A stretch of DNA of 64,000 nucleotides, taken from NCBI GenBank assembly GCA_008632985.1, contig QPGO01000055.1:62001-126000 (forward strand), written 5' to 3'. Source of the stretch: Psammoneis japonica. Taxonomy: Eukaryota. The position numbers and the translations under genes were made by a program. The notes beneath the pieces were generated by a model, which saw nothing but the letters and a program-made list of their open reading frames with translations, did not search any database and had not been told where the DNA came from. Shown here piece by piece: positions 1 through 64,000 of the stretch; position 1 is the stretch's first letter; each line of letters begins with the position of its first letter.

Positions 1-5
1 CAGTC

Positions 6-1687
6 TTGCCGTACCGCGAAGCCTGCAAGCTGCCCCACCTGCGCGTCTCACCAATGGGCGTGGTGCCGCAACGCGACCGCCGCCCGCACACCATCGTGGA
101 TTACAGTTTCTACGGTGTCAACGACGAAACCGTGAAACATGCCCCTCCGGAAGCCATGCAATTCGGTCGCGCGCTTGACAGGTTCTTGTGCAATGTCTTC
201 CGCACCAATCCGAAACACGGCCCAGTGCACATGCTGAAACTCGACCTCTCTGACGGTTTCTATCGCGTGGGGCTTCGCCCCCAGGACATGCCCAAGCTTG
301 GGGTGGCCTTCCCAGCAGGCCCGGGCGAGGAACGCTCACAGCGCTACCTCTCGTCCTGCCCATGGGCTGGACGGAGAGTCCACCTTTCTTTTGTGTTGGA
401 ACGGAGACTGCAATCGACTTGGCAAACAACCACGTGCCTGCAGCTTGGGACCCTCCGATTCATCCACTTGAACAAGCGGCAGCCACACCAGCACCCCATG
501 ACGACACCTTGCGGATCGATGTGCCGCCGCCTTCTAATGCAGCCCCAGCTAGCCGCGTCTCACGCCTTCCTTCGCCCGCCGCTCTTCGTCGCAGACGCCA
601 ACGCGGCTCCCAGCCATTGGAGTGCTTCGATGTCTACGCAGACGATGAGATGTGCGCGGCACAAGGTTCAAAAGCGCGTCTCAACAAGTTACGTCGTCGC
701 CTCCTGCATGTCAATGACCAAGTCTTCCGTCCCAACACAACTGCCGATGCACACTGGCGCCGCGAAACTATCTCACTGAAGAAACTCCTCAAAGGAGACG
801 CGTCGTGGTCAATGGTCAAGGTCATTTTGGGCTGGCTCATTGACACCCCAGCGGGTGCCATGCAATTGCTGCCGCATCGACGACAACGCCTCCTGGACAC
901 ACTTGCCGACACCATCCCGCACCGCCGCGTGTCAAACAAGCATTGCCATAAACTCATTGGCGAAGCACGCAGCATGTTGTTGGCGGTTTCTGGCGGTGCC
1001 GGCCTGCTCTCCAATCTCCAGCACTCGCCAGCCACCTCAAGTGACTCCCGCACTCGGATCAACCGTCATGCGCGCCGTCAACTCCAAGACTTGCACGCCC
1101 TGGCCGTCGACATTGCTTCTCGTCCCACAAGGCTTGCCGAGCCATTCCCTGCCGCCGACGGGCACCACTGCGGTGCATGCGATGCCGCCAAGCCAGGTTT
1201 TGGTGGCGTGTTGTCACCAGGCCCCAGTGACGACTTCCCTCCTACAGCATGGCAAGTTCCGCTACCACCGGACCTGCAGGCCGCCATTGTTTCGGACGAC
1301 AACCCCGCTGGAACAATGACCAACTCCGATCTCGAGCTAGCCGGCACAGTGCTTCAAGAAGCCGTCGTCGGCATCGCCATCGATGTCAGGGAACGCACGG
1401 TCCACATGTGCTGTGACAACACCCCGGCCATCTCTCGGCGCGGAAAAGGCTCTGTCACCACCGACGGTCCCGGCGCCGACATGTTGCGGACCGGCAGTCT
1501 CCAACAACGAAAACTCCGACACATCTCCCGCTTCCATTGCATGCCTGGTCCAGCCAATCTCCTCGCCGACATGTGCTCCCGGAAATTCACCACACCCTCT
1601 CACCTCCTTGCAACTCTCACTCGCCTTGCTCCACAGACGAAACCTTGGCAAATGCTTCACCCGCGCCCGACATCGTTTCTTCACTGA
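6..1687 (+). pseudogene. Reverse transcriptase-RNase H of the YR retroelement (frameshift near 340-362)
   Basis: SPMGVVPQ, KLDLSDGFYR, (LP)MGWTESP, VYADD, CDAA..GFGG, NSDLELAG, CDN, PG.AN.LAD..SR motifs spread over ORFs 6..779 and 362..1687. Confidence 0.85.
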
Positions 1688-2819
1688 TCTCCGCCTTGCG
1701 ACGGCAAAGGCCCGCGAAGCTGTCACTGCTGAGCGAGCCCGTGCCACGGACACCGTCTGGGCCAAGTGCTGGTTGCCTTTCTTGTCCGACATCGGAATCG
1801 ACAACCCTCTCCTCACCAGCGTCCAAGACAAAATCCCAATGCTCTGAGTCTTTGCCCATCGCCTTGGGGATGGATGCCTCAGCCGCAGCGGTGACCCAAT
1901 CTCAGCTCCGCATGTTCGTGACGAAGTCCTTCACGTCGCGGAGACGTTCACCGAACTGGGTGCCCCGGACCCGCGTCCAATGCCACACGGCATGATGGAC
2001 CCTCGCCTCACTCGCCTGTGCAGTGCATGCTCAAAAGACGATCCACCTCCGAACCGAGTCAAGCCTCTCCCGATTCAAACAGTGCACCACGCACAAGCCC
2101 TCGTCGATGAATCTTCCGCGCTCGACAACGCTGTCATCGACATGTCCTGGATTGGCCTCTTCTATCTCTTGCGACCTGGCGAGCATTGCAAAAGCAAGGA
2201 CAATGACCCCTTGGCACTAGCTGACATCAAACTGCTCGTCGGACAACGAGCTCTCGACCACTTGACCTGTCCCTTGCGACACCTCTTCCTCGCTGCACAC
2301 AGCAGCATCACCTTCGACACCCAGAAGAACCGGGAGTGCGGTGAGACGGCAGGTCACGCCTGAAGCTCCCACTCAAAAGCCTGCCCGGTTCTCGCCATCG
2401 CTCGCCATGTACACTGTCTACGTTCGAACGGCGCCAATGCTAACACCCCCCTGTGTGCCATGCGCCTCGGCACGCGTTGGGGTCATGTCACCAGCCGCGC
2501 CATTGCCAAGATGCTCCAAGTGTCGGCTGCCGCCCTGCCACACCTCGGATTCCTGCCAAAAGACGTCACAGCCCGCAGCCTCCGCGCCAGTGGCGCCATG
2601 GCCCTGCTGTGCGCCAAAGCAGACACCGACATCATCCGTCTCGTCGGCCGTTGGAAATCCGACGCTGTGTTTCGATGCCTTCACGCTCAAGCGTTGCCAC
2701 CAATCGCAGGACTCTCCACCAAGATCCTGAACTGCAGAAATTTCACGTTGCTCCCGGGGTCCGATGTCCCCCCCGTTGCGCAAAACATCATCAATCAAGC
2801 CGAAGCACCCGCCAACTGA
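1683..2819 (+). pseudogene. Tyrosine recombinase with two in-frame TGA stops (1845, 2361) and the catalytic Tyr replaced by Cys
   Basis: LFYLLRPGE(H), FDTQKN, RSLRASGA, GRWKSDAVFR(C); ORFs 1383.., 1980.. and 2460.. share one frame. Confidence 0.85.
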
Positions 2820-2932
2820 CGAGTGCACGACTTCACCCACCCTCAGCTCCGCTTCTGGCCCATCCCCTTCTTCCTTGTCGGCCCTCCAAGAGTGGCGGAT
2901 CGGAGGCGGTCTCGGTTGCGGGTGAGCCTGTG

Positions 2933-3028
2933 GAGGGCAAGAAACCCTGGTAAAGCGCTGACACCACCAACTGCCACCTCCCAACTACAGTGGGACGCAC
3001 CCCCCAGCAGCATTGGTGGCGAACAGCC
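2933..3028 (+). repeat. Direct repeat copy 1 (96 bp) of the YR element
   Basis: Aligns without gaps to 3437-3532. Confidence 0.9.
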
Positions 3029-3144
3029 GTTTTGGCAGCGCAGGGGGAAGGACAGACGCACCCACCTCCCAACGCACGCAGCCTTGAACGACCTGAATGC
3101 CAGCGGCATTCTTTGCAACTCGTCGCCACCTGTCGAGGCCGCAG

Positions 3145-3436
3145 NNNNNNNNNNNNNNNNNNNNNNNNNNNNNNNNNNNNNNNNNNNNNNNNNNNNNNNN
3201 NNNNNNNNNNNNNNNNNNNNNNNNNNNNNNNNNNNNNNNNNNNNNNNNNNNNNNNNNNNNNNNNNNNNNNNNNNNNNNNNNNNNNNNNNNNNNNNNNNNN
3301 NNNNNNNNNNNNNNNNNNNNNNNNNNNNNNNNNNNNNNNNNNNNNNNNNNNNNNNNNNNNNNNNNNNNNNNNNNNNNNNNNNNNNNNNNNNNNNNNNNNN
3401 NNNNNNNNNNNNNNNNNNNNNNNNNNNNNNNNNNNN
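3145..3436. other. Assembly gap (N run)
   Basis: Run of N. Confidence 1.
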
Positions 3437-3532
3437 GAGGGCAAGAAACCCCAGCAAAGCGCTGACACCACCAACTACCACCTCCTAACTATAGTGGGAC
3501 GCACCCCCCAGCAGCGTTGGTGGCGAATAGCC
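3437..3532 (+). repeat. Direct repeat copy 2, probable 3' terminus of the YR element
   Basis: Aligns to 2933-3028; unique sequence follows. Confidence 0.85.
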
Positions 3533-3870
3533 ATGAGTGGTCAATGAATGAAGGGTGAAGATTGAGAGTTCGCAAAAGAGCTCGCGCCAGGGAAAATTCA
3601 AAATTTCAAAATGAAAAGAGTAAAAATTCAAAATGACAAAATCGGATTGGATTTTTCCAAACTTTGGGGCAACGACAGACGCGGCATGACATCGAAAAGA
3701 AAATCTGAAATTGAATGATGATTGATGCCATGGCACCACGCCGTCGTCTCTCTACCGGTAGATACAAAGGCATATCGAGCAATCAACGGCGACATTAACT
3801 CATCACGAGAAATGAACCTTTCAAAATGACCAGATGTCTGAGTCAAATTTCACCGCAATGTCGCAAAAGG

Positions 3871-5433
3871 ATGCTAAAAGTATTTTCAATCCTTTGCTTT
3901 TTTGCTCTCATTGAGAAGGCGAGAGCTTTCTCGCATGGCGAATGCTTTACACATCAACCGAGGCCATTTCTCACAACTCTTCGAAATGATCTGAAAATTT
4001 ACACAAAAGTTCAGAGGACCGGTTGCTCGTATCTCTGTGCTACTACAAAAAACTCAAAGAATAACGAAAACAGAGACAAAACAACCTTATTCGGTTTTCC
4101 AAGAGAAACAGTTGCTACACCTCTCGCAATTCTATTGACATCACAGTTTATTCTATTTATTGGCGTCGGAGCAGTGATTCCATCGATTCCACTCTATGGT
4201 AAAGAGATTGGTTTGAGCAGCGCTGCCAATGGTGTGGTCATTTCAGCTCCGGCGGTGGCACTCTTGCTTTGTGCCAAACTCGGAGGGAACTTTGCAGACA
4301 AGGCACGAAAGCCTGCCATGTTGATTGGAATGGCTGTGATTGCCGCATCCGATGTCGGGACAGCCTTGTCGACTGGAATGGTGACTCTTGTTCTTGCTCG
4401 TTTGGGATTGGGGCTCGGACGGTGTGTTTCGGAAGCCGGAGAGCGGGGCATGCTTGCCGACTTGGCTGGACAAGCACCGGATTTGCGGGGGAGAGCGTTG
4501 GCGGCGCAACAAGCTGTTGTAGCACTTGGAATTGCGATTGGAGCGCCATTGGGTGGGATGGTTGTAGAAACATACGGACCGAGAGCCTCCTTTCTTTGCG
4601 TGAGCGCCGCAGCAATAGTTACACTTTTGTTGTATCTGCTGTTACCTGAGACTGTAGCTTTTGTAGTAAACGGTGTTGGTGTAACAGAAGAGGACTCGAG
4701 CACGGCTCGTACAGAAGCGGCACTGCTGGTTCCAGCAGAAGCAGTGGACACAACTCGAGAAACGTCCTCTTCTGGTGAATGGCAAGAGTTGCTCTCGAAA
4801 CAACAATGGAGGGGGCTCGCGCTCTGTCAGTGTGGCACCAGCTTTGGTTTTGCGGCAAAAATTTCAAGTATACCAGTTCTTGCCACTGCAACATTACCGG
4901 GAGGTGCCACTGGCGCCGGTGCACTTCTCTCGGCTGCGGGCCTAAGTGGTCTCGTCGGTGCACCAATCGGAGGTTGGCTAACAGATCGAACCAGTGCAAA
5001 GGCAACCGCAGTTGTCAGCGGTATGGTCAGTGCGGCAGGGCTTCTTCTCATTCCAGCTTCACTTGGTCTGTCTCCAGACAAAGATGGAGGCATGGCCTTT
5101 GATATACTTGGCGGAAGCATGGGAGCTCAGGCACTGGCATTCTCCGCTGTTGTGTTGTTGTGGAGTCTTGGAGCATCTGCACAAGGACCGGCTCTGACAG
5201 CCCTTGCACAGGAACTCGCTCCTCCCGGGGCCGAGGCAACAGCCATGGCGCTTCCACGGGCTGCTGGAGATGGCACCTATATTGTTGCTCCCTTTTTACT
5301 TGGGGTTGCGACAGACGTATTTGTTGGTACACCCGGCGTCGAATGTGCTGCGGCAGGCTGCATGATGCTCGTTGGAATTCTTGCACTCTTTCTGCTCAAA
5401 GACGATAACTCCATTGATGACAGAATGGGTTGA
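3871..5433 (+). CDS. Major facilitator superfamily transporter, probably plastid-targeted
   Basis: Many hydrophobic segments, motif-A-like GGNFADKARK and GGWLTDRTSAK; N-terminus MLKVFSILCFFALIEKARA-F resembles a signal peptide followed by Phe. Confidence 0.85.
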   Translation: MLKVFSILCFFALIEKARAFSHGECFTHQPRPFLTTLRNDLKIYTKVQRTGCSYLCATTKNSKNNENRDKTTLFGFPRETVATPLAILLTSQFILFIGVGAVIPSIPLYGKEIGLSSAANGVVISAPAVALLLCAKLGGNFADKARKPAMLIGMAVIAASDVGTALSTGMVTLVLARLGLGLGRCVSEAGERGMLADLAGQAPDLRGRALAAQQAVVALGIAIGAPLGGMVVETYGPRASFLCVSAAAIVTLLLYLLLPETVAFVVNGVGVTEEDSSTARTEAALLVPAEAVDTTRETSSSGEWQELLSKQQWRGLALCQCGTSFGFAAKISSIPVLATATLPGGATGAGALLSAAGLSGLVGAPIGGWLTDRTSAKATAVVSGMVSAAGLLLIPASLGLSPDKDGGMAFDILGGSMGAQALAFSAVVLLWSLGASAQGPALTALAQELAPPGAEATAMALPRAAGDGTYIVAPFLLGVATDVFVGTPGVECAAAGCMMLVGILALFLLKDDNSIDDRMG

Positions 5434-5879
5434 CGAACCGACAGGAGTCCGGTCTGACTTGCATCGAAACAACTCGGGGCACTCAGGCCTAGAGGACACC
5501 CTCAAGTCTCGACGTCTTCAACATAAGAACGCTACTTAAAAATTTAGAACCCTGGCTAAGCTATATACTCGCCAGGTCGACTTGTAAATGAAGTACTTTT
5601 TGTGGTGGCTCTTGAAGGAGTCGAAAGGGGTAAAGGGCGCCCATAAGCCTCTCGTCTTGATGGCTACGGGTTGCTGCTACAGCACCTGCGCATTTCTTCT
5701 TTGCGTTAAGATTGATGCACTTGAAAGTTCGCGCAATCAAGCATACAGATCGAAGTCTGCCGCGCTGTCGTACCAGTGTGAGGCATGTCACGAACGTGAT
5801 TATACATGTAAATGTCACGTTGACATGCCCTGTCTGAGCAACAGTGCTGAAGATTCTGTGGGGCCTTGCCAGATTGTAC

Positions 5880-8800
5880 AAACAAAGACGAGGCACACAA
5901 AGTCCGTGTTCATCTTCATGTCGATCCACACTCGCATCTGAGGTCAAGAACAGCATGACGAGCCATGTGATGAATTCCCCACAGCCAAACAACCAGTTTC
6001 TTCCATCTTCTTTCTTTGCTTCAGAGTTCAAACTTGGTCATCCCACATGTTGTCCTTGTTGTGATGTTGTTGGCACAAGGACAGAATTTCAACTTTTTTC
6101 CGTGATGCACCAGGTCCTTTTTGCTTGCATCTTTTCATGTTCCTCGTCATTTTAGATCTTTTTGTGCAATGGTGTTCTTCAGGGAAAAGCAGTGCACAAA
6201 CCACGCCATTTTCACTTCATGAATCACTTGGCTCTGGCCATCAATGTGACCAATGGCATCAGTGTTCTCTTCAAATTGGCAATGGAGTTGCATGGCACAA
6301 GTGTGGAAGGCGGTGAAACAGTGCTGCAAGATGAGTCAGCTCAAAGATTGCTGCCCAGACATGCTTCAATGAGGTTGAATGAAATGCACAACAAAAAGAT
6401 GTGGCCAAGTGAAGGTTGTGACAATGACTGAAAGCCCCAAAATCACCACAGTGTCAAATTGAAGTGTGGCATGAAGTCAAAGTGTGTCTTGTGTTGGCGC
6501 CATTTTCAGCTGCAAGAAAAAGAGCAGAGAGCAAGCCAGAACAATGCTCAGCCCTCAGCTGCACATTGTGGACACTGGGTGGGACTTTCAACTTGACCAG
6601 AGCTTGATGCTGCAGTGCATCTTTGCAATTCCATCCAAAGTCTGCTGTGCCACATTTTTCAGATCACTTTTCCATCCATTTTTTGTTGGGGGGGGGTCCT
6701 CTGGCTGATGCCAAAACAACACTTCAATCTGCAAATTGCCATGGTGCGGACTGCAGAGGCATGGGCAAAAGATGCCACAGCTGTGGTGGGGCCATGAACG
6801 CCAGCCCTGCAGTGACCCTTGAGCCTTCTGACTTCATCAGCAGCACTGGGTTGGGTGGCGCTGAGCCTTGAGAAGTCAAAAACAGGGGCCTTTTCCCAGT
6901 GCCAAAAACAAAACAGCTCTCAACCACAGCATGTCAAGCTCAATGAAGCTGCCCACCCAAAGCTTTTGCAATGCTTGAGAAAAGGCATCTTGGTTGCTTG
7001 AATGTCGCGATTTGTTGGTCATGTTGCAGTGCACCCAAAGCAGATTTTGCTCACATTGGCAGCAACAAGAACTGCTGCACCATCTCCACCAGTTTCTGGT
7101 TTTGTCCTTTGTCCAAGTGCAGCAAGACAAGCCAAGGATGCAAGTCTTTTCCACAGTGCCAGAGCCACTGGGAGACTCAAGAGGGCACGTCAAGGATGCT
7201 GACTGGGCACAAAGGTGGGAGAATGTCAGCATCTCAAACAAATCAAGGCCAACCTTCCAACTTTTCACATTTTTGTGCTCATGGAAGGCAGGCAGTGCTG
7301 CTCTTCAGAGGCACCCATGTGTTGGAGCTGTTGATGGTCACCCATCTCTTGTCAAGAAGCACGTGGTTGTGAATCTCCTTCTGAAGTTGCTTTTTTCCAA
7401 ACTTTGATGACCAGCCAACAGGCAACCACATGCCAGCAGAGAAGTCAGGTGGCTGCACTTTTTTGGTTGTCCTGCAAAAGGGCAGCAAGACAACATTGCC
7501 AATGCCAGGAACATTTTGTCAACACTTGCTGCAAAATCATGGGCAAAATCAGTGCTGCGTGCCAAAGCCAAGAGGAAAAGCTGTGGCCTCTTGGTGAAAA
7601 GGCATGAGTGGAAGCTGATGCTGGTGGCAGAGGCGCATGTGTTCCTTGCGGTGGCAGCATGACATGAGCTTTTGTGTCTGGAGGATGCAGCAACAGCAGG
7701 TGCAAGAAATTGGTTGGCAATGAGTGTTGAAAAGTTGGTGGCTGGGAGTTTGGCAAGGTTGGTGCCAAAACAGTGGAGGAGAAACATGTCTGGTTTTCAT
7801 TCTTGTGTGGTGTTGAGCAACCTGGGCAAGGTTGCCATGGAGTCATGACAAGCCAGAGAGATTTTGTGCAACAATCTGGGAGTGGATGATGTTTGTGCTT
7901 TTTTTCTGTTTTGACTGCAAACAGGTCAGCTGATGATGTTGTGCCTGCAGACACAGTGCTGCATCATGAGCGCCAGCATTGCCACCAACTTTGACAGCTC
8001 ACATCATCTGTCTGGATGTGAGCATCACATTGCTGTTTCCATCACTGGGTGTTGCTGTGCATGGCAAGGATGATGATGCCACACATGAAATTTGGAGCTT
8101 TGGTGGCTGGCAAAACAAGGGCACTGTGCACCAGCCAGTTGGGCACATGTCAAAATCAGCCAAACAACAATCCAAAGTTTTCCATTTTCTGTTTGCCAGT
8201 GGCTTGCATGCTGTTGCACACCTGCAATGTTCGTGCTGTTCCTCTGCCAGCTGACCATCTGGCCACTGGTTGACCAGATGCAGGAGCTTCTTCAGCTTGC
8301 ACTTCTCTTTCACTGAAAAATCTTTCTTTTCCTCCTGCAGCATGAACTGTTGCAAACACATGTGTCAGCCTCAAGTCTCTTGAGTGCCAGTGCCTCTCCC
8401 ACCCTCACAGCTGTGCTGCATCAGTGTGTGTGGCTTTTGCAGTGTGGGGGCACATTTTTGCATTTTTCTCCTGTGCTTCCAGCCACGTGTGAATCTCCAA
8501 GCCGTGTGCACAAAACAACATTTGTGTGATTTTGACATGGTCGCTGACTTGCAGATTCATCCAGATGTCCATGCTCTGTTGTGTTTTTTTTTTTTTGTGT
8601 GATCAAAGTTTTTCGTGGCGACAAATGAGCGGCAACACAACGGGCGATGTTGAAGATTTGAACACATCAAATGTTTGTGTGTGCCAGCATGAAATGTTTG
8701 CTTGCAATGTCATTCAGAAGGCATTCTGCCTGCAAAGACTTCACTGGATCTAATGGGCTGTTGTGAGGACTCTTTGGCGCAACCGAAAAAAAATGTTTGA

Positions 8801-9290
8801 CTGCACCCACACTCCTGAAACACTTGCAAAAGCCCACCTGCACAAGCATCTTTCATGAGAATGCTGCACACATGAAGAACGCTCAATTTTTGCTCAAAAG
8901 AGGTTGTTGTTTTGTGCATTGCCTGGGGCTGGAGCGTGTCGCTCGCCGTCTTTGCAGCACTGATCTGTGTCATCATGTGTGCCGCTGTGCCGCACAGCAG
9001 GCCAGCGCGCCAATGATTGGCGTGGTGCTTGGTTTGCTCTGCATGCCTGATGGCAGATGGTTTGTTGCACAGTGTCTTTTGTCACACCTCAATCTCTTGT
9101 TGCAGGCAGGGCCAAGGTGCTTCATTTTCACAGGGAGCGAAGTCCTCTGACGAAAAAGTTGGCTGACAAGTGGCAAGGAAAAAGTGCAGCGGCTGTCATT
9201 GCAGCACTGCTTGCGCCTTCGACTGTGTGATTGATGTGTGACCACTGTGACACAACATGTGTCTCACAGCATTGTTGATGAGACGTGTGG
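5880..9290. other. TpA- and CpG-depleted degenerate block, probable old transposon relic (family not recognised)
   Basis: Almost no TA and few CG, excess TG/CA, many short Cys/His-rich spurious ORFs; boundaries approximate. Confidence 0.6.
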
Positions 9291-9836
9291 GGTCCCAGCT
9301 AGAGTGTGAGGCCATCAACGCTCTACAGCAAACAATGGACACATTGGGTCGGATTGGACTCAGAACATTGATTCCCACGCGAAAATGACAGATTCGTTGC
9401 TCTGATCGGCACTTGTACAAAGACATTGACACTAATTAGAAAATGTCAAAAGACATATTATGATGAAAAAGCTGTCATATTGGCATTTGCTTAATGACCA
9501 ACTAGTTTATTTTCTATCTTCAGCCCCGACAAATTAATACCATGTTACTATCAGAGGTTGTTTGTGTGTGCCAACAAATCGATGCCAACTCCGATTGCCT
9601 CGTTAACTAGAGGCTAAACAAATTAACCGTTTCGGTTCAAACAACCATGTGTATCGCTTTCCGACTCCGATTTTTGGCAGACACTCTGCCAGTCAACAGC
9701 CCACTTCTCTTGCCGCAACCGTAGAAAACCACGAGCTCCCACCAAGACACCTTTTTTGATATTTTCGAAACAACAACGTCGTTGATGAGGTGCAACAGCA
9801 ACAGAAGATCTCACTTCGCACTCTCCGACTGCTACT

Positions 9837-10698
9837 ATGGCTGTGGCATTATCGTACGAGACACACCTAACGTATAACGAATCATATGTGAGTTTTATTG
9901 TGATGAATGCGTGGGAGCCAGTAAGATTTGGTCATAATGCGTCTGTTGTTAATGGATTGCATCGACGGTAACGAATGTGTATGCTTATTCTATTGTTGTT
10001 TCTGAAGATCCTTTCAGAATTCTAGATCAGCTATGACATCCTCCTACAATAGCGAGTATGCCAAGATCTTTGAAGCTGATGACACGTTTGAAGCTCTTAT
10101 GCAAATGCAGCGGCGCTTCCTCCGTCAAATCAAACAAGAGCAGCAACGAGAGCTCGAATTGCAAGCGTCTACCGCAAGGAGTCTCGGTTCTGTTGTAACA
10201 ACCAATGTTGTGGCTGTAGACGCCACTCCTCATACAGCCGAGTGGAAGTCCACAAGTGTCTTTCCCGCGAGAGACATTGCGGGTACCACGAAGCGACCGC
10301 TCGATATCACTCCGCCTGTTACCGGTACTTCCAGCAAGAGGGAGGAAGAAGAACCCGACCCCAAAAAGATGCGCACCTTCAGCAAATTCGATTTCGATGA
10401 GATATACTTTTCGCTCTTTGAGCCGGAAGGCGAGAAGGAAAGAGACATCGAACAAGAGCAAGGCAAGCCGCCGGCTGCCGAGCAACCTCTTCTACAACCA
10501 TCAGAGGAGGGCCGGGATGACGACAGCGGCAGCTTATCCATAACTTCAATTTTTCGCCAAGAGGATCAGCCAAATGATGTAATGCAAACCACTAATCTTC
10601 TTCCCGTCCGTTCACTCCAGCACCCTTTATACCAACTTGCCCATGTCGTTGCAACTGCAACACTTGACAGCTGCCAACGACATGTACATGGGCTGTAA
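9837..10698 (+). CDS. Hypothetical protein; possible exons 9837-9887 and 10018-10698
   Basis: 221-aa ORF with normal composition; GTGAGT donor at 9888 and TTTCAG acceptor at 10017 join in frame; 3' end uncertain. Confidence 0.5.
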
Positions 10699-10939
10699 TT
10701 TATTACCATCGCCCTCTCACCATACATCTATACACAAAACTGTAAATACCTAAAAGGAGAAAATGCCACTTGCAGCGTTGGTGCCATGCCAAACTTCATA
10801 GCATATAGCAGAAGGTAGCGCGAAATGAGTCGGCACCAGCGACGGTTTCAATTGATGGAGTATGCACTTTTCAGACAAGATAACTTCGTCTTACCTCATA
10901 AGCCGTCGTGACCAGCGGAAGCATCCAGTGCTTTTACTC

Positions 10940-13029
10940 CTATCCACTAATAGCTGCTGGTGAACCCACGTTACTCCAATTCTCAATAGCTGCTACAAAA
11001 ACTTCAGGTTCTGCCCATGCCCAAAACAAGTCTGTCAGTTTCATGGTGGCTTCGTCCCATTTCTCTTTGGACTTTTTCAGTAAGAGCCAGGGTGCCGTCA
11101 CCATGGCGAGACCACCCACGGCCAACGCGGGCACCAATACAACATGAGCTGCGGCTACACTGAGCGTAATGGCGGTGGCGGACTTGGCATTGCCAATCGC
11201 GGTTGAATGCAAAAAGACTGCGGTCTGGAGAGTATTCCATCTACCCGTTTTACAGAATACGGCAATGCATTCCGAGTTGGAATGGAACACATGGTACGGT
11301 GGAAGGATTTCTTCTCCGAATTCAAGCAAGAAATTGGCACGGGCCAACACAATCTTAACCGGGTCCGATTTGGGGAGCTTGGACGACTCGTCGGCCGTTG
11401 GTAAGTCATTGTATTCCAGTGCAAACACTGGCGGTCTCGCCAACTCGTGATCCCATTCTTCGTCTTGCAAGGACGACTCCCCGTTGTCTTGATGAAACCA
11501 CTCGGGGTCGCGCAATTTGAACGATTCGACGGATGCTCTGTCTCCCTTCCAGGCCTTGTAGGGCGACGCTGACTTTGATTCTTCCATCTTGGCTTCACTA
11601 TCGTCGACGTTTGCATTCTGAACACTCCCGTTGTCATCTTCGTCTCCGTCCTCTGATTTTGTCTCGTTGTACGTGTTGATGTACTCCATTGCTTCTTGCA
11701 ACTCCCGTTTTGCATCGGCTTCGCTAAACGCGTGAGGCGTAGATACGGTTTTGCTTGACTTTCGAAAGAGCGAAGTAAGTTTATTTCCCTTTTTCGAAAA
11801 GAGGTTGCGCCCATAATTGATCTTGGACCACTTGCGAATCTCCTTGGGGTCCGTCAGGGCAATGACATTGAGTCGCTGCTTCTGGTGCGTCGGCTTCATC
11901 TTGTTCCACGTTTGCATTACAAAATCGTGGCTCTCTTCCTTCTCCTTGGTTTCTTCGTTTGATGTCGACGTTCCAGCCTTTCCATAGGACGTGAGTCCAA
12001 AGTCGGCAATGATTACACATTTCTTCCAGCTTCCAACACAATGCCGTGAATTTGAATCGGGTATACAATTGGAAGCATTTCCCAACGAATCACATGATCC
12101 CCGGCTTCAAAGTTGTGTTCCTTACCACCAGGTCCTGCCGCTGACGAAATGACATCCGCCAGTGCAGCAAGCCATTCGATTTGTACGGATTGGGATTCAA
12201 AGCAGAGCTTCCAATGAACGTCTCCGGGGATCTTGACGTCAATCTCATACGGAGTGGGACACGCACCAGTGCTGCCCGTGTTGTCTTCGGAGGCTTCTAC
12301 AAACGCACCTTCCTGACTAAGATCAATAACACCCCGGGGAGTAGCTGTAGTAGACGATGTGGTGGGGTTATGGAAGGCTGCCTCGTGCTCCGCCTGTGCA
12401 ACCGCCTGCTCCAACCACTCCGGTGGTACTTCTGAACTGGTTTCAGCAGTCGAAGCAGTCGTTTCATCTTGTTCCTGAGAAAGCGACAAGTCTTGCTTCA
12501 TTGCAAACGCCTCTTTCTCCTCGGGTGTCAGTCTAAAGTAGTAAACCTTGCTTCCGACCAGAACGAGTCGTCTCCGCTCCCACGGGTGACTTACAGAAAA
12601 CTTGCCCATCCCGGATCGGCGTTTCCAACAAAAGTTTGTTAAGCGGATTTTTTCCTCTTCCTCCTCGGTAGAATCCACGCCATGATTAGCTGTAATTGCA
12701 TGACGATTCTCGAATGAATCTTCCAGTTCTTGTTCTGGCTGCTTTTTTTCTTCGGCATCCGTGGCTGCGTCAGTATGCTTTTCTGAATTATTGCTCTTGA
12801 GGAGTTGCGGAGACGCTTCAGGAATGCCTGCTTCGCCCCACATTTCCAGTTCAAAGTCGTTACTTGGCAGCGTCACAGTTGCCGTGGCCCATAGCACTTG
12901 ATCGTCTCGTGACGACGTGGGCATCTTTTGCATGGAAGACGACAGCGGCAAAGGAGACGGGTTCATGGTGTGCGGCCACCGAACATGCCGTTTGTGCGTG
13001 GACGACGATGATTCTTCACGAGCAGTCAT
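10940..13029 (-). CDS. PH-domain + LRAT-like (NlpC/P60 permuted) protein, with an apparent 1-nt frameshift near 12020
   Basis: PH-like WKRRSG..PWERRRLVL..YYF..WLAAL; LRAT-like GDHVIRW..HGIV, YHVFHSNSECIAVFCKTG, then a hydrophobic tail; the two ORFs abut in different frames. Confidence 0.7.
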
Positions 13030-13285
13030 TTTTCGTCGCTACGTACGTTGTAGCAAAAAATCTACACAAAATATCCACAATCTCTTCTCAAACAGGCAAA
13101 CAGGGCTATTTTTATATGTGTATATGCAAATATTATGTCGCATGAATATGTTAATGAATATAATGAACGAATACATATCAGTATAAATTCTGAAATTTTT
13201 ATCTGTCTTTCCTACTTTGACTTTGAGTACAACTTGCGCGTTGGTGGACCTCAGACATTTTGGAAATTTTGCACGCAGTCACGCA

Positions 13286-13487
13286 TGTGATTTGATTGTA
13301 GCTATTCTGCTGTTGTAACAATCAAAGGGCTAAGAAAATTGTGTGTTAAAATAGAATGTGAATTTTTAAAGTGCGTAGTTGGTCTCTTGTCGGAAGTAAG
13401 TGCGTCAGTAAAGAATCTAGCTCTTGAATCAAGTTCAAGGACTAGGACAGTTCGCCTGTCTGTCCGTTTGACCCTGGATTCATCACA
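13286..13487 (-). repeat. 3' LTR
   Basis: TG...CA ends; aligns to the other two LTRs; PPT at 13488-13499. Confidence 0.95.
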
Positions 13488-13520
13488 CTCCCTCTCAAGA
13501 GCCAATGCAGCGTTGTTTCC

Positions 13521-16500
13521 TTGCCAACCAAGTGTGAACTTTCGATGCCAAACGAGCAACTCTAGTGACAAAGGCTTGGTCAAGCAATCTGCAGGCTGAG
13601 CCTCGGTGTCAATTTTCACTGTCTCAATCTGTCCGCTCTGGACATGTGACCGGAAGTGGTGCAACTTGACATTGAGATGCTTTGTACGAGGTCGGCACTT
13701 GTGGACTCGCGCCATCTCTAGTGCACCGCTGTTGTCCTCGAGCACTCTGCAATGGATCTTGGGTTCCGCTCGATCGATCGGAAAACCCTCTGCTTTCAAT
13801 TCTTTCAGCATCTCCATCAAAGGGATCGCCTCTCGCAGGGCACAGCTCAGTCCCGTGCACTCGCTCTCAGTTGAAGAGAGACACATTTCTCCCTGTAATT
13901 GGGATTTCCACGTGACCGGACATCCACCGTACATAATGACACATCCATGTCTGGACCTTGCAGTGTCTGGATTCGAAGTGTCACTCTTGTCGAAGTTCCC
14001 CGCAAAATCCGCATCCACATGAACCTCGAGTTCCTTGGACTTGGTTGGCCGCATGACAATTCCTTTGTCCCTCGTTCCCATGAGACACCTGCCCAACCAC
14101 CTGATTGCCTCACCGTGCTCGACTTTTGGAGCTGCTGTGAACCTCGCGCACTGGTGAATTGTGTGTGAACAGTCGCTTCGGGTGCCACGCTCCAAGCAAT
14201 TCAATTTTCCAATCATGCTCCGGCAGTCGAAGCTGTTGTCAAAGTCTTCTGAGTCTTGGTGTCGACCCAAAATCACGGATGATGCAGCTGGAGTGTCTTT
14301 CGTCTTGGTGTTCTTCTGGAAGTTCAGTTGCTCCAGAATTTGATCGACAAGGTGAGGTTGCGTCAGATGTGTCGTCCCGTCCGCTTTCCTGTCGACATTC
14401 ACCCCAAGAAAATCTTGAATGTCGCCTTCCTCCGTCATGTTTAGGTCTGCGCTTCGTGTGTCTTTCACGACTTGATCAAGCTCCTTTTTGTCTGGACCAG
14501 CAAGCAAAGAATCATCCGTGTAGAGGACGCACATGCACTTTCCTCGGAAGAAGACGCACTCATCATATTTCGACTGCTTGAAGCCGAGCTTGTTGACAAG
14601 TTTGTCCACGAGATAGTCGTTCCACACTCGGCCAGCTTGTTTCTGACCGTGTGCATTTCGATGGAGTTCGAGCACACAGTCCTCCGAGTTGCCATCTTCT
14701 ACCTCGAATCCCTTGGGAATTTTCATGTGGATCTCTCGCTCGACTGGGGCCTGCGGAAACGCCAGCACGCAATCGAGTTGCTTGGTGTGCCAATTGTTCA
14801 TGGCCGAGAGAATTGGCAGCATTCGGATCGAGCTCCATGAGGCTGCAGGTGCGTGTGTCCTGTCCAGATTGTAGTGAATTGACTTTTTCATCCTTGACCC
14901 GTCGATGTTGAGCCTCGCCTTGTACTTTTTGACTTTTCTCGTCTTGATGTCGCGTTTCTGCTTCATTTGCCACACTGCAGGCAATGCTGTGGCATCCTTG
15001 GGGATCTCGGAAATGTGTCTCACCGAGAAGTTTCGGTTCCCGATCTGATCTTGGAATTCTTTTTCCATCGCCTTGACGAACTCCTTCGCATCTTTTTCCT
15101 TCATCGCTTTGTGGTGGCACATGGTGTCTGGGTCCGCCGTCGACTTGCAGGCATGCAAGGGATCTTCTTCGGACAATTCTTGTTGAGGACAGAGAGATTT
15201 GAATCCGAAGATCTCTCCCTCTGTCTCTCCAATGCATTCTTCAGCTCTCGCTAGTGACTCGGCGGCATGTCTTGGGTTCGGTCTACTGACACGTCCCGAT
15301 CTGGTCGTCACCAGAGGTGCGTCGCGTTGCGCTGCGTCTTGTTGTTGTGCTGGAGCTTCCACGTTAGTAGCGCGCTGTGGGTTGCCTCCTGAGCACTGGT
15401 TGGGAGGTTGCTGTCCTCCCTCTGAGTTGGCGATTCGTTCTCGCCTTGTGTTCCATTCAAGCTCGACCCATCAGGCTCTTGGTCTGTTGGTCGGCTGTCG
15501 TCGGTGCTCAACCACATGGGTTGTTCCCTGGAGGATTTTCGTTTTCTCCTCTTCTTGTGGCTCTTCTTGTTCGTGAGCCTCACGCTGTTTTCGCGTTTTC
15601 TGTTGTTGGGGGTCTCGGATGCTCCGTCAGCCTGGCCATCGGCTGGTGGATCTTCAAAGCCTGCTTTGGCCTTCCATCCGATCTTCCAGCGCTCTTGTTG
15701 CGCCATGTGAAAACTCGGGACGAATCTTACATGGAATTGTGGGCTTGCTCGTCCTGTTTCGATGTCGAGGACAAGCGCTGCGTTTCGGCAGTGCACTGGC
15801 GATTGGCCAAGGTAAATTCCCACGTTGGACCTTTGCTTCCACTTGTTGAAAATGTTTCCCGTCTGAAGTGCTTCTTCTAGCACCGCCACAGGACACCCAA
15901 AAGGGTGACAGTGTTTTGAGTTTACATCCACTGCGGATGAAGTGAACAGCTGGCATGCGCTTCGGCTCGCTGGATCTTTCGGCAGCGGCGTCTCGTTCAG
16001 CGCTTGATTTGCCATTCGCAATGCGTGCGGCCAGAGGTGAGGCGAGATGGCTTGTGGCCACCTCTTGTTCGCGTGGATCAATTGCGTTCTTGCTGGGTCT
16101 TGCAGATCTCGTATTTTCTTCTCTGCAATTCCATTTTGATGATGCGCATTCACTCCGGCAAAGGCAAGTCCCTGCCTTTGTTCTCGAACTGCATTCACCC
16201 ATGCCTTCGCCTTGAAAATGCCGTTGTCGGCATGACAGTGTCGGATTTTGATTCCACTTTCTTCTGCATGCTGCTCAAATGCTCTCTTCCCTCTCAACAT
16301 CTCTTCAGCAGAGCTCGTTTGCTGGAGGTGTGCGCATCCGTAGCCTGCAGCTTGGTCAACGTACACAGTCGCATGGTTGTAGCGGTTTTTGGCAAGCATC
16401 CCCGTGTTCTGTGCCACCAGTCCAGGTGTGCTCGAGACTGGCATGTCGACTGACACGACTTGTCCCGGTCTCGTAGGTGCAATTTTGTTCCTGCTCTTTT

Positions 16501-17797
16501 CGGTCCTTGGTCTCCATGGGCGCTTTGTTTGCTTCCCACAAAGGCATGCCGAGCAGACTGGGACTGGGCACTTGGCCAGCGTGGGATCAATGAGCCTCAT
16601 TTTCGCCATCTGTTGCAGGTGCTTGAATGATGTGTGACTGAATTTGTGATGCAGCTTCAGCAGTTTGGTGGTTTTTGTTTCTTCACCTCCATCTTGTCTG
16701 TCTTCCTCGTCTGGAACAACTGCCGCCGGACTGTCTTCATCCTTCTCCCCTTGCAGATCAAATTCGGTCTGCCGTGGGGCGGCCCAGTCAATGGGTTGGG
16801 CCGCGGTGTCCAATGAGTGTAGACCTGCTTTTTGAAGGTGGGATTCTGAGAGCGTTTCGTCGTCAGCCTCGTCATCGCCAACAAGGTGAGCTTCAGAATC
16901 GTGTGCGATTGTAGGATCGTCCTCGTCGTTCGCTGAAATTTTTGCCTCTTGACAGAAAGCATCACATTTGGAGCAGCCGGGAGCCAGGGCGAATGTGGCG
17001 ACGTTTGATTTTGTTTTGTCGATCGGTGTGGTTAGCTTGTGCGAATGTTGGTTCCAACACAAAACCGTTGCGCAATGGTTGGTGGTCTCCCCTGTCCCGC
17101 CAACTGCGTCTTTTTGAGATTGTGCCCAGTGTTGTGGACCAAGCAGTCGCGTGTCCTCGTCCGTGGGTACGTAGAACGAGTTGGGGATGCGAAACTTGTG
17201 TCGTTTTCCAGTGTCGTCTAACCAGTTCCATGCGATTGTGCCAATCATAACTCCTTTCGTTCGTGTTCCTCCGAAACCCTTGATGCAGCGATTCGATTGT
17301 CGCGGTGGGCCTTCGAAATCTTCGATGAACGAAGAAATGCATCCGGAACAGCGATTGTCAATGCCGACCGGGCCTCCATCAGTGTCGAAAACGACGTCAT
17401 TCGTGCGTGCTGGGCAGGTCTGAGCTTTGAATGCCAAAGCCGTGCATGCGGTCCACACATTGCGAATGCCTCGTGCCAAGTTCCATCGAGTGCACTTACG
17501 GCGTCGACACTTCACGATTGCTCCCTCTAGGGAGCGAATCCGTGCTCGCATGGCTTGTGCCTCTTTCCCGTTCGGGCTGCTCTCCCCCGTCCACATGGGA
17601 TTAACGAGTTTTCGGCGCTGTCGGGATCGATCTCGGCGTTCATAACGACTCTTGTTCCTAGATTTTCGTCGGTTCATTGGATTGGGCCGGATTGGTGAAA
17701 GGCAGGCTAGAATGTACAGTGACAGCGACCAGATCGTCTTGTGGGACTTGTGGGCTGCTCCTGTCAATCGCCTCCTCCACGTGGGTGACGTTGATGG
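13521..17797 (-). pseudogene. copia pol, unit A (protease, integrase, RT, RNase H); frameshift near 15350; likely original stop now CAA
   Basis: GIDNRCS, HHKFSH..C..C, VSVD/HADNG/QNGIAE, ARLNIDG, YTDD, DADFAG, STESE, EDNSGA. Confidence 0.9.
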
Positions 17798-19075
17798 TCA
17801 TTCCGCATCCGAAGATGAATCGTCTCCGCCGTTCTTGATCGCTTCCATAGCTTGTGAAATGCGGGCGGCATTCTTCGTCGCACCGCGCTGCTCTTTGTCT
17901 TCTTCATCCCTCTTGGGAATGAATCCGAGTCCTTTGCAATCCTTGGGATGGTGAATTCGCCACTTTCCACCACATTTTCCTCCAGTGATCTTGTCACACC
18001 AATGGCGCGGCTTGCCTTTCCACACGACGGGGATCTTTTCTTTACCCTTCGCCGGTGGTTTGGTGGGACCCTTCTCCCTGCGACACCTTTTCGAGGGCTC
18101 GCGTCGTTTCTTCTTGTGAGCCTTTTTCTTTTTCTCAAGGCTCGCAATCTTGGCTGACAGAGCAACAATCTGCTCCTCTTGAGGATCGGGAGCATTCCAT
18201 TCTCCATTTTCCTTCATCATCTTGAAGCGCTCGTTTGCCACATTCATGATGTCTTCAGGAGTCATGTCTTGTCCCTCATCATGCTGCTCCTTCTTCCTGC
18301 CAATGCAGTCAACGAACTTCTTGTCCGATGCGTTGGCACATCCCTTGAAGAGGTTTGCCAACAAGTCTTCTGCAGTCTCCCCTCGTGCGGCAAGCGCCTT
18401 CGTCATCATGAGCACATGCTGATTGAATTTTGTGATGTCCGAGTTGATCGTATGAATGCACTTGTCCAGTGATGATAACTTGGATCTGATGCTGGACGTT
18501 TTCGCATTCGAATCGAGATGGCTCTCGCGAATGATGACCTTGAGGAGCAGACATGCAGATGGACGTTTCTGTTGGATGGGATCTCCTTCCCTTGGCTGGA
18601 GTGTGTGCTCCTTCTTGTGCATCAAGATCTTGTTTAGTGCCTGGGTGTCGAGACTCGCCATCAGACACGAACAGAACATGTGATTGTCCTGTGTCGCACG
18701 TCCTTCTTCGAAGAGGCAAGCTCTCTCGTGTTGCTCAATTTGTTCCACAGTGAGCTGTCCGCAGTTGTCCACCAGATGAACACGATCACTGTCTTGCTCT
18801 TCGGGGTTCAAGTCGACCAGCAGAATGGACAATTCATGCTCGTCGTTGTTCCATCCGCAATCGCCCGCACGTTCATCAATTGCCTCCAGAAACGAGAACA
18901 AACTCTCTGGCGTGCAATTGAACAACTCTTCACTGAGTTTGTACATCGCTCTTTCGTAGAGCTTCCTTCCGGATGTTCTCCGACAGTCAATTGCGCCGGT
19001 CATGGCGCCCGCTGGCGTGAATGCAAATGGGACATCCTCTCCAGCAGCTGACACGCTGCCATCAGAACCCGCCAT
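17798..19075 (-). CDS. copia gag, unit A (hypermutated)
   Basis: 425-aa ORF directly after the LTR/PBS with a C-terminal WC..C..W..H..C knuckle-like motif. Confidence 0.8.
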   Translation of the reverse strand: MAGSDGSVSAAGEDVPFAFTPAGAMTGAIDCRRTSGRKLYERAMYKLSEELFNCTPESLFSFLEAIDERAGDCGWNNDEHELSILLVDLNPEEQDSDRVHLVDNCGQLTVEQIEQHERACLFEEGRATQDNHMFCSCLMASLDTQALNKILMHKKEHTLQPREGDPIQQKRPSACLLLKVIIRESHLDSNAKTSSIRSKLSSLDKCIHTINSDITKFNQHVLMMTKALAARGETAEDLLANLFKGCANASDKKFVDCIGRKKEQHDEGQDMTPEDIMNVANERFKMMKENGEWNAPDPQEEQIVALSAKIASLEKKKKAHKKKRREPSKRCRREKGPTKPPAKGKEKIPVVWKGKPRHWCDKITGGKCGGKWRIHHPKDCKGLGFIPKRDEEDKEQRGATKNAARISQAMEAIKNGGDDSSSDAE

Positions 19076-19088
19076 GGCACAACCAACT

Positions 19089-19106
19089 TAGCGCAGAGGA
19101 AGCGTG
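19089..19106 (-). promoter_or_regulatory. Putative primer-binding site complementary to the D-arm of initiator tRNA-Met (second copy 24908-24925)
   Basis: Plus strand TAGCGCAGAGGAAGCGTG resembles eukaryotic tRNAi-Met TGGCGCAGCGGAAGCGTG and abuts the LTR end. Confidence 0.6.
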
Positions 19107-19306
19107 TGATTTGATTGTAGCTGTTCTGCTGTTGTGACAATCAAAGGGCTAAGAAAATTGTGTGTTAAAATAGAATGTGAATTTTTAAAGTGCACAGTTG
19201 GTCTCTTGTCAGAAGTGAGTGTGTCAGTGAAGAATCTAGCTCTTGAATCAAGTTCAAGGACTAGGACAGTTCGCCTGTCTGTCCGTTTGACCCTGGATTC
19301 ATCACA
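19105..19306 (-). repeat. Shared central LTR
   Basis: PPT on one side, PBS-like sequence on the other. Confidence 0.95.
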
Positions 19307-19339
19307 CTCCCTCTCAAGAGCCAATGCAGCGTTGTTTCC

Positions 19340-22300
19340 TTGCCAACCAAGTATGAACTTTCGATGCCGAACGAGCAACTCTAGTGACAAAGGCTTGGTC
19401 AAGCAATCTGCAGGCTGAGCCTCGGTGTCAATTTTCACTGTCTCAATCTGTCCGCTCTGGACATGTGACCGGAAGTGGTGCAACTTGACATTGAGATGCT
19501 TTGTGCGAGGTTGGCACTTGTGGACTCGCGCCATCTCTGGTGCACCGCTGTTGTCCTTGAACACTCTGCAATGGATCTTGGGTTCTGCTCGATCGATCGG
19601 AAAACCCTCTGCTTTCAATTCTTTCAGCATCTCCATCAAAGGGATCGCCTCTCGCAGGGCACAGCTCAGTCCCGTGCACTCGCTCTCAGTTGAAGAGAGA
19701 CACATTTCTCCCTGTAATTGGGATTTCCACGTGACCGGACATCCACCGCACATGATGACACATCCATGTCTGGACCTTGCAGTGTCTGGATTCGAAGTGT
19801 CACTCTTGTCGAAGTTCCCCGCAAAATCCGCATCCACATGAACCTCGAGTTCCTTGGACTTGGTTGGCCGCATGACAATTCCTTTGTCCCTCGTTCCCAT
19901 GAGACACCTGCCCAACCACCTGATTGCCTTACCGTGCTCGACTTTTGGAGCTGCTGTGAACCTCGCGCACTGGTGAATTGTGTGTGAACAGTCGCTTCGG
20001 GTGCCACGCTCCAAGCAATTCAATTTTCCAATCATGCTCTGGCAGTCGAAGCTGTTGTCAAAGTCTTCTGAGTCTTGGTGTCGACCCAAAATCACGGATG
20101 ATGCAGCTGGAGTGTCTTTCGTCTTGGTGTTCTTCTGGAAGTTCAGTTGCTCCAGAATTTGATCGACAAGGTGAGGTTGCGTCAGATGTGTCGTCCCGTC
20201 CGCTTTCCTGTCGACATTCACCCCAAGAAAATCTTGAATGTCGCCTTCCTCCGTCATGTTTAGGTCTGCGCTTCGTGTGTCTTTCACGACTTGATCAAGC
20301 TCCTTTTTGTCTGGACCAGCAAGCAAAGAATCATCCGTGTAGAGGACGCACATGCACTTTCCTCGGAAGAAGACGCACTCATCACATTTCGACTGCTTGA
20401 AGCCGAGCTTGTTGACAAGTTTGTCCACGAGATAGTCGTTCCACACTCGGCCAGCTTGTTTCTGACCGTGTGCATTTCGATGGAGTTCGAGCACACAGTC
20501 CTCCGAGTTGCCATCTTCTACCTCGAATCCCTTGGGAATTTTCATGTAGATCTCTCGCTCGACTGGGGCCTGCGGAAACGCTGGCACGCAATCGAGTTGC
20601 TTGGTGTGCCAATTGTTCATGGCCGAGAGAATTGGCAGCATTCGGATCGAGCTCCATGAGGCTACAGGTGCGTGTGTCCTGTCCGGATTGTAGTGAATTG
20701 ACTTTTTCATCCTTGACCCGTCGATGTTGAGCCTCGCCTTGTACTTTTTGACTTTTCTCGTCTTGATGTCGCGTTTCCGCTTCATTTGCCACACTGCAGG
20801 CAATGCTGTGGCATCCTTGGGGATCTCGGAAATGTGTCTCACCGAGAAGTTTCGGTTCCCGATCTGATCTTGGAATTCTTTTTCCATTGCCTTGACGAAC
20901 TCCTTCGCATCTTTTTCCTTCATCGCTTTGTGGTGGCACATGGTGTCTGGGTCCGCCGTCGACTTGCAGGCATGCAAGGGATCTTCTTCGGACAATTCTT
21001 GTTGAGGACAGAGAGATTCGAATCCGAAGATCTCTCCCTCTGTCTCTCCAATACATTCTTCAGCTCTCGCTAGCGACTCGGCGGCATGTCTTGGGTTCGG
21101 TCTACTGACACATCCCGATCTGGTCGTCACCAGAGGTGCGTCGCGTTGCGCTGCATCTTGTTGTTGTGCTGGAGCTTCCACGTTAGTAGCGCGCTGTGGG
21201 TTGCCTCCTGAGCACTGGTTGGGAGGTTGCTGTCCTCCCTCTGAGTTGGCGATTCGTTCTCGCCTTGTGTTCCATTCAAGCTCGACCCATCAGGCTCTTG
21301 GTCTGTTGGTCGGCTGTCGTCGGTGCTCAACCACATGGGTTGTTCCCTGGAGGATTTTCGTTTTCTCCTCTTCTTGTGGCTCTTCTTGTTTGTGAGCCTC
21401 ACGCTGTTTTCGCGTTTTCTGTTGTTGGGGGTCTCGGATGCTCCGTCAGCCTGGCCATCGGCTGGTGGATCTTCAAAGCCTGCTTTGGCCTTCCATCCGA
21501 TCTTCCAGCGCTCTTGTTGCGCCATGTGAAAACTCGGGTCAAATCTCACATGGAATTGTGGGCTTGCTCGTCCTGTTTCGATGTCGAGGACAAGCGCTGC
21601 GTTTCGGCAGTGCACTGGCGATTGGCCAAGGTAAATTCCCACGTTGGACCTTTGCTTCCACTTGTTGAAAATGTTTCCCGTCTGAAGTGCTTCTTCTAGC
21701 ACCGCCACAGGACACCCAAAAGGGTGACAGTGTTTTGAGTTTACATCCACTGCGGATGAAGTGAACAGCTGGCATGCGCTTCAGCTCGCTGGATCTTTCG
21801 GCAGCGGCGTCTCGTTCAGCGCTTGATTTGCCATTCGCAATGCGTGCGGCCAGAGGTGAGGCGAGATGGCTTGTGGCCACCTCTTGTTCGCGTGAATCAA
21901 TTGCGTTCTCGCTGGGTCTTGCAGATCTCGTATTTTCTTCTCTGCAATTCCATTTTGATGATGCGCATTCACTCCGGCAAAGGCAAGTCCCTGCCTTTGT
22001 TCTCGAACTGCGTTCACCCATGCCTTCGCCTTGAAAATGCCGTTGTCGGCATGACAGTGTCGGATTTTGATTCCACTTTCTTCTGCATGCTGCTCAAATG
22101 CTCTCTTCCCTCTCAACGTCTCTTCAGCAGAGCTCGTTTGCTGGAGGTGTGCGCATCCGTAGCCTGCAGCTTGGTCAACGTACACAGTCGCATGGTTGTA
22201 GCGGTTTTTGGCAAGCATCCCCGTGTTCTGTGCCACCAGTCCAGGTGTGCTCGAGACTGGCATGTCGACTGACACGACTTGTCCCGGTCTCGTAGGTGCA

Positions 22301-23616
22301 ATTTTGTTCCTGCTCTTTTCGGTCCTTGGTCTCCATGGGCGCTTTGTTTGCTTCCCATGAGGGCATGCCGAGCAGACTGGGACTGGGCACTTGGCCAGCG
22401 TGGGATCAATGAGCCTCATTTTCGCCATCTGTTGCAGGCGCTTGAATGATGTGTGACTGAATTTGTGATGCAGCTTCAGCAGTTTGGTGGTTTTTGTTTC
22501 TTCACCTCCATCTTGTCTGTCTTCCTCGTCTGGAACAACTGCCGCCGGACTGTCTTCATCCTTCTCCCCTTGCAGATCAAATTTGGTCTGCCGTGGGGCG
22601 GCCCAGTCGATGGGTTGGGCCGCGGTGTCCAATGAGTGTAGACCTGCTTTTTGAAGGTGGGATTCTGAGAGCGTTTCGTCGTCAGCCTCGTCATCGCTGA
22701 CAAGGTGAGCTTCAGAATCGTGTGCGATTGTAGGATCGTCCTCGTCGTTCGCTGAAATTTTTGCCTCTTGACAGAAAGCATCACATTTGGAGTAGCCGGG
22801 AGCCAGGGCGAACGTGGCGACGTTTGATTTCGTTTTGTCGATCGGTGTGGTTAGCTTGTGCGAATGTTGGTTCCAACACAAAACCGTTGCGCAATGGTTG
22901 GTGGTCTCCCCTGTCCCGCCAACTGCATCTTTTTGAGATTGCGCCCAGTGTTGTGGACCAAGCAGTCGCGTGTCCTCGTCCGTGGGTACGTAGAACGAGT
23001 TGGGGATGCGAAACTTGTGTCGTTTTCCAGTGTCGTCCAACCAGTTCCATACGATTGTGCCAATCATAACTCCTTTCGTTCGTGTTCCTCCGAAACCCTT
23101 GATGCAGCGATTCGATTGTCGCGGTGGGCCTTCGAAATCTTCGATGAACGAAGAAATGCATCCGGAACAGCGATTGTCAACGCCGACCGGGCCTCCATCA
23201 GTGTCGAAAACGACGTCATTCGTGCGTGCTGGGCAGGTCTGAGCTTTGAATGCCAAAGCCGTGCATGCGGTCCACACATTGCGAATGCCTCGTGCCAAGT
23301 TCCATCGAGTGCACTTACGGCGTCGACACTTCACGATTGCTCCCTCTAGGGAGCGAATCCGTGCTCGCATGGCTTGTGCCTCTTTCCCGTTCGGGCTGCT
23401 CTCCCCCGTCCACATGGGATTAACGAGTTTTCGGTGCTGTCGGGATCGATCTCGGCGTTCATGACGACTCTTGTTCCTAGATTTTCGTCGGTTCATTGGA
23501 TTGGGCCGGATTGGTGAAAGGCAGGCTAGAATGTGCAGTGACAGCGACCAGATCGTCTTGTGGGACTTGTGGGCTGCTCCTGTCAATCGCCTCCTCCACG
23601 TGGGTGACGTTGATGG
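19340..23616 (-). pseudogene. copia pol, unit B; same frameshift as unit A plus an extra CGA->TGA stop at 21781
   Basis: Near-identical to unit A at offset 5819. Confidence 0.9.
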
Positions 23617-24894
23617 TCATTCCGCATCCGAAGATGAATCGTCTCCGCCGTTCTTGATCGCTTCCATAGCTTGTGAAATGCGGACGGCATTCTTCGTCGC
23701 ACCACGCTGCTCGTTGTCTTCTTCATCCCTCTTGGGAATGAATCCGAGTCCTTTGCAATCCTTGGGATGGTGAATTCGCCACTTTCCACCACATTTTCCT
23801 CCAGTGATCTTGTCACACCAATGGCGCGGCTTGCCTTTCCACACGACGGGGATCTTTTCTTTACCCTTCGCCGGTGGTTTGGTGGGACCCTTCTCCCTGC
23901 GACACCTTTTCGAGGGCTTGCGTCGTTTCTTCTTGTGAGCCTTTTTCTTTTTCTCAAGGCTCGCAATCTTGGCTGACAGAGCAACAATCTGCTCCTCTTG
24001 AGGATCGGGAGCATTCCATTCTCCATTTTCCTTCATCATCTTGAAGCGCTCGTTTGCCACATTCATGATGTCTTCAGGAGTCATGTCTTGTCCCTCATCA
24101 TGCTGCTCCTTCTTCCTGCCAATGCAGTCAACGAACTTCTTGTCCGATGCGTTGGCACATCCCTTGAAGAGGTTTGCCAACAAGTCTTCTGCAGTCTCCC
24201 CTCGCGCGGCAAGCGCCTTCGTCATCATGAGCACATGCTGATTGAATTTTGTGATGTCCGAGTTGATCGTATGAATGCACTTGTCCAGTGATGATAACTT
24301 GGATCTGATGCTGGACGTTTTCGCATTCGAATCGAGATGGCTCTCGCGAATGATGACCTTGAGGAGCAGACACGCAGATGGACGTTTCTGTTGGATGGGA
24401 TCTCCTTCCCTTGGCTGGAGTGTGTGCTCCTTCTTGTGCATCAAGATCTTGTTTAGTGCCTGGGTGTCGAGACTCGCCATCAGACACGAACAGAACATGT
24501 GATTGTCCTGTGTCGCACGTCCTTCTTCGAAGAGGCAAGCTCTCTCGTGTTGCTCAATTTGTTCCACAGTGAGCTGTCCGCAGTTGTCCACCAGATAAAC
24601 ACGATCACTGTCTTGCTCTTCGGGGTTCAAGTCGACCAGCAGAATGGACAATTCATGCTCGTCGTTGTTCCATCCGCAATCGCCCGCACGTTCATCAATT
24701 GCCTCCAGAAACGAGAACAAGCTCTCTGGCGTGCAATCGAACAACTCTTCACTGAGTTTGTACGTCGCTCTTTCGTAGAGCTTCCTTCCGGATGTTCTCC
24801 GACAGTCGATTACGCCGGTCATGGCGCCCGCTGGCGTGAATGCAAATGGGACATCCTCTCCAGCAGCTGACACGCTGCCATCAGAACCCGCCGT
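23617..24894 (-). pseudogene. copia gag, unit B (ACG where unit A has ATG)
   Basis: Near-identical to 17798-19075. Confidence 0.8.
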
Positions 24895-24923
24895 GGTGCA
24901 ACCAGCTCAGCGCAGAGGAAGCG

Positions 24924-25125
24924 TGTGATTTGATTGTAGCTGTTCTGCTGTTGTAACAATCAAAGGGCTAAGAAAATTGTGTGTTAAAATAGAATGTGAA
25001 TTTTTAAAGTGCGTGGTTGGTCTCTTGTCGGAAGTAAGTGCGTCAGTAAAGAATCTAGCTCTTGAATCAAGTTCAAGGACTAGGACAGTTCGCCTGTCTG
25101 TCCGTTTGACCCTAGATTCATCACA
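24924..25125 (-). repeat. 5' LTR
   Basis: Aligns to the other LTRs; outer flank CACGCA. Confidence 0.95.
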
Positions 25126-25589
25126 CACGCATCGCGCGATGTCACGACGAGCCGCATTGCCGACCCCGCCACTTTTTTGCGTCTCTGCGGAGTTGAGAGT
25201 TGACGAGTGAGTCGAGGAGCCGACGGTTGACATTGAGGAATAGTCCACCCCGAGCTTATTTGCCAAAATGCATGTATAATGGAAATAAAAGTCATTCTTG
25301 TCGCTTTGATTTTCTTTCTAGTTGTGTTGTACTCGGGGATTCAATTAATGGGAAATACCTTTGTATCAGTCGACCGCGCCGCCACAAGCTGCTATGCTGC
25401 AGAATTCGAGGTTGCAAACGGAACCGACAAGTACCGAAAAGCTTGAGAAATGTCACGCTCTAAAAACTGATGCGGTGTTACAGAAAGAGCGGTTGATGAA
25501 TCGCGATGGCTCGCGATTGGATTCCAGGTCGCAATCGCTCACACCGCGCTTCGGTTCCAAGGTCGCTCGGCTTGCCACGGGAGCAGTGT

Positions 25590-27596
25590 AAGGGTGGAGA
25601 AGGATGAATTCATGAAAGCATTTGACTGTGGACTTCCTCTAGAACTGCAAGACCAGCCTGACTCCGCTTAAGTCCTTTTCCTGTACCCCAATGAGAAAAC
25701 ACTCCCATCCGAAAATCAGACAGCTTTTGAATCTGTCTGTGACGACGGAAAAACAACACCTCTCACTTCGGTGAGAGAAGCAACAAGCAACTGCAATGAC
25801 TTGAATATATTTCATGTCAAAAACAAGGAAAGAAAGACATTCTTCGCTGGCGGAGAAATGACGAATCAATGGAGTTTGAACGAGTCGGATTGCGAGGAGA
25901 GAAAGGACGGTTCATGGCAGTCCCTGATGAACAAACGGAAAAATTGCATCGAATCAAAATAAAGGCCTTTCTCGATAATGTAGATGATGCTCTCAAAGAT
26001 CTAAAGCTGATTGTGAACAGGATTGCACCAAATCAGGCTGTTGTTTTGATGGCCTGCAACATGGGATACGCGACAATGCTTGTGAACTTTGTGTGCTCTG
26101 CAAGAGCAAGGGGCACTGACTTGAGCAACCTCTTAGTTTTTGCCACAGACATGGAATCGTTCAACTTGGAGCAACAGTTGGGAATTGCCGCGTTTCATGC
26201 CGAAAAGGTGAGCAATTGAACATTAGACGTGCAGCGCGAGGCTTGGAGAGTTCAAGTCGCTTGCTTCCTTTTCTCTAGGTTCTCTTTAACACGGGATCCG
26301 CGGATGCACCAGGGGAATCTGCAAAATGCGGGATGAAAGGGGAAAGGGGCAAATGTGAATGGTGGAAAAGTGACATGCTATTATTTTACCTTGAGGGACC
26401 CTTTAGTCAGCCAAACACGCTTATTGCCGATTTGACCCTCGTAGGTCCGTCCTTTCGGGGGTCGTTAAATTGTGGAGCAGACGCGGTCTCGAGAAATAAT
26501 TTTATATATTATATATTTGACCATTAATATTATATATATCTGAAAACGACACACATAAAAAACGCGCACGTACGTTTTTCAACTTTATATAACCTTCATA
26601 GCCATATATATTATATAACGATTAATCCTCAAGACGCGTCCCGTCACAACATTTTGACACCCCCCATAAGACGGACCTATGATGGTCAGATGACAAATGT
26701 GCGTGTTCGGCTCACTAAAGGGACCCTCAAGGCACAACAATAGCCCCTTACTTTCCCAACATTCCCGTTTGCCCCTTTCCCCTTTCATCCCGCAATTCCC
26801 GGGTGCACCCGTGGATCCCGTGTTAATTATGAATAAGGTTCTTGGCAAAATGCCTACTGAACTGGCAAAAGGATTCGGTGACAAGACATTCGGACAAATG
26901 ACTTATGCACAATTGGTATCCGTTCTCCTTGTAAACACGCTTGGCTTCGACGTTTTGTTCCAAGATTGCGATGTCATTTGGTACAAGGACCCTCTGGATC
27001 TTTTTTCAAATAACACTAGTGAGTTGCAGGGTTATGATGTTATTTTCATGGATGACGGAAAGGGAGGCTGGGAGTTTGTTCCCTTTCGGGCAAATACTGG
27101 TTTCTTCTACGTGAGGCAAAACGAGAGGACTCGGTATCTCTTTACGGACTTTCTGTTTTCCGGCGATCTTGTCGATACTGTGCAGGTTGACCAAATTGTT
27201 ACGAGTCGCCTTCTAAACCACCACAGCACGATGCATGGCTTATAGGTGAAAACAATGGACTGGCACACATTGCCCGGTGGAAGAAAACATCATCAGGAAC
27301 GGGTTTTCATGAACAGCATTGTCAATGACTCTCAGAATGAAGACTTGGGTGTGGCAGGTCCATGGGCATTTCACATGCACTGGACATAGAATCGGACAGA
27401 TAAGGTTGGCTATATGAGACAATCTGGAATGTGGTATTTAAATGACAAGTGCGTGGACAACGAAGCTCACGAAATTGTAAACGCCATGACGGAGACTGGT
27501 AACAAGGGCTCAATGCGAACGAAGTGCTGCTCTTTGACGCCACTAGTGTCTTGTTAACATCCTGAAAAGCCGAGCGTCAAGTTGTGTAGGAAATAG
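25590..27596 (+). pseudogene. Nucleotide-diphospho-sugar transferase (GT77-like) pseudogene; 5' boundary approximate
   Basis: LVNFVCSA, LVFATD, GFDVLFQDCDVIWYKDP, ANTGFFYVR, DQ, FHMHWT; in-frame stops at 27243, 27387, 27555; intron approx 26208-26837. Confidence 0.75.
26290..26822. mobile_element. Non-autonomous foldback MITE with TTAA flanks (piggyBac-like)
   Basis: TTAA|CACGGGATCC...GGATCCCGTG|TTAA; imperfect inverted arms of about 200+ bp around an AT-rich centre. Confidence 0.85.
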
Positions 27597-28114
27597 TTGA
27601 GGTCTGGTGTCGGCATTCTCTAGCTGGAAGAGACGAGAATAGAAGATTCTTCATCGTCGTACCGCCTCTGAGAATGACTGCGACCTACTTGAGAAACTGT
27701 CTCAGGATCACCGTCTCTCAAGTTGATACGAAAAGCACGAATCAATCAAACTGATTTGACCGAATGGGCGCTATGTAAGTCGCTCCGCAGTCTGACAGTT
27801 GAACTGCCTCATAACAAACAACGGCGACGCAGAGACAGTACATAGAAGATTGTTCTTCCCGTAATGCTGAGATACCCCCCCCCCCCCCCTTGGACAGTTG
27901 AGAGACATGCCATGACTTCAGTTAGATAAGGGATCATTCAACCGTGGAAAGCGCTGATGTTCTTCACGTAGCCGGACTCAGTGTCGAGGCTAGCTGCAAA
28001 AGTTGTTAACGTGAAGACGCCACTGCAAACTTCCTAGTAAATGAGAAGTTACATGAAATTTAATTTCCTATGATTCGAAAAGCGCGCAAAAATGCGTTCT
28101 CAGGTCCTGGCGGT

Positions 28115-29852
28115 TTACCGACTACTTCCACCTTCGCCGTCACTGTCGGTTTCTACACTTTGAACTGCATAATTCTGGCTCAGCTTGCCATTTGCAGCCT
28201 CATATGCCAGCATCTCTTGGTACGCATCATGAATCTCCTCATCACTGGGGATTCCGTAACCTCGTGGATATCGTGGACAATAGCAGATGGTGTTGAACGT
28301 GTATTCTATTGGCGGTTCTGGGCCTCCTCCTGCCGACGCACCGGCTACGCCTCCGGCCGATGCCGTCTTTTCGGCATCACCTGTCGCTGTTACCAAAGCC
28401 GTCTTTTCAGCATCACCTTCTGAAACAGTCTTCGTTTCGGTCTGGATCGAGGTTGCCTCCTTTTCGGTATCACCCGTCGCTGATACCAAAGCCGTCTTTT
28501 CGGCATCCCCTCCTGAAAGAGTCTTCGTTTTGGTCTGGATCGAGGTTGCCTCCTTTTCGGTATCACCCGTCGCTGATACCAGCGCCGTCTTTTCCGCATC
28601 AGCTCCATCAGAATGGGGGACGATCTCGTAACTCATTCCTGATGCCTCTAGTCGTTGAAGCTCGGCAGCTGTAAGCTTGTGGGACTTTATTCCTTCCGTA
28701 GTCTTCACATTGACAAGGTAAAACTCTTCTGCTTTTCGTTCAATGAGACGTCGGGCAGATGCATCATCGAACATCCCTGACTCTAATGTTGCATACCTCT
28801 TGCGCGTTCTCGTACTCAACAAACGCTTACGCAACCTCCTCGCCCTAAGCGAAAACGGGATTTCGTGGGAGAGTGTTGCATCAATAAGGAGACTGTCACA
28901 AGTGTGGCAAAAGTACTTGATCAAAGTATTGTACGAGTCCACGTATCCGTCTTCGATGGCCTGCAACCAAGAACAGAAGATTCGTACGTATTAGTTGAAT
29001 CGATTCGTAAGGCGATGGATCTAAAGTAAGACAATAAGACAATACTGCAACAAACTCACCTTTGTGTCGCTCGGCTGGATAGTTTGGTTAAACTCCAACT
29101 CAACTTCGTCGTCGTCAAAGTGTACCTGGTCACTGCACAGGAACGGCCTGTACTCGATAATGTCATAAGCCTTCTTCACTTTATGGATTCTTCCGTCTAC
29201 AATTGACCCCACAATGTTATTCTGAAACACATCCAAGAACTCTTCGGCTGTTGGTCCTCGGTTTATCTTGCCTCCGCAGTCGCAAGACGTGAACATGTTT
29301 GGGTTGTCATATTGGCCATTGAGATTGCGCGTATGCTGTTGCACGTGGGTTTCGTTCGGGGCAAAGAGTTCGTAGTCGGGGCAGTTGCCATTGCATTTAC
29401 CTTCAATGGAGTATAGGAATGTCTTTCTCGCCCAACGCTGAGAGTTTTCAGCATGCGTGTTACCCTGGCCTTCCTCGGTAATCGTCACATTCATGATCTG
29501 CCTGTTGTGGCTGGCATCACAGTATTCACTCGATTGAAGATTCAACATATCCCAAGCTTTCACGAAATCCCTTCCAAGTTGCTCGAACTCTTGGGTACCA
29601 ATCTAAAGCAGCCACAACAACAGCAAAACGTAAGAGCAAGCCTCCATTTCGCGGTGTTGAAAGTCCCACATCAAGGAGCGAGAAGGCACTTACATTCCCA
29701 AGAGCAGTTCCGTCGTGAATGACCATGACTGCTGCGGAAAACGTGTCAGTTCTGTGGCAACGGGTATCAGGGCCTGAGCCTGATGCATCGACATAGCGGC
29801 AAAGGCTACAAAGCACCAGCTGCAAAGAGAGAAGACAGCGGATGGATTTCAT
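28115..29852 (-). CDS. Secreted hypothetical protein; exons 29852-29694, 29602-29060, 28960-28115
   Basis: Signal-peptide-like MKSIRCLLSLQLVLCSL; GTAAGT..TTTAG and GTGAGT..TGCAG introns join three ORFs in frame. Confidence 0.7.
28359..28600 (-). repeat. Coding tandem repeat, 90 nt / 30 aa, about 2.5 units
   Basis: DAEKTALVSATGDTEKEATSIQT.TKT.S.G repeated. Confidence 0.85.
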
Positions 29853-30999
29853 CGTTGCTTTCCCTTCCACGTTTCTTTGAAATTATGAGACAACGTTATA
29901 TGAAGTGTGGCCCCACGGAGTCATTCACCAAAAATGAGAGTGGTATGAGAAAAGGCATAATATATAAATCTTGGTAGTCCCGTACTATCGATGACTTCTA
30001 TTATTTATGCCCAAATTTCAAGACAGAAGCCTTTTCATGACCAGAACTATTGTACTGTACAGTATCTAATGACTCTTCTATTAAAATCAATTTTAAGCAC
30101 CTCTTTATCTAACCGTAGAAAAAGTGTCTAATTTACGACTACAAATACCACCAACAAACTTTTGTACCGGCGCGGCAGCAGACCCAATGACCTCCATTCT
30201 TCTGAACGGAAACTTGAAATTTATGCACTTGACGATTAAGGTCATCCATTGTCTTCACAATTATGTTGCAATGGCGGATCATTGGCATGTGTTGGACACA
30301 GTGCCCCTGCAAGGGTCATCGAACGCAATTTGTGCCTGTTGATCAAACAGTGTGCTGGGTGTCGAGCTCCAGTGAGCACTCTCCACTGGCCAGAGAGCAG
30401 TCAGAAAAAAAAATGATCAAAATTGAAGGAGTTCATTGTGCCAGCCAAATGTGGCCCTCGACTGGCACCGCACTCTGCATGGAAAATGCTCTCTGTGCAC
30501 CTGCTTTTTCATTGTTTGGAGCTTGCACCTGCAATCTGCTTCAACTCAACTGACGTCCAAACACATGCCCCATTTCTCCAGACACCAGACATTTGATTTT
30601 TGCAAAGAGCACTGCAAAATGGTGTCCTCTCGTCCACTCCATCCACCAGCCCCCTTTCTTGTGTGCACCTTGCTGGCATCTCTGGTGTGCTGTGGTCAAG
30701 AAGACAAAGCAATCTGGAGCTGGCCATTGGCACAAGTCAGGAGCTGGTGACAGCCAAAACAAAAGCTGTTGCCGCGATGGTTTCTCCTTTTCAAGACAGC
30801 CTGCCCCTCCAAAGTTGATGCTGAAGGTGTGACAGCCACTTCCTTCAACCTCGCCTTGGACAGCGCCACTGCCACTTCTTCTGTTTTTCCTGCTGAGCAA
30901 ACTCCTGTTGACCAAACTCCTGTCTGCACCCACCATCCTCTGCAGAGCCCTTTGCTTTTGATCCTCAAGCCTTTGACAAAACCCACAAAGATCCTCAAC

Positions 31000-33240
31000 A
31001 AATGCTGCATCGTGCAGCAATCAAAACAAAAGATGCTGCCATCTTAATTTGCGCCAAAGCTCTGGAGCAACAAGCCTGTGCCTTGCTTTGTGCAGCGCAA
31101 TTTCCCAATTTGGCTCACTTTGTTGAGGCTTGTTGTGATTTGATGTTGCCAAAAATGAAGGCAGCTGCTTTGCAAATGACCAAGCAGCCAGGCAAAATGT
31201 GGAGATGTGCCCATGACAACAAATCCTTTGTCCATTTGGCAGCAATTGGAGTCTCCAGTTCTCCAGACAAATCTGCTGACAAGCCCAAATTGTCTTCCAA
31301 GGACTGTGCCAATGCACTGAATCTACAAGCTGTTTGTGAAGCAGAGAAAGTTTGCCAGAGCAGCCTTGATTGAGAACAAAGAAGAAGTCATGTGGTCTTC
31401 AGCACAACCCCATCAGCATCCTCACAAACTTTTCCCTGAGATCTGCAAAGCCTTTGCATGTTGGTTGGGAAATCCCCCCAACACAGTGCAACAGCCGCCC
31501 AACTCAAGAGATGTGGCTCTTGTCAAAGTTGAAGATGGAAACAAAAAACATCTGAACAAATGGTTGCACAACATGTCTGTGCATCAGCTCCACAATGACA
31601 TGTTGGAGCCTGTGGGTTCTGGTGGATTTGAATTTGCCTGTGATGCCAATGGCAAGACCCTCATCAGCAACAGCATGTTTTGCTTTTTGACTCCTGAGCA
31701 ATGTTGAAAAGTGATTGCCAGTCAATGCAGCATGTGTCAATGCAATGATTGCATGAACACACACTTTCTGCAAGAGATTCTGAGCAGGTTTTGAAGAAGG
31801 CTTTTAAACAAGATGTAGGTGCAGCAAAAACAACTGAAGGTTGTGAATGACAACCCTGAAATCTCTGAGAACTGTGACAGTGACATCAGCAATTTGGAGA
31901 ATTGAGTTGGCCATTGTAAAGAAGAAGCACTTGGCTCCAATTCCAGTCTCCTCAACTGCAAAGCTCAAGACACAGTTGCATCTGTTGTTTGTGGCAGTGC
32001 AAATGGTCAGGATCACCCTCATTGGAAATGCATGTTGGGTGAATGTGTGAAATGCCCATCCCATCCAACTCCATTGCTGGAACAGAATGAAGGCCCCAAC
32101 GTGCCCCACATTTTGTTTCAATGGCACTTGACTGCAAGGTGTTGTTCCAAGCATGGTGTGTTCATGGAAGCATGTCCTGTTTGTGAGGCAGATCCAGGTG
32201 GGAATGAGGGCAAAAAGGTCAAACAAAAAACCTTGTTCACAAGTTTCTGCAAACCTGTCTGGGTCTTTGTGAAGAGCGCTGCACTCCAAGTTGAAAGAAG
32301 CTGCACTGCCATCTTCCCCACATGACCATTCTTGGGGAAAAAAGTTGCACGGAAATGTGTTGCAAGGAGTTTGAGTCAATGCCCAACATCATCTTTGCAT
32401 CTGCTGGCTGATTGGAGAATCTTCAATCCAAGCTCAACCACCAAATTTGTGGGGATCATTGTGGCAACAACCCATCCATGTCCATTGAAGGCAGAGTTTG
32501 TGATGTGATGATTGACAACAAGGCTGAGAAAACACATCATGCGCACCTCTCTGATTCTTTCAAGCAAGATGCCACCACAACCAACACTCACATTTGGAGA
32601 CGTTCATCATGTGGTTGAAGAACCATGGACTCTTTCAGGCACGGCTCATGATTTGGGATCACACAGATGGTTGTGCCAAACAGCGTCAATGCACTTTGGC
32701 ACTGTGCTTGCTGTCTGTGTTTTCCCAAAAATGCAAAGTTGACTTTGACCATGTGGCCAGAGCACCTGGACATGGCAAAGACAAGGTTGATGGAGCCGGA
32801 GCCTGCACTGAGTCACTTGCATGTCAAGAAATGCAGCCTGCCACTGTCACAGGAGTGGGCAATGAAAACAACAAAATCAGAGCTGATGCTTTGGTTGCAG
32901 ATGACAACAATGTTGTGTCGGAGCACAGCTGCTCATGGGGAATGTTTGAAAATCTCTTTTGAGGATGGAGAGTGCTTTTGGCACAGTTGGTGACAGGAAA
33001 CATGCCTTGAGAGAATCCCTTTGAAAGTTGAAAGAAAGGGAGAATTGTCCAGATGATCCAGACAAAGTTCTTGGTTCTCTCATTGAAGTCAAGTTGCAAG
33101 GGTTGGTGCAACTGCATGGTCGCCATTGTGGCATTGGTGCTGTGCACCATTTTTTGTTTGAACTCTTTTTCCTTTGGGTTGGGTTGCCATGCAATGCATT
33201 CCTTGTGCTTGTGATTGCTGCCTGGATCAAAAACAAAACC
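31000..33240 (+). mobile_element. Degenerate DNA transposase, Sola-like; boundaries approximate
   Basis: HLSDSFKQDA, WDHTDGCAKQ, APGHGKDKVDGAG and IPCACDCC motifs in order across frames. Confidence 0.55.
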
Positions 33241-33429
33241 CAAAATCTAATTTAAGTGCTGCTGTGCTTCCACCCTGCAACTCTGGCAACAAGCTGACCC
33301 ACACTCCCAGTGCACTGGGTGCAGCAGGAGCATGTGACAACTGGCCTGAATCGGCATCACCCAAGGGTGATGCCATGCCAAAGCAACTTGCAATGGTGCG
33401 TGTGCCTCACACTGCCAGATGCCAGGCTT

Positions 33430-36400
33430 CATGGACAATTTGCTTGAACATTGGCCTGATCATGGGGCCAACCAATTGCACAATCTGTGGGTCGAATGGG
33501 TGAGATGCTGGCCCTCATTGACTGAATCAAGCAACTCAGATCAATCATGAGCCAAATGATTGTCTGCCTTGGAACAGATGGCTCTTGCTTTTGCCTCAGC
33601 GTCTCTGCCCTGTGAGGATTTTCTTGTTTTGGAATCATGCCCATGCACTGCGTTGTTGCTGTCCCAAAGTTCCTGCCATTGAGACCACACAAAACTGCCT
33701 GTCGTGGCAGCCCAATCCAGCCACCTTTCCTCATCCAACAAGGAGTGATGCAGACCAGCAGACAACAGGTGCAATGTTTGAGTGTCATTCCACAGCAAAG
33801 AGAAATGCCCGCTGAAAATGTGTCTCCAACCAATTTCATCCTGAGATTGGAACACCGCCACAACACTGTGATGGACATTCTCAGAATGAAGCAACTCTTC
33901 ATGAAACCATCCCTCAAGAGCACACAGCAACAGATCCCAGAGTGACAGAGATGTGTTCATGTTGTTGCACTTCTTCCGCAAGCCTTGGAGAAAGGTGTGC
34001 CGCCAAGGCCAATTGTGGTTGCACCTCAAAATGTGGTCTCCATCTTCGAGCAGATGTTGGCAGTGCATGCAGCAGTCAGGACATGCTGGGTTGCAGTGGT
34101 GGACAATCTTGTTGGTCAGTGACAAACAAAGCTTGTGCAAGTTTCACTGTGCTCACCTTGTGCCAGATGTTTCTGGACATCAGTTTGGAGTGAACTCGCC
34201 AGTCCATTGAAGAGTGCACCTTGTCAGACCATCTGTGCTTTTCCTTCACACAAGTCATCAGGGTTGGGCTGGAGGCTTTGCAGCAAAGAACCAACTTGAA
34301 TTTAGAAGTCACCAACAAATCTTGGACAGTCAACACTGCAGAACAGCGAGGCATGCGAGGCACGAGCAAGGTGTCCCCAATGCATCAACCTTGAAATGTG
34401 TTTGCCAGCCGGTCAGCATGGACGTTCAGTTGTGCTGGAAGGGGCAGAGCCTGCTGCATGTCAACCAAGATGCCAGCTTGTTCTGCGGTGGAATGACCTG
34501 TGAAAATTTGTGATGCTGAGAAGATTTTGTGCAACACATCCCAGTCGGGAGACAACGCACCTGCAATGTGATGCCAACAATGACAGTCATTGCTCCGATC
34601 AAATTCTTCCTCATCCATGGGAGGCAGTGGCAGGGAGTGGAAATTCTTCACATTTTGAACCAGCAAGGAATTGTCACAGCAACAGGCATCCACCCCTTGG
34701 GTCAGGATGCACTCGCAAAATTCCATTGCTCGAACAATGAAATGCAAAATGGACAAAAAGCCACATGCTTCAGCATGACAGGACAATGGTTGAAAGCCAA
34801 AGACCAGTCTGGCACAATCAACTGAGGCAACTCCATGAACCACTGGCATCCAGCTGAAGGTGCCTTGAAAATGCAACACACCAAACCATTGCCACCCACG
34901 GCAGCACAAAAGTTTGCCAAGGAGTCCACAATTTCAAAGACAGAAATGTGGAGGGTGAGATTGCAGAACAGAGTGGATTCCCATTTGGGCAAAGATTTCA
35001 GCCAAGCCTCAAAGTGACCACAGATGGGAATGGTTGGAGGGGCTGCCACTGGTGACATCAATGAGCGGAGACTCCATCGCCCATCCTGGGTGGTGTCAAC
35101 TGGCATGGGGGATGCCAAAGGAGAGAGATCTGGGGCCATCTCCAACAGGTGCATTGACTCAGCACATCCATCCTTGATGGGAAAAACTTCAAACCCAGCT
35201 GCAGATTGGATGTGCAGATGTTCTTCCGAAGGGTTGCAGTGTGCCAAGTGCAGCATTCACATTGCAGGTGCAGGGACAACCCACTGTCAGAGAAAATTTC
35301 CAAATCTGGTGTGACGTCCATGACATGCTGATTGTTGTCTTGTTGTGTTGGAAGGACACCGGTGCAGTCAAGCTCAAAAGACAAAATGACTCTGGCAAGA
35401 AATGCTTGCATCTGCATGAACCACTTTGACTCAGAGTGAGGGAGTTTGGAGTGAACATCTGACAGAAAACTGATGCCGGCGCCAATCTGAAATGGTGTCC
35501 AAGCAACTGCAACATGGGGCAAGTCATGAGGTTGTCCTGTGCCACGCCAACGACAAAGGAACTGCAAACATTGAGCTGTCCCTTGTTCAACATCAAGCAA
35601 CCGGAATCCTCCACCACGCAAGGTGTGCGGTCCGTAAAGTGCATCCCGTTTGGTGTTGCGGTTGTAGCCACACTTGGCAAACATTGCACACATCGCCTTT
35701 CATTGAATCTCCAGCAACTCTTTTGGGGAAAATGTGCATTTGGAAGGATGTGCATCATCAAAGACAAGCAACATGCAAAACAATGGGTCCATGCTTTGTG
35801 TCTGTCTAAAGGGCACGACCGCAGAAAGACAGAAATGTTGTCACTCTTCTTCTCTTCAGTGCCTTGTGCTGAGTCTTCTGAGTTCCCACAGGTGACTTGA
35901 AATGGCCCAGTGTTTTGTGAGCTGAGCATGCGCAGAGTTGAGTGCTGGAGCACTTGGTGGATTGATCGGCAAAGTGCACCTCAATGTTGATGTCATCATT
36001 GCATGCTCACAAATGTGGCTCACCGTTGGCAGCAAAGAGTCACTCTGTGGCATGGAAAGAGCACTTGGGAAGCTCCAATTTGTGCCCAGCTGCATTGAGG
36101 AAATCACACCAAAGATGATTGTCTTCTTGCATTCAAAGCACTGGTTCAAGTGCCTCTGGTTGAGGGTTTGCACAGAAATTGTTTGCTTGGTTGGAGGTGT
36201 TGTCGACACACCCCACTCTGGCAAACATGCGCAAGGAGAGGGAGTGGTCAGGAGATTCGAAATGTGCACCATGAGCCTCACTGTCAAGTGACCAAAACAG
36301 GCTCTGTTGCAAATCTGATTCCAACAAAAGGGCAAATTCCCACTGCCTTGTCCCGTGCCACATGTGGAAAACTCATCAGAATGAGAACACGATGAGGAGA

Positions 36401-39400
36401 GACCAAGAACTGTCTTCAACCAATGTCAAGCACCGTGTGGTGCAGCATTTGCCATCTGAGTGACAACCTTGGGCATTCTGTTGCTGTGGCTCTCTGGTGC
36501 TGTCAAGGCCAGGATGTTCCTGTCATGACACGTGGTGCAATCACCATCACTGTGGATGGCAGTCTTGCAGGACACTCTGCTGATCTCCAGCATTGGCTCT
36601 TCAAGATGCACAGGAGCGTGGGCATTCAGAAAGGGATGTGTGCCATAAATCCCAGGATTGTGCAAGTGGCGGTGTTCCACATTCTGTGCCAAAGCTCTCC
36701 ATTTCACACTTGACATGAGTTGAAAGTCTCTGCTTCATAAATGTGAACAACTTGACGACAATGAATCTTGTTGTTGCCTGGCTCCTTGAAGATCACAACA
36801 TCAACAATGTCTCTCCAACAGCAACAAGAGCTTCCCCACTTTAGGGCATGATCAAGCAAGTTCAAATGGGTGCAGATCAATGTTTGTTGCACTTTGTTCA
36901 GATGTGAACACTTGGGAGTTGGGTCACCTGCTGGAGATGTAGATTCAGAATGTGAGTGGGATGTGCACATTGCCTTCCAATGATCCAAGTGAAGGCCCAA
37001 GCAAATGGAAGTGGTCATTGCATCTTTTCCACGACTTGAGTTTGCCTTGGAGATTGGATTCTGTCAATGGCTTGGAGACTGAAACTGGAGATTGCCGTTG
37101 CAGGTGTTGGACAAAAAAAGAGGTGGCTCTGTCAAGGGATGTGGTGTCACACTCACCATCCAGGACAATGTCAGCCATCATGGTGTCACCTTTGCATCCC
37201 AAGTCCACAGACAGTGGGGGGGGGCGTGGGAGGAGTGCCATGAGCTTGTCCAAAATGTCTCTGATTGCAAGAGCAAAGAGCTGCAGTGACATCTTCTGGA
37301 GCATTGATTGCAATCCAGCCCTTGCATTCTTTTGGGTTTGCAGCCAGATTGCATGGCACTTGGACATGGCTGATGCTGGTGTCCCATTGTGCTTTGCATG
37401 CATTGACCTTCCAAAACAGCTCAGCTGTTTCTTCTGCCTTTTGCATGTTTCTGATGATGGTGGCTGATTTGCGGGTAGCCGCCGTTCCTTCAAGGTCCAA
37501 TTTGGCAATCTTCTTTGCCAATTTGTGTTCACAATGTTCCACACTTTCCTTTGCCACTGTCTTGCATTTGACTTGAGCCTGTTGCAGAGCTGCTTGACAT
37601 TCTTTGAAGGTTGTCAAAATGGAAAAGGAGCCTGTGAGCTTTGAGCAAATCTGTTGCATCTGGGCAATGCAGTCAAGACGGGCCCGTGTCATGGACAGAA
37701 TGCAAGCAAAGATGTGAACCCGGCAGCGAAGGTCCACCAACTTAACCAACCAATCTGGTTTGTGATGAGAGCGGCACCTTTTTGCAGCAGCCAAGGAAAA
37801 TTGTAAAAGATCCCTGTCCAAACGTTTGGCCAACTCATGATCAATTTCATTGGACTCAAGGAGTTGGATGGATTGTTCCAAAACAGAGTGGCTTGCAAGC
37901 ATGGGGCCAATGGCGGTCAAGTGTGAGGTGACTTGAGGTTTGGACAAAGCTTGAATGTCACAAAAGGCAGCCTCAGGGCGATCAACTGTTGGGTTCCCAA
38001 ATGAGGCCATTGTGTCAAAATCAACGCAACATCATGCTCAATGGTCAGAAGCAACACGGCAGCCAAATGCTTCACAACCACCTGACCAAGCAGCCTGCAA
38101 GGCTCCAGGAGAGAGGCAAGAAAGCAATCCAACCGTTTGGATCCTTGGGCACATGTGGTGAAATCAGACTCACCCACAGTGTCAAAGAGCACATCAGATG
38201 AGTCAAGCCATTGAGCCAAGGCATGCAAGGAATCAGCATCCACTGAAAAGTCTGCACTCAAGTCACCAAATGACACCACCTCACAATGTGGCTCAGCCAA
38301 GAAGTCTTGAAGAACACTTGACAGGTCTGTGCAAAATGCTTTGCATGGATCCAATGCTTTGCATCCCTGTTGTTGCAACAGATGAAGTTGTTGCACATGG
38401 GCCATGGTTTTTTCCAGTTGGTGTTGATTTTTGACACAAACTCTGTGGCTGGAAATGAACATCACTTGCCGTCGTTGCGGCCGTCAAAAACTTGGATGGA
38501 CCATCATCCCAGTGGATCAGATCCCTGAGACCAATGCCGGGCCAAAATCAAGTTGCATGACATGATGGCAGTGCCACCTGGCTCACATTGAGTTGAAAAG
38601 GGGGCAGAGCTGCTGGAAAACATTCCTTCACCATGCAAAAGAGACTTGGATGCAGCAGACCTGCACACGGATGACATGTCAACCTGGGCAGTGTCCAAAC
38701 ACACTTCAGAAATGCCAACAATGTCCGCTTGGATTTTGTTGGTGATCTGACATGCCACCTCAATGTCTCCACCCCACTTGTTGAACTTGCACCCATTGGC
38801 ATTGAAAGCACAGAGGCAAGTGTGATGTGGAAAATTTGGTTGCAACTCATTCCCAATGGAGTCATTTGCCTTGAGACAAGAAAATCAATTCTGCACTCTG
38901 CCAGAGGAGTGCACCGTCTGCTGTCTAGAAGATGTTGCCATGCAGAAGTGGAAGCAGCTGATGAAGGCACACCACTCATGGTTGGACCGTGCGCTCCTCT
39001 GAACAGAAGACTGGGGCTTGTGGCAATTCAAGGGATCCGATGCATCATGAAAGGAGAATTTTTGGCACCAGGAAGCATGACAAAACACGTGGGTGAGCAT
39101 GAGAGACTCGCTGTGTTGCAAAGGGATGTCAGGGAGGTGCCCAGTCATCTGAGGGGGTGGAGGTGGTGAAGTCCAACCCTACGTTGACAATCCTGCTCTT
39201 TGTCTCTGTGGTTGGTTGACTGCTCCAGAGCTTCCATGTCATTGGGACATTTCCCAGCTGTGCTCAGTGAAGGTTGACTGGCTTGAAGCAACTGAACAAT
39301 CTGGCTCATCTGCTCTTGCATGCCCATCATCTGCTTGGAGTGTTGAGCCTGCAATGCTGCAATGTCCTGCTTGTGTTGTTTGTTGAATGTGTTGTTCAGT

Positions 39401-41330
39401 GCCTCAATGTCTTGGGAATGTTGTGCATGGAGCTCATCCAAAGCTTTCTCATTTTTCTCTTGCATCCTGGACAAAGACTGTTGCACTTCAGCCAGTGGCA
39501 CCAAGGCAAGTGATGAGCTTGAGATTGACTGGGCAGCTTGTGCATGAGAGCATGGAGGGGAATTCATGCCACAACATCTGGAGCATCCAATCATGGATGG
39601 TGACTGCTGAGATGGGTGGGTGAAAATGTGAGCAGGAGCTGCTGATCCTTGAGTGGCACCATGTCCAGGGTGACCTTGGCCACCATGTCTGCAGCCTGCA
39701 TGATGGGATGACTGTGAAGGGTGATTTGCACCAGAGGCAAGATTGTCAGTCAAAGGAAAAATGTTGGAGAAGGCAAGAGACTTGAGACTGCAAATGCTGG
39801 CCAGTGCAAATTGATTTGCTTGCACCAGACATTTCATCGGGGACTCCAGCCACTTGAGGAGGATCCTGAAAGAGAGGAGAAGGGTGAGCCTCTTTCAAAA
39901 TGGCTGGTGTTAAATTCATGACACATGTGGAAACTGTGGCACAAGTGTTCTTGAAGTCTTGGTGGTGGACAAGGATGTTGCACCTTCCGTTGACAGCTCC
40001 AGATGGGAAAATGTCTTTGACACCTTTCAATGCCTCAAGATTGTTCTCAAAACAAAGAATCACATTTTGGGTGGTGTTTGCCAATGGTGCAACAAAAGTG
40101 TCTTCATTGTGTTGGGCTTGAATTTTAACTGCCACCGTTGCAACATCCGATTCATTCCAGAAGTGGCGTTTCATGCCCATGTTGTTCAAATCCAAAATGC
40201 TTTGGACATGAGGATGGGAGTGCAGTTCACAAAGTGGAATTTTGATGAGAATGGAATGGCACAAACGATGAGTTGCTGGGCATTTTTGTTGGAGGGAAGA
40301 AATCCATTCAGCAACATTGACACTCGCAATCTGGTTGTTGTGGTTGTCAAGGATCTTCACATCCTTGTGGCAGGTGAATGGAATTTGTTGCAGGACTTGC
40401 AGATGGGCAGCAACAAGGGTATGGGCTTGCAAGATGCTTCTTGGCCATGAATGTCAAACCGAGTGGCAATTTCTTCTAGCTGACACTCTTTTGGCCTGGA
40501 AGAAAGCTCAACAGACAATTGATCAACAGTGTCATCATCTGCCATGGCGGCATCATTGGTGATGTGAGTCAGGGCATGGCTGCCATCAGCAATGGAAGAC
40601 AACACCATGGTGGTTGGCTGTTTTGCAGAGAACCCGGTGTTGAAAACATGCAGGTGCACTCAATGTGAACATGCACAGAATTGTGTTGGTGGTCAACACA
40701 TTTGTGGCTGCCTGGATCAGCTCAGATGACCTTGGGCAAATGATGTCAGCCCAACCAAGCAGCCTTGATGTGCATCTGGTGAATGACAGAGCTTGCACAC
40801 TGTGGCCCATCTTTGAGGGACTTGGCTGTTGGCAAGTTTGTCAAGTTGTTCAAACAACTGAGAGTGACACCAATGAGATGCAGCTGGTTCACAAATCTGT
40901 GTTGGATGTTCTGACTGAGGAAATGGCAGAACAAATTGTTGTGAGCAGCATTGCCGCCTTGTCCAGTGAATCAGATGAGGGCTTTTGTTGTCTGCTGCAA
41001 TGGAATGAACTGCCACACAAAGCACAGGAAGATGCTGTGTGGAATGAATTTGACCCACCCACAACTGTTGAGGCCAGTGAATGGGTTTGCAAGGGAGTGC
41101 ATCCAAGCCATGCTCCAAGGGCCAGAGGATGGCACACTCCTGGATTCCCCAGCAATTGCAGCATCGCTCAAGCAAATTGTGGCTACAAATGTTTGGTTGA
41201 ATGAACCATCAGCCTCACCACAACTTTCAAGGGGTTGTGCAAAGGAGAAAAGCTTCACTTCTTGGTCCCATCACTTGAAAATGATGACAAGCATGGAACC
41301 ATTCTTGATGGATCATCCAGCATGAGGAGT
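33430..41330 (-). mobile_element. Degenerate non-LTR retrotransposon with APE + RT + RNase H (diatom Ambal-like); ORF1 relic approx 39150-41300
   Basis: APE: NANG..DIVGISE..LD, GGT, DPLG, GD, RLDC; RT: FKEPGNNKIH..VVHIYEA, TCHDR, GTGQGSG, CVDN; RNase H: AEACG, CDN, PDWDV, LNVHADRLA. Confidence 0.75.
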
Positions 41331-41499
41331 CACTGGATCATTTCATGGATTGCTTGGATGACGCTGATGATGATGACAGCAAAAGCAATGAACCAGAGAG
41401 AGCAAGTGGCAATGAGGAGGATGAGGATGACAGCAGGGGTGTGGACAGCAAAAGTGATGAGCCTGAGGATTGGCGTCAACTGTCAAACAAATGAGCGCC

Positions 41500-42620
41500 A
41501 CTTCACATCACATGACTGAATGCACCACATGACAAGAGTGTGCATTTCCTGAGTCAGTCCACAACTCACAAGCTTTCCTTCTTTTGCCACCTCCCTGCTG
41601 CTTCACTGCCTTTGGAATTTCAAACTGGTGCACTGCAGCCACTTGTTTTTCTTGCTTTTTTGCCACACATTTCACCTCATGCTCCTCATTTCTAAGACAC
41701 CAATTCAACCACTTGACATCATTTGCTGGCAATGCAAAATGGTGACTGGAGTCAAAGATCCACCCACAGCATGAGGCAATGCAGAGATTGTTTGCTGGGT
41801 GGCACAAAGTTTTGCAGTGGTCATTGCAGCAGGTCATCACATCAAATTCACCACCCACTTCCAAGGCAATGCTTTGATCCAAACTGCCGCAAAATTTCAT
41901 TTGGGAGTTTCTTGGTGGGAACTTTCCCTTAAATGTCCATTCAGCATGCTCCTTGCAAAAAACATGCAGTTGTTGTCAGCGTCAATCTGTTTGGCAGATG
42001 TTTCAATTTGAGGTGCAATGCAGCCACTTGTTTTCAAGTCACCAACACAATTGAGAACACTGGCCAGGGATGAAAATGGAACTTTGCAGGTGGGTCACTC
42101 TGCAGCAACTCAATTTCTGTCAATGAAAACATCTTTCCTTCTGGCAATGAGCAAATGCCATCTTTTGACTGCCAATCTTTCAAGTCATTCCAAGTCTCTG
42201 GAAACCATGTCTTGAAATTGCACTCCACCCAATCCAGGCTGAGCATGAGTTGACGGTTGCCCTTGACAGTGCTGCCCACAAAATGAGCACCCTTTTGTTG
42301 GTTCCATGGAAGAGCATCAATCTCCCTGGTGCCCAACCTTCTGAGTCTCCCAACCTGTGATTTGTCACAAATTCCATGAACCTTCTGCTCAATCTCAGCC
42401 AAGGAATTTTTGATTTAAAGTGTGGACTCTGTTGCACTTGCATTTGGCATGTGTGATGACCTCATGATGCCTGCACATGGGATGGCCATTTCAGTCAGTG
42501 GCACACTCAGCAAGCCATTGTTCAATCAACATTTTGCTCAATGCTGCCTCAGCCAAGATGTCAAACAAGTGTGGAGCGGGTCCTGATGAGTCACCAGGGT
42601 GCTGTTTGCCATGAGTCCAT
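41500..42620 (-). pseudogene. Degenerate ORF of unknown function, probably element-borne
   Basis: Protein-like fragments LSLDWVECNF, CIAS..GWIFDSS..FALP..LNWC. Confidence 0.4.
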
Positions 42621-43159
42621 CAGAGGCTGCAACACAGTGTTGTTCACTTTCATTTGTCTCATTTGGAACATTTGATGGTGCACATGTGTGTCATCATTTT
42701 TGAACTTAACTTGCAAAGATGAGAGTCACGTTGAAATTGTTGTTGCCTTTTCATGTGTGCAATTGTCGTTGTTTTGTTTTGATTTAAATTTGCCAATGAC
42801 TTTTGACATGCACCCCATTTGCATGAAATGAGTTTTGTTTTGACAAATTTGTTGCACATTTGTTGAAATGTTAACTTTGACAGTTCTTTTCAACAGCTCC
42901 ACCCCACTCTTGCAAAGCCACAGAGGATGGTGTTTCTTCTACACCCAAGTTGGCCCCATGAGTGCTTGGCTCATCATTTTCACCTGCACTTGCCAGAATT
43001 TCAGTCAATGGTTCCCTGCCCAGATTTTGGCACATTTTCTACAAGCACAACACTCCACCTGTTCCATGACAGCACATCCTCTCCCCATGAACACATTTGA
43101 CAAGAGCATGCACTGTTGCAATTCCTGTGCATTCTATGTGAATCGTCAACCAACTGTTG

Positions 43160-46100
43160 GTGATGGCGGCTGATGACTTTGCCCCGTCTGACGACAAGGT
43201 CGACCCTGACCCTTCCTTCCAATTTGCCAAGGACTGCAATTTTGATGAAATTGAGCATTTCACCAACGGCTTCGGATTCGAATTGTTTGGACCCAAGCTC
43301 AAAAGCACAACTGCAATGCGTGCATCCAAAAAGCAGTTTTTGGAGACGACGAATTGGACCCCCTCTCCAGAATTCCTTGCTCTTCCCTTCCTTTGACACA
43401 AGCCAAAGCTGCGCTGTGTTCCACATGTTGCTGAAGTCACCTGCACCAATGACATTGCAAGGAAAACTCTTGGCCATCCCAACATTTGGTCCTGCATCAT
43501 GACTTGAGGTTGGCCCATCAAGAAATCTTGCGCGCTGAAAGGTGACCATGTCCTTTGACATAAAAATCTCAACTGGGCTCTCCATTTCTCCAAAGTGTCC
43601 AGAGAGACAGAAAAAGAACAGCAGAGCCGCATGCTTCTCTGCCGCAACATCCAGGTGATGGTAGAATTTGTCTGTGCGATCATCGCTGGCAACAACCTGG
43701 ATGATCCTGCATCTGGTCAGCCTTGTTTCCGATTCACACGTTGCAAAAGTCTCAAAAATTTGATCAACGAACAAGCCCAAGACCTCCACGGTGCATGCTT
43801 TGTCACTGACATCATCACGCCTTGCGTTCAGCACAAACCCAAGGACATGGACCATTGGTTGATGAAGATTTTTTGTCATGTCAACACCCAAAAGGAATGG
43901 CACCTGTTTGTCAACAGCTTTCTGGTCACATGCAATGCTGATGATCCTGGTTCCCAGGCGGATGAGATCAAGGGGTTCCTTGGTGACCAAATTGGCAACA
44001 TTGAGAACACAGTGACAATGGCAGGCAATTCCCTTGCACGCCGGGAGGCGCATGAAGAAAAAATCAATTCCACGTTGAATCATGAATTTGGGAAGCATTG
44101 TCCTGAGGAGCAAACTGGCATCCAACCTGGGTGCAGCAAGCAGCTCACAATGTGTGATCAGAGGGTTAACCACGTGGAAGACGATGACAAACAAGAGTGC
44201 AAATCTAAAACCAAATGCAAAATTAAGAGGATCCGCAAAGATGGCACCTGTTTGTGCAATGGCAAGCACCCCCCCCCCATCCCCCACCTTCAACCTCCTG
44301 CCTGCATCTGTTGTCTCAAGGCCCCTCCTCACACCCTGTGATTGCACATGCCCCACCAGAGCCTTCCTTGACCATCCCCAACAAGAAGGCCAAGCCTGCA
44401 TCTTGCTCGAAAGCAGCACCTCCTTTGTTGTCTGGTGATGTGCCATTGTCTGGGGAGGGGCACTGGACTCTCACCGCCGACCTTCCATCTTTCTTGGAAA
44501 TCATGGAAAGCCAAAAACCATCTCCTGCCTCCAAAGGTGCTCCCTCCAAATGGCGACCCTCTCCTCCGTCTGTTTCGGCAAATCCTCCTGTGGATGCATC
44601 TCCTCCCATTGACTCTGATGACATGTCGTGGCTGGACAAGTCCACACTCCACGATCACTTTGACCCATCCAAGTGTCGACCCGCCACCTGCAAGGAAGTT
44701 GTTTCTCATTTGTTGCACCTGCACATCATTGACAAAGCCACTGACACTGATCGTGTGCTTCATCATTCCGCCGCCAACTTTGCCTGGCAGACAACTTGCA
44801 GGAAAACTGACACATGTTCTCAAACAAAACTCCTTTGTGTGATTCTGCTGCCACATCTCGTGTCCAAACCGAGCACCCTCCTTGTCTTGATCACTTCTCC
44901 GAGGAACTCTCCATCGCCCAACAAGCCAACTCTCTGTGCAAAGGGCACTTTGGGTGCCTTTGTGTGTGTGCATTCCTGCCCTTCTGCCATTTGTTTTGTT
45001 GAAGGGTGAGTCAAATTTGAGTCGTGACAGACCGGTTGCAGTTCAAAATGGCAAAGGACGCAGGACAAAGTTTGGTTGGGCAGAGCAAGTGCATCACCCA
45101 AAGTTGCCCGGCTCTGCCAAACTTGCTGAACCCAAGGTCACCTGTGGACTTCATGTTTTTGAGTCTGACAATGACTTTGATGCAAACGAGTCCTCCAAAA
45201 TCAAGGCAATGGTGGCAGACATTCTCAACTTGATTCAGTTGTGTGAAAACAAGGTAGAGCTGCAGAAACTGAGCAATCCGCCACCATTCAACTGGTTGCT
45301 TTGGTGCGAGGAGCATTTGAAAGAGTTGTGCAATGAAATGGTTTGTCTTTTCCTTAAATGCAAGGACGTTGCTGTGCAGGGATTGTGCATTTCCTGGGGT
45401 CAAGTCTGTGATGGTCACTGCAACTTCAAAAACTGCACCTGGCATCGACACAGGAAAACAGCCACAGGTTGTTTTTTTGTCATGGATGCCTTTGGCAACA
45501 TGTGGTCCTTCAAGGTGGTTGCCAATGGCAGAACCACCATTGGCGAATGCTGTGACAACCAGCACAACATGAAGCCTGTGCTTGCTTGCGTGCACCACAA
45601 TCAAGCTCAGCTTGACTTTGCACTTGAAGACTTGGGCTTGCAGCACAATGGTCTCCCTCTCACCCTGACGTGTTGCTTTCCAGCAGCACATTCAAGCATC
45701 TTTCCCTTGACGACAACAGGCCATGGGACAATGTCGCAACAGGCGGAGGCGGCAAATCTTCAGATGTCAAGGTGCACATGGATTGGCTCAAGTTCCCAAC
45801 ATGCCCAGTTGGGGACTTTCACTCATCTGCTCCAGTCACAGTGCTCTGGCATTTCAAGAACATTGTGTGCCGATCAGGGCCAGACCAAAATGAGTCATCA
45901 GGTTGGCGATCCATGCAGGTTGCCCAACTGGATGTCACTGATTTTACTGTGTGGGGGACAAGCATCTGCCCAACCTTTGTTGCGAAGACGCGGACCCGTT
46001 TGTGAATTTTGCCGATCACTTGATGAACACATTTGGCGTGTTGTTTGGTGACCCACAGGTTGGAAGGATCAGCCCTGCCAATTTGATGCACGCAAAGTTT

Positions 46101-49100
46101 TCAGAGGCATTTCTAGACCAGAGGTGCATCGCCACGGCAAATGACCCAGTTGACAAAATGGTGGACAAAATCTGTGCTGCACTCCTCTGGATGAATGACA
46201 ATGTCGACACCCATGAGTTCTGTCCCAATTTAATGGAACAATGGTGCAAGGTGGCGTGCGATGCTTGGGCAGACCGGGGAGCAGATTTCAGTGAGATTTG
46301 TCTCATGTTGGTGCTGCAATGTCTGGTGCCAGCCGGTGTCGCAGTGAAGGACCATGCAAGACTGAACAACATTGTGCATCCTGTCTTCAATTCTGGAGCT
46401 GCCGCACAACTGGGGCACATCAAACTGGAAGAAAGGCCGCTCATGGCTGCACCAAAGGATGTCATCAGAGACAGGAACCAAAGAACACAGTTGGAACAAA
46501 ACTGAGCACAAACTGTGTGAGAACAAAACTGAGCACAAACTGTGTGAGAATTCCGACAACCGCTGCGCCTGCATTTTTGATCATGTGTTCCGTGGACCCT
46601 GTTCAGGACAAGACCTGTTTGCCTTCTCTCCCTCCAACCAGCATCTCCGCAAGCCACATGGGTCAACCGAGTGTGAAATTTTGGAGTGTGTTGACAACGA
46701 CCCCAACATTTGCAAATCACAAGACAATCCAGAAGCAAGCTCATTGGTGTGTGAATCAGCCAGGTGCTTGGGCAGCTCTGTTTTCTTCTGTGCGTGACGG
46801 ACCTGTGGCAGACAATGAACTGCACTCATTGTTGCCGGATGGCAGCAGCCTTTCCTCTGCACATGATGGAACAGTGGCAGCCAATGAACTCAACTCCTTG
46901 TCAGAGAATGGCACCAGTGTTGCCTCTGCAAGTGATGGACTTGCGGCAGACAATGAACCAAGCTCATTGTCTTTGGAGGACTGCTCATGTCATGATTCTG
47001 AATGCCATGTTCCAATTGTCACGGTAGATTCAGGGAGCATTCAGTCGCCTGAACAAGAATCTGATGGAGATGATTCATGTGACGACACCATGTGTGATCC
47101 ACCCAAGCCACCAGTCCTTTCACAAGCACAAGATTTGGACTTGGATGATTGTGTGAGTGCCATTTTTGTGCAAGTCTATGAACCGCCAAAGAACTCCTTC
47201 AATGTTTCAGTGGCTTGTTTTGCACAAAACGTTGTCTTGGAGATGACTCATGCAGTGCTTTTGTTTCACATCATCATGTCATCACCAGACAAGATGGAGG
47301 TCCAAATGTCCTGTGGCTTTGCATGATGAGGCCCGTCAATGCAGGAAATCTGTCCTTGGATGATCTTTGTTCGGACCGTGGCGTGGAGGCCATCCGATCC
47401 ACACAGCAAAGAAGAGATGAGGCAAGGTGCCAAGTCATGAAGGATCTCAACACAAACTCAAATGTTTGGGCTTGCACCATGTCCCCACAGGATGGAAGTG
47501 CCACACATCACTTAAATTGCAACATTTCTGCAAAGGATTTCGTCAAACGCGTCAAGTCACGATTTGGAAGAGAGATTGATTTTAAGACCAGTGGGTTTGT
47601 TCACATTTGCATGGACTGCTGCTGGATGCAAAAAGTGGAGTGGCAGAACACCACATTTGGAAAACGCTTCTTTCGTGAAAATCTAAAAGAGGTGATGGAT
47701 GTGTTGTTTCATCTGAAGCTTGAGAGGTGCCACGTGATGGTCCCATGCACCATGTGGTCACTGACCCAAGTCGCACAAAATTTGGAATGCATGGAAGAAC
47801 ATGCACTGGTGCTGGGTGTCACAGAAGAGATGGCATGTGGCAAAGTGATGACTCACCAGGCTTCCCAGGAAATCATCAAGCAGAGCCAGGGGGACTGCCT
47901 GGGCAAACCGTCTGACCAGGAAGCATTGCATTTGGGAGCCACAGAACAGGAAATTTGGGAAACACTCCCAGATGCAGAAGCCAAAGCAGTCCCAGATTTC
48001 CTCTGCCATTGTGGTGGTCACAATCCAAAGGAACCATTCATGTTCCTGTCCTTTGAGAGGAGAATGCCCAATTGGATGGGTGAGGTTGGCAGATGGCCTT
48101 GCAGTTTTTTGGTCACGCAGTTCCTTGTCAGTTTTGTGCGCAGTTTCTTGAAGTGGGTGAGTGATCATTGTCTCTGTTGTTGTCTCTGTTGTCCAGATTG
48201 TGTGTTTGCTGCAGGTGTGGGCCACTCACATGTTTTCACACACTCTTGTGAAACAGCTCTCTCAATGTGTTTCTGTGGTCTTGAGCTGCTCAAACATGCT
48301 TTGTCCTCTCGTGTGTCTCCGCAATGCCGGGTTGCTCCTCATGCACCAACAACTTGTCACCAACGGCGTTGATTGGCACCAAGCGAAGCTTTGGTGAGCA
48401 CACTGTCAGTTCAGAAGTGGACAAATCATTGTTTTTCACTTGAGTGTGGCTGCACTTGACACTGCTGCACCCTTGTTTGCTGAAGTCATGTTGACAGAGA
48501 ACAAAGCCGAGGAGATGCGCGGTCAGAAGAAACTGGCAGTGAGAGGAAGGGGAACAAAGAAGAAGAAGAAGAATGATCAGATGGCGGATGAAGAAACGTT
48601 CCTGGCAACTTGGGAGGAGGAGACAGTGACAAGAATTGTGAAGGACAAGTGCAAGAACAAGGAATTGCGTGCTCAACACCACAACATGGAGAAAGAAGGC
48701 AGAGTCAGGTGAGACGAAGGCACCCGGTCTGACTGCAGTGAGCAATGAGGCTCTGGGGATGTTGACATTGGAAAGCTGCTGGAAGAGTTGGGAGCACAAG
48801 GCCCACCATGAAACGACTGTTGGAGCAGGGGGGGGGGGGGGGGGCTCAGACAAAGAGGATGAGGAAGAGTTGGAACCAACACCCAAGTGCGCAGATCCGA
48901 CAAGGCAGCAAGACTCCTGGAAGGATGAAGGGACATTGCGATTCAACAAACTGCTTGCAAAAGTGAAGGAAGACAGGTCGAGTGAGGAAGGCATGCAGTT
49001 TGACACGTGGCACAGCAAAGACAAGAAAAGGAAGAGTGACAAAAGAGGTGAGTGAGCAAAAAGGAAGAAAAAGCTGGTGGGGAAGGAGGCAAGAACACAG

Positions 49101-49250
49101 GCAATGTTAGAGCTTTCAAGTGACAACAAGGAGAACAAGGAAGAGGCAACAGACAAAAACAGAGGTGACAAGGACAGCAAAGAAGAGGGTGAAGAAAGTG
49201 AAGAGGGAAGCAAAAAGAATGTAGATTCAGACAATGGGCAAGCTGTGGCA
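43160..49250 (+). pseudogene. Series of degenerate ORFs of a large unclassified element
   Basis: Long co-oriented ORF remnants (43595, 44936, 45951, 46298, 47215, 48440-49250) with acidic tracts and SNEALGMLTLE..W..W.DEG..RFN.L..VK.DR. Confidence 0.4.
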
Positions 49251-50440
49251 TGAAAAGGTGGCAGAGCCTTTTGTTTGTGTGAGAATGGAAAGCGGACAAG
49301 CAATGCATTGGTGTTCATTGTAAACAGTTACAGTGTGGTGATGCAGCATTTCAGTGATCATTGTTGCATGATCTGAGCCATCAATTGGCAACCAGTGTTT
49401 GCAATGGAGCTTTCCTCAAACCCATGAAATGCAGTGATCAGCAGCAATTTGTTGTTCAAAAGAAGTTTTGAACATCACAGTGAAAAGGTAAAAAGGGATG
49501 GCATTCTGAAGGTGGAATGAGTGGAACACATGCAGTCAAGGGTTGGATCCCATGGGAAAAGGTGGGTTCCAATGGTGAAAAATTCCAAACTGCAATGTTT
49601 GACAAAACATCACCATGTGCACAAACTGTCAAGGTTTCAAACATTGATGTTTGGCACCATGACAGCATCAAAAATCACTCATGAGAAAGGTGGTCAGGAT
49701 TGCCACAATGCGCACTCTGATGTTGTTGTGCATGCTAGAAGCAACAGTTTGAACAGCTCCAAATGAGAGCGGGCAAATGCTGCACTTGGACGGCATGATC
49801 TCCCATTTGTCAGGACCAGCCCCAATTGTCAGAGCTGAAGAGTTTTTCACATGGACACAATCAGAAAGCACGTCCACTCCTTTCTTGACATGGCGCAACA
49901 AAACAGCAGCAAGAGGTTGCTTCGCGGCATCCCTGAGTGACATTCCTGGTGGCACTGCCACCAACATCAGTGCAAGATTGTTCTGCTTGCCCAGAATTTA
50001 GAAGTGCCCCAACTTGCAATCAATTCTTGCCATCAAATTCTTCAATGAACCAATCAGCAACAAGATCAAGGAACAGATTTTGCTGTTTGGTGGTTGTGAG
50101 CCCATCCTGATCATTCCAGCAATGAACAAGGTGAAACACAGGGCCAGTCTTCCAGCTTCCAGGATCTTTTGTGGTCAACTCACTCAACTTTGTACAAGCT
50201 TGTGGGCATGTCTGGGGATCAATTGCAGTTTGGAGACTTTGGTTGTGCCAATTTCTGGAGACATCCTTCTTTGAACAATGTTTGTCCATTGAATTGACAA
50301 ACCTGTTGACCTGAAGAGACACCTTCAACTGGACAGAAGAATCATTTGCTTGAGGGGTGCTGCCACCAATGGAAGACTCAGCCAACCCTTGTCTGTTCTT
50401 GGTGGCTGCTGTGGCTGATGCATCCATTGCAGTTGCGCCG

Positions 50441-50721
50441 ATTGTGTGCTTGTGTTTGCGCAGCAAATGCACTCCAGAGAGGGGGCCAATGTTGGTTGCC
50501 ATAAAATGGTGTTGATGAACAGAGGCAGCCTCCAAGGCAGTTCCAGATGACAAATGCAACGCATTGAGCATCGCAACAAACAAACCAAAACAGGAGTGCA
50601 AACAGTGCGCTGATTGCACACTTGTGTTTGTGCAACAAATGCACTCAAGAGAGGGGGGCAACACCAGTTTCCACAAAATGGTGTGGATGAACAGAGGCAG
50701 TCTCCAAGGCAGCTCCAGATG
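50441..50721 (+). repeat. Degenerate direct repeat (about 108 bp x2)
   Basis: 50441-50549 vs 50613-50721. Confidence 0.75.
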
Positions 50722-52206
50722 CTTGACAGCACAAAACAGCAAGCATTGCAAAACAAGGTCAAGATGGTGGCAACTGTTGTTCTGAAACCATTGCGGGTTG
50801 AACATGTGAGTTTGGCAGAAATTCAGAACAAGCAAGTGCAAAGCAACTGAAAAATGAGGCATGAGAAGCAACTGGAAAAAAGCATGTGGGCAGTGTCTTG
50901 CATGGACCACAACACTCAAAATCAATGCTCCAAATTCCAAACAAGAAAATGCAAAGAGATGGTGTCACCTGTGATCACAATGACTGTGCAGAGCCGCAAT
51001 CACACTGTGATGACAATGACATGACTTTCAAATGAAAGGAGCAGATGGCTCCATGCAACTGTCATGGCAAAGAAGGGGTTGGGGAGTGGTGGCAGCAGTG
51101 TGCTGCATTGTGGCAGAGGTTCTGTGTTGAGCGTTTGTGTGTGCAGATCACCGCACATGTGGAGGTCAGCAGCAATCAACATGCAGCAAGAACAGTGCCA
51201 AATGTGAGCTGATGCTTTTCCTCCAATGACAAAATGTGTGCCTTTGTGATTGGAGAAATGCACTCATGTTGCAATTTCATTGCATCATTGAAACATTTGA
51301 TGATTGCCGAAAGGCAAAAAAAGTGAGCTCTGCCAGGTGGAGACAAATTTGTCTGGTGCTAAAAATTGCATAAAAAATCTCAGGTGATGGATCTCTCATC
51401 ACCTGGAGCTGCAACAGGCCATGTGTCTGCACAGACTGGATGTCCACTCCAGCTCAACACCCTGCTGTGGAGGCTGTTGTGAGCCAAGTGGGTGCCCGCC
51501 TTGTTCCACTGACCATCAATTGCTTGGGAGCACCTGGTCACTTTGCCCGCTGCCTGCCATTTGGTGCCTGCCAACACTGTCCCATCCTTTCCCCCCTGCT
51601 CTGCCCTGGACATCCGAGTCTTCTTTTCAGCACACAGCTGCTCACAATGCTGCAAACACCTGCTTGCAATGCTTGCCCCCAGGGACCTTCCCAGCTGCCA
51701 CTGCAGCACAGAAAAATGCACTGTCAAAATGTCCTGCTCTTCAGCCTCACCTGTCACACCACCGTGCCACTCCGGTGGAGCCTCCAAAGCCTCAGCTTTG
51801 CAGTTGCCAGGTCCCTTGCTGACCAGCTTGTGTCCTGTTGTTTGGCCAAGCTGTGCACACACCTGCCTTGCCGCAACCCCCCTCCCCACTGCCACCACCA
51901 ACCCCCCCATTTTCTGTTTGCATGGCCTGCTTTTGTCCTCATTCTGCTGTGGCACCAATCATCTGCACCGCACGCCTGGGTGATGTCGCCCATGAACTCC
52001 TCATGCACATGCACCACAGAAAGACGTTTGCTGATGAGCCACAATGAGAGCACAGCCAAAAGTCCTTCTTCACAAAACTTGTTTTGTGAGCCAGTTGGAG
52101 TTGACAAAGTGTGTCAAAATTCAAGCAACAGCTTGCATTGGCAACATCTTCAAAGCCCTCCAATTGTGCAGGTCATCAGAGAGGGGAAACGCGAGCCACC
52201 TGCATT

Positions 52207-52868
52207 GTTTTGACAGGCTGGCCTGTGCTCAATTTGTGTCAACCAGCACCCAACTGATGAAACTCAAAGGAAACCACTGCCCAGCATGTGCTGCATGCAT
52301 CACCCACACTGCAATGTGGGTGGACCGAAGTGCAGCTCCTCATGCATGCATGTGCAAATGGCAGGTTTTCTCTCCTTTTTAATGTGGGTGTGTTGCACAC
52401 AGTGTGTTTCCTCAGCATGATTTCCACACACATGATTTTCACATGCACATCACAGCAATGTCACATGATGGTGTGTGCTGACCAGAACAGCTGACACCCC
52501 ACAATTTTTGATGGCACTTTTTGCTGACATCACATTTTTTTCAACAGCAGACTTGAACATTTCAGTCTCTTTGTGGCTCACACAGTCTTTTGACAGATTG
52601 GCCTGTGCTCAATTTGTGTTGGCCAGCATTCAACTGATGAAACCCACACAGGAAGCCACTGCCCAGCACCCACCAGCATGTGCTGCACACATGACCCCCA
52701 CACTGTGACATGGGTGGACCCAAGTGCAGCTCCTCATGTTTGCATGCAAATGGCAGGCATTTCCTCCCCTTTTCAATGTGGGTGTGTTGCACACATGTGT
52801 TTTCTCAGCATGATTTCCATGCACACCAATTTCATGCACACTTTGCATCAATGTCACATGATGGTGTG
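52207..52868 (+). repeat. Degenerate direct repeat (about 275 bp x2); the spacer 52480-52588 recurs at about 53849-53938
   Basis: TTTTGACAG..TGGCCTGTGCTCAATTTGTGT... to ...AATGTCACATGATGGTGTGTG present twice. Confidence 0.8.
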
Positions 52869-54705
52869 TGTTTGTTGGGGAGTCACCCAAATGAAGGAAT
52901 TGAAGAAATTCAAGGAATGGAGGCAGAGCATCCCTCCTGCAAGCAACTGCATCCAGGTGGCTGACTGGCCATGTGGGTGCAGATTTCACAGCAATCAAAG
53001 GATGAATTCATGGTCACTTGAGCTTGAGGAGGCAGGCATCACAACATCACAGCACCCAACTGCAGCAAACAGTTTGAGCCCCCATCATCACACAATCTTC
53101 CATCTCTCCACTCCTCTCATCAATGCCATGCTGCACAAAGAAGATCATGAGATCAAGTCCCCCAAAACAAAAACAAAAGTCAACACACTGAAATGGCCAG
53201 ATTGCAGGAATGGTGGTGTGCCAGGGAATCAACTGGATGAAGGAATTCAACAAATTCAAGGAACAAACAGCAAAATGTCCCTCCTGTGAGCAGTTGTGTC
53301 CAGGTGGCTGACCAGTCATGTGGGCACAGATTTCACAGCAATTGAAACAAATTCACAGTCGCTGGAGCTCAAGGAGGTGCTCTGCTCAGTTGTCTCTCAA
53401 CTGCAGGTGGCGAAGTGCTGACAAGCACCAGTGCAGTTGTGCTGCTGTCTCTTTGGAGTGAGTGTTGAGCCGACAAGTTAATGGCTCCAAACAGGAAACA
53501 GGAATCCTGCAAGGCTTCCTGTGCTCTTGTTGTGCTTGCCTTGGCTGCTTGTGCAGCTGTGGGCTCTGGTTTGCCTGCAAAGTTGTCTGTGCAAACTTCA
53601 AACTGACAACGTGACAATGTGGTGTGAAATGATTGCATCCTCTCAACAACCCCAATGTGCCAAATGACTCACTCCACCAAAAAGAGCAAGAACAACAAAA
53701 CAGACGTGCATCAGATCAGCAACAATGCACCTTTGATCTCAGTGAGTCACCACATCCCTCACAACTGAAGAAGTTTCAACATCTTTTCTTCAACATGCAC
53801 CCGGGTCTCTTGAATTCCCACCTCACACAACTTGTCCCAACAGTGTTGACCAGGACAACTGACACCCCACATTTTTTAAGGCACTTTTTGCTGACAGCAG
53901 ACTTGAACATTTCAGTCTCTTTGTGGCTCACACAGTCATTGCCAACAGGCTGACTGAAATGACATGTGTTCAAACACCCATGTTTTTTGCTGTTCACTTG
54001 AATTTTCCATTGTGCCAATGGGGTTGCGAGCGGGGCACCATGCTGAACTCATGCACTGTTTTTTCAGCTGTTGCAGTGCCACATTTTTTTTTGCAAATTT
54101 GTGGTTTGTTGGGCTGCTGTTGGTCAGTTTTCATTGTGCAGCCATCACTTTTTGTCTCTGATGGCGGCAAGTGTCCCTGCTCCAGGATTTGCAAAGCTCT
54201 TGCAGCTTGTCTCATCTGTGCAAAAATGAGCACTGTTGCTCAAAACCTGCTTGTGCCGCCAAATGCACCAAATCTCTGCAGCTTTCTGCTGTTCACAGAG
54301 CTGCCGCGCTTCACCAAGCCATCACCGCAGCAATCTCCAGGCCAGCAGCTTTGTTTGGTGTGAAAGCAGCTCCATCATGTTCTGTCAGCCCATTCTGTCA
54401 GCCTGCATCCTTTTGGGCACATGCTGTGATGGTTCATCCCATGGCTCTCACATTTTTTGGGAGTGCAGCAGGATCTGTGCATTGGCAGAAGACTGCAAGC
54501 CTGCAAGGGTTCATCCAATGGCCCAAAATTTGGCTGGGGACACGTTCCAGCTCTAGGTGGGTCCTCTCGCACTGCTGAGCTGTCAATGGGAATCATTCAA
54601 AAATGTCACAAGAGTCACAATTGGCATTTCACATGAGGAAAAATGCCAAATCGTGCAGAAATGCACACAATGTCATGCGAGAGGGTGATTGGGGCTGCTG
54701 ACTTT

Positions 54706-54804
54706 TCGGGAACTCAATTGAAATGTCATCTGATCAAGGGTGTTTTGATTTAGATGGTGAAGAGCAACACCCTTGATCAGATGACATTTCAATTGATTTC
54801 CCGA
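54706..54804. repeat. Inverted repeat: perfect 30-bp arms (54715-54744, 54766-54795), 21-nt loop
   Basis: CAATTGAAATGTCATCTGATCAAGGGTGTT / AACACCCTTGATCAGATGACATTTCAATTG; extends a further 9 bp with one mismatch. Confidence 0.95.
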
Positions 54805-55719
54805 GGAGTTGATGTTGGAATGTGGATGGGTGGACAGACTGACAACAAATGTTTCTGGTGCTCTTCCACACAATTTCTGCGCAATGACTCTGAGAGCCGA
54901 GTGATGATTCCCATTGACATTGACAGTTTTTTGGATCGCGCCGCATGTCGCGCACGCAGATGGCTGCGTGCGACATTCTACGAAATTGTTTCACACTTCC
55001 CATTTTGCGAAGCCAAAGGCTTTCTGTTTTCAACATTTGTGACAATGAAAACATGCTGGGTGTGTTCTTCAATGTCTGCAGAACACACCCACGCCAACTG
55101 TTGTTGATGTGCTGCAAGTGTGAAGGAGGAGATGCATTCGTAAAATTGCCTCTTTTTCTGTTGGCGATCATTCATGTCATCATTGCTTGACAAATCTAAA
55201 ATGGAGCTCGCACGCAGAATTCTGCGGGCCAGATGTCACACGGAGTCCCACCTGGGATTGGAGCCCGTCTGGGGGTGCAGGTGCCAGTGTCCTCCCCCAT
55301 TTTTGCAGCACCTCCAAGAAGATGCAAGGGCCCACATCTCATGCAGCAGCTGTGCTGGCATGCCTGAAAGCATTTTTGCTTCTTTTCCTGATTTTGCTGG
55401 TGCAGCAGCACCCCCCTTGGCAGCTCCAGCAGTGGCGGTTTCTCTGGCAGCAGTGGCAGCAGGCCTGTTCCAGCTCCAGGTGATGCGCACGGGTTCGTTT
55501 CTCATCATTTGAGAAATCGTCGCATTTGGCGCAATTGGCTTTTTCAAAATCCGTTTTTTGCCAAATCGAAGGGCAAGTGCACACTTTACATGCATTTTTG
55601 GGTGCACACTTGCCTTTCGATTTTTGAAACAATCAAAATTGAAGGAGTTGTTTGCACTAAACTGCGCAGAAAATCGGCCTCTCGTGTGATGAAAATCGTC
55701 TCACCTGGAGCTGGAACAG

Positions 55720-56170
55720 GCCAGCATCGTCATCATCAGCGTTGCTGTCATCTCTGGCAGCAGAAATTTCCCTGGCAGGTTTGGCATCAGCAACAGCATC
55801 AGCAGCATCATTGGCATCATCAGCACCTGGCAGCAGTGGTTTCCCTGGCAGATTTGGCAGTGGCAGCCATGGCATTGGCATCTCTGGTGGTGGCAGCTTC
55901 CCGGGCATCATTGGCAGTGGCATTGTTGACAGCAGCATTTGCATCTCTGCCAGTGGCACCTTTCCCAACAGCATCAACAGCAGTGGCAGTGCCATCTCCT
56001 CATGTGGCAGTGGCAGTTTCCAGAGTGTCAGCAGCAGCAACAAGAGTTGCCTCTTGCTTGCAGCTGGCAGCAGTTTCCCTGGCAGAATCAGCAGTGGCAA
56101 CAGTGGCAGCAGCAGTGTCATTTCCATCTCTGCCAGTGGCATTTTCCCTGGTGGCATTAACAGCATGAGT
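55720..56170 (+). repeat. Low-complexity minisatellite (GGCAGCAGT / TTTCCCTGGCA units)
   Basis: Recurring CAGCAGTGGCAG and TTTCCCTGG motifs. Confidence 0.75.
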
Positions 56171-56881
56171 TGGAGATGCTTCCTTGTCAAATTTGTTGAA
56201 TTTGTAGTCAAGAAGCAGTTTCAGTCCAAGCTTTAATGTGCAATTGATGGACCAAGACAGAAACGTTAACGCTCCTAAACGAACAATGATTCTTGTTGGT
56301 TTCGATATAACAGGGGCAATCGTAGAACGGATCGATTGCCAATCCTACAGTGCATGGCTTACACGCTTCAGCAAGCTTACATTATGATCTTTTCAACAAG
56401 TTCCTCCACCGTTGCATAAGAGGGCTTTCATGCTTTCATGAGCGATTTGAAAAGTCCAACATCTTGGTTTCTTTTGATCGATTTCACCCTTCGGCCTCTG
56501 CGCGGCGCAATTGTCCACCTGACATGTGTCACTCCAATTGTTGGCTCCCAATAGAAAAGGTTGCCCTTTTGAATTTGTAGAAAATATGTGATTGCACTGG
56601 ACAACGAACCAGACCTACCGTACATCACTCGCTTGAGACCGCAGAGACCTGGATGACATTATTCATTGTTTTCCATAAACTTGCAATAATTTCATTGACA
56701 CCCTACCGTGCATAAAATTCTCTAGAGTCGAGCGGTGCTACTTGGCTTCGTATCAAATTAACTTCTCTCTGGTTTTTGTTTCTAGATATTGAAGATGCAA
56801 TGAACTAGCGGTGCATTGCGTGCATTTTATGCGGGATAGCTTGATTTTGAGTCCAGATGGCCGTTGAACGCTCCATTGTGC

Positions 56882-57961
56882 CTACACAAAACTGCTTGGT
56901 TCTGTCTTAACAACTTGAACCTCCATTATGAGACTTTGATCGAATCGCTGCGCCATTCGTCGCTGCTCCGCATACGTTGTCGGGAAGGGAAGCTTGGACT
57001 TGTCAAAGCAGTCTTCGGTTGCCACCATTGTAGCTGTAGGCACCACAACATAGTCAGTCTTGAGAGAACCGCCCGATCCTTTACCTCCAGGACCACCATC
57101 GCAATACGAAGTCGGTTTCTCCCATCCCATTTGTGGCAGTATTGCAAACCGACGGGTTCCTCCAACTTTCATTCCAACCAAGGCTTCGTTCAAGGCTCCA
57201 ATGTTTTGCTGTGAACCAACAGTGGTAAGAAAGGACTTTACGCCAGGCTTGTCCTCATCGTCTTCAAATCCATATCCTACAGAAAGCATTTTGTGGCGTT
57301 AAGTGTAGAGAAGACGAAAAAATATTAGAAAGACATAACCCCAGGAGATCGAGATCAATAAATTCAGAGATTCATTCGCACCTCGTGAAAAAACCACAGT
57401 TCCTTCACCACTCAATCCATCATACGAACGCTTCCCTAGTTTGAGCACTTGATAGTAAATCGTAACATCATCACCCTTCTTGACCTCGTCTCCGGTTCCA
57501 GCTTGAACATCACGATATCTAACCCCACCAGAGGTTGTCTGTGGCGGAGGACCACTTTCTTTTGCCATGAGTTCGGCTTGTTCTTGAGCTTTTCGTTCCG
57601 CCATTTCCTGACATTCTTCAACATTGGTACACTTTGGCTTGTCGGACATGGGCTTTTGTTTTGGCGGTGGCGCAACACCCTTGACGAGCGCCTGGGCTGG
57701 GATAGCGCCAACTACCGTTCCAAGAGCAGAACTAATCACGCCGCCCAAGACTCCACGTCGAATTTCATCGGGAACAAGGTTTTTGCTGTGATTGTCGCCG
57801 TCATTTCTTTCTGATTTCAATATTGATAATCGTGAATAATGGCGAGATGCCAATCGGATCCTGTTCTTGCCACAGCCTTGCGAAGGAACCCATGCAGAAA
57901 CGCTGGAGCAACCCAACCCCAACAGCAGGAGGAAGCTAGCAGCTGTATATAAAGAAACCAT
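56882..57961 (-). CDS. FKBP-type peptidyl-prolyl isomerase, plastid/thylakoid-lumen targeted; intron 57277-57381
   Basis: Signal VSA-W, RR motif plus hydrophobic stretch and AQA, FKBP motifs SGGVRYRDV..GTG and GMKVGGTRR; GT..TAG intron joins the ORFs in frame. Confidence 0.85.
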
Positions 57962-58279
57962 TTCTTTACAAGCTATTCTTCTCTCTCAGTCGAAAAGCCC
58001 TGAACACAAGTAATGACGATAGATAGATGTCGCTTTGTTGCAAAAATGATGGTGCGCCGCAACGCATACGTCACAGCGTGGTATCGCGTAGAATCGATAC
58101 CATGGTCTACAGCAGTGACACAGAATTTCCCGCCAAAAAAAGATCGCGATCCTGAAGATTTCAATTGCCCAATCCAAATCGCCATCATCACACGTTTATG
58201 GTACATACCGTTGATTGCCACTCCATCATCGTTAGCTATTATTGGCGTTCGACTGATTAGAGAGAGCTCATCATTAAAA

Positions 58280-59008
58280 ATGGCTTTCACCTTGTTACAA
58301 ATCTCGAGTATTTGCTCCCTCGTTTTGTCTTCAGCGGCATTCGCTCCTCCTAGTGTCGTTGAGCATGCATCACGTTGTAGTAGCATGAGCATGTCTAACG
58401 AGGAAAATCCCGATGTTTCCTCTAATTTACGACGGTCGTGTCTCTTGGGTACATTGACTCTTCCCCTCTTGACGCAACCGGTTCTCGCAGAAGATACAGA
58501 AATGTTTTCACCAAAGTTTGTTCAAGAATACGGAGACTTTACTCGCACAAACGAAGGATGGTCCTACCGCGATGTCAAGGTGGGACAAGGAGGAGAGGGT
58601 GCCAAGCCTGGCGATCGTGTGGTTTACGATTGGAGTGGATATACTATTGGATATTTTGGAAGACCGTTCCAAGCCAAGGGTGGTCCACAGGGAGGTGCTT
58701 TTGACAAGGATCAGGACTATATGCGTACCGTGATTGGGAGCGGAAAGGCTGTCAAAGGACTAGAACAAGCGTTTGTGGATATGAAGCCTGGTAGCGTTCG
58801 ACAGGTGATTGTGCCTTATGGGGACCTTTCGTACCCAAGTGATGATCTGGACCATGATCGTGTGGGACCAAAGCCCACCAGCTTTTCCGGCGTGCGAGCA
58901 CTAAACTTTGTGCTTGAAAACCCTCGTGTCGACAGAACTCTTCTTTTCAATGTGAAGGTTATTCGTGTCGACAAGCCAAATGGAAAAGGAGGATTTATTC
59001 GAGGCTAA
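58280..59008 (+). CDS. FKBP-type PPIase, thylakoid-lumen FKBP19-like
   Basis: SSAA-FAP motif, RR lumen signal, YTIGYFGRPF, GPKPTSFSGVRALNFVL, DRTLLFNV. Confidence 0.85.
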   Translation: MAFTLLQISSICSLVLSSAAFAPPSVVEHASRCSSMSMSNEENPDVSSNLRRSCLLGTLTLPLLTQPVLAEDTEMFSPKFVQEYGDFTRTNEGWSYRDVKVGQGGEGAKPGDRVVYDWSGYTIGYFGRPFQAKGGPQGGAFDKDQDYMRTVIGSGKAVKGLEQAFVDMKPGSVRQVIVPYGDLSYPSDDLDHDRVGPKPTSFSGVRALNFVLENPRVDRTLLFNVKVIRVDKPNGKGGFIRG

Positions 59009-59311
59009 AATCGGACGCACCTTTCATACGCTATGCTTATTTTTTATCCTGCTGTCATAATAACATGTAATAGGAAACAATGGTTAGAGTTTACGGCACA
59101 ACATGAATGAATGCGGTTGCTCGCTGGAGTTATGCACTTTTTCAAGATCTAGAGTTTATTGGGCGTTTTTGGAAAAGGCAGCTGCGAAAGTAAAAATTTG
59201 TGTCATAAAGCCCTACCGAGAATTAATGGATACAGACGGGATAGAAGGCAATCGCATATCTGCTGCAGCGCCACCTTCATCGTTGCATCCACGGCGTTCT
59301 TGAGAGATGAA

Positions 59312-60172
59312 TTACTCTGGCTTCGTTGCGACAAGCTTGAGACTCGTGACATAATCCTTGGGTGAAATGCCTTCTGGAATCTCTTTCATGATGTTCTGAA
59401 ACAATGGATCCTTACTCTTCGACATTTCTTCAACATACGCGGATTCGCGCTCTGCACTGATAACAACGAGGCCAGCATCTTTCACCATCGCAACGACATC
59501 ATCAATAAGTGCCGCACCGGCTACGCATCCGACCAGGGCATAAATAGACTCTTGGAGCTTATCAGGAAGTGGTTGGAGAAGCGCAATGTCTGACACACAA
59601 GCACGACCACCGGGCTTGAGAACGCGTTCAATCTCCCGCCAGACTTGCTCCTTTTCAGGAGATAAATTAATAACGCAGTTACTGATCACCACATCCACAC
59701 TGTTATCCGCAACTGGCAAATGCTCAATCTCACCAAGGCGAAACTCGGTGTTTTCGAGTCCCGATCGCTTGGCAAACTTCACAGCGTTCGCACGAGCCTT
59801 TTGTAGCATTTCATATGTCATGTCAACTCCAATCGCACGGCCAGTAGGACCAACCTTACGGGCGGCAATAAACACGTCAAAACCCCCACCACTTCCCAGA
59901 TCCAAAACGATCTGTCCTTCTTTCAAGGAGGCAATCGCCGTCGGGTTGCCGCAGGAGAGACCCATGTTGGAGCCTTCGGGAAGGGCAGCCAACTCGGCAG
60001 CGTCATACCCAAGGGCCTTGGCGAGATCAGTGTTTCCGTCCTGGTTAGAACCACCCGAACAACAGGTAGGAGCACTGCTGCCACAACAAGACTGGTTTTT
60101 CTGAGCGATCCCGGCGTAACCGGACCGAACCTGGTTTCGAATTTCTTCCTTCTTTTCCGAAATCGAGCTCAT
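59312..60172 (-). CDS. arsM: Arsenite S-adenosylmethionine methyltransferase
   Basis: N-terminal CC pairs, GLSCGNP, LDLGSGGGFD, GVDMT, ISNCVINL, GCVAGA. Confidence 0.9.
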   Translation of the reverse strand: MSSISEKKEEIRNQVRSGYAGIAQKNQSCCGSSAPTCCSGGSNQDGNTDLAKALGYDAAELAALPEGSNMGLSCGNPTAIASLKEGQIVLDLGSGGGFDVFIAARKVGPTGRAIGVDMTYEMLQKARANAVKFAKRSGLENTEFRLGEIEHLPVADNSVDVVISNCVINLSPEKEQVWREIERVLKPGGRACVSDIALLQPLPDKLQESIYALVGCVAGAALIDDVVAMVKDAGLVVISAERESAYVEEMSKSKDPLFQNIMKEIPEGISPKDYVTSLKLVATKPE

Positions 60173-60782
60173 GATGGTGTCTGCTGTGGACTTTCAAATG
60201 GCACTAACACAATCTGTTGAAGAGCACGAAAAATGCACCACGACTATGTAGAGAACTTTCAACGAAGAATGACAGCGCAATGCGAACTTGAGAACAAAAA
60301 GGAATAGGGCCTTCAATCCTTCGGTGCCAGTTGAGTCTTTCCACGACCACGACTCATTTTGGTGGCGTTCCCGAACCAGGATATCACAATCTACTCCCGC
60401 CTTCCTTTTTTATCTCTCTTGTCGATGATTGTATGTATTGTAAAATTTGGATTCCAGCAAGTGGAGGCTGCCAACTGAATCTGCACCCGACCCAATCCCG
60501 ACGCTGAATGAAGGCTCCTTATTCGCCGAAACTTTCTTATGATGAACGTCAGCACCTACTTCTACTTACGCCACACCTGTACGATGACTACGTTTTGAAG
60601 ATAAAGGATTGAAGCATCATCATTACTCAATACTTTGGTGTTTCTATGCTGCCGATCTTCGTTCTGCCGAGAAAACCTTCTGTAATCACAACAAACGTCG
60701 AGTACCCAACCCGATAATGTTTGATCCTCACCCATGGATGCACGCGAGTCCTGGAGTTGGAGCAACTACGCATTTGATTCTC

Positions 60783-61610
60783 TTATCCCCGTCGCCCCCC
60801 ATCACTCCTTCGTCGTCCGCCAAAGGAAGCGAACACTTCATCATCCTGCTTGTAGCTGCCACGGTGATGGTCGTGATGACCATCGTGTCCGCCGTGTTCC
60901 TCGTCGAGTCGCCTACGACGTTCTGATGGGCGCTCATACTTAGGATGGCCTTCCTTCTCGGCTTTACTCTTCTTCTCTTCGTTTTCCTTTGTATACTTGG
61001 CCATCAGCTCGTTGAGCTCCTTCTTTTTGGCTTCAACCAAGACTCTGAATTTCTCTTCTGGCAGTTCGTTTTCATTGGCCTCCCGCAAGTCCTCCTCTGC
61101 CTTTGTTAGCTCCGCTCTCAACTCCTCAAGTTCAATGTTTTGATCTCTAGTAAAGTGCAGCACTTGGGCCTTTTTCTCTATACGAACGTCCACCGCCTTG
61201 GCGTCAATCCCTTTGCTCTTCAAGACTTCCTCTCGCGGCTTGGCGGCTCCAAATGGATTCGACTTGCTACTACTGGACGCTGCTGCAGATGAGGACGAAG
61301 CCCTGGCAGAGCGAGGTTTCAACTGAAATAAATCAAAGGGAAAATACGATGCGACATGCGAGAAGTGAGAGATTGAGTGTAAAAAGTGAGCGACGGCATA
61401 CCGACGACGCAAAGACAATAAGATGAAGATTTCGAAATAAATAGCATACAAAAACCCAAAGTGACATCAGCCAAAGTCAAAGATCCTTGACCGCACTGCC
61501 AACGCATACTGTACCTGAAGCCTCTTGCGTTCACGAGGCGCCTCGTTGTGATGCTCCTGGTGAAGATAGTCATCATGATGATCTTCAGACATGTCAGCCC
61601 AGGAAGACAT
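60783..61610 (-). CDS. eIF4B-like protein; exons 61610-61515 and 61322-60783
   Basis: MSSWAD start, RKRLQLKPRS across the splice junction, SNPFGAAKPREEVL, coiled coil. Confidence 0.65.
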
Positions 61611-62018
61611 GGTGACAAGAGTGGCTTTGTCGTGGCAGCAAAAGAAGAAGAAGAAGAAAGCACTCACTTCGGTGCGGCGCGAGAATTCTGCTGGCTGCCC
61701 CTGGGCGTGTGGCTGCAATGCGTGAAGTTGTGTAGGTTGTGGTACATTTTCTACGTTCATGTCACCGAAGTCTGTACTCGTACGTGAGAATGAGAGGTCG
61801 AGATCTGTTACAAGAAAGGCGCTGATGCTTTTTGAAGGATTTCTCCACTCGTACCAGGGGAGAAGGACGGACGGGCGATGTGTATTGTACCGTCCGTCCA
61901 TCACTCGTCATTCCGCAATTCCCTCGGCACCAACAACACACAACACACAAACAACACGACGCGATACTTCTGCTTGTTGTTGTCGTCACAGTCGCCGCTC
62001 TCATTACTCTAACACAAT

Positions 62019-62514
62019 ATGAAATTAGTCAAGTTCTTACAAAAGCTAAACAGAGAACAAGTGACCATTGAGTTAAAGAATGGGACCGTGATTCAAGGGA
62101 CAGTGGTTGGTGTTGATGCCACGATGAATTGTCATTTGAAGAAAGCTAAAGTTACAGTGTAAGGATTCCGAATTCCTATGTATGATCTTTCTTGTTGTTC
62201 ATGTCGGAGGGAATTCTTTATTCGATGCGAGCGTGTTATTCTATTGCAAAGTGTTATTGTGTATCTTACCGCTAAAAAATCTCTAACTTCTAATTGCTGC
62301 TGCTTTTCTGCTCTTTAGTCGCGGGAAGAACCCGGTTTCGTATGCTAATCTGAGTGTCCGAGGATCAACCATGAGGGCGTGGTTGTTGCCAGAATCACTG
62401 AACTTAGACGCACTTTTGGTGGACGATGCGCCCAAGAAACAAGTGACTCCTGTACAACCGGCTGGACGAGGACGAGGAGGAATGGGACGCGGTCGCGGAA
62501 GAGGACGAAGGTGA
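62019..62514 (+). CDS. SNRPD1: Small nuclear ribonucleoprotein Sm D1; exons 62019-62158 and 62319-62514 (absent from the ORF track)
   Basis: [61 protein letters not shown] and an RG-rich tail. Confidence 0.92.
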
Positions 62515-62776
62515 TTCTCAGGGAGAGTAAAAAGTTTAGAGTGGGTTTATGAAGAAAATTGTTCGAGTGAACCTAGTACGGGGGAACCCGCGATGGGATT
62601 GGATTGGTTGTACGGTGGACATACGCGCGGTGGAGATTGATGGGAATGGAATGATGGATTTGAACCGCAAACCAAGCGCATCTAGAGTAAGAGAACAACA
62701 CTTTTTTTCTCGTACGCAAAATCACACCCCACGCTCACGCTCTGTAGTATTGTACCATTCTCTTCATTCATCCACA

Positions 62777-63310
62777 ATGAGACGACTTTTGCATGCTCTC
62801 TTTGGAGGTGGGGACAGTGATGTTGTCAACAGTGGTTTGTTGTCCAGCTTGTTACTGTGTGGCGCTTGTCCTGCGATTGTTCCTGCTTGGATTGATGATG
62901 ATCCTACGCCGGACAAGAACATGTCGCCGAGTCTCTTGGGTTACATTCGCAACAACAGTAGTGGTGAGGACTATCCCCGTGAAACGAAGCCTCGCAAAAA
63001 ATCGAAAAAGAAGCAGATTGAGCCTTCCTTGATTCCTTGGGAATGGATGAGTTTTTGTCAAGACGAGGAGGAGGAGGAGGACGATGACGCGAGTCTCAAC
63101 TCGATCTCCACAGCCTGCAGCGAAGAGGATGCTGAAACGGATTTCCCACACCTATGGCCCAAGTCGGCGTGGTTCGAAAAAGAAGTAGTGATAGACAAAC
63201 ACGGCTGGGAAGCTCCTTCAATGGTGGACGAGGACGAAACGGAAGAACTTTATGGTCTTTCGATTATTCCAGAAGAATCGTCGCAGAGTGAAGATAGCGA
63301 ACGCGGCTGA
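62777..63310 (+). CDS. Hypothetical acidic protein
   Basis: ORF with ACAATG start context and normal composition. Confidence 0.5.
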   Translation: MRRLLHALFGGGDSDVVNSGLLSSLLLCGACPAIVPAWIDDDPTPDKNMSPSLLGYIRNNSSGEDYPRETKPRKKSKKKQIEPSLIPWEWMSFCQDEEEEEDDDASLNSISTACSEEDAETDFPHLWPKSAWFEKEVVIDKHGWEAPSMVDEDETEELYGLSIIPEESSQSEDSERG

Positions 63311-63390
63311 CTCCTCCTCTCGTTGAATACGATCGAGTGAATAGTGAGTGGTAATAAGATTTTAATTAGAAAATTGTGCATGAGTCAATC

Positions 63391-64000
63391 TTAGGACCAG
63401 AACGGATCATCTTCTTCTGCTACACCGCCCATTCCTCCTCCTAGTGCTGCTTCCTCCTCGTCACTTATCGAGTTGGGCACAATCACACTATCCAAATTCA
63501 TGTATTCACCTCCCTTCTCAGCCCACTGTCCCTGTACATCATAAAAGAGTCTCGACTTGGGCGTCATAACATGTACCATGACGGACCCATAATCCAACAA
63601 CATCCAACCCGAATCAGCCGTTCCTTCGGGCACACCATTCCCCTGCGTTCTCATGTCATATGCTTCCATCATGTCGTCCTGAATGGCAGCACAAATGGCT
63701 TGATTCTGCGGACGTGAATTCCCGCTGCAAATGACTAGAAACGACGTGAGCGTGCTAATTTTCGATACACGCATGGCCACGATATCTTCTGCCTTGCGTC
63801 CATCGGCAGCCTTGCAAATTGTAAAAACCATTTCTGCCAAATCATCATCTTCGGGTGGGATATTTGTGTATCGGTCGGCATCGCCCACCAAGTTGGTCAT
63901 GGGTTCATCGATAAAGTCCAGCATGGCATCGCGCTTTTCCTGAGCTGCCTTTCCCTTGCCTTGAGCAAACAGTAGCGTACTTCTTGTCGTAGACCTATAG
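63391..64000 (-). CDS. rsfS: Ribosome silencing factor RsfS / Iojap-like, 5' part outside window
   Basis: KAEDIVA, FLVICSGNSRPQNQAI, EGTADSGWMLLDYGSVMVHVMTPKSRLFYD. Confidence 0.88.
   Translation of the reverse strand, partial: YRSTTRSTLLFAQGKGKAAQEKRDAMLDFIDEPMTNLVGDADRYTNIPPEDDDLAEMVFTICKAADGRKAEDIVAMRVSKISTLTSFLVICSGNSRPQNQAICAAIQDDMMEAYDMRTQGNGVPEGTADSGWMLLDYGSVMVHVMTPKSRLFYDVQGQWAEKGGEYMNLDSVIVPNSISDEEEAALGGGMGGVAEEDDPFWS

Follow-up and report, generated by a model that had tools for sequence, protein, structure and literature searches.

Loss of TpA dinucleotides from transposable elements at a diatom locus

TpA content across the window

The question raised by this diatom locus is what has removed nearly all TpA dinucleotides from parts of it. 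A first-pass annotation of the window, that is, the whole 64-kb stretch of DNA analysed here, described TA-poor transposons and interleaved host genes with normal TA content. Our dinucleotide counts (980 TA in total) agree with this within the 64-kb window, in which we identified the following features (O/E, observed/expected):

1..3144, plus strand: DIRS-like (tyrosine-recombinase) retroelement fragment; GC 0.60, TpA O/E 0.17, CpG O/E 0.97
254-1684, plus strand: RT/RNase H ORF of the DIRS-like element; 2862 relatives, best E 6e-126
~1848-2816, plus strand: recombinase-like part of the DIRS-like element, from motif reading
3799..5433, plus strand: host MFS transporter gene (Pfam MFS_1, E 5e-31); best named relatives in raphid pennate diatoms
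5860..9299, unstranded: block B, a relic nearly without TpA; CpG O/E 0.22, TG/CA O/E 1.8-2.0
9300..13282, unstranded: host segment flanked by two hypermutated elements; TpA O/E 0.59, CpG O/E 1.01
12013-13038, strand not given: PH-domain ORF (Pfam) in this host segment
13283..25126, minus strand: tandem copia, LTR-internal-LTR-internal-LTR (self-BLAST; Pfam RVT_2 and gag_pre-integrs)
13283-13488, 19102-19307 and 24921-25126, minus strand: copia LTRs; TpA O/E 0.65, 0.40 and 0.61
25127..30262, unstranded: host segment; TpA O/E 0.61
~28138-29881, minus strand: expressed, spliced gene in this host segment (spliced contigs of run X2)
30263..56160, unstranded: block C, composite transposon relics, 25.9 kb; TA O/E 0.04, CpG O/E 0.24, TG/CA O/E 1.8
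38507-38884, minus strand: LINE-like endonuclease trace in block C (weak Exo_endo_phos match, E 0.0012)
56161..64000, unstranded: host genes (FKBP-like, ArsM-like methyltransferase, eIF4B-like); TpA O/E 0.56

Since the ORFs of the first element had no Pfam match in the window, and a weak RVT_1 match was found in one of the five scanned relatives of ORF 254-1684, its DIRS-like class is a putative assignment from motifs (DVYADD, FHCMPG, LLRPGEH and GRWKSDAVFRCL) rather than a formal one. Block B had no Pfam match among the eight ORFs scanned. For most of the relics in blocks B and C, a Pfam search of 91 of the 154 ORFs of at least 90 aa gave one weak match as a guide to TE family, and an Atlas search gave none. 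That most of these relics are transposons is suggested by their composition, their read depth and the motifs reported in the first-pass annotation.

The TpA depletion is confirmed and is far above what chance would produce. By segment, TA O/E within this 64-kb window is 0.43-0.61 in host DNA versus 0.00-0.18 in the affected blocks. For host DNA overall it is 0.56, with a CpG O/E of 0.96, and the MFS transporter region (0.43) is an unaffected control. Over approximately 5.86-9.30 kb and 30.26-56.16 kb TpA O/E is 0.00-0.07. Block B has a single TA in 3146 bp (6154-9299) versus the 116 predicted from host O/E (Poisson P 7e-49) and contains the longest TA-free run, of 2598 bp (6154-8750), although its true start is at approximately 5860, not 6154. 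Block C (30263-56160) has 71 TA versus 970 expected (P 1e-311). The tandem copia and the DIRS-like element have TpA O/E of 0.16-0.18, with 95 TA versus 334 expected in the copia internal regions (P 6e-54) and 21 versus 68 in the DIRS-like region 1-3100 (P 2e-11). Transitions in TpA between element and host DNA are sharp, within less than 100 bp: at the edge at 30263, 26 TA in 29963-30262 give way to none in 30263-30562. TpA loss has not spread into the host segment 9300..13282, and host DNA between the blocks maintains a TA O/E of 0.47-0.86 up to the block edges. Among the allelic differences in the sandwiched host DNA, 11 of 19 are transversions.

Flanking bases tune the rate of loss, which is fastest at ATA/TAT and slowest at CTAG: relative to intact relatives, TA survival is 0.017 in ATAT, 0.06-0.08 in ATAN, 0.25 in GTAC, 0.40 in CTAC and 0.62 in CTAG. 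A 1-kb profile and the mass balance show TpA depletion paired with CpA and TpG enrichment in clusters. Lost TA and CG together balance the gained TG and CA (1992 versus 2079 in block C, 252 versus 287 in block B and 277 versus 211 in copia), which indicates that ordinary CpG decay proceeds alongside. The CpG O/E is 0.90-0.92 in the copia internal regions; in the oldest blocks CpG is strongly depleted (O/E 0.22-0.24), a point that the first-pass annotation left without emphasis, and CpG decay accounts there for over half of the surplus of TG/CA. Methylation-driven CpG decay works in the same elements here and yields identical products (TG/CA), but it cannot remove TpA and, in the copia pair, is ~3.3x slower per site than the TpA process.

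Direction of the change and its occurrence in situ

The direction of the change can be read from tyrosine codons. Nineteen alignment columns are Tyr-conserved in 80 copia homologues, giving 38 cells in the two window copies, and here Tyr is found in 8, Cys in 19, His in 9 and Phe in 2; Cys or His thus replaces Tyr in 28 of the 38. The 80 homologues have Tyr in 1436, His in 14 and Cys in 5 of 1520 cells at the same columns, so Cys and His are not the state of intact family members. Other conserved residues of the window copies are 68-100% retained, the exception being Ile (41%), which is replaced by V, M or T. This Tyr-column evidence is from the copia family, the DIRS-like family having offered four columns in a noisy alignment. 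The degraded motifs listed in the first-pass annotation are all present: RPGEH at 2172-2186 (CAT at 2184), FRCL at 2670-2681 (TGC at 2676) and HCMPG at 1535-1549 in the DIRS-like element; EVHVDAD, GKLNCL and TESEC in both copia copies; and CHDR and AEACG on the minus strand at 33.7-36.5 kb. Their proposed ancestral state is borne out for copia, where the consensus of 32 homologues has EVYVDAD, GKLNYL and TESEY.

The two copia copies are 98.5% identical over 6025 bp (self-BLAST) and 86 of their 88 differences are transitions. In 5819 aligned bp, 24 of 69 TA sites (0.35) and 39 of 374 CpG sites (0.10) differ, whereas the differences of any kind at non-TA, non-CpG positions number eight (0.0016 per site, 0.16%), a relative divergence ~210-fold higher at TA sites than at other sites. 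A<->G and T<->C differences are therefore enriched at TpA, and only six A<->G differences lie outside TA/CpG contexts in the full 6025-bp overlap. The middle LTR has ~5 TA fewer than the outer LTRs, and on a parsimony reading LTR2 alone would carry derived TG or CA at four TA sites. Alleles of block C differ by CA<->TG double differences and by one CA<->TA difference. The TpA change occurred in situ, in the middle LTR, the tandem copies and the block C alleles. As had been proposed, TA->TG and TA->CA both occur on one coding strand (19 Cys and 9 His cells in copia), and these two outcomes together with the in situ change in the middle LTR indicate that the process acts on DNA.

Could the true sequence have TA, modified DNA having misled the sequencing, the base calling or the polishing? 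The effect is nearly all-or-none and is confined to DNA that is CpG-depleted and probably heavily modified, and both points favour such an artefact. Over the TA-free blocks, however, read-derived contigs from DNA run X1 show 0-7 differences per 0.8-2.5 kb, and thus the raw reads hold the TA-free sequence; because X1 is probably the assembly's own sample, this rules out assembly or polishing error rather than a chemistry-level artefact. Word depth in X1 over TA-free stretches, a measure of present-day copy number, is high-copy for some (550-2142) and single-copy for others (55-100), and k-mer contigs at single-copy depth (~55-65) are TA-free. The 98.5% identical copia copies disagree at single TA sites. 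Cys or His occupies 7 of 10 Tyr columns in an unrelated metagenome copia fragment (L069; TA O/E 0.22) and 7 of 19 in a database protein (P0247), a matching pattern that, with the X1 contigs, argues against an assembly artefact. An equal signature comes from Illumina reads of mutation-accumulation lines of Bigelowiella natans, according to the available text of a preprint (Mettrop et al., 2026, bioRxiv 10.64898/2026.01.13.699255). We consider an artefact extremely improbable. The probability that the elements are intrinsically TA-poor, through codon usage, selection against TA or foreign origin, and were not mutated in this genome is negligible. A mild shortage of TpA is common to most genomes and is seen in the host DNA here, but intrinsic composition is refuted by the replacement of conserved Tyr codons by Cys/His, by copies and alleles that differ exactly at TA sites, and by related copia loci from metagenomes, whose TA O/E is 0.24-0.90 and is at least 0.6 in 66 of 80. 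The hypermutation reading of the first-pass annotation is thus supported, none of its four refutation tests, on substitution context, unique DNA, intact family members and raw reads, having refuted it when run.

Bigelowiella natans and other known systems

Fungal RIP resembles the process in diatom elements in that both produce irreversible transitions at one dinucleotide, stay inside mobile or duplicated DNA with rather clear boundaries, wreck coding capacity and leave a dinucleotide-ratio signature. RIP, known from ascomycetes, depends on duplication of the sequence, on a premeiotic stage and on homologues of the RID/DIM-2 cytosine methyltransferases. RIP converts C>T at CpA, making TpA, and GC falls; here TpA is destroyed, TAY Tyr codons becoming TGY or CAY, and GC rises. 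The first reading of the locus as the opposite of RIP is therefore correct, and RIP chemistry is rejected because its direction is reversed. Editing likewise protects against nucleic acids of mobile elements or viruses in the case of APOBEC3, which acts on cDNA, and of ADAR, which acts on dsRNA. ADAR, too, prefers a 5' U, as stated in the discussion within the available text of the same preprint (10.64898/2026.01.13.699255). These enzymes use single-stranded cDNA or RNA substrates, and their C>T/G>A or A>G changes are strand-asymmetric, whereas the process described here hits resident chromosomal DNA on both strands and has a near-absolute need for a 5' T.

The first-pass annotation was aware of no description of the process in diatoms. 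A literature search found no report of TpA-specific hypermutation in diatoms, but the 2026 preprint describes, in its available text, TpA-specific T/A>C/G hypermutation of integrated viral DNA in the chlorarachniophyte B. natans (10.64898/2026.01.13.699255). In that text, the change was measured in mutation-accumulation lines, in a single-copy giant-virus insert and a virophage, in mitotically dividing cells, with a de novo rate ~1000-fold above background and activity in only some lines. The viral region is 1.8-fold TpA-depleted (Rho 0.45), reverse transcriptase and DDE domains are over-represented among its low-TpA coding sequences, and the enzyme is not identified, the authors favouring adenine deamination (10.64898/2026.01.13.699255).

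As far as the available text of the preprint extends, B. natans and the diatom share a TpA-only change that gives TpG or CpA depending on strand, a restriction to foreign or mobile DNA while the rest of the genome (for the diatom, of the 64-kb window) is normal, and a long-term trace of clustered TpA depletion with CpA and TpG enrichment. In the copia pair the divergence per site is 0.35 at TA versus 0.0016 at non-TA, non-CpG positions, AA O/E is 1.22-1.33 in all affected regions, and the CpG-type C>T component among the 86 transitions is a separate, co-occurring process. The same text indicates several differences: the host is a rhizarian in one case and a stramenopile, namely a raphid pennate diatom, in the other; the targets are a viral insert and virophage versus retrotransposons and relics; the depth is 1.8-fold versus O/E as low as 0.00-0.04; and the rate was measured directly in B. 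natans but is inferred here from paralogue and allele divergence. Borders sharp to 100 bp, a hierarchy of flanking bases, concurrent CpG decay and TpA retention in LTRs are, on the same basis, found in the diatom only. There is a strong case that the diatom is a new host for a very recently described kind of hypermutation.

Proposed process and its chemistry

A DNA-level, TE-targeted process is very probably real. TpA in TE DNA would be converted to TpG or CpA by A:T to G:C transitions on either strand, and conversion would halt no more than 100 bp from element borders and spare the flanking host DNA. The process would be much faster than 5-methyl-CpG decay in the same elements, so that in young elements ~70-85% of TpA would be gone while CpG is hardly touched, and in old relics ~96-100% of TpA and ~75% of CpG, both ending as TG/CA. 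Its targeting may work through homology, small RNA or chromatin. Mobile DNA would be inactivated irreversibly, possibly as a defence. The near-normal TpA of the copia outer LTRs (O/E 0.61-0.65) versus 0.16 in the interior is not predicted by a simple model in which the whole element is targeted, and counts against it.

The most likely chemistry, which we put forward tentatively, is enzymatic: in silenced chromatin with CpG methylation, a deaminase of the TadA/ADAT or another type, dependent on a 5' T, would turn adenine into hypoxanthine. In line with the first-pass annotation, no enzyme for the process is visible in the window, there being no deaminase gene among its scanned ORFs. Thymine chemistry is an unlikely alternative in which a TET/JBP-type dioxygenase would oxidise the T of TpA in silenced DNA to 5-hydroxymethyl- or 5-formyl-uracil, the latter mispairing with G to give T>C. 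Dinoflagellates carry 5hmU in place of much of their thymine, preferentially at TpA, and 5-formyluracil induces T>C mutations. Since the TpA site is symmetric, T>C on one strand equals A>G on the other and the present data accommodate both; nothing within the 64-kb window has a bearing on thymine chemistry, however, and in the literature consulted we found no TET/JBP-type enzyme or modified base of this kind documented for diatoms. The preprint authors, in the available text, prefer adenine deamination (10.64898/2026.01.13.699255). Pol eta-like error-prone repair had also been suggested. A polymerase of this type would be recruited when deaminated 5mC in methylated TEs undergoes mismatch or base-excision repair, and would misinsert G opposite T at WA motifs. 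The affected elements are CpG-hypermutable (0.10 per CpG versus 0.0016 elsewhere), which implies frequent T:G repair events. Pol eta prefers WA, that is, ApA as well as TpA, and is a poor fit because ApA is untouched (AA O/E 1.22-1.33); A<->G differences outside TA/CpG contexts are rare in the copia overlap, and young elements lost TpA before CpG (TA O/E 0.16-0.17, CpG 0.90-0.97). We regard it as very unlikely. Even less probable is editing of retrotransposon RNA or cDNA before integration by an ADAR-like or APOBEC-like activity, copies arriving already mutated. Borders do match element ends and most copia changes are common to both copies, but A>G and T>C both occur on the coding strand (the Cys and His cells), the middle LTR and tandem copies were still mutated at TA after formation, and same-locus alleles differ by CA<->TG pairs. 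ADAR-type hyperediting, with A>G only on the transcribed strand and acquisition before integration, is contradicted on both counts.

Returning to adenine deamination, we speculate more cautiously still that diatoms and chlorarachniophytes may share a dedicated defence enzyme system that deaminates the adenine of TpA in double-stranded DNA of silenced mobile or viral sequences until none is left. The system might date back to the ancestor of the SAR supergroup or have been passed on by gene transfer. It would amount to a targeted DNA adenine editor of natural origin ('A-RIP'), and the erasure of TpA would then be a general influence, as yet unrecognised, on how transposons decay, on GC content and on the birth of genes in major marine phytoplankton. 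tRNA adenosine deaminases act on U33-A34, and the 5' T requirement seen here may be likened to this substrate, as a resemblance.

TpA-depleted DNA and its borders

In a 1-kb dinucleotide scan of the window, the ratio of observed to expected TpA (O/E) falls to 0.00-0.10 in the stretches at 6-9 and 31-56 kb and to 0.08-0.27 in those at 1-3 and 14-25 kb, with values of 0.41-0.73 in the interleaved segments. The whole window contains 980 TA; TA is absent from 32 runs of more than 400 bp, of which that at 6154-8750, with 2598 bp, is the longest. The affected regions are:

1-3144, DIRS-like region
5860-9299, block B, a TA-poor relic (its actual start lies at about 5860)
13283-25126, tandem copia retrotransposon
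30263-56160, block C, composite TA-poor relics

Observed TA counts, counts expected from the host O/E of 0.56 (TA-normal gene-bearing segments), and Poisson P
Block B (6154-9299): observed 1; expected 116; P 7e-49
Block C (30263-56160): observed 71; expected 970; P 1e-311
Copia interiors: observed 95; expected 334; P 6e-54
DIRS-like region (1-3100): observed 21; expected 68; P 2e-11

The borders are sharp. At the left edge of block C there are 26 TA in 29963-30262 versus none in 30263-30562, and at the right edge of block B none in 9000-9299 versus 16 in 9300-9599. Host DNA lying between affected elements, at 9.3-13.3 kb and at 25.1-30.3 kb, keeps its TpA and is unaffected. Within the affected regions ApA is spared (AA O/E 1.22-1.33).

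In the TA-normal parts Pfam identified an MFS transporter, an FKBP, an ArsM-like methyltransferase and an eIF4B-like ORF, and at 13.3-24.9 kb it identified the RVT_2 and gag-pre-integrase domains of copia. Region 1-3144 carries the DIRS-type motifs DVYADD, FHCMPG, LLRPGEH and GRWKSDAVFRCL, and on this motif reading it is likely to be a DIRS-type element. Its ORF has 2862 relatives, and Pfam found a weak RVT_1 in one of the five scanned. The fragment ends at a run of 292 N (3145-3436), an assembly gap or masked stretch, with a 96-bp direct repeat on either side (copies at 2933-3028 and 3437-3532, 91.7% identical).

Pfam, applied to 91 of the 154 relic ORFs of at least 90 aa in the depleted regions, gave a single weak match, to Exo_endo_phos at 38507-38884; this LINE-type endonuclease trace is the sole family trace in blocks B and C, whose other parts are unassigned relics. 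The scan did not confirm the Sola-like element named in the first-pass annotation. Long ORFs overlap on both strands of block C, reaching 489 aa (for example 43004-44470 (-) with 43559-44338 (+)). They have no family match on either strand, and the longest, 43004-44470 (-), found no usable match in the Protein Atlas. We regard these ORFs as artefacts of the missing TAA and TAG stops. A near-continuous ORF likewise spans about 11.6 kb of copia because such stops cannot persist. In genomes of this kind TE annotation and gene prediction are misled, since Pfam fails on most relics and gene callers meet spurious long ORFs on both strands of TA-free DNA. Short direct repeats in degenerate form also cluster in block C at 52208-53940, including the pairs 52208-52477/52588-52870 (81%) and 52475-52590/53843-53940 (79%).

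Direction, context and order of the changes

The direction of change was read from conserved tyrosines. The two copia Pol ORFs of the window were aligned with 80 of the 120 listed homologues, and the 19 columns with Tyr in at least 80% of homologues were taken as Tyr columns. In these columns the 38 cells of the window copies comprise Y 8, C 19, H 9 and F 2, against Y 1436, F 54, H 14 and C 5 in the 1520 cells of the homologues. Other conserved residue types are 68-100% kept, except Ile (41%), which is replaced by V, M or T, in agreement with the expectation from ATA>ATG/ACA and T|AT>T|GT. Ancestral TAY codons have thus been turned into TGY and CAY. The first-pass annotation had read EVHVDAD, GKLNCL and TESEC as altered motifs, and in the consensus of 32 copia homologues these are indeed EVYVDAD, GKLNYL and TESEY. 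The same comparison on the DIRS-like ORF yielded only four Tyr columns in a gappy alignment, where the window residues are -, D, H and A.

The copia region is an LTR-internal-LTR-internal-LTR tandem with 206-bp LTRs, 98.5% identical over 6025 bp by self-BLAST, and it probably arose through unequal recombination between LTRs. Compared without overlap (5819 bp), the two copies have 79 differences: 24 are TA<->TG/CA, 39 are CG<->TG/CA, 8 bases belong to four TG<->CA pairs, and 8 are other changes. Divergence per site is 0.35 at TA, 0.10 at CpG and 0.0016 elsewhere, so that divergence at TA is about 210 times that of ordinary sites and 3.3 times that of CpG.

Whether a TA has survived in the copia interior, judged against 66 intact relatives from metagenomes, depends on the flanking bases. 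The survival values are roughly fitted by a multiplicative per-strand model, according to our own arithmetic. Strand choice was scored on 28 TA events, with three events in the middle LTR counted twice, and on these the preferences at the -2 and +1 bases are inseparable. The old blocks retain 72 TA, mostly in TTAA (21), CTAA (14) and CTAC (14).

Survival of TA in the copia interior by flanking context
ATAT: 0.017
ATAN: 0.06-0.08
TTAA (2 sites): 0.07
CTAA, GTAA: 0.20-0.21
GTAC: 0.25
CTAC: 0.40
CTAG: 0.62

The copia interiors, with a TA O/E of 0.16, lie far below the LTRs, which have values of 0.65 (outer, 13283-13488), 0.40 (middle, 19102-19307) and 0.61 (outer, 24921-25126). The middle LTR has about five TA fewer than the outer two. 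By parsimony on the three LTR sequences it has a derived TG or CA at four TA sites; at one more site each LTR is distinct (TA, CA, TG), and one site runs the opposite way or is a parallel hit. We infer that the mutational action is weaker within about 200 bp of an element edge and that the middle LTR has been catching up since the tandem formed. However, blocks B and C are depleted right up to their own edges, which leaves the LTR pattern partly unexplained.

Losses of TA and CG balance gains of TG and CA in block C (1992 lost, 2079 gained), block B (252 and 287) and copia (277 and 211), and therefore two processes yield one product, TG/CA. The young elements have a TA O/E of 0.16-0.17 with CpG at 0.90-0.97, the old blocks a TA O/E of 0.00-0.04 with CpG at 0.22-0.24. 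This indicates that TpA erasure comes first and goes to completion, and that CpG decay follows later. Differences between the window and contigs derived from sequencing reads were found at 180 places, 40 of them listed. The 21 listed allelic or strain differences in block C comprise 11 of CpG type, one of TA type, two CA<->TG pairs and five others; in the adjoining host DNA, 11 of the 19 listed differences are transversions.

Sequencing run X1 bears the label 'DNA?', has Logan contigs of up to 315 kb and a single-copy word depth of about 55-65, and contains 0.89 of the sampled words of 4500-14400. Its contigs carry the block C sequence: 815 bp with no differences, 2052 bp with 7, 2528 bp with 7 and two gaps, and 755 bp with one and one gap. 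As X1 may be the source sample, this read-level check for an artefact rules out assembly or polishing error only.

Mechanism and comparison with known systems

Our data demonstrate that a process specific to TpA operates on resident chromosomal DNA. It hits both strands, stays within sequence derived from TEs and outpaces 5mC decay. The first-pass annotation had proposed a TpA -> TpG/CpA hypermutation of repeats as a 'reverse-RIP', and this reading is supported: the finding is real, striking and was correctly interpreted. The comparison implied by that name is apt, in that the chemistry is opposite to that of fungal RIP. To our knowledge, defences of the RIP type, which mutate mobile DNA for good, were before 2026 essentially fungal and always cytosine-based. 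The proposed distinction from CpG decay is also borne out, because CpG decay does not remove TpA; as the sole cause it is rejected. ADAR-type RNA editing is rejected because both strands are hit and the changes arise in situ. Pol eta-like repair, put forward in the same annotation, fits poorly because its WA motif includes ApA, which is spared.

The best candidate for the chemistry would be adenine deamination by an enzyme requiring a 5' T. tRNA adenosine deaminases have a U33-A34 substrate that resembles this requirement, although the presence of ADAT2/3 proves nothing, since as far as we know all eukaryotes have them. Less probably, thymine oxidation (5hmU/5fU) may be the chemistry, as it yields an identical symmetric signature. 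Whichever of the two applies, the findings indicate that adenine (or thymine) is edited within chromosomal DNA, and such an activity is relevant to base-editing technology. Targeting would track a silencing signal whose limits are sharp; small RNA, homology and a bounded chromatin domain are examples. Heterochromatin that spreads diffusely would not yield limits so sharp.

The same signature is already described in a 2026 preprint on a rhizarian alga, so the phenomenon is not categorically new. Of the 302 nuclear point mutations found across 15 Bigelowiella natans mutation-accumulation lines, 231 lay in an integrated giant-virus region and a virophage region; all but one of these were A>G/T>C, and those GC-biased changes were all at TpA (Mettrop et al., 10.64898/2026.01.13.699255). 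Each generation saw about 6e-7 such mutations per site, in some lines only. In that genome, windows poor in TpA and rich in CpA+TpG form 124 clusters, RT and DDE domains are over-represented in low-TpA coding sequences, and the agent proposed is an ADAT2-like DNA adenine deaminase (10.64898/2026.01.13.699255). The diatom case matches every sequence-level defining feature and differs in host lineage, target class and degree of completion; sharp borders and co-occurring CpG decay are features of the diatom case. The B. natans signature thus recurs in diatom transposons, pushed nearly to completion.

The first-pass annotation knew of no description of the phenomenon in diatoms, and it appears to be undescribed there: the openly accessible literature searched contained no account of TpA hypermutation in diatoms. 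Diatoms belong to a different supergroup branch from the rhizarian alga and are among the most important primary producers. The still-mutating young copia copies, sharp borders and hierarchy of flanking bases make this a much stronger substrate for studying targeting.

Restriction of the process to one species is unlikely; it probably extends more widely. A metagenome contig of 1143 bp (L069), related to copia over 312-1142, has a TA O/E of 0.22 and C or H at 7 of 10 covered Tyr columns, and a database protein of a related copia family (P0247) has C or H at 7 of 19. From this pattern the same hypermutation seems to be present in other environmental organisms, and the two sequences, from data sets other than X1, independently support the signature against an artefact. 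The remaining seven loci tested have C or H at 0-1 Tyr columns; metagenome contig L046 has low TA (0.34) yet C or H at just 1 of 10.

Host genes beside the depleted DNA

The best named relatives of the MFS gene in a homologue search are from Seminavis, Pseudo-nitzschia, Fistulifera, Nitzschia, Amphora and Cylindrotheca (55-64% identity). The Protein Atlas left this gene ambiguous between Chlorophyta and Bacillariophyta; the homologue search decides for a raphid pennate diatom. No RNA run was found for the stretch searched. Contigs of run X2 omit 28960-29058 and 29603-29693, which have GT..AG ends on the minus strand. X2 is therefore cDNA-like, and the host gene at 28138-29881 (-) is an expressed gene with two short introns. 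Cover by X2 is limited to host genes within 26-30 kb, and its lack of cover over 30-46 kb is not evidence of silence. Over host DNA at 29087-29835 an X1 contig and the window disagree at 13 of 749 positions, many of them transversions, which points to either a diploid of high heterozygosity or the presence of a second strain.

The ArsM-like SAM methyltransferase (59312-60193 (-)) is intronless. Its named relatives are all bacterial (Planctomycetes, Verrucomicrobia, Hydrogenedentes; 60-63% identity), its best unnamed match reaches 82%, and it may represent an old horizontal transfer into diatoms.

Follow-up and report, generated by a model that had tools for sequence, protein, structure and literature searches.

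A tandem retrotransposon dimer of the diatom Psammoneis japonica raises the question of how its copies came to differ from each other almost exclusively by transitions at TA and CG dinucleotides. The window analyzed is a stretch of 64,000 nt (GCA_008632985.1 QPGO01000055.1:62001-126000), and all positions are counted from its first letter. The dimer is located on the minus strand with the arrangement LTR-interior-LTR-interior-LTR; the units repeat every 5819 bp without indels, and a single target-site duplication, a CACGCA pair, encloses the entire structure (Table 1). The LTRs are 202 bp long and, as in Ty1/copia elements, they end in TG...CA, with a target-site duplication of 5-6 bp. The integrase is upstream of an RVT_2-type reverse transcriptase, which is the Ty1/copia order. 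The gag_pre-integrs match (3e-05, 24.1 bits) is under the 28.4-bit Pfam cut-off, and the closest homologues of the dimer proteins are diatom copia proteins (40-64% identity). From these sequence features the element is classified as a Ty1/copia (diatom CoDi-like) retrotransposon. Unit B has an additional stop codon at 21781-21783 (CGA to TGA), and the contig of another family copy has one extra base behind 15382, in the frame-change zone. A single insertion of the copia element would have left the one target-site duplication, and the tandem dimer would then have formed, most simply by unequal crossing-over between the LTRs of the element. We infer unequal crossing-over because the left end of LTR2 agrees with LTR3 and the part to the right of it with LTR1; this hybrid look rests on positions 13304, 13377, and 13476.

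Table 1. Features of the dimer and of the hypermutated blocks, and nucleotides at the variable LTR positions (LTR1/LTR2/LTR3, LTR1 coordinates).
Feature	Coordinates	Strand	Remarks
Left target-site duplication	13280..13285	.	CACGCA, at least 5 bases ACGCA; identical 6 bases after LTR3
LTR1 (outer; 3' LTR in minus-strand reading)	13286..13487	-	Ends TGTGAT...ATCACA; three-way identity
Unit A interior	13488..19104	-	gag-like, PR-IN, and RT-RNaseH ORFs
gag-like ORF, unit A	17798-19087	-	
PR-IN ORF, unit A	15308-17797	-	gag_pre-integrs and HHCC finger
RT-RNaseH ORF, unit A	13302-15470	-	Pfam RVT_2 at 3e-40
Probable polypurine tract, unit A	13488-13496	-	GAGAGGGAG, adjoins LTR
Putative primer-binding side, unit A	19091-19104	-	14 bases after 5' LTR
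Frame-change zone between IN and RT ORFs, units A and B	15308..15470	-	ORFs overlap in different frames
LTR2 (central, common to both units, hot spot)	19105..19306	-	Three-way identity
Unit B interior	19307..24923	-	Unit A ORFs shifted by 5819
LTR3 (outer; 5' LTR on minus strand)	24924..25125	-	Three-way identity
Right target-site duplication	25126..25131	.	Same 6 bases as left copy
Small hypermutated block	6000..9000	.	0-1 TA and 2-16 CG per 500 bp
Large hypermutated block	30500..56000	.	Nearly TA-free; both edges within one 500-bp bin
Variable LTR position	13304		A/G/G
Variable LTR position	13317		A/G/A
Variable LTR position	13375		G/A/G
Variable LTR position	13376		T/C/T
Variable LTR position	13377		A/A/G
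Variable LTR position	13392		G/A/G
Variable LTR position	13398		A/G/A
Variable LTR position	13403		C/T/C
Variable LTR position	13410		A/G/A
Variable LTR position	13476		G/G/A

An earlier note on this DNA had counted 10 substitutions among the LTRs, 7 at TA sites, 3 at CG sites, and none elsewhere. The three-way comparison reproduced this count exactly: there are 10 variable positions, all of them transitions, seven TA<->TG/CA and three CG<->TG/CA. The TA/CG-class dinucleotides of the LTR number 18 and cover 36 of its 202 nt, and the chance that all ten variable positions fall in them is P ~3e-8. Only 3 sites distinguish LTR1 from LTR3. The site described in the same note as having a different state in each copy was found as TA (13376-7), CA (19195-6), and TG (25014-5). 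Units A and B differ at 78 positions, 76 transitions and 2 transversions, with no indels. When classified by context, these differences were concentrated instead of spread over all contexts, with 70 of the 78 located in TA/CG-class dinucleotides, which represent 15% of the unit (P ~7e-48); AA-to-AG-type sites account for 4 differences. Each lineage has lost ~22% of its TA and ~5% of its CG sites, compared with changes at 0.08% of the other bases, and TA loss per site is ~4 times the CG rate and ~135 times that of other bases. The overall divergence between A and B is 1.34%, 8-fold the 0.16% found outside TA/CG sites, and it follows from this gap that dating by LTR divergence is unreliable, as had been anticipated.

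The three LTRs are an unrooted three-taxon set, and sites where LTR1 equals LTR3 polarize nothing alone. The direction of change was determined using the conserved codons of ~140-220 diatom copia proteins as an outgroup, which put the TA ancestor proposed earlier on firmer grounds than LTR parsimony had offered. The nine A/B sites that are informative by protein all favor a TA ancestor, and none polarizes toward TA. At 13534, 13720, 13930, 14729, 14845, 16974, and 17232 the change is TA to CA/TG and the TA codon matches the conserved residue, while the doubles 14763-4 and 16539-40 yield the conserved residue (Leu or Tyr) solely from a TA ancestor. Examples of the conservation at polarized TA sites are Val in 218 of 219 proteins, Tyr in 203 of 219, Tyr in 188 of 210, and Leu in 181 of 208. 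The CG sites polarized by protein, ten in number, are all CG losses to TG/CA. A third copy gave similar results. Its two-base CA-versus-TG differences fit TA better than CG in 9 of 9 cases, seven strong, including near-invariant Tyr (204/209, 204/213, 219/219, and 209/211) and Ile (194/214), and two weak (S 22 vs G 10; T 32 vs A 5). At the A/B-variable CG sites in 14730-16328 the third copy has no listed difference from the CG-bearing unit in 12 of 12, with 27 of its 28 differences listed. The integrase zinc-finger codon is, as reported before, TGT in unit A (16538-16540) and CAT in unit B (22357-22359), both on the minus strand. Its column in 143 homologues contains Tyr (102), Phe (37), His (1), Val (1), and neither Cys nor Arg; because the homologues carry Tyr or Phe, almost never His and never Cys, the ancestral codon was TAT, in agreement with the earlier proposal. 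It encodes a residue that lies two positions past the CxxC of the HHCC finger and does not itself bind the metal. As read from these protein comparisons, TA is the ancestral state and CA/TG the derived one wherever a conserved codon is informative.

Most of the TA loss is older than the dimer. The 30 consensus-Tyr columns have Tyr in both units in 7 cases, Cys in both in 11, and His in both in 6; the remaining ones differ between A and B (3) or have Phe (2) or Ala (1) in both. Thus, ~63% of the ancestral Tyr codons were lost before dimer formation, identically in both units. Given such identical losses, and with LTR1 and LTR3 so nearly alike (3 differences), the source copy must already have carried mutations. 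Either a dead copy that was trans-mobilized or hypermutation in the course of retrotransposition would fit this pre-dimer TA loss.

The loss of TA and CG is limited to blocks of transposon or decayed DNA whose edges are sharp. The region 32001-56000 has 65 TA and 341 CG versus 5423 CA+TG. In the blocks, TA o/e is 0.02-0.05 and CG o/e is 0.19-0.36 with unchanged GC (~0.48), and in the host genes both values are normal (TA o/e 0.43-0.65, CG o/e 0.8-1.05). A repeat in normal DNA has 7 transitions, 8 transversions, and no CA/TG doubles; old repeats inside the large block have 9 and 11 CA/TG doubles, which are largely the form of their differences. Five related copia loci from metagenomes, 25-46% identical and used as a composition control and not as an outgroup, have TA o/e of 0.61-1.02, even where CG o/e is 0.05-0.13. 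Because these relatives keep TA, the depletion is, in this comparison, specific to the Psammoneis japonica genome. A tblastn search with 7 homologues found no copia remnants elsewhere in the window, and none of the block ORFs (20 and 69) had a Pfam match at the gathering cut-off. There were two matches below that threshold, Exo_endo_phos at 38507-38884 (E=0.0012) and a GPCR match that is evidently spurious. The longest block ORF (489 aa, 43004-44470) had 0 matches among 1.84 billion representatives.

The flanks of the TA step influence its loss, RTAY being lost fastest and YTAR slowest. The block-to-normal TA ratio is 0.01 for RTAY, 0.085 for mixed flanks, and 0.38 for YTAR (p=1e-15), and in the dimer 57, 40, and 24% of these sites, respectively, are variable. 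A one-strand motif (RTA or TAY) was discarded, as the mutated pair at mixed flanks has no strand preference (12 of 23). The TA sites left in the blocks may be newly created. For CG, the dimer and the blocks disagree on the flank effect.

The earlier note had assigned nine derived states to the central LTR against one and two in the outer ones and had proposed a gradient from interior to edge. The count of 9/1/2 is recovered if TA/CG is assumed to be ancestral at every site, in which case the losses at TA-class and CG-class sites are 6/13 and 3/5 in LTR2, 1/13 and 0/5 in LTR1, and 2/13 and 0/5 in LTR3, but a plain majority rule gives 7/1/2. The seven states private to LTR2 are, every one, TA or CG losses, and ~3.1 losses were expected in this LTR from the interior rates (P of at least nine, ~0.001). 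Of 62 sites, 41 have the derived state in whichever copy is closer to the center (p=0.015); the outermost 1.14 kb of the unit gives 24 of 29 (p=0.0005), and the middle 3.5 kb shows no difference between the units (17 vs 16). CG loss is 1/122 in the outer 1.2 kb versus 27/572 in the middle. An interior-versus-edge difference is then present at this single locus, but it is not a smooth slope; it consists of a sharp peak at LTR2 +-0.5 kb together with an outer 1.2 kb that has lost little CG. Support for the position effect is weak, given one locus, bins picked after inspection of the data, and polarization by the context rule, and recombination-linked mutagenesis is a possible alternative. Positions 13304 and 13476 were not retained as sure parallel hits, being equally explained by a hybrid LTR2 originated by unequal crossing-over between LTR3 and LTR1. 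If the agent of TpA loss is a base modification on silenced DNA, the position effect would reflect a density of silencing marks, or homology sensing, that is highest within the array.

We consider it probable that the copies of the dimer diverged in place, after a single insertion and dimerization, by a context-specific transition process that acts on TA and CG. Classical C-to-T decay alone, RIP-like or through 5mC deamination, would instead start from CG, pass through CA/TG, and end in TA, with the doubles marking old CpGs. Such decay relies on known chemistry, all the changes are transitions within CG/CA/TG/TA, and the majority rule at LTR sites 13304 and 13476 reads TG to TA. However, the nine A/B sites and the nine third-copy doubles all favor TA and reject CG, 17 conserved Tyr codons are TGY or CAY in both units, and the decayed blocks are nearly TA-free and not TA-enriched, so that C-to-T decay as the sole cause can hardly be entertained. 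Nearly as improbable is an artifact, either modified bases misread by the sequencer or a dimer that is a false join of two haplotypes. The window does have a gap flanked by a 96-bp duplicate, the assembly may itself have been built from the sole run with the locus (which contains 68% of the assembly's sampled words), and the tandem joint has no independent bridging among the contig pieces listed (8 of 109). Nonetheless, A and B agree in state at 17 of 18 lost Tyr codons and the third copy has the opposite state, which indicates that these states were inherited and are neither random nor context-determined miscalls. In addition, the units differ by a stop codon and share a frameshift, an asymmetry between center and edge is unexpected for two alleles joined end to end, and the failure of all 89 block ORFs to reach the Pfam gathering cut-off fits real old decay.

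Two other explanations deserve more weight. The changes could have been made mainly during retrotransposition by RNA or cDNA editing, so that copies would be inserted in an already mutated form; integration could have linked two cDNAs as units A and B. The Tyr codons lost identically in A and B (~63%) together with the near likeness of LTR1 and LTR3 agree with this possibility, as do the opposite CA/TG states of independent copies. We regard it as quite unlikely, because both strands are mutated in each unit, which the editing of sense RNA alone fails to explain, LTR2 is unlike both outer LTRs with an excess tied to array position, the 25-kb and 3-kb blocks are saturated and sharp-edged without a copia remnant, and the TA-to-CG loss ratio is, by estimate, roughly constant before and after the duplication. 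The central excess could also be a scar of the event that formed LTR2, left by error-prone repair synthesis, single strands exposed at the crossover, or a conversion tract from a diverged copy. While the excess is a sharp peak within ~0.5 kb of LTR2 with no slope, and LTR2 resembles an LTR3/LTR1 hybrid at the three positions mentioned above, strand coordination around LTR2 was not seen in our reading of the alignments and the difference in CG loss between the outer 1.2 kb and the middle is left unexplained. That all seven private states of LTR2 are losses argues against a donor with a mix of kept and lost sites and makes conversion from a diverged copy an unlikely source of the excess. On balance a scar is unlikely, albeit the least so of these alternatives.

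The divergence in place would proceed through two arms. One would be the usual decay of methylated CpG to TpG/CpA, the methylation being presumed, and the other a TpA to CpA/TpG change, which converts T:A to C:G within a self-complementary TpA step and can affect either strand. Both arms would end in CA/TG, which is stable. The agent at TpA may be a base modification that is deposited at palindromic TpA in silenced DNA and that replication misreads. Oxidation of the thymine methyl group (5hmU/5fU, TET/JBP-type) is a possible agent, although a somewhat doubtful one; oxidized thymine gives some transversions, in contrast to only 2 of the 78 changes found here. Enzymatic deamination of adenine to hypoxanthine is a less likely candidate, and we know of no natural nuclear DNA adenine deaminase. 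Something else could be responsible, a possibility to which we give more credit than to either, though short of an even chance. A bias in T:G-mismatch repair (VSP-like) was discarded as too weak; it would favor the TG context, which is not seen. We tentatively propose, at slightly less than even confidence, that silenced DNA in this diatom is targeted by a dedicated mutator or mutagenic mark, which would read palindromic TpA (best RTAY) and, through thymine oxidation or the deamination of adenine in DNA, change T:A to C:G, alongside CpG-methylation decay and most strongly inside repeat arrays. If this is true, the mutator would be a RIP-like genome defense with a new target and the opposite direction that leaves GC unchanged and escapes the usual RIP indices.

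To our knowledge, no defense or decay process removes TpA, and TA loss is opposite to every known repeat-mutating system. A literature search with most subscription journals outside its scope found no published description of TpA-directed transposon mutation in diatoms. RIP of ascomycete fungi is alike in that it is transition-only, acts on both strands of repeat or transposon DNA with sharp borders, destroys coding capacity, and makes LTR dating useless. It requires duplicated DNA, a premeiotic stage, and a RID/DNMT4-type enzyme, and in Neurospora it reportedly has an edge effect within duplicated DNA. The abstracts of two articles describe RIP as C to T mostly at CpA, which makes TpA and lowers GC (PMC2621366, PMC7882544). 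In contrast, the dimer and the blocks lose TpA by T:A to C:G, their cytosine target is CpG, and GC stays at ~0.48; instead of the rise in TpA that is characteristic of fungal RIP, TpA o/e is 0.02-0.19 and TA is ancestral at all informative sites. Some diatoms have a DNMT4 related to RID, with a function that parts of one article give as not established (PMC9998398). The decay of methylated CpG by 5mC deamination shares the CG arm, with polarized CG sites going to TG/CA only in transposon or decayed DNA. Diatom transposons are CpG-methylated according to sections of two articles (PMC2806351, PMC9998398), and here CG is lost in silenced DNA with the genes spared (CG o/e 0.8-1.05 vs 0.19-0.36 in blocks). 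However, this decay leaves TpA alone, and other copia loci are CG-depleted without TA depletion.

Dinoflagellates, another SAR lineage, have a thymine mark that prefers TA on repeats. Passages of one article describe 5hmU as made by TET/JBP, preferring TA and TC, placed on repeats with 5mC, and silencing transposons (PMC11572971). Unlike the process considered here, 5hmU has no mutational consequence in those passages, and TC is unaffected in the Psammoneis locus. No report of 5hmU in diatoms was found in the literature search. ADAR A-to-I and APOBEC editing also produce clustered transitions in retroelements, but they act on RNA or single-stranded cDNA, on one strand and before integration, whereas here both strands are affected and divergence continues after integration. 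The ADAR family is metazoan and prefers a 5' U/A neighbor. Instead of the one-strand pattern of ADAR, A-to-G and T-to-C changes occur on the sense strand in each unit, and the shared lost Tyr codons became 11 Cys versus 6 His. Polymerase eta, as in somatic hypermutation, leaves A:T changes at WA of which transversions make up a large part; the TA context and the 4 AA-to-AG-type sites fit, but only 2 of the 78 differences are transversions.

If the process is general in this genome, it would be a second route to transposon erasure, with TpA removed at ~135 times the per-base background. Dates based on LTR divergence would be inflated ~8-fold, depending on the position within the element. Old elements would be lost to protein searches while their base composition looks normal, and repeat annotation and RIP-style indices would miss them. 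The pattern points to T or A modification at TpA in diatom heterochromatin, for which Tyr codons becoming Cys or His codons would be a simple readout.

The region at 13286-25125 was found to be a tandem dimer of a single LTR retrotransposon on the minus strand, with the three LTRs spaced 5819 bp apart and no indel between the left repeat (unit A) and the right repeat (unit B). The position of the integrase before the reverse transcriptase, the LTR ends TGTGAT...ATCACA and the polypurine tract adjoining the 3' LTR jointly identify it as a Ty1/copia element; the gag_pre-integrase match was sub-threshold (24.1 bits versus a cut-off of 28.4). The presence of the same target-site duplication at both array ends indicated that one insertion is behind the whole array. 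The closest proteins were those of diatom copia elements (40-64% identity; the named sources were Fragilaria, Chaetoceros and Cylindrotheca), and an MFS transporter near the dimer had its nearest relatives in raphid pennate diatoms (52-74%). The in-frame TGA that separates the gag-like ORF from the pol ORF may have arisen by decay of a CGA or may serve as a read-through signal. At 15382 (21201 in unit B), the site of the frame change, a contig from a different copy of the family has one base more; this copy retains CG at 4 places lost from both units and so seems less decayed. In one contig the LTR start (19105) was joined to 28 bases unlike the left flank and unlike the interior, so at least one further LTR of the family is present elsewhere in the genome.

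Features of the dimer and TA sites lost in one of its units
Feature	Position	Strand	Remarks
LTR1 (outer left)	13286-13487	-	202 bp
LTR2 (central)	19105-19306	-	202 bp
LTR3 (outer right)	24924-25125	-	202 bp
gag-like ORF	17798-19087	-	
PR-IN ORF	15308-17797	-	gag_pre-integrase match, HHCC finger
RT-RNaseH ORF	13302-15470	-	RVT_2 match (3e-40); behind a frame change common to units A and B
In-frame TGA	17798-17800 (A), 23617-23619 (B)	-	common to both units
Target-site duplication CACGCA	13280-13285 and 25126-25131		both sides of the array
TA site	13720		ancestral CTA, Leu 181/208; CCA in B
TA site	13930		ancestral TAC, Tyr 188/210; TGC in B
TA site	14729		ancestral TAC, Tyr 203/219; CAC in A
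TA site	14845		ancestral GTA, Val 218/219; GCA in A
TA site	16974		ancestral TAC, Tyr 82/129 and Phe 40/129; TGC in A
TA site	13534		TA lost, weaker support
TA site	17232		TA lost, weaker support

The three-way LTR comparison reproduced exactly the count of the earlier note, which had reported 10 substitutions, 7 at TA and 3 at CG sites and none elsewhere. All 10 variable positions were transitions, 7 in TA<->TG/CA (TA-type) and 3 in CG<->TG/CA (CG-type) dinucleotides. These targets make up 36 of the 202 nt of the LTR, and the chance of 10/10 falling there is ~3e-8. The differences between units A and B were likewise not spread over all contexts. Among 78 differing positions, of which 76 were transitions, 38 were in CG-type and 24 in TA-type dinucleotides, and another 8 made up four CA-versus-TG doubles; the remainder consisted of 6 other transitions (4 of them A/G after an A) and 2 transversions. 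Thus, 70/78 differences were in dinucleotides covering 15% of the unit (P ~7e-48).

Since the three LTRs alone give no root, the direction of change was determined with protein outgroups, taken as blastp columns of 171-220 homologues with ~125-220 residues at informative sites. The conserved codon was the TA codon at all informative TA-type A/B sites and none of the informative A/B sites polarized toward TA, in agreement with the TA ancestor that had been proposed from the sequence. At ten CG-type sites the polarity was that of CG loss, and one of these created a stop in unit B (CGA to TGA). At two of the doubles the conserved residue, Leu at 14763-4 (152/219, Pro 0) and Tyr at 16539-40 (102/143, Arg 0), can be reached only from a TA ancestor. 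The latter is the codon that the earlier note had placed in the integrase zinc finger; its Tyr ancestor held, and the codon lies two residues past the CxxC and is not a ligand. A third family copy was recovered from contigs of the one public sample with the locus, which may be the assembly's own source. It showed 119 differences from unit A, 116 of them transitions; the 40 of these differences and 8 of 109 contig pieces that were listed included many CA<->TG doubles where units A and B agree. TA fitted the conserved residue better than CG at 9/9 two-base doubles among the differences listed (7 strong, 2 weak; the four-base stretch at 14457-60, a tenth candidate, is outside this score), the strong ones including Tyr 204/209, 204/213, 219/219 and 209/211 and Ile 194/214. 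Within 14730-16328 the third copy equalled the CG-bearing unit at 12/12 A/B-variable CG sites, as deduced from the list of differences in this stretch (27 of 28 shown), which has none of these sites.

From ~73 ancestral TA sites per unit, 13 were lost in unit A and 19 in unit B; from 374 CG sites, 20 and 18, respectively. The rates per base per lineage were ~0.11 at TA, ~0.025 at CG and ~0.0008 elsewhere. At 30 columns with consensus Tyr, both units had Tyr at 7, Cys at 11, His at 6, Phe at 2 and Ala at 1, and they differed at 3. Base miscalls were considered as the source of the lost Tyr codons and rejected: the lost states were alike in A and B (17/18) but opposite in the third copy, as expected for inherited bases. 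As ~63% of the Tyr codons were gone in identical form before the units parted, yet no more than 3 sites distinguish LTR1 from LTR3, the source copy must have been mutated beforehand. Either a dead copy was mobilized in trans, or the damage was partly done during retrotransposition.

LTR1 had lost 1/13 TA-class and 0/5 CG-class sites, LTR3 2/13 and 0/5, and LTR2 6/13 and 3/5. At the rates of the interior, 3.1 losses would be expected in each LTR, against 9 in LTR2 (P ~0.001); the private states of LTR2 were losses in 7/7 cases. Positions 13304, 13377 and 13476 fit a hybrid LTR2 whose left part comes from LTR3 and whose right part comes from LTR1; unequal crossing-over predicts such a hybrid, which makes parallel hits at these positions unnecessary. 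Losses at CG and TA were 1/122 and 7/44 within 1.2 kb of an array end, 27/572 and 18/93 in the middle of the array, and 10/59 and 11/24 within ~0.5 kb of its centre (edge versus centre: CG, p=6e-5; TA, p=0.011). Where a single unit had changed, it was the more central copy at 41/62 sites (p=0.015), at 24/29 in the outer 1.14 kb (p=0.0005) and at 17 versus 16 in the middle. The zone counts and the central-copy bias indicated that the interior-versus-edge gradient proposed earlier is real at this locus, its shape being instead a central hot spot with a protected rim.

Depletion extended beyond the dimer. Two hypermutated blocks (~6000-9000 and ~30500-56000) contained, per 500 bp, 0-5 TA, 0-17 CG and 99-132 CA+TG (84 in one bin), with TA o/e of 0.02-0.05, CA/TG at twice expectation, GC unchanged at ~0.48 and every edge inside one 500-bp bin; 32001-56000 held 65 TA and 341 CG. 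Seven host-gene ORFs showed TA o/e of 0.43-0.65 and CG o/e of 0.79-1.05, and an eighth, GC-rich one (254-1687), 0.19 and 0.98. Old repeats in the larger block differed in large part by CA/TG doubles, with doubles to transitions of 9/35, 11/32 and 4/15; another short pair, the fourth, had 0 doubles. Outside the blocks, in normal DNA, one repeat had 7 transitions, 8 transversions and 0 doubles. The block-to-normal TA ratio depended on the flanks (RTAY 0.01, mixed 0.085, YTAR 0.38; p=1e-15). The dimer followed the same direction, not significantly (p=0.14), and no consistent flank effect was seen at CG in dimer or blocks. At mixed-flank TA sites either base pair was mutated equally often (12/23). 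Five copia loci from metagenomes had normal TA (o/e 0.61-1.02) even at CG of 0.05-0.13, indicating that CG loss is common and TA loss special to this genome. Two of these contigs, L002 and L004 (CG o/e 0.13 and 0.05; TA 0.83 and 0.68), show that in other organisms CpG decays with TpA spared. The database copia protein P0009, from another source, had Cys/His at 7/20 conserved Tyr columns, the signature found in the dimer; the remaining 237 homologues had at most 2 each.

These results show a process that acts in place, is limited to domains, hits both strands and produces only transitions, targeting the two self-complementary YpR steps with CA/TG as the end product. It was classified as a form of targeted repeat hypermutation. 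RIP shares the transition hypermutation restricted to transposons, but the dimer process does not have the chemistry that defines RIP; neither ADAR/APOBEC editing nor the signature of polymerase eta matches it. A full-text literature search found no published report of TpA-directed transposon mutation, and there is a fair chance that the route of TA loss is a new enzymatic system. The candidate agents of TA loss are thymine modification and adenine deamination, of which the latter would better explain the purity of transitions. Targeting by the former has a precedent in dinoflagellates, where PMC11572971 describes TET/JBP-made 5hmU as a transposon-silencing mark that prefers TA and is found alongside 5mC in repeats. 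The CG route is probably deamination of methylated CpG; passages of PMC2806351 and PMC9998398 describe CpG methylation on diatom transposons. A passage of the latter also presents diatom DNMT4 as related to fungal RID and without known function.

The only hint on block origin, one that a LINE relic would account for, was a sub-threshold Exo_endo_phos (endonuclease) match on the minus strand (38507-38884). Positions 1-3000 have a GC content of 0.59-0.63, with 0-6 TA and 38-48 CG per 500 bp and long ORFs without a Pfam family; a young element from a different family is one possible reading, a mere gene of high GC content the other. The N run at 3145-3436 is flanked by a direct repeat of 96 bp (2933-3028 and 3437-3532; 92% identity), probably an unresolved overlap at an assembly gap.
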